A stretch of 64,000 nt of DNA, taken from positions 31,946,432-32,010,431 of the forward strand of contig NC_090411.1 of the NCBI RefSeq assembly GCF_036365525.1, written 5' to 3'. Shown piece after piece: positions 1 to 64,000 of this stretch. How positions within the stretch are numbered: position 1 is the first letter of the stretch; every line of letters begins with the position of its first letter. The position numbers and the translations under genes were made by a program. This DNA is from Heterodontus francisci. Its lineage: Eukaryota. The notes beneath the pieces are model-generated. The model ran no database searches. It was not told the origin of the DNA and saw only the letters and a program-made list of their open reading frames with translations.

Positions 1-128
1 TTTTGGGGTAAAAATAGAGTCTATGATTGACCGTATCGGTAACTGGGTAAACATTTAAATATATGTTGTGACCTGTGGGGAACTGGAACTAGAAAAAACA
101 ATGCCCTCCTCCCACCTCGGTCAGAACA
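1..128. mobile_element. Right end of solo-LTR-like element
   Basis: Matches the end of the 5023-7906 element (...cctcggtcagaaca followed by gtat). Confidence 0.65.
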
Positions 129-449
129 GTATATAGAGAGAAACTATTTTCCCTGGTGGGGCAGTCCAGGACAGGAGGTATAATCTGAAAATTAGAGCTA
201 GACCATTCAAGGGTGATGTCAGGAAGCATCTCTTCACAAAAAGGGAAGTAAAAAGCTGGAACTGTCTCCCCCAAAATGTTGAGATCAATTAAACATTTCA
301 AAACTGAGACTGTTACATTTTTGTTAGGTACGGGTATGAAACAATATGGAACCAATGCAGGCAAATGGCCTGAAGACACAAACCATGATCTAATTGAATG
401 GCGGAACAGGCTTGAGGGGCTGATTGGCCTCCTCCTGTTCCTATGTTCC
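129..449 (+). mobile_element. 3' end of old CR1 LINE abutting the G1 promoter
   Basis: Degenerate ORF2 C-terminus (LKIRARPF-GDVRKHFFT) and CR1-type tail gatctaattgaatggcggaacaggc...cctcctcctgttcctatgttcc. Confidence 0.75.
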
Positions 450-713
450 AATCACAGTATAATCATCCAAACCTGCCTGAATTCCACAGCTCTCATTGTC
501 TCTGGGTCCAACCCCACAGCCCGGCTACATTGTTAATTGGTGCCTGGATTCATGAATGATTCCTGACTGGCTACCTGGAATTGTCAATCATCATTAATGA
601 TGTCATTCCCCTGTTTGAATGCAGGCTGTCCCAGCAGTATAAATACAAGAGCTTGTGTAGGAATCAGTTAGATTGTTGTTGTTTGAACTTAGCTTCTGTT
701 CGTAGTAAAGATT
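418..713 (+). promoter_or_regulatory. Type-A ferritin promoter of G1: CCAAT boxes (423-427 inverted, 448-452), PBX/MEIS-like TGTCAATCA (582-590), CRE-like TGATGTCA (598-605), TATAAATA (638-645), Inr TCAGTT (664-669), approx. 48-nt 5'UTR
   Basis: TATA-to-Inr spacing is 28 nt. The block recurs before all type-A genes (TATA position at 8405, 19984, 29966, 40644, 47738, 54345). TSS is predicted, not mapped. Confidence 0.7.
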
Positions 714-2931
714 ATGATGGCCTCTCAAGTGTGTCAGAACTACCACAAGGACTGTGAAGATGCTGTTAACAAGCAAATCAACCTGGAGCTCTATTCCTCC
801 TATGTTTATCTTTCCATGGTGTGTATTGTTTTCTTGGGGTCCTATTTCAAAGTTAAGAATGAATTTCAATGCATTTTTGAGTAGCGAGAATTTTTCTAGG
901 CCAATCAGTTGGGTTTATAATTTATCTCTCTCGTTCCCCCGAGACTTAAATCAGTGAACACCCTTGAAATAAGGACTCTATTCCTTGCTCTATAATATTT
1001 ATGTCCAATTTTGAAAGTAACTCCGAGGTTCCATGAAGTTTCTAATAGAGGATTCATGTTGAAGATGTATAAATCTAGTCATCATTTCCAACTTGGATGG
1101 CAACAATTAAGTTCAGTAACTAGTTAGTGAAACATTGTCTGTCTTTCCCCTTTTTTTTTTGTAAATGAGTAAATTTTGTGGTGTTGAGCTCCTTCTTTGT
1201 TTTGTATGAGGAGTAATGATCTTGCATGAAGCAGTAATCTAAGTCTTTCTCTACTGAATGAAGAGAGAAAAAAACTCACTTGCATCTTCATTGGGGGGAC
1301 AAGGGATGTCCTGCTGATAATTATAGCTTGAATGATGAAATGCAACTTTGATCCAAATAGTATTCCTGCCTTCTGTAATGTCACAGGGAGGGGCATTTCA
1401 ACATATTTAGCATTTTATAGCATAAACTTCAAAAACCAAGCCCCTTAATTGAAAGCAAATTCTTCTGAGGTAAAGAATGGGTGACTTATTTACCATGATG
1501 TTGCTACCATTTTTGACTTGGCCATAAATGAGATTGGGTCTGACGCCCTGTCCTTTTCATTTTGCTTCTACCTGCAGTCCTATTACTTTGACCGGGATGA
1601 TGTTGCCCTGCGTCACTTTGCTGAGTTCTTCAAGGAGCAGTCACATGAGGAACGGGAGCACGCTGAGAAACTGATGACATTCCAGAATAAACGTGGAGGC
1701 CGAATCATCTTGGAGAACATCAAGGTTGGATTTTGAACTTGGAGTCTATGATCTAACTTGGATACTTTCAGAGAATATTCCTTATTCTAATGTCAGCTCT
1801 CCATCTGGTGAGGTTGAGTAAAATTCCAAATGTTGGTGAGTGGCTGCAGGATGAGTTGGTATGACTGATCTTTGCCTCTTCTATAGATACAAAATCAATA
1901 AATGGATATTCAGAAGGAACAATTTCTGCATCAAAAGCCATTGGCTCAAACATATGGTGCCTAACTAGGTAACAGTCTGGAGAATGTGGGCCACAGCTCT
2001 AGACTTCCTGTGGATGAAGTTGATGTTAAAAGGATGCGGAGAAAGGAACATTGGAGCATATTCGGGGTAATTGGGATTAGAGCTTTGGCCAAAAATGGCA
2101 GAGCAATGAACAGATCCTGTGTCCTGTAATGGTCTGTCAACCCAGTGGTTAAACCCCATTCCTCACAATGGTCCCTTGTAGTATTGAGGTGCACAGATTA
2201 TCTTTGTTGTTGCTAACTTTGTTGACCTTGAGCATAACATCCCTTGGACTTTGCACTCCCACTAATAGGACCACTATTCTGTTCCAGAAGCCAGAGCAGG
2301 AAGAGTGCAGCAATGGTTGGGAGGCAATGCAGAGAGCTCTGCAGATGGAAAAGGATGTGAACCAGAGACTGCTGGATCTACACAAACTCTCCACTGGCAA
2401 CACTGACCCTCATGTAAGTTCCTAACATTGCAATTATTCATGAGTTAGTGATATTGGAATCTACCCTTCACTCTACATTGGTAAAATTCTGTGTCAGTTT
2501 GTTTTTCACTTTCAGATTTTTGTTTCTGGGCCAAGAAGCCATCTATAATGTAGACCTGGATCACTAAACTGTTCCCAAGGCACTTTGTATCTGCAGCATT
2601 AAAATGTTTCTAGTGCAGTCCATTCCCCATTTATTAAAATTGATTTGCCATTTCTGGGTAATTCTGCTCTTGTCTAGTTAAATGTGCACATGTCACACTG
2701 TCCCAATTCCAAACAAGTGTAATTTCACTTCTGGAAAAGATCCTCATTAAACATCTGTTTGGCATTTTCTATTTCATGTTCTAGTTGTGTGATTTCCTGG
2801 AGACTCACTACTTGGATGAACAAGTGAAGATGATCAAGAAGCTTGGAGATCACATCACCAACCTGAAGAGACTGGGAGCTCCTGACAATGGCATGGGAGA
2901 GTACCTGTTTGACAAGCACACGTTGAGTTGA
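714..2931 (+). CDS. fth1: Ferritin heavy-chain-like gene G1, intact, 174 aa; exons 714-818, 1578-1724, 2288-2413, 2785-2931
   Basis: Spliced translation [174 protein letters not shown]. Exon sizes 105/147/126/147 nt, GT-AG, typical vertebrate ferritin gene layout. Ferroxidase residues E27, Y34, E61, E62, H65, E107, Q141 (human H numbering) are present. Exact H versus M orthology needs a tree. Confidence 0.95.
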
Positions 2932-2970
2932 TTAGCATTCTAGAGTCATTAGTTCTATAATATTGGTTGA

Positions 2971-3036
2971 AATAAAATGTGTTCCATTTCTGGTTAATAT
3001 GTAGTTTTCTCATCGCTTGCAATATGTGGAAATAAA
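2971..3036 (+). terminator. Tandem polyadenylation signals of G1 (AATAAA at 2971 and 3031)
   Basis: Two AATAAA 40 and 100 nt after the stop, followed by a T-rich tract. Both are present in G1, G3, G4, G6, G7, G10; only the distal one in G2, G5, G8, G9. Confidence 0.7.
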
Positions 3037-3329
3037 AGTATTTATCATGGACTGGTTTTTTTTCTTTTCACCTTTTGTACAGATAAGTAACTCATTTTGT
3101 TATTCAGATCAGCAAGATTGCTAGTTGTCCAATATCTGACCCCATTGAAAGTTTAGCATGCCTTTTGAGTTTTGCCCTCCTACATGCAGCTTCCATTTGT
3201 CATTGAGAAATTTGTAGGGATATTTGAACTATTCAGTTTTGCTGCAATGGTAGTTTCTGGCATTTACAAATGAGATGCCATGCAGTTGTGGAATATTAGG
3301 GAGGGGCAATGAATTAGTGGCTTTTGTTT

Positions 3330-3665
3330 TGACCCCTATTCTGATTGGAGAAAAGGAAATTGCAGAGAGATTTGATAGCAGTGTAAAGATTATGGCAGGT
3401 ACTAGGGCATACAAACTTAAAGGGTTTAGGCAAGAGATATGTGAGGAGAACTTTTTTTGGATATATAAACCAGTGGCAATAACCGTGCTGTGAATGATGG
3501 CAGTGTAGCCAATAAATGATTTCAAAAGGAAATTAGATGAGCAGTTGGAGGGGGGAAAAAAACTCACAGGTGCCAGAGCAGCAGAATGGGACTGAATGCA
3601 TTGTACTGGTCACCAAAGACTCCATGGACCGAATGGCTGCCTGTCATAAATGACTGTGACTCTAG
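3330..3665 (+). mobile_element. Old CR1 3' fragment in P-type 3' flank (paralogous copies approx. 26310-26665, 37410-37755, 44070-44430, 61560-61905)
   Basis: ggagaaaagg..gagagatttgatag..ttcaaaaggaaattagatgag..atggaccgaatggc..cctgt resembles a CR1 ORF2 end and 3'UTR. Confidence 0.55.
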
Positions 3666-5771
3666 TCATTGTAAAGCATTCACCATCTTAATTTGCCTTG
3701 TGATCAGGTTGTCATTTGTTCAACTACTACTTACACTCATGTTCACCAATGTCCTGGATGAGTAAATGAAGAAATACTTGGCTCAGGTCATCACAACACT
3801 GTATTTCAGGTAAAATCTTCCCTCGCTATCAACTCTCAATAGAGGTCTTCTTTGTAGAAGCAACAATACAGGACTTTACAACTCTTAAATTCCATGGGGC
3901 TAGACCTCCATGTTGCACTGAGACGGAGCAAAAGAGTTCTGTTTGAAGCTCTCCACTTTTCATTTCCCCCAACATGTCGGTTGCTTTGCAGATTCACTGT
4001 ACAATGTCTTGGGCTGGCCAATCTCTTTCGATCTATTATGGTCAGCACTAGTATCACAGATTCATTCTAGACCCATCAAGCGCAGTGTCAATTCTCCAAG
4101 AGATGGATCCAATTGTGCTCAACACAAAATGAATTTCCATTCACAGACTCCTGTGATTATGTTGACAAGCTCTGAATCTGAGAACAGATTCACTTTGAGG
4201 AAAACTCAAAGAAGCCAACATCAAATACATCATTGACAAGATTCTACTGAAGCGATTAGGAAAAACGGAAGTACATGGAATTGCAGGAAACCTTTAGACA
4301 TGGTTGTGGAGTTGGTTGGGAGGTCGGAAAGAGAGAGTAGAGATAATGGGTATGAACTCCAATTGGCAGGATGTAACTAGTCATCTCACCCAGGGGTCTG
4401 TACCAGGGCCTCGGTTTTTCATTACATTTATAAATGACATGAAGGAATCGAGAGCCATATATCCAAGTTTGTTAATGACACTAAGTTAGGTGTTACAGTA
4501 GGTAGAGTAAATTTGAGCAGAAAATTGAAAAGCGACATTGATAGACTAAGTGAGTAGCCAAAACTGTGATAGATCAATTTCAATGTGAGATAGAGCGAGA
4601 ACAGAGAGAGATAAATCAGAGTATTTTCTAAATGGTGAGGAGCTAGGAACTGTGGAGGAGCAGAGAGAGTTAGGGGTCTGTGTACAGAAATTACTAAAAG
4701 CTAGTGGAATGGTATATAAATGAATTTAAAAAGTCTCATACACTTATAGTCTTCATCTCAAGGGTCTGGAATACAAAGGGGTGGAGGTTATGCTTTATTT
4801 GTATAAAGCTCTGGTTAGATCACATCTGGAGTATTGTGTTCAGCTTTGATATATTGACCTTGGTGGGAGTGCAGCACAGATTCACCAGAATGATACCAGG
4901 GATAAAAGGGTTAAATTACGAGGACAGTTTGCATTAACGACTCTTGTATTATACAAGTATAGAAGAGTAAAGAATTATTATAATTGATGTGTTTAACATG
5001 AGTACTAGATTTGATCAGGTGTTGTTATAACGGTGTTGCTACTTTCTTGTTGGTCTTTTTTGGCAGACTCATATTTTAGATTTATGGCCATTGTTTTATT
5101 TTGGGAAAACTGAAAAGGATTCCATGGATTTTCTTTTCACTGGGGTCATTGAAAGGGCACTGAGAGGATTTGTGGTGAACAACCCTCACTGGCAGTCTCC
5201 TGTCTTCAGATAAATATCCCAGCAGGGGCTTTTTGACTTGGAGAAGATGTTTACAGAGAAGTGACAGGTTAAGATTTATAGGGGTCAGGAGACTTGACTC
5301 TTGAGATATTCTTTTTGATTTTGCTTTGAACAGTGTGTTGGAGTGTGAACTGTTTTGAAGACAATTGGAGAAAACCAGCCAAGAGAGCAGTCACCATCAG
5401 CATCCTCTTCCATCTTTTTGAGAACTTCCTGTGAATTAAGTGTAAGAAATAGAGAAACTGATGCTGCATGTCTCCTGAAAAGGCTGCCAGAAACCCTGAC
5501 GGTGCATCCCATCTGGAAAACCAGCCAAACTGATCTTCAACGTCGCCTGAAAGAACTATTCTAGAAAGATCCCAGTGCCAGCTGTCTACACATATTTGGG
5601 ACGCCAAACCAAAAAAGGGACAACTGACATCTTTCCATATCTTCTCTTTTTTCTTCAAGAATTAACAAGTATTTGGCTAAAGTATTCTTTTTGTCTTTTT
5701 TTGTAACGGAGCTCTAAAAAGAAAATCTCTTTTTCTGGTTATCCAGTGTGTGTATATGTTTCAGTGTGAGG

Positions 5772-7655
5772 TAAAGGCCTGCTACCCGACCCTAACACGA
5801 CAGGACCCGACAACATGTTGGGTACAGTCGGGTTAGGTCGCTCTTTTGTGTCCGGCTTTCGGGCACTTTGGGCAAGAAGTGTTCAAAGTAAAAAACCTAC
5901 CTGAGCTGGGGGTCCGGGACGTCTGTGTCTGATGAGTCAGTACTCCACCATGTTGAACACCACTTGGAGGAAGCACTGAGGGTGGCAAGAGCACAAAATG
6001 TATTCTGGGTGGGGGTCTTCAATGTCCATCACCAACAGTGGGCCATCAGCAGCAGCAGAATTGTACTCAACCACAATCTGTAACCTCATGGCCTGGCATA
6101 TCCCCCACTCTACCAATAGCAATAACCTGCTCAGTGACGCTCAGTTTGGGTTTCGCCAGGGCCACTCAGCTCCTGACCTCATTACAGCCTTGGTTCAAAC
6201 ATGGACAAAAGAGCTGAACTCAAGAGGTGAGGTGAGAGTGACTGCCCTTGACATCAAGGCAGCATTTGACCGAGTATGGCATCAAGGAGCCCTAGCAAAA
6301 CTGAGGTCAATGGGAATCAGGGGGAAAACCCTCCGCAGGCTGGAGTCATACCTAGCGCAAAGGAAGATGGTTGTGGTTGTTGGCGGTCAATCATCTGAGC
6401 TCCAGGACATCACTGCAGGAGTTCTTCAGGGTAGTGTCCTAGGCCCAACCATCTTCAGCTGCTTCATCAATGACCTTCCTTCAATCATAAGGTCAGAAGT
6501 GGGGATGTTCGCTGATGATTGCACAATGTTCAGCACCATTCGTGACTCCTCAGATACTGAAGCAGTCCGTGTAGAAATGCAGCAAGACCTGGACAATATC
6601 CAGGCTTGGCTGATAAGTGGCAAGTAACATTCGCGCCACACAAATGCCAGGCAATGACCATCTCAAACAAGAGAGAATCTAACCATCTCCCCTTGACATT
6701 CAACGGCATTACCATCGCTGAATCCCCCACTATCAACATCCTAAGGGTTACCATTGACCAGAAACTAAACTGGAGTAGCCATATAAATACCGTGGCTACA
6801 AGAGCAGGTCAGAGGCTAGGAATCCTGAGGCGAGTAACTCACCTCCTGACTCCCCAAAGCCTGTCCACCATCTACAAGGCACAAGTCAGGAGTGTGATGG
6901 AATTTTCTCCATTGCCTGGATGGGTGCAGCTCCAACAACACTCAAGAAGCCCGACACCATCTAGGACAAAGCAGCCCGCTTGATTGGCACCCCATCTACA
7001 AACATTCACTCCCTCCACCACCGACGCACAGTGGCAGCAGTGTGTACCATCTACAAGATGCACTGCAGCAATGCACCAAGGCTCCTTAGACAGCACCTTC
7101 CAAACCCGCGACCTCTACCAACTAGAAGGACAAGGGCAGCAAATGCATGGGAACACCACCACCTGCAAGTTCCCCTCCAAGTCACACACCATCCTGACTT
7201 GGAACTATATCACTGTTCCTTTACTGTTGTTGGATCAAAATCCTGGAACTCCCTTTCTAACAGCACTGTGGGTATACCTACCCCAAATGGACTGCAACGG
7301 TTCAAGAAGGCAGCTCACCAGCACCTTCTCAAGGGCAATTAGGGATGGGCAATAAAAGCTGGCCTAGCCAGTGACGCCCACATCCTTGAATGAATTTTTA
7401 AAAAGTCTGCACAGTGAGCGAGTGAGCTTCCCTATGACGTCATCATGCTCAACCTGCAGCTTCCTGCAGATTGGGAGTCGCAAGGTAGGTAAAAGGAACA
7501 TTCCGGTAGTCAGGTTGGCTTCGGGTCGGGTCAGGCTCGGGTCAGGTCGGGCGTGGGAAGAAAATGGAGGGACTCGGGCCGGATCAGGCTCGGGTCCGAT
7601 CTGGTTCTGTTGGGTTCGCATTGGGATATTTTTTCATGACCTAAGCAGGCCTTTA
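5772..7655. mobile_element. Non-autonomous hAT-type MITE (434 bp when uninterrupted)
   Basis: 12-bp TIR TAAAGGCCTGCT...AGCAGGCCTTTA, 8-bp TSD GTGTGAGG (5764-5771 and 7656-7663), subterminal CCCGA/TCGGG repeats. Empty site with a single GTGTGAGG at approx. 39883. Confidence 0.85.
5924..7403 (+). mobile_element. Younger CR1/L2-group LINE fragment (internally deleted) inserted in the MITE
   Basis: RT motifs QFGFRQGHSA, ALDIKAAFDRVWH, GVLQGSVLGP, MFADD; few frameshifts; 3' tail ..gacgcccacatccttgaatgaa. Absent from the other MITE copies. Confidence 0.9.
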
Positions 7656-8477
7656 GTGTGAGGGGCTAAGATAAAAGGGAACTTTCATATTTCAATCTGT
7701 GTGTTACTGGTTAAGTCTGTTTTTATAATAAACTGATAATTCTATTGTTTATTAAAGAAACCTGGTTGGTGCACTTTATTTTGAGATAAAAATAGAGTCT
7801 ATGATTGACCGAATCGGTAACTGGGTAAACATTTAAATATATGTTGTGACCTGTGGAGAAGTGGAACTAGAAAAAACAATGCACTCCTCCCACCTCGGTC
7901 AGAACAGTATATAGAGAGAAACAATTTTCTCAGTCCAGGATAGGGGGTATCATCTTAAAATTAGAGCTAGACCATTCAGGGGTGATGTCAGGAAGCATTT
8001 CTTACAAAAGGGGAAATGGAAATCTGGAATTCTCTCCCCCAAAATATTGACATCAATTAAACATTTCAAAACTGAGACTGTTAGATTTTTGTTCGGTACA
8101 GGTATGAAGCAATATGGATCCAATGCAGGCAAAATGCATTAAGAGACAAACCATGATCTCATTGAATGGTGGAACAGGCTTGAGGGGCTGATTGGCCTCC
8201 TCCTGTTCCTATGTTCCAATCACAGTATCATCATCCAAACCTGCCTGAATTCCACAGCTCTCATTGTCTCTGGGTCCACCCCCACAGCCCGTCTACATTG
8301 TTAATTGGTGCCTGGATTCATGAGCGATTCCTGACTGGCTACCTGGAATTGTCAATCATCATTAATGATGTCATTCCCTGTTTGAATGCAGGCTGTCCCA
8401 GCAGCATAAATACAAGAGCTTGGGTAGGAAGCAGTTATATTGTTGTTTGAATTTAGCTTCTGTTCATAGTGAAGATT

Positions 8478-10691
<2,214 letters not shown>

Positions 10692-12564
10692 TTGGGGTTC
10701 TACAACTATTAATTCTGTACTCGCTGAATGCTTTTTGATTGCCAGTTTTCTCATTCCTTGCTGTATATGGAAATAAAAGTATTCATCATGGAGCTGATCT
10801 TTGTATTATTCAGTAGCTGATTTGATTATTCAGATCATTATGCCTAGTTATATAATGATTCCATTTAAACCTTTTCCCTCTCCCAAGCCAGCCTCCCAAC
10901 CTTGGTTCAATGCCTGCTGAGGATAACTTACTCACATCTCCCAATTTGCATTGAGAAGCTTGTGGAGGGTATCTGAAATATGCAGTTTCTGCTACAGAAG
11001 TGTTCTTGCTGCTGTAGATGAAATATTATGAACTTGTGGAATATTGGGAAAGGATACCCAATTAGTACTTGCATGTGACCTTTTTGTCCACTTATTATAG
11101 TCTAGAATTAACCATCTTAATCTACCATTTGTTTAATATCTCTACCCTTATTCACCAAATGGGTATGTTTACCAATGTCCAGCTTGAGTACAGGGAGATG
11201 CGTGGGTCAGGTAGTAAGAGACCCCTACGAATTGAGATCCTAAATCTTCCCTCAAAATAGACTTGCACTTTGTAGCAAGTGCACTGTGACTTTACAGGTC
11301 TTAAATTCCATGGGGATTATGCTCCAGCTCTACAGCATGATGCAGAGCAACAATGTTCACTTTAAAGCTTCTCCATATTCTATTTCCCTAATTTGTTGGT
11401 TGGGTTGTAGAATCAGTGTGGCTCACTTTCCATCTTTTGTGGTCAAGGGTGGTATCCCTGATGTGGTCTAGACCCACCTGGGGTAACATCAATTTTCCAA
11501 GCCATCTTAATTTGGATTGAATTATGCAAAATGGGATTTCCATTAACAAACTCATACAATTACACTATGAATTGCTGATTCTGAACAGATTCAGTTTGAG
11601 GAAAGCCAACACCAAATACATCATGGACAAGGTTCAACACAAGAGATAAGGAAAAATGGAAGCCTGTGCAATTGGAGGAAATTTTCAAATATGGGTGGAG
11701 ATTTGGTTCTGAAATAGGAGAGAGTAGGAATAATGGATATGTACTCCAAACTATGGCTCGTCATCCTTTCCTGGGATCTATACTGGGGCCTCAGCATTTT
11801 GTTATATTTTTATCTGATATCAATAAAGGAATAGAGTGCAGTATATGCAAATTTGTTGATGCCACTATGTTGGGTAGCGCAGTTAGTAGTGTAAATTGGA
11901 GCAGAAATTTGCAAAGGGACATTGATAGATTAAGTGAAATTAAGCAAAAAAGTTATGAATGATGGAGTTTAATGTGAAGACAAGGTTCCAAGTACAGAAA
12001 TTAATAAGAACTAGTGGACAGATACAAAAAAAACTGAAGAAACAAAATCAATGTTCGTCTCTCTAGAGGTCTGAAAATCAAAGTGGTGGAGGTTATGTTA
12101 CAGTTGTATAAAGCTTGGGGTTAACCACATCTGAAGTACTGTGTTCATTCAGTTCTATTGGCCTTGGGGGCACAGCACTGATTCACCAGAATGATACCAG
12201 GGCTAAATGACTTAAATTATAAGGTCACTTTGCACAGTCTGTATTCCCTGGAGTATTGAAGATTAAGGGATGATTATAATTGAGGTGTTGAAGATAATTA
12301 ATGGGTTTAATAATGTAGATAGAAACTATTTCCTCTGGAACAGATTCAGATTAGGCAATTCAGGGATGATATTAGGAAGCATTTCTTCACAACAAGGAAT
12401 ATTGAAATCTGGAACTCTCTTCCCCAAAATGGATCAAGTCAACATTTCAAAATTGATGTTGTTAGGTTTTTGTGAGTTAAGATCATGAAATCATATTGAA
12501 CCAAGGCAGGTAAATGGCATTAAGACACAGAGCAGCCATGATCTAATTGAATGGTGGAACAGAC

Positions 12565-16813
<4,249 letters not shown>

Positions 16814-17984
16814 TTGGGGTTCTTGAAACATTCATTCTCCACATGGTGGAAATAAAATGTGATCCAATTCTGGTGAATGCTTTCTGGTTAATTCCAGTTT
16901 TCTCATCTCCTGCTGTATTTGGAAATAAAAGTCTTCATCGTGGAACTGGTCTTTGTATAATTCAGTAGCTGATTTTAATGTTCAGTATGATGCCTAGCTG
17001 TGTAATAATTCTATGAAAATGTTTCCTTCTCCCAGGCCAGCCTCCCAAACATCCTTCAATACCTGCTTCGGATGGTTTACTTACATCTCCTAATTTTTTT
17101 TATTGACCAGTTTGTAGGGGATATCTGAAATATGCAGCTTCTTCTGTAAAAGTGTCCTTACCTCTGCAAGTGAACTGTCAGGCAGTTGTGGGATATTAGA
17201 AATTGGGAAAGGGCATTGCATTAGTGCCTTCACTTTGCCTGTTTGGCCTACATCATAGCTAAAAATTGACCACCTTCATCTGCTATTTGTTCAACTGAAA
17301 CCTGCATTCCTATTCACCAAGGGGCCTATGTTCTCCAATGTCTGGGATGAGTACATGGAGATAGGGGGTCAGGTAGTGAAAGAGGCACCCAATAATTCAG
17401 CTTATCAATCTTCCCTTACAATGGACATTACCTTAATAGAAGGTGTACTATGCCTTTACAGGTCCTAAATTCCATGGGGATTGTTTGCCACATCACCTGA
17501 CAGCGATAGTGGAAACAGAGTTTATTTTCAAGTTTCCTCTCTTTCTATTTCCCCCAATTTGTTGGTTGGGTTGCAGATTCAGTGTGGATCTCTTTCCATC
17601 TATATTATGGTCAGGATTAGTATCCTGGACTTGTTCTCGACCCACATGGGGGTACATCAATTCTCCAAGTAATTATTTGGATCCAATTGCACTCGATGCA
17701 AAATGGAATTTCCATTAGCAAACTCATACAATTATGTTTTGAATTGCTGACTCTGACTCTGAACAGATTCAGTTTGAGGATAGCCAACATCAAATCCATC
17801 ATGGACAAGGTTCAATACTGGATGAAAAATGGAAGCCTGTAGAATTGGAGGAAACGTTTAAACATATTTAGAGATTTGGTTTTGAGGTAGGAGACAGAGT
17901 CGGGATAATAGGTTATGCACTCCAAGCTATGGCTTGTCAAACCTTCCAGGAATCTATGCTTGGGGCCTCAGCTTTTCATTATAT

Positions 17985-19676
17985 TTAGATAAGGGAACGA
18001 GTAGAGCCCATATGGGACCAAAGTGGCAATCTGTGTGCTGCCAGAGGATATCAGTGAGGACTTAAATGATTATTTTTCATCTGTGTTCACTATGGAGAAG
18101 GACAATGTAGGTGCAGTGAGGGGATCGGGATATACTCGAACAAACTAGCATTGAAAGGGAGGAGGTATGCACAGTTTTAGCAGGCTTAAAAGTACAGAGG
18201 GACCTTGGTATATTTGTCCATAGATCACTGAAGGTAGCAGCCCAGGCCCAGATGAAATGTATCCCAAACTGTTATGTGAGGTAAAGGAGGAGATAGCAGG
18301 AACTCTGGCCACAGGACAGGTGCCAGAGGACTGGAGGACAGTGAATGTGGTTCCATTGTTCAAGAAGGGAAGCAGGGATAAACCAGGTAATTACAGGCCA
18401 GTGAGTCGAACATCAGTGGTTGGGAAACTATTGGAAACAGTTCTGAGGGACAGGATTAATCTCCACTTGGAGAGCAAGGGATTAATCAAGGATAATCAGC
18501 ATAGCTTTGTCAGGGGGAGATCATGTCTAACAAACTTGATAGAACTTTTTGAGGGGTGACTAGATGCGTAGATGAGGGTAAAGCAGTGGATGTAGTCTAC
18601 ATGGGCTTCAGTAAGGCTTTTGATAAGGTCCCGGAAGGGAGATTGGTTAAGAAGGGAAGAGCCCATGGGATCCAGGACAAATTGGATCTAAAATTGGCTT
18701 AGTGGCAGGAGGCAGAGGGTGATGGTCGACGGTTGCTTTTGCGATTCGAAACCTGTGACCAGTGGTGTACCACAGGGATCGGTGCTGGGACCCTTGCTGT
18801 TTGTAGTGTACATTAATGATTTAGATGCAAATATAGGGGTTATGATCAGTAAGTTCGCAGATAACACGAAAATTGGTGCTGTCGTAAATAGTGAAGAGGA
18901 ACGTCTTAGATTACAGGACGATATGGATGGGCTGGTAAGATGGGCAAACCAGTGGCAAATGGAATTTAATACTGAGAAGTGTGAGGTGATGCATTTTGGG
19001 AGGACTAACAAGGCAAGGGAATATACAATCGGTGGTAGGACCCTATGAAGTACAGAGGGTCAGAGGGACCTTGGTGTACTTGTCCATAGATCACTGAAGG
19101 CAGCAGCACAGGTAGATAAGGTGGTTAGGAAGGCATATGGGATACTTGGCTTTATTAGCCGAGGCATAGAATATAAGAGTAGGGAGGTTATGATGGAGCT
19201 GTATAAAACGCTAGTTAGGCCACAGCTGGAGTACTGTCTACAGTTCTGGTCGCCACACTATAGGAAGGATGAGATTGCACTGGGGAGGGTGCAGAGGAGA
19301 TTCACCAGGATGTTGCCTGGGCTGGAGCATTTTAGCTATGAAGAGAGACTGGATAGGCTAGGGTTGTTTTCCTTGGAGCAGAGAAGGCTGAGGGGGGACC
19401 TGATTGAGGTATACAAAATTATGAGGGGCATAAATAGGGCAGATAGGAAGAAACCTTTTCCCTTAGCGGAGGTGTCAATAACCAGGAGGCACAGATTTAA
19501 GGGAAGGGGAAGGAGGTTTACAGAGGATTTGAGGAAACATTTTTTTAACCAAGAGGGTGGTTGGAATCTGGAACACACTGCCAGAAGGGGTGGTAGAGGC
19601 AGGAACCCTCACAACATTTAAGAAGTATTTAGATGAGCACTTGAAATGTCATAGCATATTAGGCTACGGGCCAAGT
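17985..19676 (+). mobile_element. Younger CR1 LINE ORF2 (RT and C-terminal part) between G3 and G4
   Basis: VPEDWRTVNVVPLFKKGSRDKPGNYRPVS, SGVPQGSVLGPLLF, SKFADNTK, LVRPQLEYC. Confidence 0.92.
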
Positions 19677-21647
19677 TTGGGTATGAAGCAATATGGAACC
19701 AATGCAGGTAAATGGCCTTAAAACACAAACCATGATCTAATTGAATGGTGGAACAGGCTTGAGGGGCTGATTGGCCTCCTCCTGTTCCTATGTTCCAATC
19801 ACAGTATCATCATCCAAACCTGCCTGTATTCCACTGCTCTCATTGTCTCTGGGTCCAACCCCTCAGCCCGTCTACATTGTCAATTGGTGCCTGGATTCAT
19901 GAACGATTCCTGACTGGCTACCTGGAATTGTCAATCATCATTAATGATGTCATTCCCTGTTTGAATGCAGGCTGTTCCAGCAGTATAAATACAAGAGCTT
20001 GTGTAGGAAGTAGTTGGATTGTTGTTATTGGAACTGGGCTTTTGTTAGTAGTAAAGATTATGATGGCCTCTCGTATGTCAGAATTACCACAAGGACTGTG
20101 AAGATGCTGTTAACAAGCAAATCAACCTGGAGCTCTATTCCTCCTATGTTTATCTTTCCATGGTGTGTATTGTTTTCTTGGGGTTCTGTTTCAAAGTTAA
20201 GATTGGAATTTCAATGCATTGAGAATCTAGAATTTCTCTAGGCTAATCAGTTGGGTTCATAATCTTTTTCTCTAGTCCTCCCTTGACTTAAATCTGTGAA
20301 CACCCTTGAAGCAGAGACCCTGTTCCTTGCTCTGTAATATTTGTGTTCAATTTTTGAAAGTTATTCCAAGGTTCTGTTTGGTTTCCAATAGAGGATTCAT
20401 TTTGAAGATGTATAAACCTAGTTATCTTTTCCAACTTGGATGGCAACTATTAAGTTTAGTGAAACTTTGTCTGATTAGTTCTGGTCTGTCTTTACTTTTC
20501 CCCCTTTGTAAATGAGTAAATCTTGTGATGCTGAACTCTTTTTTTTTTTTTTTTGTATGAGGGATAATCTTGCATGAAGCAGTCATCTACTGATTTGTTT
20601 TTTTTTCTTCAATCATTTAAATATTCATTGGGGGACAAAGGATGGCCTGCTGAACAATAGTTTGAATGCTGAAATGGAATTTGGATCCAAATAGTATTAT
20701 TGCTTTTTGTAATGTCACAGGGAGGGGCCTTTCAACATACTTGGTGTTTTACAGCATAAACTTGAAAAACCAAGCCCCTTTAATTGAAAGCAAACTCTTT
20801 TGATGTAAAGAATGAGTGATTTATCTACCATGATATTACTACCATTTTTGACATGGCTGCCAATGAGTTTTGGGTCTGGCTTCTCTCTCTTTCCATTTTG
20901 CCTCTACCTGCAGTCCTATTACTTTGACCGGGATGATGTTGCCCTGCGTCACTTTGCTGAGTTCTTCAAGGAGCAGTCACATGAGGAACGGGAGCACGCT
21001 GAGAAACTGATGAAATTCCAGAATAAACGTGGAGGCTGAATCATCTTGGAGAACATCAAGGTTGGGTTTTTAACATGAAGGAGTCTATGATCTAACTTGG
21101 ATACTTTCAGAGAATGTTCCTTGTTCTAATAACTTCAGTTCTCCATATGGTGAGATTAAGGAGTAAAATTTCTAGTGTTGGTGAGTGGCTATAGAATGAG
21201 TTGGTATGGCTGATCTTTGCCTCTTCTATAGATATAAGGTCAATAAATGGATATTCAGAAGGAACAACTTCTGCATTGTGAAGTATTGGCTCAAACATAA
21301 ATGTCAGTTATACAGGCCCTTTGCCCATCATTTCTGAGACAACCATCAAGCATTGATCTATTCTAATCCTATTTTCCAACACTTGGCCCCTTGCCTTGCA
21401 TGTTATGGCATTTCAAGTACACAACGAAACACTAAAATGATGAGGGTTCCTGCCTCTACCACCCGTTCAGTGTTCTAGATTCTAACAGCCCTTTGGGTGA
21501 AAACATCTTTCTTCAAATCCCCACTAACCCTCTTGCCCCCTTCCATTAAGTCTATGCCTCCTGGTTATTGATCCCTCTGCTAAAGGAAAAAGTTTCTTCC
21601 TATCTTTTGTATTAATGCCCCTCATAATTTTGTATACCAGTCAGCTT

Positions 21648-21652
21648 CCCCC

Positions 21653-21683
<31 letters not shown>
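21648..21683. repeat. Poly-C tract
   Basis: About 30 consecutive C, at the position of a short G-run of the CR1 consensus-like sequence. Confidence 0.9.
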
Positions 21684-24084
21684 ACCCTTCGCTCTGAGAA
21701 AAACAACCCTAGCCTATCCAGTCTCCCTTCATAGCTGCAATTCTCCAGCCCAGGCAGCATCCTGATGAATCTCCTCTGCACCCTCTTGTGCAATCTCATC
21801 CTTCCTATAGGGTGGTGACTGGAACTGTACACTACTCCAGCTGTGGCCTAACTAGCATTTTATACAGCTCCATCACAATCTCCCTGCTCTTTTATTCTAT
21901 GCCTCGGCTAATAAAGGCAAGTATCCCATATGCCTTCCTAACCACCTTATCTACCTGTGCTGCTACCTTCAGTGATCTATGGACAAATATACCAAGGTCC
22001 CTCTCACCCTCTGTACTTCCTAGGGTCCTGTCTCCCATTGTATATTCCCTTGCCTTGTTAGTCCTCCCAAATACATCACCTCGCACGTCTCAGGATTAAA
22101 TTCCATTTGCCACTGCTCCACCCATCTTACCAGCCCATTATATCATCCTGCAATCTAATACTTTCCTTCTCACTATTTACAACACCACCAATTTTCATGT
22201 CATCTGCAAACTTACTGATTGTACCTCCTATATTTGTGTGAAAATCATCAACGTATGTTACGAACAGTCCCAACACTGATCCCTGCAGTGCACCACCAGT
22301 CACAGGTTTCCACTCGCAAAAACAACCCTTGACCATCACCCTCAACCTCCTGCCACTAAGCTGATTTTTGGATCCAAATTGCCCTGGATCCCATGGGCTC
22401 TTACCACCTTAACCAATCTCCCTTCTGGGACCTTTATCAAAAGCCTTACTGAAGTCCATGTAGACTACATCAACTGCTTTACCCTCATCTACACATCTAG
22501 TCACCACCTCAAAATTCAATCTAGTTTTAGACTCTATCTCTCCCTAGCAAGGCCATGCTGACTATCTGATTAATCTGTGCCTCTCCAAGTGGAGATTAAT
22601 CCTGTCCCTCAGAATATTTTCCAATAGTTAACCTAGCACTGATAAACTCACTGGTGTGTAATTACCTGGTTTATCCCTGCTACCCTTCTTGAATAATGGT
22701 ACCAGATTTACTGTCCTCCAGTCCTCTGGTACTTCTCCTGTGGCCAAAGATGTTTTGAAAACTTCAGAGCCCCTGCTATCTCCCCTCTTGCCTCACATAA
22801 CAGCCTGGGGTACATCTCATCTGGGCCTGTGGATTTATCCACTTTTAAGCTCGCTAATACTTCCTCCCTTTCAATGCTAATTTGTTCAAGTATATCACAA
22901 ACCCCCTCCCTGATCTCTACACCTACGTCGTCCTTCTCCCAGAGTGAACACAGATGAAAAGTAATCATTTAAAAGCTCACTATGTCCTCTGGCTCCACAC
23001 AGATTGTTACTCTGGACCCTAATGGGCCCTACTCTTGCCCTGGTTATCCTCTTGCCCTTAAATTCCAAGGTGTTTTAAAAGTATTTTTTCTCTATCTTGC
23101 TGGCCAGTGTTTTTTCATGTCCCTTTGCTCTTATTACATTAAGTACTTCTAGACTCTGTTTACTCCGCTAAGGCCTCCACTGTTTTCAGCACTTTGAATC
23201 TGCCGTAAGCTTATTTTTTTTCCTTACCCAATCCTCTAAATCCCTTGAGATCCAGGGTTCCCTGGACTTGTTGGTCCTACCTGCCACCTTTTATGGGAAC
23301 ATGTTGGCCCGAACTCACTATTTGCTTTTTTTAATGACTCCCACTGCTTTGTTGAAGTCTTTCCTACAAGTAGCTGCTCCCAGTCCACTTTGGCCAGATC
23401 CTGTTTCATTGTAATTGGCCTCTCCCCACTTTTTTTATTTCCCCCCCCCAACCCCCATTAGTACTTTTATTTGCAGTCCCTCATTGTCCTTTTCCATAAC
23501 TACCTTAAATCTTCAAGTTATGGCCACTATCTCCAAAATGCTCCCCCACTGACACTTCTACCACCTGTCTGGTTTCATTCTCCAGGATTAGGTCCCATAC
23601 CGTTCTCTTGTGGGACTTCCCATGTGCTGGCTCAAAAAGCTCTCCTGCATGCACTAAGAATTCTGCCCCTTTAAGCCTTTTGCATTAAGACTATCCAAGT
23701 TGATATTGGGGAAGTTGAAATCCCCTACTATTACCCTATTTTTACACCTGAGATTTGCCTACATATCTGTTCCTCTATCTCCCTGACTGTTTAGAGGCCT
23801 GTAGTACACTCCAAGTGATTGCCCCTTTTGTTTTTAAATTCTACCCATATGGCCTCATTTGAGGAACCTAAGATATCATCCCTCTTTACTGCAATAATTG
23901 ACTCCTTGATCAACAGGACAATGCCACCTCTTTTACACCTGCCCCTGTCATGCCTGAAGATTCTGTACCCTAGAATATTGAGCTGTCAGTCATTCCCTTC
24001 CCTCAACCATGTTTGTGATTGCAACAATATCACTCATGTGTTAATCAATGCCCTCAATTCATCTGCCTTAGTAGGAAGAACCCT

Positions 24085-24428
24085 GGGCAGTGCAGTGGTT
24101 AGCACCACAGCCTCAGCTCCAGCAACCTGGGTTCAATTCTGGGTACTGCCTGTGTGGAGTTTGCAAGTTCTCCCCGTGTCTGTGTGGGTTTACTCCGGGT
24201 GTTCTGGTTTCCTCCCACATGCCAAAGACTTGCAGGTTGATGGGTAAATTGGCCATTATAAATTGCCCCTAGTATAGGTAGGTGGTAGGGAAATATAGGG
24301 ACAGGTGGGGGATGTGGTAGGAATATGGGATTAGTGTAGGATTAGTATAAATGGGTGGTTGATGGTCAGCACAGACTCGGTGAGCCAAAGGGCCTGTTTC
24401 AGTGCTGTATCTCTAAACTAAACTAAAA
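24085..24428 (+). mobile_element. Full-length HE1/V-SINE nested in the antisense CR1
   Basis: A-box cagtggttagca, B-box gggttcaattc, V-domain, (ctaaa)n tail. Confidence 0.88.
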
Positions 24429-25732
24429 CAGATGCAATCCAACATGCATTTTCCCCTTGTGCCTCAACAGATCTATATTTGCTCTGCCTTCCAGACTGAC
24501 TCAATTTCTTCTATATTTGACTATGCATCGCTCCCTACTGTAACTTCTCTATCCCATCCCCCTGCCAAATTAGTTTAAACTCCAGCGCCACCACCCCTTT
24601 TCCCCCACCCCACTCCCCAACAGCACCAGCAAACTTCCTAACAAGGATCTTGGTCCTGTTCAAGTTGGATGGATTGCATCTGAACAGGTCCCACCTTTGC
24701 TAGAAACTGACCCAGGAGTCTGGAGACTAAAGCTCTCCCTCTTGCACCACCTCAGCCATGCATTCCTGTGCTCTATCCTCTCATTCCTATACCCACAAGC
24801 ATGTGGCACCAGGAATAATCCAGAGATTAAACCTTTGAGGTACTGCTTTTAATCTGCTGCCTAGCTCCCTAAATTCTTGGTGTTTAATGAGGTAACAGTC
24901 TGGAGAATGTGGTCTACAGTTGTAGACTTCCCATGGACAAAGTTAAGGATTTGGAGAAAGAGAAAATGGAGCATATTTGGGTGAATTGGGGTTGGAGCTT
25001 TGGCCAAAAATGGCAAAGCACACTCAATGAACTGATCCAGTCTCCTCCAATGGTCCCTCATAGTATTGGGTTGTACAGATTATCTTTGCTGCTAACCCTG
25101 TTGACCTTGAGCATAACATCCCTTGGACTTTGCACTCCCACTAACAGGACCACTATTCTGTTCCAGAAGCCAGAGCAGGATGAGTGGAGCAATGGTCTGG
25201 AGGCAATGCAGAGAGCTCTGCAGATGGAGAAGGATGTGAACCAGAGTCTGCTGGATCTGCACAAACTCTCCAGTGGCAACACTGACCCTCATGTAAGTTA
25301 ATATTGGAATGAGTTTTCAGGTTTGAAGGTGATGATTAGAATCTACCCTTAACTCTGGTAGCATTCCATAAGTTTTTTTGTCTTATTTTTAAAAAAAAAC
25401 CAAAACATCCACACTAGATCTTGATCACTCAACAGTTTGCAAGGTACTTGGTTTCTCTGGCATCAATCTTGACTTGACTCCCAGTTTAATGGAATTGATT
25501 TGCCACATGTGGGTAAATTTAGGCTTTGTCTGGTTAAATATATCCACAGAATCTGAATGATTTCCTTCTGTGCTGACCACTTGGCCCACTGCTTGTGCTT
25601 CTTTCTCTCGAGAAAGTCTCGCTCCCATGTGCAGTACTTGTGCCATTATCCCAGTGCAAATAAAAATCTTATCCAATGAAGATTCTTGCTTTTTTTTAAG
25701 CTAACTATACTCACCTGTTTCTCATGTTCTAG

Positions 25733-25876
<144 letters not shown>

Positions 25877-28019
25877 TAATCAGCATTCTAGAATCATTAG
25901 TTCTATAATAATTGAAATAAAATGTGATACATTTCTGGTTAATATGCAATTTTCTCATTTCTTGCTGGATGTGGAAATAAAAGTATTTATCATGGAGTGA
26001 TTTTGTTTTTCTTTGTATAGATAAGTAACTCATTTCATTATTCAGATCACCAAGATACCTAGCTGTCTAATATCTAATTCCACTGAAACTCTACCATGCC
26101 TTTGAGTTTTGCTCTCCTACATCCATCTTCTGAAAATTGATGCAATGTCTGCTAGGCTAGTTTGCTCACATCTTCCAATTTTCATTGAGAAACTTGTAGG
26201 GAATATCTGAAATATGCAAGTTTCATTGCAAAGTTAGTTTCATGCATCTGCAATGAAATATCATGCAGTTGTGCGACATAAGGAAGGGATGCTGAATTTG
26301 GTTTTGACCCTGGTTCTCATTGGAGCAAAGTTGATAGAGATGGTAACATGTTGACCAAGGGAGATGAATTCCTGTTAGCTGATAACACAAGTACTCGCCA
26401 ACACAGCCTTGGGGGGTTTGGGCAAGAGATGTCGGAGTATCTGAGGACAATTTTTTTTTAATACAACCAGTGGCAATGACTTGGAACTTGCTGCTTATGA
26501 GGATGGTGGCAATGCAGTTAGAAAATAACTTCAAAAGGAAATTGGATGAGCATTTGGAGGAAAATACTTGTAGGTGCTAGAGTAGGGGAATGGTGCTGAA
26601 TGTATTGTACTCGACACGAGAGACTCCATGGACCGAATAGCCTCCTGTGTCATAAATGACTGACACTTCATTGTAAAACTTTCACCATTTTAATCTACCT
26701 TTGACCAGGTTGTCATTTGGCCAACTATTACTTGCACCCCTATTCACCCAGGAGCTATATTTCCGAAGGTCTGGGATGAGTGAATGCAGAAATACTAGGA
26801 ACAGGTAGTTATAACCCCCTCTATTTCAGGTTAAAATCATCGCTAGCAAACAAGTCTCAAGTTCAGCTTTGCAGAAGCAACAACACAGGAGTTCACAACT
26901 CTTAAATTCCATGGGACTAAACCTCCATTTTGCACTTAAACGGAGCAGCAGTGTTCTGTTCGAAGCTCTCCACTTTTCATTTCCCTAACATGTCAGTTGG
27001 TTTGCAAATTTGCTTTGGGCTGGCCAATATTTTTCAACATATTGTGGTTAGCACTGTGAGAATACATTCATTCTAGACCCATCAAGCGCAGTGTCAATTC
27101 TCCAAGAGATGGATCCAATTGTGCTCAACACAAAATGAAGTTCCATTTGCAGACTCCTGCGATTATGTTGACAAACTCTGAATCTGAGAACAGATTCAAT
27201 CGGATTCACTTTGAGAAAACTCAAAGTAGCCAACATCAAATACATCATTGACAGGATTCTACTGAAGAGATTAGGAAAAATGGAAGTACATGGAATTGCA
27301 GGAAACCTTTAGACATGGTCATGGAGTTGGTTGGGAGGTAGGAAACAGAGAATAGAGATAATGGGTATGTACTCCAATTGGCAGGATATGACTAGTCATC
27401 TCTCCCAGGGATCTGTACCTGGGCCTCAGTTTTTCATTACATTTATAAATGACATGAAGGAATCGAGAGCCATATATCCAAGTTTGCTAATGATGCTAAG
27501 TTACAGTAGGTGCAGTAAATTGGAGCAGAAAATTGAAAAGCGACATTGATAGATTGTAAGTAGCCAAAACTGTGATAGATAAATTTCAATGTGAGATAGA
27601 GCGAGAACAGAGAGAGATAAATCCGAATATTTTCTAAATGGTGAGAAGCTAGGAACTGTGGAGGAGCAGAGAGAGTTAGGGGTCCGTGTACAGAAATTAC
27701 TAAAAGCTAGTGGAGTGGTATTTAAATGAATTAAAAAGTCGAATAGACTTCATCTCAAGGGTCTGGAATACAAAGGGGTGGAGGTTATGCTTTATTTGTA
27801 TAAAGCTCTGGTTAGATCACATCTGGAGTACTGTGTTCAGCTTTGATATATTGACCTTGGTGGGAGTGCAGCACAGATTCACCAGAATGATACCAGGGAT
27901 AAAAGGGTTAAATTACGAGGACAGTTTGCATTAACGACTCTTGTATTCTTCAAATATAGAAGAGTAAAGAATTATTATAATTGATGTGTTTAACATGAGT
28001 ACTAGATTTGATCAGGTGT

Positions 28020-29456
28020 TGTTATAACGGTGCTGCTACATTTCTTGTTGGTTTTGTTTGGTAGACTCATATTTTAGATTTATGGACATTGTTTTATTTT
28101 GGGAAAACTGAAAAGGATTCTATGGATTTTCTTGTCATTGTGGTCATTGAAAGGGCACTGAGAGGATTTGTGGTGAACAACCCTCACTGGCAGTCTCCAG
28201 TCTTCAGATAAATATCCCAGCAGGGGCTTTTTGACTTGGAGAAGATGTTTACAGAGAAGTGACAGGTCAAGATTTATAGGGGTCAGGAGGCTTGACTCTT
28301 GAGATATTGTTTTTGATTTTGCTTTGAACAGTGTGTTGGAGTGTGAACTGTTTTGAAGACAATTGGAGAAAACCAGCCAAGAGAGCAGTCACCATCAGCA
28401 TCCTCTTCTATCTTTTTGAGAACTTCCTGTGAATTAAGTGTAAGAAATAGGGAAACTAATATTGCATGTCTCCTGAAAAGACTGCCAGAAACCCTGATGG
28501 CGCATTTCACGTGGAAAACATACCAAACCGATCTTCAATGTCGCCTGAAAAGAACTGTTCTGGAAAGATCCCAGTGGCAGCAGTCTACATGTATTTGGGA
28601 CACCAAACCAAAAAAGGGACAACAGACATTTTTCTGTATCTTCTCTTTTTTCTTCAAGAATTAACAATATTTGGGCAAAGTATTCTTTTTTGCCTTTTTT
28701 GTAACAGAGCTCTAAAAAGAAAATCTCTCTTTCTGGTTATCCAGTGTGTGTGTGTATGTGTCTGTGTGAGGTAAAGACCTGCTACCCGACCCTAACACGA
28801 CGGGACCTGACGACATGTGTCGGGTACAGGTCGGGTCGGGTCGCTCATTTGGGTGCGGCTTTCAGGCACTTCAGGTAAGAAGTGTTAAAAGTAAAAAACC
28901 CAGCTGAGGTGGGAGTCCGGGACGTCAAAGAGGGAAACTCTAAGTCTGCGCAGTGAGCGAGTGAACGTCCCTTTGACGTCATCACGCTCATACTGCAGCT
29001 TCCTGCAGATTGGGAGTCGCAAGGTAGGTAAAAGGAACATTCCGGTAGTTGGGTTGGGCTCAGGTCGGTTTGGGCTGGGTCGGGGTCGGGCTCGGGTCAG
29101 GGCATGGGAAGAAAATGGAGGGACTCGGGCCGGATGGGGCTCGGGTCAGATGTGGTTCTGTTGGGTTTGCATCGGGTTTTTTTTCGTGACCTGAGCAGGC
29201 CTTTAGTGTGAGGGGCTAAGATAAAAGGGAACTTCCATATTTCAATCTGTGTGTTACTGGTTAAGTCTTGTTTTATAATTAACTGATAATTTTGTTGTTT
29301 ATTAAAGAAACCTGGTTGGTGTATTTTATTTTGGGGTAAAAATAGAGTCTATGATTGACCATATTGGTAACTGGGTAAACATTTAAATATATGTTGTGAC
29401 CTGTGGAGAAGTGGAACTAGAAAAAACAATGCCCTCCTCCCACCTCAGTCAGAACA
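28020..29456. mobile_element. Solo-LTR-like element with hAT MITE (28772-29205) inside old CR1
   Basis: Paralogous to 5023-7906; same TIR and TSD, no nested LINE. Confidence 0.75.
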
Positions 29457-30038
29457 GTATATAGAGAGAAACTATCTTCTCTGGTGGAGCAGTCCAGGAC
29501 AGGGGCTATAATCTGAATATTAGAACTAGACCATTCAGGGGTGATGTTAGGAAACATTTCTTCACAAAAGGGGATATGGAAATCTGGAATTCTCTCCCCC
29601 AAAATGTTGACATCAATTAAACATTTCAAAACTAAAACTGTTAGATTTTTGTTCGGTACAGGTATGATGCAATATGGATCCAATGCAGGCAAATGTCCTT
29701 AAGTGACAAACCATCATCTAATTGAATGATGGAGCAGGCTTGAGGGGCTGATTGGCTTCCTCCTGTTCCTATGTTCCAATCACAGTATCATCATCCAAAC
29801 CTGCCTGAATTCCACAGCTCTCATTGTCGCTGGGTCCAACCCCCACAGCCTAACTCCATTGTTAACAGGTGCCTGGACTCAATAGCTATTCCTGACTGGC
29901 GACCTGGAATTGTCAATCATCATTAATGATGTCATTCCCTGTTTGAATGCAGGCTGTCCCAACAGTACAAATACAAGAGCTTGTGCAGGAAGCAGTTACA
30001 TTGTTGTTTGAACTTAGCTTCTGTTAGTAGGAAAGATT

Positions 30039-32847
30039 ATGATGGCATCTCAAGTGTGTCAGAACTACCACAAGGACTGTGAAGATGCTGTTAACAAGCA
30101 AATCAACCTGGAGCTCTATTCCTCCTATGTTTATCTATCCATGGTGTGTATTGTTTTCTTGGGGTCCTGTTTCAAAGTTAAGACTGGGATTTCAATGTAT
30201 TTTGAGTAGCTAGAATTTCTGTAGGTCTCACAGCTCCAGCGACCTGGGTTCAATTCTGGGTACTGCCTGTGTGGAGTTTGCAAGTTCTCCCTGTGTCTGC
30301 GTGGGTTTCCTCCGGGTGCTCTGGTTTCCTCCCATATGCCAAAGACTTGCTGGTTGATATGTTAATTGGCCATTATAAATTGCTCCTTGTATAGGTAGGT
30401 GGTAGGGAAATATAGGGACAGGTGGAGATGTGGTAGGAATATGGGATTAGTGTATGATTAGTATAAATGGGTGGTTGATGGTCAGCACAGACTCGGTAGG
30501 TCGAAGGGCCTGTTTCAGTGCTGTATTTCTAAACTAAAACTAAATATTAATTGGGTTTATAATGTATCTTTCTAGTTCTCCTAGACTTCAATCAGTGAAC
30601 ACCCTTGAAACAGGGACTCTATTCCTTGCTCTGTAATATTTATGTCCAATTTTGAAAGTAACTCCAAAGTTCCGCGTGGTTTCCAATAGAGGATTCATGA
30701 TCATGTATAAACCTATTCAACTTGAATGGCAACAATTAAGTTTAGTGACTAGTTAGTGGAACACTGTCTGACTAGTTCTGGTCTGTCTTTCCCCCTTTGT
30801 AAATGAGTAAATCCTGTGGTGCTGAATTCTTTTGTTTTGAGTAATGAATTTGCATGAAGCAGTAATTGAGAAGTCTCATTCAGTCCAATAAGACCTTTAG
30901 ATCACTTGTCTCTTCATTGGTGGACGAAGGATGTCCTGCTGATAAATGTAGTTTAAATGCTGAAATGAAACTTGGATCCAAATAGTGTTACTGCTTTTAG
31001 TAATGTCACTGGGAGGAGCATTTCATCATGGTTAGTATTTTACAATATTAACTTGAAAAACCAAGCCCCTTAATTGAAGAAAATTCTTTTGAGATAAAGA
31101 ATGGATGATTTACCAGGATGTTATTTTTAACATGACCATGAATAAGATTTGGGTCTGACCTCTCCCTTTCCATTTTGCTTCTACCTGCAGTCCTATTACT
31201 TTGACCGGGATGATGTTGCCCTGCGTCACTTTGCTGAGTTCTTCAAGGAGCAGTCACGTGAGGAAAAGGAGCACGCTGAGAAACTGATGACATTCCAGAA
31301 TAAACGTGGAGGCCGAATCATCTTGGAGGACATCAAGGTTAGATTTAATAAGCCGCTCCCTTCAACAGATTGGACTGCAGTTTTGATTCTTTAGGATAAA
31401 AGCAAAATACTGCAGATGCTGGAAATCTGAAATAAAACCAAGAAATGCTGGAACCACTCAGCAGGTTTGGCAGCATCTGTGCAAAGAGAAGCAGTTAACG
31501 TTTTGGGTCGGTGACCCTTCTTCGGAAATCCGGAATGTTAACTCTGCTTCTCTTTCCACAGATGCTGCCAGACCTGCTGAGTGGTTCCAGCATTTCTTGT
31601 TTTTATTTCAGATTTCCAGCATCTGCAGTATTTTGCTTTCATCCTATGTTCCTTTATTCTAATAATGTCAGTACTCAATCTAGAGTTTAATGAGTAAAAT
31701 TTCTAGTGTTGGTGAGTTGGTATGACTGACCTTTGTCTCCTATATTTATAAAATCAATAAATGGATTTTCAGAAGGAACAACGTCTGCTTTGTCAACTAT
31801 TGGCTGAAACATACAGTGCTTAACTAGGTAACAGTCTTGAGAATGTGGGCCACAGCTGTAGATGTCCCTTAGATGTAGTTGAGGATTATGAAGGAGAAAA
31901 AGAAAATTTAGCATATTTGGGGGAATTGGGATCAGAGCTTTGGCCAAAAATGGCAGTGCAGAGGCAATGAACTGATCCAGTGTCCTGTAATGGTCTGTCA
32001 ACCCAGTGATTAAACCCCATCCCTCATAGTATTGGGGTGCACAGATTGTCTTTGTTACTGATAACATTGTTGACCTTGAGCATAACATCCCTTGGACTTT
32101 GCACTCCCACTAAAAAGACTACTATTCTGTTCCAGAAGCCAGAGCAGGATGAGTGGAGCAATGGTCTGGAGGCAATGCAGAGAGCTCTGCAGATGGAGAA
32201 GGATGTGAACCAGAGTCTGCTGGATCTGCACAAACTCTCCACTGGCAACACTGACCCTCATGTAAGTTAATATTGGAATGAGTTTTCAGGTTTGAAGGTG
32301 ATGATTAGAATCTACCCTTAACTCTGGTAGAATTCCATAAGTTTTTTTTTGTCTTCATATTTAAAAACCAAGACATCCACACTAGATCTGGATCACTGAA
32401 CAGTTTGCAAGGTACTTGGTTTCTCTGGCATCAATCTTGACTTGACTCCCAGTTTAATGGAATTGATTTGCCACATGTGGGTAAATTTAGGCTTTGTCTG
32501 GCTAAATATATCCACAGAATCTGAATGATTTCCTTCTGTGCTGACCACTTGGCCCACTGCCTGTGCTTCTTTCTCCAGAGAAAGTCTCGCTCCCATGTGC
32601 AGTACTTGTGCTATTATCCCAGTGCAAATAAAAATCTTATCTAATGAAGATTCTTGCTTTTTTAAGCTAACTATACTCGCCTGTTTCTCTTATGTTCTAG
32701 TTGTGTGACTTCCTGGAGACCCATTACTTGGATGAGCAAGTGAAGATGATCAAGAAGCTTGGAGATCACATCACCAACCTGAAGAGACTGGGAGCTCCTG
32801 ACAATGGCATGGGAGAGTACCTGTTTGACAAGCACACGCTGAGTTAA
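30039..32847 (+). CDS. fth1: Ferritin heavy-chain-like gene G5, intact ORF; exons 30039-30143, 31191-31337, 32136-32261, 32701-32847
   Basis: Open frame to TAA with canonical splice sites. Variant [12 protein letters not shown] box mutated to TACAAATA. Confidence 0.92.
30227..30545 (+). mobile_element. 5'-truncated HE1/V-SINE in G5 intron 1
   Basis: B-box, V-domain and ctaaa tail; absent in G1, G2, G4, G7, G9. Confidence 0.88.
31392..31646. mobile_element. About 255-bp palindromic insertion in G5 intron 2 (probable Penelope-like terminal repeat in inverted arrangement)
   Basis: Arms of about 110 bp are near-perfect reverse complements; the centre contains a degenerate hammerhead core on the minus strand. 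Confidence 0.7.
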
Positions 32848-35007
32848 TTAGGGTTCTGCAACAATTAGTTCTATACTTTCTGAATTCTTTTTGATTGCCA
32901 GTTTTCTCATCTCTTGCTGTATATAGAAATAAAAGTATTTATCATGGATCTGATCTTTGTATAATTCAATAGCTGACTTGATTATTCAGATCATTATGCC
33001 TAGTTATATACTGATTCCATTTAAACCTTTCCCTGGCCAGCCTCCCAAACTTGGTTCAATGCCTTCTGAGGATAACTTACTCACATCTCCCAATTTTCAT
33101 CGAGAAGCTTGGAGAGGATATCGGAAATATGCAGTTTCTGCGACAGAAGTGTTCTTGCTGCTGTAGCTGAGGTAGCATGAACTTGTGGAATATGGGGAAA
33201 GGATACCCAATTTCTACCTGCATATGATCTTTTTGTCCACTTATTATAGACAAGAATTAACCACCTTTAATCTGCCATTTGATTAACTAATATCTGTACC
33301 CCTAATTCACCTAAAGGGTATGTTTACCAATGTCTAGCCTCAGTACAGGGAGATGCTTGGGTGAGGTAGTAGGAGACCCCTACGAGTTGACCTCCTAAAT
33401 CTTCCCTCATAATAGTCTTGCACGTTGCAGAAAGTGCACTGCGACTTTACAGGTCTTAAATTCCATGGGGATTGTGCTCCATCTCTCCAGCGTTATGTGG
33501 AGCAACAATGGTCACTTTAAAGCTTCTCCATTTTCTATTTCCCTAATTTGCTGGTTAGGTTGCAGAGTCAGTGTGGATCACTTTCCATCTATTGTGGTCA
33601 AGATTGGTATCCCTGGCTTGGTCTAGACCCACCTGGAATACATCAATTTTCCAAGCCATCTTAATTTGGACCCAACTGTGCAAAATGGAATTTCCATTAA
33701 CAAACTCATACAATTACATTATTAATTACTGACTCTGAACAGATTCAGTTTGAGGAACGCCAATATCAAATACATCATTGACAAGGTTCAACACAAGAGG
33801 TAAGGAAAAATGGAAGCCTGTGCAATTGGAGGAAATCTTTCACTATGGGTGGAGATTTGGTTTTTGAGGTGGGAGACAGAGAGTAGGGATAATGGGTATG
33901 TACTCCAAACTATGGCTCGTCATCCTTTCCTGGGATCTATACTGTGGCTTCAGCTTTTCATTATATTTATAAATGATATCGATGAAGGAATAGAGTGCAG
34001 GATATGCAGGTTTTCTGATGCCACTATGTTGGGTGGCACAGTTAGTGTAAACTGGAGCAGGAATTTGCAAAGGGACACTGATAGAGTAAGTGAGTGTGAA
34101 AAATTATGAATGATGGAGTTTAATGTGAAGTTAAGGTTCCATGGACAGAAATTAATCAAAACCAGTGGAGAGATACAAACAAAATTGAAAAAACAAAATC
34201 AATGTTCATCTCTCACGAGGGCTGAAAATCAAAGTGGTGGAGGTTATGTTACAGTTGTATAAAGCTCAGGGTTAACCACATCTGAAGTACTGTGTTCATT
34301 TTGATCTGTTGGCCTTGGGGGAACAGCACCAATTCACCAGAATGATACTCAGGCTAAATGATAAGGTCACTTTGCACTGACTGGTATGTATTCCTTCGTG
34401 TATTGAAGATTAAGTGATGATTATAATTGAGCTGTTGAAGATAATTAATGGGTTTAATAACGTAGATAGAGAGAAACTATTTTCTCTGGGACAGGGCTTC
34501 ATCTTCAGATTAGGCAATTCAGGGATGATATTGGAAAGCATTTCTTCACAACACGGGAAAATAGAAATCTGGAACTCTCTTCCCCAAAATGGATCAAGTC
34601 AACATTCAAAATTGATGTTAGGTTTTTGTGAGTTAAGATCATGAACCAAGGCAGGGAAATGGCATGAAGACACAGAGCAGCCATGATCTAATTGAATGGT
34701 GGAACAGACTTGAATTGGCCTCCTCCTGTTCCTTTGTTCCAATCACAGAATAATCTTGTAAATCAACCTGCACTCCACATCCCTGATTGGCTCTGGGTAT
34801 CTCACCCCACCCCCTGCTCCTTAATTGGTGCCTCGAGGCATAGAGGATTCCTGACTGGCGATCGGGCATTGTCAATCATCATTGGTGATGTCATTCCCTG
34901 TTTGAATACAGACTGATCCAGTTGCATAAATACAAGAGCTTGTGAGGGAAGTGGTTAGATTGCTGTTGTTGTGTTTGATTTAACTTCTGTCAATATTAGA
35001 AGTGAAG

Positions 35008-36971
35008 ATGGTTTCCCAAGTGTGACAGAACTACCACAAGGACTGTGAGGATGCTGTTAACAAGCAGATTAACCTGGAACTCTATTCCTCCTATGTTTAC
35101 CTGTCCATAGTGAGTTTTGTATGTTTTGGGGTCCTAATTCAAAATTCAGGCTGTGACTTCATTGTATGCTGTTGTTTAATGAATTGGCTTTTGGATGTAT
35201 CTCAATAGCTCTCCCTAGACTTAATCCAGTGGATTATATTTAATAGTAATTCTGTAGAAGCTCTCATTAACAGACTGCTCCTGGCTCTGTAGTTGTCTTA
35301 TTCGGAGATATTTTATACCTGAAACCAGCTCCATGGTTCCATGAAGCTTGTAATTGAGGATTCATCTTGAAGTATTAACTTGGTCAAATTTGTAACTTGG
35401 ATGACAACAATTAACTTTAATTGAGTGACTCGTGAGTGAAATATGGACTGGCTTTCTCTTTTTACTAATTGAGTGAAATTCTTTGAATCCTCGGTCACGG
35501 AACCTGGATCTTGGTACTTGATTGTGCCAAAATGTTAAACTGCTCAATCTGCAAAGTTTTACTTTTTTTTTAATTTAAATCCCTGAATTGGGGAAAGAGA
35601 TTGTTCAAGGAGGGGGAGGAGGGAACAATGTCCCACTGAAATTTGAGCTTTCAACCTGCACTTGGACCTCTAATAGATTCTACCAAAAAATATCATGGAT
35701 CCCTCTTGTCTAATTTTAGCCACTTGCCTTGTTTCTACTTCACGAGGAGGGACTTTCAACCTTTTCAGAAAAGATTAATGAAGCCAATTGTGCTTTCTGT
35801 AAGAATCATACTTTCTCCCTTAAACTGTAAATGCTTTCAAAAGCAAGGTATTGAAGTCATGAATGGGTATTTCATCTACTATGATACAGCCACCATTTTT
35901 GATGTGACCATGGAGGGAATTTTGGATGTGACCTGGCTTCTTCAATTTTTTTTTTTGTCTCTACCTGCAGTCCTATTACTTTGATCGGGATGATGTTGCC
36001 CTGCGTCACTTTGCTGAGTTCTTCAAGGAGCAGTCACATGAGGAATGGGAGCACGCTGAGAAACTGATGAAATTCCAGAATAAACGTGGAGGCCGAATCA
36101 TCTTGGAGGACATCAAGGTTGGGTTTAATGAATGAGTGACCTCCTGTCTGGATCCCTGTAAATTGATGCTTTAGAAAGTATTTGAAAGAATTGATTCCAT
36201 GGTTTAATGCAGTAATTGTATACATTTGTGACCCACTAGTTGCTTTTCCCCATTGTTCACCTTCTACTTTCTCATGTGTTTTTATTTTAATCCATTGTAA
36301 GTGAACTGTCTGACTTTCCTCTTCAGAAGCCAGAGCAGGATGAGTGGAGCAATGGTCTGGAGGCAATGCAGAGAGCTCTGCAGATGGAGAAGGATGTGAA
36401 CCAGAGTCTGCTGGATCTGCACAAACTCTCCACTGGCAACACTGACCCTCATGTAAGTTCCTAACATTGCAATTTTTCATGCATTGGTGATATTGGAATC
36501 TGCCCTTCACTCTACATTGGTAAACTTCTGTGTCAGTTTGTTTTTCATTTTTAGATTTTTGTTTTTGGGCCAAGAAGCCATCTACGCTGTAGACCTGGAT
36601 CATTAAACTGTTCCCAAGGCACTGTGTATCTGCAGCATCAAAATGTTTCTTGTGCAGTCCATTCCCTGTTTTATTAAAATTGGTTTGCCATTTTTGGGTA
36701 ATTCTGCTCTTGTCTGATTAAATGTGCCCATGTCACACTGTCCCAATTCCAAACCAGTGTAATTTCCCTTCTGGAGAAGATCCTCATTAAACACCTGTTT
36801 GGCATTTTCTATTTCATGTTCTAGTTGTGTGACTTCCTGGAGCCTCTCTACTTGGAGGAGCAAGTGAAGATGATCAAGAAGCTAAGAGATCACATCACCA
36901 ACCTGAAGAGACTGGGAGCCCCTGACAATGGCATGGGAGAGTACCTGTTTGACAAGCTCACCCTGAGTTGA
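35008..36971 (+). pseudogene. Ferritin pseudogene G6 (type B, short intron 2); exons 35008-35109, 35971-36117, 36327-36452, 36825-36971
   Basis: In-frame TGA at codon 6 (35023-35025, MVSQV*QNY). Exon 4 is altered ([22 protein letters not shown]); the frame is otherwise open. Confidence 0.88.
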
Positions 36972-39139
36972 TTAGCATTATAGAACCATAGTTCTGTAAT
37001 ATTGGTAGAAATAAAATGTGATCCATTTCTGGTTATTATGTCGTTTTCTCATTTCTTGCTGTATGTGGAAATAAAAGTATTTATCATGGAGTGGTCTTTT
37101 GTTTTTCTTTGTATAGATAAGTAACTCATTTCATTATTCAGATTACCAAGATACCTAGCTGTCTAATATCTGGTTCCACTGCAACTTTACCATGCCTTTT
37201 GAGTTTTGCCCTCCTACATCCAGTTTCTGAGAACTGATTTCAATGTCTGCTTAGGATAGTTTGTTCACATCTTCCAATTTCACTGAGAAACTTGTAGGGA
37301 ATATCTGAAATATGCAATTTTTATCACAAAGGTAGTTTCTTACATCTGCAGCTGAAATGGTGTGCAACATGAGGAAGGGATGCTGAATTTTGTTTTGACC
37401 CCTGTTCTCATTGGAGCACAAGGCAATGCAGAGAGATTTGATAGAGATGTGAAGATGCTGACAGGGGAACAAAGGAAGATCTATTCCTGTTAACTGATAG
37501 TACAAGTACTTGGGACACACACGTAGGGGGTTTGGGCAAGAGATGACGGAATAGCTGAGGTGAAGCTTTTTTTTTTTAATGACCTGGAACATCCTGCACC
37601 GAAAGCAAAAAATGACATCAAAAAGAAATTGGGTGAGCATGTGGAGGCAAAAAAACTTGTAGGTGCGAGAGTAGGAGAATGGGACTGAATGCAGTGTACT
37701 GGTAACCAGAGACTCCGTGGACCGAATGGCCTCTTGTGTCATAGATGACTGACATTATTCATTGTAAAATATTCACCATCTTAATCTGCCTCGTGGCCAG
37801 GTTGTCATTTGTTCAACCATTACTTGCACCCCTATTCACCAGGAGCCATACTTACGAATGTCTGGGATGAGTGAGTGCAGAAATACTTGGGTCAGGTAGT
37901 TATAACACTCTATGTCAGGTTGTAATTTTCCCTCGTAATCAAGTCTCAATAGACTTCAGTTTTGCAGAAGCAACAACACAGGACTTTACAACTCCTAAAT
38001 GCCCTGGGGCTTGAACTCCATGTTGCACTTAGACGGAGCAACAGAGTTCTGTTCGAAGCTCTCCACTTTTCATTTCCCCAACATGTCAGTTGGTTTGCAG
38101 ATGTGCTGTGGAATGTTTCGGGCTGGACAATCTCTTTCAATATATTGTGGTTAGCATTGTTAGAATAGATTCATTCTACACCCATCAAACGCAGTGTCAA
38201 TTCTCCAAGAGATGGATCTAATTGTGTTCAACACAAAATGAAGTTCCATTTGCAGACTGCTGCAATTATGTTGACAAACTCTGAATCTGAGAACAGATTC
38301 CATCAGGTTCACTTTGAGAAAACTCCAAGAAGCCAACATCAAATACATCATTGACAAGATTCTACTCAAGAGATTAGGAAAAACGGAAGCACGTGGAATT
38401 GCAGGAAACCTTTAAACATGGTTGTGGAGTTGGTTGGGAGGTAGGAAACCGAGAGTCGAGATAATGGGTATGTACTCCAATTGGCAGGATACGACGAGTC
38501 ATCTCTCCCAGGGATCTGTACCTGGGCCTCAGTTTTTCATTACATTTTTAAATGACATGAAGGAATCGAGAGCCATATATCCAAGTTTGCTAATGACACT
38601 AAGTTAGGTGTTACAGTAGGTAGAGTAATTTGGAGCAGAAAATTGAAAAGGGATGTTGATAGATTAGGTGAGTAGCCAAAACTATGATAGATGAATTTCA
38701 ATGTCAGATAGAGTGAGGACAGAGAGACATAAATCAGAATATTTTCCAAATGGTGAGGAGCTAGGAACTGTGGAGGAGCACAGAGAGTTAGGGGTCCGTG
38801 TACAGAAATTACTAAAAGCTAGTGGACTAGTACATAAATGAATTAAAATGTCTAATAGACTGTTAGTCTTCATCTCAAGGAGTCTGTAAAACATAGGGTG
38901 GAGGTTATTGTATATTTGTATAAAGCCCTGGTTAGATCACATCTGGAGTACTGTGTTCAGCTTTGATATATTGACCTTGGTGGGAGTGCAGCACAGATTC
39001 ACCAGAATGATACCAGGGATAAAAGGGTTAAATTACGAGGACAGTTTGCATTAATGACTTTTGTATTCTTCAAGTATAGAAGAGTAAAGAATTATTACAA
39101 TTGATATGTTGAACATGAATAATAGATATGATAAGGTAT

Positions 39140-40143
39140 CGTTGTGACGGTGTTGCTATATTTCACGTTGGTTTTTGTTGAGGACTCATATTTTACAATT
39201 ATGGACATTGTTTTATTTTGGGAAAATTGAAAAGGATTGTATGGATTTTTTTTTCACTGGGGTCATTGAAAGGGCACTGAGAGGACTTATTGTAAACAAC
39301 ACTCACTGGAAGTTACCTGTCTTCAGATAAATATCAGCAGGGGCTTTTTGACTTGGAGAAGATATTTACAGAGAAGTGACAGGTCAAAATGTACAGGGGT
39401 CAGGAGGCTTGACTCTCGAGATATTGTTTTTGGTTTTGCTTTGAACTGTGTATTGGGGTATAAACTGTTTCAAGGCAATTGGAGAAAACCAGCCAAGAGA
39501 GCAGTCACCATCAGCATCCTCTTCCATCTTTTTGAGAACTTCCTGTGAATTAAGTGTAAGAAATAGAGAAACTGATGCTGCATGTCTCCTGAAAAGGCTG
39601 CCAGAAACCCCTGATGGTGCATCTCACCTGGAAAACCAGCCAAACTGATCTTCAATGTCGCCTGAAAAGAACTATTCTGGAAAGATCCCAGTGGCAGCCG
39701 CCTAAGGGTATTTGGGACACCAAACAAAAAAAGGGACAACTGACATCTTTCCATATCTTCTCTTTTATCTGCAAGAATTAGCAAGTATCAGGCCAAAGTA
39801 TTCCTTTTTGTCTTGTTTTTATAACAGAGTTCTAAAAAGAAAATCTTTTTTTTCTGGTTCTGCAGTGTGTGTGTGTATGTTTGTGTGAGGGGCTAGGGTA
39901 AAAGGGAACTTTCATTTTTCAATCGGTGTGTTATTGCTTTGCTTTGTTACTGGTTAATTCTTGTTTTATAATAAATTGATAATTTTGTTATTAAATAAAC
40001 CTGGTTAGTCTATTTATACTGGGGTAAAAATAGAGTATATGATTGACCAAATCAGTAACTGGGTAAACATTTAAATACATGTTGTGACCTGTGGAGAAGC
40101 GGGATTAGAAAAAAATTGCACTCCTCCCACCTCAGTCCAAACA
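39140..40143. mobile_element. Solo-LTR-like element without MITE
   Basis: gtat|cgttgtgacgg ... cagtccaaaca; single GTGTGAGG empty site. Confidence 0.7.
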
Positions 40144-40695
40144 GAAAATACAGAGGAACAATTTTCTCTGGTGACATAGTCCAGGACAAGGGGTATAATC
40201 TTAAAATTAGAGCTAGACCATTCAGGGGTGATGTCAGGAAGCATTTTTTCACAAAAAGTGAAATGAAAAGCCGGAACTGTCTCCCCCAAAATGTTGAGAT
40301 CAATTAAATATTTCAAAAGTGAGATTTTTGTCAGGTTTGGGTATGAAGGAATATGGATCCAATGCAGGCAAAATGCATTTAGATACAAACCATGATCTAA
40401 TTGAATGGTGGAACAGGCTTGAGGGGCTGATTGGCCTCCTCCTGTTCCTATGTTCCAATCACAGTCTAATCATCCAAACCTGCCTGAATTCCACAGCTCT
40501 CATTGTCTCTGGGTCCACCCCCACAACCCGTCTACATTGTTAATTGGTGCCTGGATTCATGAGCGATTCCTGACTGGCTACCTGGAATTGTCAATCATCA
40601 TTAATGATGTCATTCCCTGTTTGAATGCAGGCTGTCCCAGTAGCATAAATACAAGAGCTTGGGTAGGAAGCAGTTATATTGTTGTTTGAGCTTAG

Positions 40696-43635
<2,940 letters not shown>

Positions 43636-45798
43636 TTAGCATTCTAGAATCGTTAGTTCTGTAATATTGGTTGAAATAAAATGTGATCCATTTCTCATTA
43701 GTATGCAATCTTATTTCTTGCTGGATGTGGAAATAAAGGTATTTATGGACTGAATTTGTTTTTCTTCTCTAAGTAACTCATTTTATTATTCAGATGACCA
43801 AGGTACCTTACTGTCCAATATCTAATTCCACTGAAACTTTACCATGCCTTTGAGTTTTGACCTCCTACATCCAGATTCGGTGAAGTGATTCAATGTCTGC
43901 TTCGGTTAGTCTGCTCGCATCTTCCAATTTTCAGTGAGAAACTTGTAGGGAATGTCTGAAATATGCAAGTTTCACTGCAAAAGTAATTTCTTGCATCGAC
44001 AGCTGATATGTCATGCAGCTGTATGACACAAGGACGGGATGCTGAATTTGGTTTTGACCCCCTGTTCTCATTGAAGCAAAGGGCAATGCAGAGAGATTTG
44101 ATAGAGAAGGGACCATGTTGACCAAGGAAGATCTAGTCCTGTTAGCTGACAACATAAGTACTCACCAACGCAGCCTTGGGGGCTTTGGGCAAGTGATGTA
44201 GGAGTATCTGAGGAGAATTTTTTTTTTAATACAACCAGTGGCAGTGCTTTGGAACCTGCTGGTTATGCAAATAGTGGCAGTGTAGCCAATAACTGACTAC
44301 AAAAGGAAATTGGATCAGCATTTGGAGGAAAATACTTGTCGGTGCTAGAGTAGGGGAATGGGGCTGAATGTACTGTACTGGTCACAAAAAACTCCATGGA
44401 CTGAATGGCCTCCTGTGTCATAAATGACTGACAATTCATTGTAAAACTTTCACCATCTTAATCTACCTTTGACCAGGTTGTCATTTGGCCAACTATTACT
44501 TGCAACCCTATTCACCCAGGAGCTATATTTATGAATGTCTGGGATGAGTGAATGCAGAAATACTTGGGTCAGGTAGTTATAACCCCTTCTATTTCAGGTT
44601 AAAATCATCGCTAGCAAACAAGTCTCAAGTTCAGCTTTGCAGAAGCAACAACACAGGAATTCACAACTCTTAAATTCCATGGGGCTAGACCTCCATGTTG
44701 CACTGAGACAGAGCAACAGTGTTCTGTTCGAAGCTCTCCACTTTTCATTTCCCCAACATGTCAGTTGGTTTGCGAATTCACTTTGGGCTGGCCAATCTTT
44801 TTCAAAATATTGTGGTTAGCACTGTGAGGATACATTCATTCTAGACCCATCAAGCGCAGTGTCAATTCTCCAAGAGATGGATCCAATTGTGCTCAACACA
44901 AAATGAAGTTCCATTTGCAGACTCCTGCGATTATGTTGACAAACTCTGAATCTGAGAACAGATTCAATCAGATTCACTTTGAGAAAACTCAAAGTAACCA
45001 ACATCAAATACACCATTGACAGGATTCTACTGAAGAGATTAGGAAAAATGGAAGTACATGGAATTGCAGGAAACCTTTAGACATGGTCATGGAGTTGGTT
45101 GGGAGGTAGGAAACAGAGAATAGAGATAATGGGTATGAACTCCAATTGGCAGGATATGACTAGTCATCTCTCCCAGGGATCTGTACCAGGGCCTCAGTTT
45201 TTCATTATATTTATAAATGACATGAAGGAATCGAGAGCCATATATCCAAGTTTGCTAATGACGCTAAGTTACTTCGGTGTTACAGTAGGTGGAGTCAATT
45301 GGAGCAGAAAATTGAAAAGCAACATTGATAGATTGTGAGTAGCCAAAACTGTGATCGATAAATTTCAATGTGCGATAGAGCGAGAACAGAGAGAGATAAA
45401 TCAGAATATTTTCTAAATGGTGAGGAGCTAGGAACTGTGGAGGAGCAGAGAGAGTTAGGGGTCTGTGTACAGAAATTACTAAAAGCTAGTGGAGTGGTAT
45501 TTAAATGAATTAAAAAGTCGAATAGACTTCATCTCAAGGGTCTGGAATACAAAGGGGTGGAGGTTATGCTTTATTTGTATAAAGCTCTGGTTAGATCACA
45601 TCTGGAGTATTGTGTTCAGCTTTGATATATTGACCTTGGTGGGAGTGCAGCACAGATTCACCAGAATGATACCAGGGATAAAAGGGTTAAATTACGAGGA
45701 CAGTTTGCATTAACGACTCTTGTATTCTTCAATTATAGAAGAGTAACGAATTATTATAATTGATGTGTTTAACATGAGTACTAGATTTGATCAGGTGT

Positions 45799-47229
45799 TG
45801 TTATAACGGTGTTGCTACTTTCTTGTTGGTTTTTTTTGGTAGACTCATATTTTAGATTTATGGACATTGTTTTATTTTGGGAAAACTGAAAAGGATTCTA
45901 TGGATTTTCTTGTCATTGTGGTCATTGAAAGGGCACTGAGAGGATTTGTGGTGAACAACCCTCACTGGCAGTCTCCAGTCTTCAGATAAATATCCCAGCA
46001 GGGGCTTTTTGACTTGGAGAAGATGTTTACAGAGAAGTGACAGGTCAAGATTTATAGGGGTCAGGAGGCTTGACTCTTGAGATATTGTTTTTGATTTTGC
46101 TTTGAACAGTGTGTTGCAGTGTGAACTGTTTTGAAGACAATTGGAGAAAACCAGCCAAGAGAGCAGTCACCATCAGCATCCTCTTCTATCTTTTTAAGAA
46201 CTTCCTGTGAATTAAGTGTAAGAAATAGTGAAACTAATATTGCATGTCTCCTGAAAAGGCTGCCAGAAACCCTGATGGCGCATTTCACGTGGAAAACCTA
46301 CCAAACCAATCTTCAATGTCGCCTGAAAAGAACTGTTCTGGAAAGATCCCAGTGGCAGCAGTCTACATGTATTTGGGACACCAAACCAAAAAAGGGACAA
46401 CAGACATTTTTCTGTATCTTCTCTTTTTTCTTCAAGAATTAACAATATTTGGCCAAAGTATTCTTTTTTGCCTTTTTTGTAACAGAGCTCTAAAAAGAAA
46501 ATCTCTTTTTCTGGTTATCCAGTGTATGTGTGTATGTGTCTGTGTGAGGTAAAGACCTGCTACCCGACCCTAACACGACGGGACCTGACGACATGTGTCG
46601 GGTACAGGTCGGGTCGGGTCGCTCATTTGGGTGCGGCTTTCAGGCACTTCAGGTAAGAAGTGTTGAAAGTAAAAAACCCAGCTGAGGTGGGAGTCCAGGA
46701 CGTCAAAGAGGGAAACTCTAAGTCTGCGCAGTGAGCGAGTGAACGTCCCTATGACGTCATCACGCTCATGCTGCAGCTTCCTGCAGATTGGGAGTCGCAA
46801 GGTAGGTAAAAGGAACATTCCGGTAGTTGGGTTGGGCTCAGGTCGGTTTGGGCTGGGTCGGGGTCGGGCTCTGGTTAGGGCATGGGAAGAAAATGGAGGG
46901 ACTCGGGCCGGATGGGGCTCGGGTCAGATGTGGTTCTGTTGGGTTTGCATTGGGTTTTTTTTCGTGACCTGAGCAGGCCTTTAGTGTGAGGGGCTAAGAT
47001 AAAAGGGAACTTTCATATTTCAATCTGTGTGTTACTGGTCTTGTTTTATAATTAACTGATAATTTTGTTGTTTATTAAAGAAACCTGGTTGGTGTATTTT
47101 ATTTTGGGGTAAAAATAGAGTCTATGATTGACCGTATTGGTAACTGGGTAAACATTTAAATATATGTTGTGACCTGTGGAGAAGTGGAACTAGAAAAAAC
47201 AATGCCCTCCTCCCACCTCAGTCAGAACA
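45799..47229. mobile_element. Solo-LTR-like element with hAT MITE (46550-46983) inside old CR1
   Basis: Near-identical to 28020-29456. Confidence 0.75.
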
Positions 47230-47800
47230 GTATATAGAGAGAAACTATTTTCTCTGGTGGGGCAGTCCAGGACAGGGGCTATCATCTGAATATTAGAACT
47301 AGACCATTCAGGGGTGATGTTAGGAAACATTTCTTCACAAAAAGGGATATGGAAATCTGGAATTCTCTCCCCCAAAATGTTGACATCAATTAAACATTTC
47401 AAAACTAAAACTGTTAGATTTTTGTTAGGTTTGGTATGATGCAATATGGATCCAATGCAGGCAAATGTCCTTAAGTGACAAACCATGATCTAATTGAATG
47501 GTGGAACAGGCTTGAGGGGCTGATTGGCTTCCTCCTGTTCCTATGTTCCAATCACAGTATAATCATCCAAACCTGCCTGTCTTCCACAGCTCTCATTGTC
47601 GCTGGGTCCAACCCCCACAGCCTGACTCCATTGTTAACCGGTGCCTGGATTCATGAGCGATTCCTGACTGGCTGCCTGGAATTGTCAATCATCATTAATG
47701 ATGTCATTCCCTGTTTGACTGCAGGCTGTCCCAACAGTACAAATACAAGAGCTTGTGCAGGAAGTAGTTATATTGTTGTTTGAAGTTAGCAGGAAAGATT

Positions 47801-50587
47801 ATGATGGCATCTCAAGTGTGTCAGAACTACCACAAGGACTGTGAAGATGCTGTTAACAAGCAAATCAACCTGGAGCTCTATTCCTCCTATGTTTATCTTT
47901 CCATGGTGTGTATTGTTTTCTTGGGGTTCTGTTTCAAAGTTAAGACTGGGATTTCAATGTATTTTGAGTAGATAGAATTTCTGTAGGTCTCACAGCTCCA
48001 GCGACCTGGGTTCAATTCTGGGTACTGCCTGTGTCGAGTTTGCAAGTTCTCCCTGTGTCTGCGTGGGTTTCCTCCAGGTGCTCCAGTTTCCTCCCATATG
48101 ACAAAGACTTGCAGGTTGATAGGTTAATTGGCCATTATAAATTGCCCCTAGTATAGGTCGGTGGTAGGGAAATATAGGGACAGGTGGAGATGTGGTAGGA
48201 ATATGGGATTAGTGTAGGATTAGTGTAAATGGGTGGTTGATGGTCAGCACAGACTCGGTAGGTCGAAGGGCCTGTTTCAGTGCTGTATTTCTAAACTTAA
48301 ACTAAATATTAATTGGGTTTATAATGTATCTTTCTAGTTCTCCTAGACTTAAATCAGTGAACACCCTTGAAACAGGGACTCTATTCCTTGCTCTGTAATA
48401 TTTATGTCCAGTTTTGAAAGTAACTCCAAAGTTCCGCGTGGTTTCCAATAGAGGATTCACGATCATGTATAAACCTATTCAACTTGAATGGCAACAATTA
48501 CGTTTAGTGACTAGTTAGTGGAACACTGTCTTTCCCCCTTTGTAAATGAGTAAATCCTGTGGTGCTGAATTCTTTTGTTTGAGTAATGAATTTGCATGAA
48601 GCAGTAATTGAAAAGTCTCATTCAGTCCAATAAGACTTTTAGATCACTTGTCTCTTCATTGGTGGACGAAGGATGTCCTGCTGATAAATGTAGTTTAAAT
48701 GCTGAAATGAAACTTGGATCCAAATAGTGTTACTGCTTTTAGTAATGTCACTGGGAGGAGCATTTCATCACGGTTAGTATTTTACAATATTAACTTGAAA
48801 AACCAAGCCCCTTAATTGAAGAAAATTCTTTTGAGATAAAGAATGGATGATTTACCAGGATGTTATTTTTAACATGACCATGAATAAGATTTGGGTCTGA
48901 CCTCTCCCTTTCCATTTTGCCTCTACCTGCAGTCCTATTATTTTGACCGGGATGATGTTGCCCTGTGTCACTTTGCTGAGTTCTTCAAGGAGCAGTCACA
49001 TGAGGAACGGGAGCACGCTGAGAAACTGATGAAATTCCAGAATAAACGTGGAGGCCGGATCATCTTGGAGGACATCAAGGTTAGATTTAATAAGCCGCTC
49101 CCTTCAACAGATTGGACTGCAGTTTTGATTCGATAGGATAAAAGCAAAATACTGCAGATGCTGGAAATCTGAAATAAAACCAAGAAATGCTGGAACCACT
49201 CAGCAGGTCTGGCAGCATCTGTGGAAAGAGAAGCAGAGTTAACGTTTTGGGTCGGTGACCCTTCTTCGGAAATCCGGAATGTTAACTCTGCTTCTCTTTC
49301 CACAGATGCTGCCAGACCTGCTGAGTGGTTCCAGCATTTCTTGTTTTTATTTCAGATTTCCAGCATCTGCAGTATTTTGCTTTCATCCTATGTTCCTTTA
49401 TTCTAATGTCAGTACTCAATCTAGAGTTTAATGAGTAAAATTTCTAGTGTTGGTGAGTTGGTATGACTGACCTTTGTCTCCTATATTTATAAAATCAATA
49501 AATGGATTTTCAGAAGGAACAACGTCTGCTTTGTCAACCATTGGCTGAAACATACAGTGCTTAACTAGGTAACAGTCTTGAGAATTTGGGCCACAGCTGT
49601 AGATGTCCCTTAGATGTAGTTGAGGATTATGAAGGAGAAAAAGAAAATTTAGCATATTTGGGGGAATTGGGATCAGAGCTTTGGCCAAAAATGGCAGTGC
49701 AGAGGCAATGAACTGATCCAGTGTCCTGTAATGGTCTGTCAACCCAGTGATTAAACCCCATCCCTCATAGTATTGGGGTGCACAGATTGCCTTTGCTGCT
49801 AACATTGTTGACCTTGAGCATAACATCCCTTGGACTTTGCACTCCCACTAACAGGACCACTATTTTGTTCCAGAAGCCAGAGCAGGATGAGTGGAGCAAT
49901 GGTCTGGAGGCAATGCAGAGAGCTCTGCAGATGGAGAAGGATGTGAACCAGAGTCTGCTGGATCTGCACAAACTCTCCACTGGCAACAGTGACCCTCATG
50001 TAAGTTAATATTGGAATGAGCTTCCAGGTTTGAAGGTGATGATTAGAATCTGCCTTTAACTCTGGTAGCATTCCATAAGTTTTTTTTTTTGTCTTCATAT
50101 TTAAAAACCAAGACATCCACACTAGATCTGGATCACTGAACAGTTTGCAAGGTACTTGGTTTCTCTGGCATCAATCTTGACTTGACTCCCAGTTTAATGG
50201 AATTGATTTGCCACATGTGGGTAAATTTAGGCTTTGTCTGGCTAAATATATCCACAGAATCTGAATGATTTTCCTTCTGTGCTGACCACTTGGCCCACTG
50301 CCTGTGCTTCTTTCTCTCGAAAGTCTCGCTCCCATGTGCAGTACTTGTGCTATTATCCCAGTGCAAATAAAAATCTTATCCAATGAAGATTCTTGCTTTT
50401 TTTAAGCTAACTATACTCACCTGTTTCTCTTATGTTCTAGTTGTGTGACTTCCTGGAGACTCACTACTTGGATGAGCAAGTGAAGATGATCAAGAAGCTT
50501 GGAGATCACACCACCAACCTGAAGAGACTGGGAGCTCCTGACAATGGCATGGGAGAGTACCTGTTTGACAAACACACGCTGAGTTAA
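47801..50587 (+). CDS. fth1: Ferritin heavy-chain-like gene G8 (sister of G5), intact ORF; exons 47801-47905, 48933-49079, 49874-49999, 50441-50587
   Basis: Open frame to TAA. Variants VALCHF, GNSDPH, DHTTNL. Shares the intron-1 SINE, intron-2 palindrome and TACAAATA box with G5. Confidence 0.92.
47989..48306 (+). mobile_element. 5'-truncated HE1/V-SINE in G8 intron 1
   Basis: Same site and truncation as in G5. Confidence 0.88.
49133..49391. mobile_element. About 259-bp palindromic insertion in G8 intron 2 (probable Penelope-like)
   Basis: ataggataaaagcaaaatactgcagatgctgg...ccagcatctgcagtattttgctttcatcctat; sister of 31392-31646. Confidence 0.7.
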
Positions 50588-51840
50588 TTAGGGTTCTGCA
50601 ACTATTAGTTCTGTACTTGCTGAATGCTTTTTGATTGCCAGTTTTCTCGTCTCTTGCTGTATATGGAAATAAAAGTATTTATAATGGATCTGATCTTTGT
50701 ATAATTCAATAACTGATTTGATTATTCAGATCATTATGCCGAGTTATATACTGATTCCATTTAAACATTTCCCTCTCCCTGGCCAGCCTCCCAAACTTGG
50801 TTCAATGCCTTCCGAGGATAACTTACTCACATCTCCCAATTTTCATCGAGAAGCTTGTAGAGGATATCTGAAATATGCAGCTTCTGCTGCAGCCATGTTC
50901 TTGCTGCTGTAGGTGAAGTAGCATGAACTTGTGAAATATGGGGAAAGGATACCCAATTTCTACCTGCATGTGACCTTTATGTCCACTTTTAGACAAGAAT
51001 TAACCACCTTTAATCTGCCATTTGATTAACTAATATCTGTATCCCTATTCACCAAAAGGGTATGTTTACCAATGTCTCGCCTCAGTACAGGGAGATGCTT
51101 GGATGAGGTAGTAGGAGACCCTTACGAATTGAGCTCATAAATCTTCCCTCATAACAGTCCTGCACTTTGCCGACAGTGTACTGTGATCTTACAGGTCTTA
51201 AATTCCATGGGGATTGTGCTCCATCGCTCCAGCGTTATGTGGAGCAACAACGATCACTTTAAAGCTTCTCCATTTTCTATTTCCCTAATTTGCTGGTTAG
51301 GTTGCAGAGTCAGTGTGGATCACTTTCCATCTATTGTGGTCAAGATTGGTATCCCTGGCTTGGTCTAGACCCACCTGGGGGTGCATCAACTTTCCAAGTC
51401 ATCTAAATTTGGATCCAATTGTGCAAAATGGAATTTCCATTAACAAACTCATACAATTACATTATTAATTACTGACTCTGAACAGATTCAGTTTGAGGAA
51501 AGCCAATATCAAACACATCACGGACATGGTTCAACACAAGAGATGAGGAAAAATGGAAGCCTGTGCAATTGGAGGAAATCTTTATTTATGGGTGGAGATT
51601 TGGTTTTCAGATGGGAGACAGAGTAGGGATAATGGGTGTGTACTCCAAACTATGGCTCGTCATCCTTTCCCGGGATCTATACTGTGGCTTCAGCTTTTCA
51701 TTATATTTATAAATGATATCGATGAAGGAATAGAGTGCAGGATATGCAGGTTTTCTGATGCCACTATGTTGGGTGGCACAGTTAGTGTAAATTGGAGCAG
51801 GAATTTGCAAAGGGACATTGATAGAGTAAGTGAGTGTGAA

Positions 51841-52161
51841 AATAGGACTGCAGGTAGAGACAAAAAAAAAATTGAAGAAAGCCAGGTCACATCCAAAATT
51901 CCCTCCATGGTCACATCAAAAATGGTGGCAGTATCATAGATGAAATACCCATTCATAACTTCAATACCTTGCTTTTGAAAGCATTTACAGTTTAAGGGAG
52001 AAAGTATGATTCTTACACAAAGCACAATTGGCTTCATTAATCTTTTCTGAAAAGGTTGAAAGTCCCTCCTCATGAAGTAGAAACAAGGCAAGTGGCTAAA
52101 ATTAGACAAGAGGGATCCATGATATTTTTTGGTAGAATCTATTAGAGGTCCAAGTGCAGGT
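51841..52161 (-). pseudogene. Inverted remnant of a G6-type ferritin gene (3' part of intron 1, splice acceptor, first 7 nt of exon 2)
   Basis: Reverse complement matches about 35652-35977 (cctgcacttggacctctaatag...ctacctgcag/tcctatt). Confidence 0.9.
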
Positions 52162-52840
52162 AGGAAACCGAGAGTAGAGATAATGGGTCTGTACTCTAAT
52201 TGGCAGGCTACGATGAGTCATCTCTCCCAGGGATCTGTACCTGGGCCTCAGTTTTTCATTACATTTTTAAATGACATGAAGGAATCGAGAGCCATATATC
52301 CAAGTTTGCTAATGACACTAAGTTACTTAGGTGGAGTAAATTGGAGCAGAAAATTGAAAAGCGACATTGATAGATTGTGAGTAGCCAAAAGTGTGATCGA
52401 TAAATTTCAATGTCAGAGCGAGGACAGAGAGACATAAATCAGAATATTTTCCAAATGGTGAGGAGCTAGGAACTGTGGAGGAGCAGAGAGAGTTAGGGGT
52501 CCGTGTAAATTACTAAAAGCTAGTGGACTAGTACATAAATGAATTAAAATGTCTAATAGTCTGTTAGTCTTCATCTCAAGGAGTCTGTAAAACATAGGGT
52601 GGAGGTTATTGTATATTTGTATAAAGCCCTGGTTAGATCACATCTGGAGTACTGTGTTCAGCTTTGATATATTGACCTTGGTGGGAGTGCAGCACAGATT
52701 CACCAGAATGATACCAGGGATAAAAGGGTTAAATTACGAGGACAGTTTGCATGAATGACTTTTGTATTTTTCAAGTATAGAAGAGTAAAGAATTATTATA
52801 ATTGATATGTTGAACATGAATAATAGATATGATAAGGTAT

Positions 52841-53844
52841 CGTTGTGATGGTGTTGCTATATTTCTCGTTGGTTTTTGTTGAGGACTCATATTTTAGATT
52901 TATGGACATTGTTTTATTTTGGGAAAATTGAAAAGGATTGTATGGATTTTTTTTCACTGGGGTCATTGAAAGGGCACTGAGAGGACTTGTTGTAAACAAC
53001 ACTCACTGGAAGTTACCTGTCTTCAGATAAATATCAGCAGGGGCTTTTTGACTTGGAGAAGATATTTACAGAGAAGTGACAGGTCAAAATGTACAGGGGT
53101 CAGGAGGCTTGACTCTCGAGATATTGTTTTTGGTTTTGCTTTGAACTGTGTATTGGGATATAAACTGTTTCAAGGCAATTGGAGAAAACCAGCCAAGAGA
53201 GCAGTCACCATCAGCATCCTCTTCCATCTTTTTGAGAACTTCCTGTGAATTAAGTGTAGGAAATAGAGAAACTGATGCTGCATGTCTCCTGAAAAGGCTG
53301 CCAGAAACCCCTGACGGTGCATCTCACCTGGAACACCAGCCAAACTGATCTTCAATGTCGCCTGAAAAGAACTATTCTGGAAAGATCCCAGTGGCAGCAG
53401 TCTAAGGGTATTTAGGACGGAAAAACAAAAAAGGGACAACTGACATCTTTCCATATCTTCTCTTTTATCTGCAAGAATTAGCAAGTATCAGGCCAAAGTA
53501 TTCCTTTTTGTCTTTTTTTTGTAACAGAGTTCTAAAAAGAAAATCTTTTTTTTTCTGGTTCTCCAGTGTGTGTGTGTATGTTTGTGTGAGGGGCTAGGGT
53601 AAAAGGGAACTTTCATTTTTCAATCGGTGTGTTATTGCTTTGCTTTGTTACTGGTTAATTCTTGTTTTATAATAAATTGATAATTTTGTTATTAAATAAA
53701 CCTGGTTAGTCTATTTATACTGGGGTAAAAATAGAGTATATGATTGACCAAATCAGTAACTGGGTAAACATTTAAATACATGTTGTGACCTGTGGAGAAG
53801 CGGGATTAGAAAAAAATTGCACTCCTCCCACCTCAGTCCAAACA
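52841..53844. mobile_element. Solo-LTR-like element without MITE
   Basis: Near-identical to 39140-40143. Confidence 0.7.
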
Positions 53845-54396
53845 GAAAATACAGAGGAACAATTTTCTCTGGTGACATAGTCCAGGACAAGGGGTATAAT
53901 CTTAAAATTAGAGCTAGACCATTCAGGGGTGATGTCAGGAAGCATTTTTTCACAAAAAGTGAAATGAAAAGCCGGAACTGTCTCCCCCAAAATGTTGAAA
54001 TCAATTAAATATTTCAAAAGTGAGATTTTTGTCAGGTTTGGGTATGAAGGAATATGGATCCAATGCAGGCAAAATGCATTTAGATACAAACCATGATCTA
54101 ATTGAATGGTGGAACAGGCTTGAGGGGCTGATTGGCCTCCTCCTGTTCCTATGTTCCAATCACAGTCTAATCATCCAAACCTGCCTGAATTCCACAGCTC
54201 TCATTGTCTCTGGGTCCACCCCCACAACCCGTCTACATTGTTAATTGGTGCCTGGATTCATGAGCGATTCCTGACTGGCTACCTGGAATTGTCAATCATC
54301 ATTAATGATGTCATTCCCTGTTTGAATGCAGGCTGTCCCAGTAGCATAAATACAAGAGCTTGGGTAGGAAGCAGTTATATTGTTGTTTGAGCTTAG

Positions 54397-57007
<2,611 letters not shown>

Positions 57008-59177
57008 TTGGGGTTCTGCAACAATTAGTTCTATACTTTCTGAATTCTTTTTGATTGCCAGTTTTCTCATCTCTTGCTGTATATAGAAATAAAAGTATTT
57101 ATCATGGATCTGATCTTTGTATAATTCAATAGCTGACTTGATTATTCAGATCATTATGCCTAGTTATATAATGATTCCATTTAAACCTTTCCCTGGCCAG
57201 CCTCCCAAACTTGGTTCAATGCCTTCTGAGGATAACTTACTCACATCTCCCAATTTTCATCGAGAAGCTTGGAGAGGATATCGGAAATATGCAGTTTCTG
57301 CGACAGAAGTGTTCTTGCTGCTGTAGGTGAAGTAGCATGAACTTGTGGAATATGGGGAAAAGATACCCAATTTCTACCTGCATATGACCTTTTTGTCCAC
57401 TTATTATAGACAAGAATTAACCACCTTTAATCTGCCATTTGATTAACTAATATCTGTACCCCTAATTCACCTAAAGGGTATGTTTACCAATGTCTAGCCT
57501 CAGTACAGGGAGATGCTTGGGTGAGGTAGTAGGAGACCCCTACGAGTTGACCTCCTAAATCTTCCCTCATAATAGTCTTGCACGTTGCAGAAAGTGCACT
57601 GCGACTTTACAGGTCTTAAATTCCATGGGGATTGTGCTCCATCTCTCCAGCGTTATGTGGAGCAACAATGATCACTTTAAAGCTTCTCCATTTTCTATTT
57701 CCCTAATTTGCTGGTTAGGTTGCAGAGTCAGTGTGGATCACTTTCCATCTATTGTGGGCAAGATTGGTATCCCTGGCTTGGTCTAGACCCACCTGGAATA
57801 CATCAATTTTCCAAGCCATCTTAATTTGGACCCAACTGTGCAAAATGGAATTTCCATTAACCAACTCATACAATTACATTATTAATTACTGACTCTGAAC
57901 AGATTCAGTTTGAAGAACGCCAATATCAAATACATCATTGACAAGGTTCAACACAAGAGGTTAGGGAAAAATGGAAGCCTGTGCAATTGGAGGAAATCTT
58001 TCACTGGGTGGAGATTTGGTTTTTGAGGTGGGAGACAGAGAGTAGGGATAATGGGTATGTACTCCAAACTATGGCTCGTCATCCTTTCCTGGGATCTATA
58101 CTGTGGCTTCAGCTTTTCATTATATTTATAAATGATATCGATGAAGGAATAGAGTGCAGGATATGCAGGTTTTCTGATGCCACTATGTTGGGTGGCACAG
58201 TTAGTGTAAACTGGAGCAGGAATTTGCAAAGGGACGCTGATAGAGTAAGTGAGTGTGAAAAATTATGAATGATGGAGTTTAATGTGAAGTTAAGGTTCCA
58301 TGGACAGAAATTAATCAAAACCAGTGGACCAAAACAAAACAAATTGAAAAAACAAAATCAATGTTCATCTCTCACGAGGGCTGAAAATCAAAGTGGTGGA
58401 GGTTATGTTACAGTTGTATAAAGCTCAGGGTTAACCACATCTGAAGTACTGTGTTCATTTTGATCTGTTGGCCTTGGTGGGGGAACAGCACCAATTCACC
58501 AGAATGATACTCAGGCTAAATGATAAGGTCACTTTGCACTGACTGGTATGTATTCCTTCGTGTATTGAAGATTAAGTGATGATTATAATTGAGCTGTTGA
58601 AGATAATTAATGGGTTTAATAACGTAGATAGAGAGAAACTATTTTCTCTGGGACAGGGCTTCATCTTCAGATTAGGCAATTCAGGGATGATATTGGAAAG
58701 CATTTCTTCACAACATGGGAAAATAGAAATCTGGAACTCTCTTCCCCAAAATGGATCAAGTCAACATTCAAAATTGATGTTAGGTTTTTGTGAGTTAAGG
58801 TCATGAAATCATGAACCAAGGCAGGGAAATGGCATTAAGACACAGAGCAGCCATGATCTAATTGAATGGTGGAACAGACTTGAATTGGCCTCCTCCTGTT
58901 CCTTTGTTCCAATCACAGAATAATCTTGTAAATCAACCTGCACTCCACATCCCTGATTGGCTCTGGGTATCTCACCCCACCCGCTGCTCCTTAATTGGTG
59001 CCTCGAGGCATGGAGGATTCCTGACTGGCTATCAGGGATTGTCAATCATCATTGGTGATGTCATTCCCTGTTTGAATACAGGCTGATCCAGTTGCATAAA
59101 TACAAGAGCTTGTGAGGGAAGTGGTTAGATTGCTGTTGTTGTGTTTGATTTAACTTCTGTCAATATTAGAAGTGAAG

Positions 59178-61124
59178 ATGGTTTCCCAAGTGTGACAGAA
59201 CTACCACAAGGACTGTGAGGATGCTGTTAACAAGCAGATTAACCTGGAGCTCTATTCCTCCTATGTTTACCTGTCCATGGTGAGTTTTGTATGTTTTGGG
59301 GTCCTAATTCAAAATTCAGGCTGTGACTTCATTGTATGCTGTTGTTTAGTGAATTGGCTTTTGGATGTATCTCAATAGCTCTCCCGAGACTTAATCCAGT
59401 GGATTATATTTAATAGTAATTCTGTAGAAGGTCTCATTAACAGACTGCTCCCGGCTCTGTAGTTGTCTTATTCGGAGATATTTTATACCTGAAACCAGCT
59501 CCATGGTTCCATGAAGCTTGTAATTGAGGATTCATCTTGAAGTATTAACTTGGTCAAATTTGTAACTTGGATGACAACAATTAACTTTAATTGGGTGACT
59601 CGTGAGTGAAATATGGACTGGCTTTCTCTTTTTACTAATTGAGTGAAATTCTTTGAATCCTCTGTCACGGAACCTGGATCTTGGTACTTGATTGTGCCAA
59701 AATGTTGAACTGCTGAATCTGGAAGGTTTTACTTTTTTTTAATTTAAATCCCTGAATTGGGGAAAGGGATTGGTGAAGGAGGGGGGGGAGGGAAGAATGT
59801 CCCACTGAAATTTGAGCTTTCAACCTGCACTTGGACCTCTAATAGATTCTGCCAAAAAATATCATGTTTCCCTCTTGTCTAATTTTAGCCACTTGCCTTG
59901 TTTCTACTTCATGAGGAGGGACTTTCAACCTTTTCAGAAAAGATTAATGAAGCCAATTGTGCTTTGTGTAAGAATCATACTTTCTCCCTTAAACTGTAAA
60001 TGCTTTCAAAAGCAAGGTATTGAAGTCATGAATGGGTATTTCATCTACTATGATACAGCCACCATTTTTGATGTGACCATGGAGGGAATTTTGGATGTGA
60101 CCTGGCTTCTTCAATTTTTTTTTTTTGTCTCTACCTGCAGTCCTATTACTTTGATCGGGATGATGTTGCCCTGCGTCACTTTGCTGAGTTCTTCAAGGAG
60201 CAGTCACATGAGGAACGGGAGCACGCTGAGAAACTGATGAAATTCCAGAATAATCTTGGAGGACATCAAGGTTGGGTTTAATGAATGAGTGACCTCCTGT
60301 CTGGATCCCTGTAAATTGATGCTTTAGAAAGTATTTGAAAGAATTGATTCCATGGTTTAATGCAGTAATTGTATACATTTGTGACCCACTAGTTGCTTTT
60401 CCCCATTGTTCACCTTCTACTTTCTCATGCGTTTTTGTTTTAATCCATTGTAAGTGAACTGTCTGACTTTCCTCTTCAGAAGCCAGAGCAGGATGAGTGG
60501 AGCAATGGTCTGGAGGCAATGCAGAGAGCTCTGCAGATGGAGAAGGATGTGAACCAGAGTCTGCTGGATCTGCACAAACTCTCCACTGGCAACACTGACC
60601 CTCATGTAAGTTCCTAACATTGCAATTTTTCATGCATTGGTGATATTGGAATTTGCCCTGCACTCTACATTGGTAAACTTCTGTGTCAGTTTGTTTTTCA
60701 TTTTTAGATTTTTGTTTTTGGGCCAAGAAGCCATCTACGCTGTAGACCTGGATCATTAAACTGTTCCCAAGGCACTGTGTATCTGCAGCATCAAAATGTT
60801 TCTTGTGCAGTCCATTCCCTGTTTTATTAAAATTGGTTTGCCATTTTTGGGTAATTCTGCTCTTGTCTAGTTAAATGTGCCCATGTCACACTGTCCCAAT
60901 TCCAAACCGGTGTAATTTCCCTTCTGGAGAAGATCCTCATTAAACACCTGTTTGGCATTTTCTATTTCATGTTCTAGTTGTGTGACTTCCTGGAGACTCT
61001 CTACTTGGAGGAGCAAGTGAAGATGATCAAGAAGCTAAGAGATCACATCACCAACCTGAAGAGACTGGGAGCCCCTGACAATGGCATGGGAGAGTACCTG
61101 TTTGACAAGCTCACCCTGAGTTGA
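59178..61124 (+). pseudogene. Ferritin pseudogene G10 (sister of G6); exons 59178-59279, 60141-60270, 60480-60605, 60978-61124
   Basis: TGA at codon 6 (59193-59195) plus a 17-nt frameshifting deletion in exon 2 near 60252 (exon is 130 nt rather than 147). Confidence 0.93.
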
Positions 61125-63291
61125 TTAGCATTATAGAACCATAGTTCTGTAATATTGGGAGAAATAAAATGTGATCCATTTCTGGTTATTATGTAGTTTT
61201 CTCATTTCTTGCTGTATGTGGAAATAAAAGTATTTATCATGGAGTGGTCTTTTGTTTTTCTTTGTATAGATAAGTAACTCATTTCATTATTCAGATTACC
61301 AAGATACCTAGCTGTCTAATATCTGGTTCCACTGCAACTTTACCATGCCTTTTGAGTTTTGCCCTCCTACATCCAGTTTCTGAGAACTGATTTCAATGTC
61401 TGCTTAGGATAGTTTGTTCACATCTTCCAATTTCACTGAAAAACCTGTCGGGAATATCTGAAATATGCAATTTTTATCACAAAGGTAGTTTCTTACATCT
61501 GCAGCTGAAATGTTGTGCAACATGAGAAAGGGATGCTGAATTTTGTTTTGACCCCCTGTTCTCATTGGAGCACAAGGCAATGCAGAGAGATTTGATAGAG
61601 ATGTGAAGATACTGACAGGGGAACAAAGGAAGATCTATTCCTGTTAACTGATTGTACAAGTACTTGGGACACACACGTAGGGGGTTTGGGCAAGAGATGA
61701 AGGAATAGTTGAGGTGAACCTTTTTTTTTAATGACCTGGAACATCCTGCAGCGAAAGCAAAAAATGACATCAAAAAGAAATTGGGTGAGCAGGTGGAGGC
61801 AAAAAAACTTGTAGGTGCGAGAGTAGGAGAATGGGACTGAATGCAGTGTACTGGTAACCAGAGACTCCGTGGACCGAATGGCCTCTTGTGTCATAGATGA
61901 CTGACATTATTCATTGTAAAATATTCACCATCTTAATCTGCCTCGTGGCCAGGTTGTCATTTGTTCAACCATTACTTGCACCCCTATTCACCAGGAGCCA
62001 TACTTACGAATGTCTGGGATGAGTGAGTGCAGAAATACTTGGGTCAGGTAGTTATAACACTCTATGTCAGGTTAAAATTTTCCCTCACAATCAAGTCTCA
62101 ATAGACTTCAGTTTTGCAGAAGCAACAACACAGGACTTTACAACTCCTAAATTCCCTGGGGCTTGACCTCCATGTTGCACTTAGACGGAGCAACAGAGTT
62201 CTGTTCGAAGCTCTCCACTTTTCATTTCCCCAACATGTCAGTTGGTTTGCAGATGTGCTGTGGAATGTTTCGGGCTGGACAATCTTTTTCAATATATTGT
62301 GGTTAGCATTGTTAGAATAGATTCATTCTACACCCATCAAACGCAGTGTCAATTCTCCAAGAGATGGATCTAATTGTGTTCAACACAAAATGAAGTTCCA
62401 TTTGCAGACTGCTGCAATTATGTTGACAAACTCTGAATCTGAGAACAGATTCGATCAGGTTCACTTTGAGAAAACTCCAAGAAGCCAACATCAAATACAT
62501 CATTGACAAGATTCTACTCAAGAGATTAGGAAAAACGGAAGCACGTGGAATTGCAGGAAACCTTTAAACATGGTTGTGGAGTTGGTTGGGAGGTAGGAAA
62601 CCGAGAGTAGAGATAATGGGTATGTACTCCAATTGGCAGGATACGACGAGTCATCTCTCCCAGGGATCTGTACCTGGGCCTCAGTTTTTCATTACATTTT
62701 TAAATGACATGAAGGAATCGAGAGCCATATATCCAAGTTTTCTAATGACACTAAGTTAGGTGTTACAGTAGGTAGAGTAATTTGGAGCAGAAAATTGAAA
62801 AGGGATGTTGATAGATTAGGTGAGTAGCCAAAACTATGATAGATGAATTTCAATGTCAGATAGAGCGAGGACAGAGAGACATAAATCAGAATATTTTCCA
62901 AATGGAGAGGAGCTAGGAACTGTGGAGGAGCAGAGAGAGTTAGGGGTCCGTGTACAGAAATTACTAAAAGCTAGTGGACTAGTACATAAATGAAGTAAAA
63001 TGTCTAATAGACTGTTAGTCTTCATCTCAAGGAGTCTGTAAAACATAGGGTGGAGGTTATGCTATATTTGTATAAAGCCCTGGTTAGATCACATCTGGAG
63101 TACTGTGTTCAGCTTTGACATATTGACCTTGGTGGGAGTGCAGCACAGATTCACCAGAATGATACCAGGGATAAAAGGGTTAAATTACGAGGACAGTTTG
63201 CATGAATGACTTTTGTATTTTTCAAGTATAGAAGAGTAAAGAATTATTATAATTGATATGTTGAACATGAATAATAGATATGATAAGGTAT

Positions 63292-64000
63292 CGTTGTGAC
63301 GGCGTTGCTATATTTCTCGTTGGTTTTTGTTGAGGACTCATATTTTACAATGATGGACATTGTTCTATTTTGGGAAAATTGAAAAGGATTGTATGGTTAT
63401 TTTTTCACTGGGGTCATTGAAAGGGCACTGAGAGGACTTATTGTAAACAACACTCACTGGAAGTTACCTGTCTTCAGATAAATATCAGCAGGGGCTTTTT
63501 GACTTGGAGACGATATTTACAGAGAAGTGACAGGTCAAAATGTACAGGGGTCAGGAGGCTTGACTCTTGAGATATTGTTTTTGGTTTTGCTTTGAACTGT
63601 GTATTGGGGTATAAGCTGTTTCAAGGCAATTGGAGAAAACCAGCCAAGAGAGCAGTCACCATCAGCATCCTCTTCCATCTTTTTGAGAACTTCCTGTGAA
63701 TTAAGTGTAAGAAATAGAGAAACTGATGCTGCATGTCTCCTGAAAAGGCTGCCAGAAACCCCTGATGGTGCATCTCACCTGGAAAACCAGCCAAACTGAT
63801 CTTCAATGTCGCCTGAAAAGAACTATTCTGGAAAGATCCCAGTGGCAGCCGCCTAAGGGTATTTGGGACACCAAACAAAAAAAGGGACAACTGACATCTT
63901 TCCATATCTTCTCTTTTATCTGCAAGAATTAGCAAGTATCAGGCCAAAGTATTCCTTTTTGTCTTGTTTTTATAACAGAGTTCTAAAAAGAAAATCTTTT
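63292..64000. mobile_element. Solo-LTR-like element, runs off the window
   Basis: Matches 39140-39850; implies another G7-type gene follows downstream. Confidence 0.7.

Follow-up and report, generated by a model that had tools for sequence, protein, structure and literature searches.

An IRE-less ferritin paralogue array in sharks and the likely decay of the canonical NCOA4-ferritin interface

In human FTH1, the substitutions A19Y, N22A and R23A abolish binding of NCOA4 (PMC11076521, N22A in Table 1). The window analysed here, a stretch of 64,000 nt from Heterodontus francisci (C41:31,946,432-32,010,431), contains ten four-exon ferritin units, all on the + strand, and none of them encodes Arg where human FTH1 has Arg23. 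The question is whether these subunits were selected to escape NCOA4, as the initial annotation of the window proposed, or whether the change has another meaning. We examined the whole array, the other ferritins of this shark, and NCOA4 itself.

The ferritin array and its relatives

The codon at the human Arg23 position is AAG at 771-773 in the first copy (G1), CAG at 12918-12920 in G3, and AAG in the remaining eight copies. Three of the ten are pseudogenes, which the initial annotation had not flagged: G4 (20063-25879, with AAG at 20115-20117) carries a frameshift in exon 1 caused by a 2-nt deletion and a TGA in exon 2, G6 (35008-36971) has a TGA at codon 6, and G10 (59178-61124) has a TGA at codon 6 and has lost the end of exon 2. 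The intact copies in the window therefore number seven, six with Lys23 (G1, 717-2931; G2, 8481-10691; G5, 30042-32847; G7, 40720-43635; G8, 47804-50587; G9, 54421-57007) and one with Gln23 (G3, 12864-16813). The exons of G1 lie at 717-818, 1578-1724, 2288-2413 and 2785-2931, and this structure is supported by the GT..AG joints 817>1577 and 1722>2286 found in RNA-type contigs of array-like genes. A TATAAA box (638-643) is located 79 nt before the ATG, leaving a short 5' leader without an IRE, and the GAT at 759-761 places Asp at the human Ala19 position, at the mouth of the NCOA4 cleft. Exon 3 of G1 (2288-2413) contains private changes at conserved positions (EECSNGWE versus DEWSNGLE, plus Arg at the human Ser114 position), so this copy may be decaying.

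The window belongs to an array of ~600 kb containing 91 units, of which 83 have four exons and 68 are intact by our own criteria. These genes match vertebrate H/M-type ferritin in their four exons, length of about 173-176 residues and ferritin sequence, and the database protein P0496 from Heterodontus francisci is an exact match to one array copy. Residue 23 is Lys in 66 of the 68 intact copies, Gln in two and Arg in none, so that the replacement of Arg23 in every copy, noted at first for the window, holds for the whole array. The two Gln23 copies mirror each other within an inverted duplication and differ by 2 nt, which indicates a single event. This duplication spans C41:31.69-31.96 Mb, taking in window positions 1-13,400, and is centered near 31.83 Mb; its minus-strand copies mirror the plus-strand copies at 92-98.5%, in blocks of up to 25.7 kb.

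Other residues of the same surface have changed as well. The replacements reported initially were found in most intact copies (in mature numbering, Q14>K in 66/68, F81>I, which is Phe82 to Ile, in 65/68, and Q83 to E in 54 and to A in 12), and D15 is retained in 66/68. Three further features had been overlooked: A19>D in all 68 copies, D90>E in 64, and a retained Asn22 in all 68. With Asp19, Ile82 and Glu90 present besides Lys23, poor binding to a human-type NCOA4 helix is plausible, and judging from these substitutions (R23K, A19D, F82I, D90E) the array subunits would probably bind such a helix poorly. The contact residues of TfR1 on ferritin are as the initial annotation gave them (PMC6408514), but shark FTH1 also differs at these contacts (Pro or Leu at 14, Leu81).

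The array genes also lack the iron-responsive element, as first proposed: there are no Rfam matches to an IRE in the window, and an IRE-type hairpin was found in none of the 300-nt regions upstream of the 68 intact copies. The residues E27, Y34, E61, E62, H65, E107 and Q141, which we take to be the ferroxidase site set, are each retained in 66-68 of the 68 copies. The array is under purifying selection, with a nonsynonymous/synonymous allele ratio of 0.30. The constancy of Lys23 across copies is not special, since 99 of the 172 positions are invariant and the mean difference between copies is 3.6%. Spliced array-type contigs are present in runs X1 and X2. We note that the RNA-type data are assembled contigs without tissue labels, from runs none of which is on record as RNA, and that contig depths are unusable for ranking genes; missing exon-3 cover in X3 and X4 was not counted as evidence.

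The initial annotation compared these copies with human FTH1, but the true orthologue lies elsewhere, on C14. The C14 ferritin has an IRE (43.7 bits), retains Arg23 together with Ser22 and Leu82, has a bestrophin gene ~50 kb away, and falls among vertebrate FTH1 in a tree of 57 rows (support 100/98). FTH1 and BEST1 are adjacent in humans; in this shark, bestrophin matches occur only on C14, C8 and C43, and the ferritin adjoining one of them is the C14 gene, not the array. In the free tree, the array falls outside the FTH1 clade, and a clade of its own (100/99) comprises sequences from 11 shark genera, including this one. An AU test did not reject a clade uniting the array with shark FTH1 (p 0.184, 27 rows), and it is therefore the free tree, synteny and the IRE that carry the FTH1 assignment. 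The array is most likely not FTH1 but a shark-wide paralogue clade. It does not group with teleost fth1b, and the tree gives no resolution between the array and M chains. RUVBL2 is located 1.1 Mb from the main array, and a glycogen synthase 6 Mb away on the same chromosome. FTL, GYS1 and RUVBL2 are adjacent in humans, and the RUVBL2 linkage hints at the FTL/M chromosome region. The array shares with mammalian FTL and the M/L-type subunits of amphibians and fish that it encodes a non-FTH1 subunit on the RUVBL2/glycogen synthase chromosome, and its ferroxidase residues are conserved, as they are in M chains; unlike them, it has no IRE and about 85 copies.

Lys23 is not confined to this array, contrary to what array-specific resistance would imply. 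Among shark array-type proteins from the 11 genera (118 examined), Lys is found in 101 of the 107 readable ones, Gln in five and Glu in one. A second ferritin array at C41:26.67-26.83 Mb (L009-L011, L108-L117) has Lys23 in 12 and Gln23 in one of the 13 copies read, with no IRE match in these copies. Lys also occupies the position in the sponge protein P0009, in the flounder M chain, and in the solved non-shark ferritins 8ykr and 6lru, which are presumably shrimp proteins. The Lys23 change by itself is ordinary. Four single ferritin genes to the right of the main array differ at this site: L004 has Arg23, L005 Ser23, L008 Lys23, and L006 has Asn22, Arg23 and an IRE. A sawfish relative of L006 likewise retains N22 and R23. 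Sequences of L006 and L005 are seen in runs X2-X4, and L006 and array-type contigs occur together in run X2.

The FTH1 of cartilaginous fish has its own changes in the binding cleft. Ser22-Arg23 is found in all 27 readable rows (30 examined, several of them chimaera alleles) and Leu82 in 30/30, whereas other FTH1 rows have Asn22 in 65 of 66 readable (114 examined) and teleost FTH1 retains N22, R23 and F82. A tuatara M-type row likewise has Ser22. The argument from Ser22 draws on the human mutant N22A, a different substitution at the same residue.

NCOA4 in sharks and other vertebrates

One NCOA4 locus was found in the genome, at C42:21.94-21.96 Mb, and the database protein P0121 from Heterodontus francisci is an exact match to its exon. 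A candidate second gene on C31 (L118:5121-5256) was rejected as an isolated exon fragment of 136 nt, 97% identical. The Cys cluster that corresponds to PDB 9l93 is present in the large exon, from which the ferritin-binding helix DSFQVIKNSPLSEWLI (from PDB 8wiq) is absent. Downstream of the Cys cluster, the helix motif (I489/P493/W497) was found in none of the 13 shark and ray rows, which include no chimaera, versus 89 of the 90 anchored rows from lobe-finned fish and tetrapods; the single miss is a truncated protein, and 20 further rows that lacked the anchor were left out. The segment downstream of the cluster is also shorter, 74-88 residues in sharks and rays versus 123-131, and among the shark and ray rows only the skate row has a Trp in it. 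The count was anchored in this way after two other regular expressions had been tried: one requiring Phe matched 11/120 rows and was too strict, and one applied to whole proteins matched 109/110 and could match an upstream element.

The exon is covered by RNA-type contigs. A contig of run X4 spans it with no differences from the genome, and contigs of runs X2-X4 splice 7298>8826 (GT..AG) straight to the next NCOA4 exon, which leaves no exon hidden between them. In run X1, from another species, 99 unseen letters replace 57 in this region. When eight helix segments were searched in the 80-kb NCOA4 locus by short-word tblastn, the matches listed for the first query were at chance level only. A helix profile peaked at scores of -10.7 to +2.9 across 12 shark and ray proteins, whereas four training rows reached 21.7-47.8. 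This profile is bird-heavy and gave even the hagfish match described below a score under zero; the motif count and the alignment are therefore preferred.

In the hagfish Myxine, the same place in the protein agrees with the mammalian helix at 7 of 16 positions (F, I, P, L and W among them), which suggests that the helix was lost in sharks and rays. The motif had no match in the NCOA4 of lamprey or in the Eptatretus model, and the Myxine helix scored -4.2 on the profile, so the direction of change is uncertain. Ray-finned fish likewise lack the helix motif, in 0/10 rows (P0362, P0411, P0364, P0379 and six others; four were named by their source and six assigned by appearance).

Elsewhere in the protein, shark and ray NCOA4 contains three tandem repeats of the W-G-H-x-x-GLEHWL type (L084:6069-6460), in place of the one or two related elements of other vertebrates. 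In the shark protein these repeats occupy about residues 245-350, and a PLADW element lies at residues 199-203. The C-terminal part of shark and ray NCOA4 is changed, and the CDLF cysteine is missing.

Compared with the human FTH1-NCOA4 pair, the shark proteins keep the general layout. The fold position is the same, the array mostly keeps N22, L27, Y30, R80, K87, V111 and S114, and both the ARA70 domain at the N terminus and the Cys cluster are present in shark NCOA4. The differences lie in the contact itself, with K/Q23, D19, I82 and E90 in the array, S22 and L82 in shark FTH1, and no 484-499 helix in shark NCOA4. Taken at the level of sequence, the canonical NCOA4-ferritin interface has likely decayed on both sides, and this apparent two-sided decay is the part worth testing.

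Interpretation of the Arg23 change

Because the sole NCOA4 detected lacks the helix and the binding cleft of FTH1 has changed, Lys23 can be read as drift on an unused surface. The Arg23 change would then likely mark the end of a partnership in sharks as a whole, and not an escape on the part of the array copies. We lean towards this explanation, in which a shark-wide, IRE-less paralogue array lost Arg23 by probable drift on a surface left without its partner, with the NCOA4 helix gone and the FTH1 cleft altered. Such a large set of IRE-less genes with TATA promoters would allow bulk synthesis of an active, iron-loading ferritin under transcriptional control. The site of expression is probably the ovary, following a report from the Greenland shark, where the array might stock iron for large yolky eggs. 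Stored iron could be released without the canonical NCOA4 helix, for example by bulk lysosomal or yolk proteolysis.

Several observations fit less easily with an unused surface. Ray-finned fish lack the helix, yet teleost FTH1 keeps N22, R23 and F82, and knockdown of ncoa4 in zebrafish impairs erythropoiesis (PMC4592949), so binding may survive without the helix. In shark FTH1, Arg23 never varies, and both N22 and R23 persist in L006 and in its sawfish relative, which suggests that something still constrains that surface. Shark NCOA4 might accordingly still bind ferritin through a relocated motif, either PLADW or the GLEHWL-type repeats, and support normal ferritinophagy, with Lys23 and Asp19 fitting the new motif or with array subunits riding in mixed cages alongside Arg23 subunits. 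The gene is intact and spliced with its Cys cluster in place, the tryptophan repeats are expanded in all aligned shark and ray rows, L006, with its N22, R23 and IRE, occurs in the same run as array-type contigs, and in human cells a few wild-type subunits suffice (PMC4592949). We nevertheless regard it as rather unlikely. Human NCOA4 1-245, which by alignment should hold the counterpart of PLADW, did not bind ferritin in the same study, the profile scores of shark and ray proteins stay far below those of the training rows, and N22 and F82 are gone from shark FTH1.

The proposal of the initial annotation, that Lys or Gln at 23 was selected for escape from NCOA4 and that the array is a constitutive one-way iron sink or an anti-ferroptosis system, seems to us improbable. 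Arg is missing from every intact copy, A19D, F82I and D90E fall in the same cleft in which A19Y and R23A disrupt the human complex, the IRE is missing, and Yang et al. 2026 propose a link between the ferritin expansion and ferroptosis (PMC13214024). Each of these would fit escape, but NCOA4 itself has no helix to escape from, Lys is frequent outside the array, and site 23 is no more constant than 99 of the 172 positions. Human Arg23 acts largely through its aliphatic stem, which Lys keeps along the pocket, and R23L retained 86% of co-immunoprecipitation, yet gave no ITC signal (PMC11076521). In human cells, lysosomes still receive cages composed mainly of R23A subunits (PMC4592949), and the largest shark cluster is reported to be ovary-specific (Sahm et al. 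2024, bioRxiv 10.1101/2024.09.09.611499), both of which speak against a constitutive one-way sink. What survives of the resistance idea is the probable poor fit to a human-type helix, together with the missing IRE, while resistance specific to the array does not, as NCOA4 lacks the helix and Lys23 is widespread. The initial annotation had itself named Lys23 in ordinary single-copy ferritins as evidence that would overturn its reading, and this is largely what the survey shows. At the other extreme, Lys and Arg may simply be interchangeable, with the array behaving as any M/L-type subunit and no effect on iron turnover. Lys in the solved non-shark ferritins, the sponge protein and the flounder M chain would agree with this, as would human FTL, which has Ser at the position (PMC11076521) and is degraded in mixed cages (PMC4592949). 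We consider this the least probable of the readings, as it leaves the missing NCOA4 helix and the Ser22 of all cartilaginous-fish FTH1 rows read unaccounted for.

Returning to a lost partnership, a wider proposition can be put forward tentatively, at somewhat less than even confidence: the helix may have been lost in sharks and rays and, probably as a separate event, in ray-finned fish, so that canonical ferritinophagy would be absent from most fish, and sharks may have remodelled FTH1 (Ser22, Leu82) and assembled ~85 IRE-less genes into an array that serves as a bulk store, from which iron would leave by a different route.

The expansion of the array is already published, and the missing helix in shark NCOA4 is the new point. 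Yang et al. 2026 described 59 'FTH1b' copies in two clusters and tied them to ferroptosis via NCOA4 (PMC13214024). These clusters resemble ours in being large tandem clusters of mostly intact genes common to sharks, with two of them, one large and one small, on the same chromosome; the counts are 55+4 there versus 83 four-exon units and at least 13 copies here. Sahm et al. 2024 reported ancient shark ferritin clusters, the largest being the ovary-specific one in the Greenland shark, and we infer that the Greenland shark clusters correspond to this array and the second array. Neither Arg23, the IRE nor the NCOA4 sequence is treated in the available parts of these two papers (0 matches for NCOA4, Arg23 and iron-responsive in five supplements of Yang 2026). 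We found no literature on NCOA4-ferritin binding in sharks or fish or on the missing helix, in a search thin on subscription journals, and the available text of PMC9452830 contains nothing on fish. If shark NCOA4 is indeed unable to grip ferritin, the published link of ferritin expansion to ferroptosis and longevity (PMC13214024) would need another route, and if it does grip ferritin, an undescribed motif would be in use. As the ray-finned rows also lack the helix, the matter bears on zebrafish as a model of ferritinophagy; helix loss, if real, would undercut the idea that the fish gene behaves like its mammalian counterpart.

Other sequences around the arrays

A Pfam scan of 91 of 730 open frames detected no host gene flanking the array above the cut-off, and the matches were mostly LINE proteins. 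Long open LINE frames lie on both flanks, and LINE-type reverse-transcriptase fragments are found between and within array genes (window 5998-6983, 13742-14431 and 18257-19621; also L077, L079 and L094). Linkage to BAX was sought through a Bcl-2 family search and dropped, as it was swamped by dispersed matches; there were 150 genome-wide, most covering only model positions 1-63, and they probably represent a repeat resembling or carrying a Bcl-2 fragment.

In the second array, the three copies with exon 2 read have Lys at the ferroxidase E62 position, and this array is possibly L-like. The L008 gene (L008:4857 to L020:1418) is divergent, with most ferroxidase residues missing and a very long branch. 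The first exon of the L005 gene lacks the usual ATG, and an IRE-like hairpin with a CAGUCC loop is located ~3.9 kb upstream of this gene (L004:8330-8363, + strand), near which an upstream exon of L005 possibly lies. Intronless retrocopies of the array, the second array and FTH1 are present on other contigs (L012-L017 and L019), and the one at L015 keeps an IRE.

Follow-up and report, generated by a model that had tools for sequence, protein, structure and literature searches.

The window, a 64-kb stretch of DNA, holds ten sets of four ferritin exons, all on the plus strand between positions 714 and 61124 (Table 1), which were located by blastn and tblastn searches with the exons of G1. All ten copies share a layout of four exons and three introns, with GT-AG boundaries at 30 of 30 introns and exons of 105, 147, 126 and 147 nt; the coding part of exon 1 is 102 nt in three copies that start one codon later. 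Gene starts are separated by 4,383-9,979 nt. Seven copies (G1, G2, G3, G5, G7, G8 and G9) have open frames, with products of 173-174 aa that are mutually 92.5-98.8% identical, and three (G4, G6 and G10) are broken. The first-pass annotation had read the locus as a tandem array of ten same-strand, intron-containing copies, comprising seven intact genes and three pseudogenes, together with one scar. The similarity searches and inspection of the frames bear this out. Since three introns are present in all ten copies, an origin as processed (retro) pseudogenes is rejected. No non-ferritin flanking gene occurs within the 64-kb window. Tandem Repeats Finder returned two trivial rows for the same stretch.

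Table 1. Features of the ferritin array, with positions counted from the first nucleotide of the window.
Feature	Position (strand)	State	Promoter lineage	Exons	Particulars
Promoter and short 5′ leader of G1	369..713 (+)				repeated ahead of all ten genes
G1	714..2931 (+)	open	alpha	714-818, 1578-1724, 2288-2413, 2785-2931	private W93C, L97W, S113R
G2	8478..10691 (+)	open	alpha	8478-8582, 9328-9474, 9983-10108, 10545-10691	R63W
Short spacer type, ~2.16 kb	10692..12860				precedes beta genes; also 32848-35004, 57008-59174 and a truncated copy after G8
G3	12864..16813 (+)	open	beta	12864-12965, 15246-15392, 15928-16053, 16667-16813	R63W; intron 1 with retroelement piece
G4	20060..25879 (+)	pseudogene	alpha		2-nt deletion in exon 1; codon 77 is a stop; D131H; intron 2 of 4.1 kb with inserted repeats
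Long spacer type, 3.7-4.2 kb core	25880..30038				precedes alpha genes; also after G1, G6, G7 and G10
G5	30039..32847 (+)	open	alpha		H60R, R63K
G6	35008..36971 (+)	pseudogene	beta		codon 7 is a stop
G7	40717..43635 (+)	open	alpha		young retroelement insertion of ~320 nt in intron 2 (42303-42622), missing in G9
G8	47801..50587 (+)	open	alpha		~97% identity to G5 block
Scar	51841..52161 (-)	remnant of deleted beta-type, G6-like gene			inverted 3′ end of intron 1 plus 7 nt of exon 2
G9	54418..57007 (+)	open, chimeric	alpha		promoter to intron 3 nearly as G7; 3′ flank nearly as G5; H173L
G10	59178..61124 (+)	pseudogene	beta		codon 7 stop in common with G6; 17-nt deletion in exon 2

The array is not confined to the window. 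Positions 1-450 at its left end are 87-92% identical to five internal spacers, and the 1,500 nt at its right end are 98.6% identical to the spacer between G6 and G7. Since both ends match internal spacer, the array continues past the window, as had been proposed. The scar matches the 3′ end of G6 intron 1 at 97% identity. The sequence to its left resembles DNA upstream of G6 and that to its right DNA downstream of G6, showing that a G6-like gene has been deleted here.

Promoters and first exons fall into two lineages, alpha (G1, G2, G4, G5, G7, G8 and G9) and beta (G3, G6 and G10), which are ~80% identical over 300 nt. The genes are ordered alpha-alpha-beta, alpha-alpha-beta, alpha-alpha-(deleted beta), alpha-beta, giving a higher-order repeat unit that is roughly alpha-alpha-beta. 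The short spacer is present in four versions of 87-98% identity, and the spacer between G3 and G4 is matched by neither spacer type over more than 30% of its length. Duplicated blocks are 3-9 kb long. Counted as sums over 500-column alignment bins, there are 205 differences in 7,126 aligned columns within the G5/G8 block, plus one whole-gene deletion, 109 in 7,168 within the G6/G10 block, and 13 in 3,000 between G7 and G9. The chimeric structure of G9, G7-like and then G5-like, is the expected product of unequal crossing-over. Together with the introns in every copy, these blocks support the earlier proposal of tandem segmental duplication of intron-containing genes. Its corollary, that copies are both born and lost, is likewise upheld by the three pseudogenes, the scar and the duplicated pseudogene pair G6/G10.

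Divergence between the two lineages depends on the region of the gene. Fixed alpha/beta differences occupy 48 of 280 promoter columns and 7 of 100 columns of exon 1, and none of the 400 columns of exons 2-4 (0/130, 0/126 and 0/144). The introns flanking exon 2 carry them at 22/113 and 10/90 columns (11-19%). Exon 1 has an alpha-beta pS of 0.34, and exons 2, 3 and 4 have values of 0.05, 0.03 and 0.09. With ~26-31 synonymous sites per exon, these counts are small, and the sites are not independent. Averaged over all 45 pairs of copies, pS is 0.09, compared with 0.19-0.22 for introns. Among seven copies, with G8-G10 left out as recent duplicates, one of 26 four-fold sites in exons 2-3 is variable, as against 262 of 402 columns in the flanking introns (Fisher p=2e-10, a significance exaggerated by non-independent sites and by the poor alignment of diverged introns). 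Further, trees from different gene regions disagree. Exon 1 shows that synonymous sites of these genes can drift, and exon-limited gene conversion is therefore the simplest cause; the uniformity of exons 2-4 indicates that such conversion has probably taken place.

Birth-and-death and concerted evolution are both at work at this locus. The first-pass annotation had invoked birth-and-death alone, and although births and deaths are indeed seen, that account is incomplete, given that exons 2-4 have been homogenised while their flanking introns stay divergent. In its pure form, the earlier model combines birth-and-death with strong purifying selection that includes synonymous sites, and has no conversion. 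This would explain three pseudogenes and one scar in an array of ten or eleven units, the 0.4-3% divergence of recently duplicated blocks, and a pooled pN/pS of 0.23 across 21 pairs of open copies (Nei-Gojobori counts, no multiple-hit correction). It is difficult to reconcile with the excess of pS in exon 1 over exons 2-3, with introns that retain lineage-fixed differences on both sides of exon 2, or with the scarcity of variable four-fold sites in exons 2-3. We regard it as improbable.

The type of chain that these genes encode was judged from individual residues, numbered as in human H (codon + 2), a spacing that agrees with the residue lists in PMC4117605 and PMC10114856. All ten copies have the ferroxidase residues E27, Y34, E61, E62, H65, E107 and Q141, and all have E57, E64, E134 and E140. 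H60 is present in nine, the open gene G5 having R60. Codons 55 and 62, which correspond to the salmon nucleation residues Glu54 and Glu61, are Glu in all ten, and position 144, within the ferroxidase site, is always Met. This residue set predicts a ferroxidase-active chain of H or M type. The earlier claim that every intact copy keeps the ferroxidase residues and E57 thus holds, but its extension to H60 fails at G5.

Two definitions bear on the choice between H and M. Human H has His at both 57 and 60 (table in PMC10114856), a pairing that is found in no copy here, as E57 is universal and H60 nearly so. M chains are defined, in salmon, by a ferroxidase centre together with two nucleation glutamates (PMC4117605), and all ten copies carry this combination of residues (ferroxidase centre with Glu54 and Glu61, salmon numbering). 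The same source warns that M chains have been wrongly described as H. Given this warning and the presence of both M-chain glutamates, the label 'H-like' that had been attached to the array is not established. The mixed E57/H60 signature may itself be ordinary. Amphibian H and M chains likewise pair Glu57 with His60.

The array resembles the M chains of teleosts and amphibians, described as orthologues of mammalian L (PMC4117605), in having four exons, the same spacing of ferroxidase residues, both salmon nucleation glutamates, and several isoforms per genome; the four-exon structure is, according to that source, general for vertebrate ferritin genes. Unlike M chains, it has His or Arg at the middle nucleation position, and Met replaces the Asp (D140) that frog M has within its ferroxidase centre at the position matching 144 (PMC10114856). 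Its likeness to vertebrate FTH1 lies in the full ferroxidase centre, Q58, H60 in nine copies, and the 3-fold channel residues H118, C130, D131 and E134. It departs from FTH1 in its tandem multicopy organisation, in E57 instead of human H57, and in Met144 instead of Ala (human H) or Ser (mitochondrial ferritin). Position 144 is reported to affect iron oxidation by mitochondrial ferritin and to be variable among animal H chains (bioRxiv 10.1101/2025.03.31.646379).

Control by the iron-responsive element (IRE) has its textbook example in the cytosolic ferritins of vertebrates. In this array, an upstream conserved block with two CCAAT boxes, plus further invariant blocks, lies ahead of all ten genes, and a TATA-like box sits 63-81 nt upstream of the ATG in every copy, a position that suggests a leader of ~35-55 nt. 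Mismatch is 2-5% in the promoter blocks around -100 to -120 and -260 to -320, compared with 14-34% in intron interiors. Within the window, the upstream block occurs ahead of the ten genes only; it resembles the 3′ tail of a shark CR1-type retroelement.

No IRE was detected, in scans run without a positive control. Rfam gave no IRE at gathering score in the window and none among 12 weak matches (E up to 10, all below gathering score), nor any other credible RNA. The IRE loop motif CAGWG is absent between the TATA-like box and the ATG in all ten copies, and the sole IRE-pattern match falls within G3 intron 2. None of the four leaders folded contains a stable hairpin, folding being no better than that of shuffles. 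Because the transcription start is placed by a TATA-like motif, an IRE-bearing exon farther upstream is possible; the 400 nt upstream showed no strong splice acceptor. In the 3′ UTRs, a CPE-like motif is matched in only two of ten copies, giving no support for cytoplasmic polyadenylation control. The array differs here from FTH1 and from the M and H mRNAs of salmon, all of which have IREs (PMC4117605); IRE control is also standard for mammalian H and L (PMC11719527). The absent IRE had been missed in the first-pass annotation, and bears on its idea that the copies serve dosage.

The ferritin expansion itself is not new. The Greenland shark cluster named in the first-pass annotation has been described in a preprint (Sahm et al., bioRxiv 10.1101/2024.09.09.611499), which reports more than 150 ferritin copies. 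Its annotations comprise 155 FTL and 179 FTH1 entries, ~80% of them in three clusters and more than 85% full length; clusters of more than 100 copies are described, and synteny of clusters with the great white shark is reported. The expansion is presented there as ancient and common to a short-lived and a long-lived shark, and ovary-specific RNA is stated for the largest of the three clusters only. Ferritin transcripts are reported to be abundant in vertebrate ovaries generally (PMC1488847). The present array is similarly a dense tandem series of ferritin genes, most of them full length, in what is likely a cartilaginous fish, and the window is very probably one stretch of this known kind of shark cluster.

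What the window adds is the absent IRE, exon-limited conversion, the higher-order unit and Met144, which were not found in print. The ferritin passage, discussion and comparative methods of Sahm et al. do not describe exon structure or IRE status, analyse residues, or mention a higher-order unit or a test for conversion, and nowhere in the main text is the word 'iron' used. A second Greenland shark preprint (10.1101/2025.02.19.638963, version dated 2025-02-22) makes no mention of ferritin, FTH, iron or ferroptosis, nor does a catshark genome paper (PMC11979771) mention ferritin or fth. More broadly, the literature covered, which leaves out most subscription journals, yielded no paper on loss of the IRE, on conversion or on Met144 in shark ferritins.

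Tandem amplification is also known in a teleost. The hadal snailfish has 14 fthl27 copies, mostly in tandem and expressed in most tissues (PMC10746142). Thus the earlier contrast with mammals, which have a single intron-containing FTH1 and whose extra copies are mostly retrocopies, does not make the array unique. The snailfish copies have been read as dosage, and their overexpression reduced ROS in 293T cells (PMC10746142), which speaks for viewing shark ferritin arrays as a somatic adaptation to stress or long life, where added ferritin would limit reactive oxygen. However, the shark clusters are reported as ancient, as ~ten times larger than the recent snailfish set, and as present in short-lived and long-lived sharks alike, and the largest Greenland shark cluster is ovary-specific, an expression pattern described in that species. 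A somatic role therefore seems unlikely to us.

The open copies are under purifying selection. Variant alleles comprise 29 synonymous and 22 non-synonymous changes, where 79% non-synonymous would be expected (p=2.6e-8), and changes private to single open copies are also depleted of non-synonymous ones (17 synonymous, 14 non-synonymous; p=4e-5). Possibly damaging changes do occur in several open copies (W93C in G1, R63W in G2 and G3, H173L in G9), so fewer than seven may work. The array could in principle be selectively neutral, a side effect of a region prone to recombination, with only one or two working copies, as 30% of copies are pseudogenes, a dead gene has itself been duplicated (G6/G10), and a few good copies could, through conversion, create the appearance of constraint. 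The depletion among copy-private changes and the conservation of promoter blocks relative to intron interiors run against this, and leave it a slim chance.

Least probable of all is that part of the array is an assembly artefact, whether from uncollapsed haplotypes or from homogenisation during polishing: the few differences within the G7/G9 and G6/G10 pairs would fit, but two haplotypes supply fewer than four versions of the short spacer, G9 changes from G7-like to G5-like and lacks the G7 insertion, G5 and G8 blocks are divergent and also differ by a whole-gene deletion, and private exon lesions survive. We therefore reject haplotype duplication as the principal account. A single two-gene block might yet prove false, and eight genes remain even after its removal.

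On balance, we favour the view that the window is a slice of a large chondrichthyan cluster, an IRE-less and probably oocyte-expressed battery of ferritin genes kept for dosage. Unequal crossing-over of blocks of one to three genes, roughly alpha-alpha-beta, would give rise to new copies, while point mutations or deletions would remove others. Conversion, acting within exons 2-4 only, would hold the protein nearly uniform, leaving introns and spacers to drift. Given a short, TATA-proximal leader that lacks an IRE, the output of the genes probably depends on transcription and copy number, and not on IRP-controlled translation. By analogy with the Greenland shark, these copies may be expressed in the ovary, and their likely purpose is a bulk supply of self-sufficient ferritin, having both ferroxidase and nucleation residues, that stocks or buffers iron in the ovary or oocyte.

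More tentatively, we speculate that sharks possess an ancient, oocyte-dedicated ferritin battery, akin to histone or oocyte 5S arrays, that is free of IRE/IRP control. Its promoter might rest on an exapted retroelement tail, conversion might keep more than 100 subunit genes compatible for co-assembly, and a ferritin with the unusual Met144 might be adapted to loading large yolky eggs with iron in bulk, as opposed to iron-triggered detoxification. This fuller scenario is possible, but we think it rather doubtful.

Since expansion has already been reported for two sharks, it adds little alone. A large IRE-less battery, if true, would represent a different way of setting iron storage from textbook IRE control, and the model makes the idea that shark eggs are provisioned with maternal iron open to test. 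There is a caution here, too, against taking the number of ferritin copies in sharks for a longevity trait. Independently of function, the window offers a clean example of what appears to be exon-limited conversion alongside birth-and-death.

The window also contains retroelement coding sequence, which indirectly points to a cartilaginous fish as the likely source. An open reading frame that flanks the genes, at 19049-19618, has 620 relatives (E up to 1e-20); among the best 120 of these 620 matches, the five top-ranked named relatives are from Chiloscyllium, Leucoraja, Mobula, Callorhinchus and Hypanus, all of them cartilaginous fishes, and relatives from turtles, birds and a teleost rank lower.

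A 320-nt piece within intron 2 of G7 is 99.7% identical to one within intron 1 of G3 and is absent from G9, the near-identical partner of G7; the G3 copy overlaps the 3′ end of a retroelement-like open reading frame. Together, these sequence comparisons suggest that the piece is the trace of a recently active LINE, which we take to be RTE-like. A LINE reverse-transcriptase fragment is confined to the G1–G2 spacer, and two CR1-like copies (79% identity) flank exons 1–2 of G4, one on each side. G4, whose first two exons lie between these inverted copies, is a pseudogene. The promoter block resembles a retroelement 3′ tail, and it is possible that the block and its equivalents represent an exapted tail of this kind.

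Features of the ferritin array and its spacers
Feature	Position	Remarks
Promoter block	369-458 and nine equivalent sites	Strongly conserved; two CCAAT boxes
LINE reverse-transcriptase fragment	5900-7450	Pfam RVT_1, E=3.5e-22
Retroelement-like ORF	13619-14431	270 aa
320-nt piece, G3 intron 1	14165-14484	
320-nt piece, G7 intron 2	42303-42622	
CR1-like copies	17992-19680 and 21376-23041	Mutually inverted
Hairpin-like stretch, G8 intron 2	49195-49329	Sub-threshold Rfam miRNA matches

Within the exons, CpG codons 7, 47, 61 and 77 have been hit repeatedly in several copies, changing arginine to cysteine, histidine, tryptophan or a stop; among these recurrent changes, R63W (human H ferritin numbering, codon plus two) is common to G2, G3 and G6. 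Exon CpG observed/expected ratios of 0.13-0.27 are consistent with germline methylation. In exon 3, G1 (gene 714-2931) has four amino-acid changes found in no other copy, W93C and L97W among them; this gene may be decaying or escaping the gene conversion proposed to homogenise exons 2–4. Finally, the hairpin-like stretch, whose Rfam matches reach 42.8 bits where the gathering score is 82, is probably a short inverted repeat.
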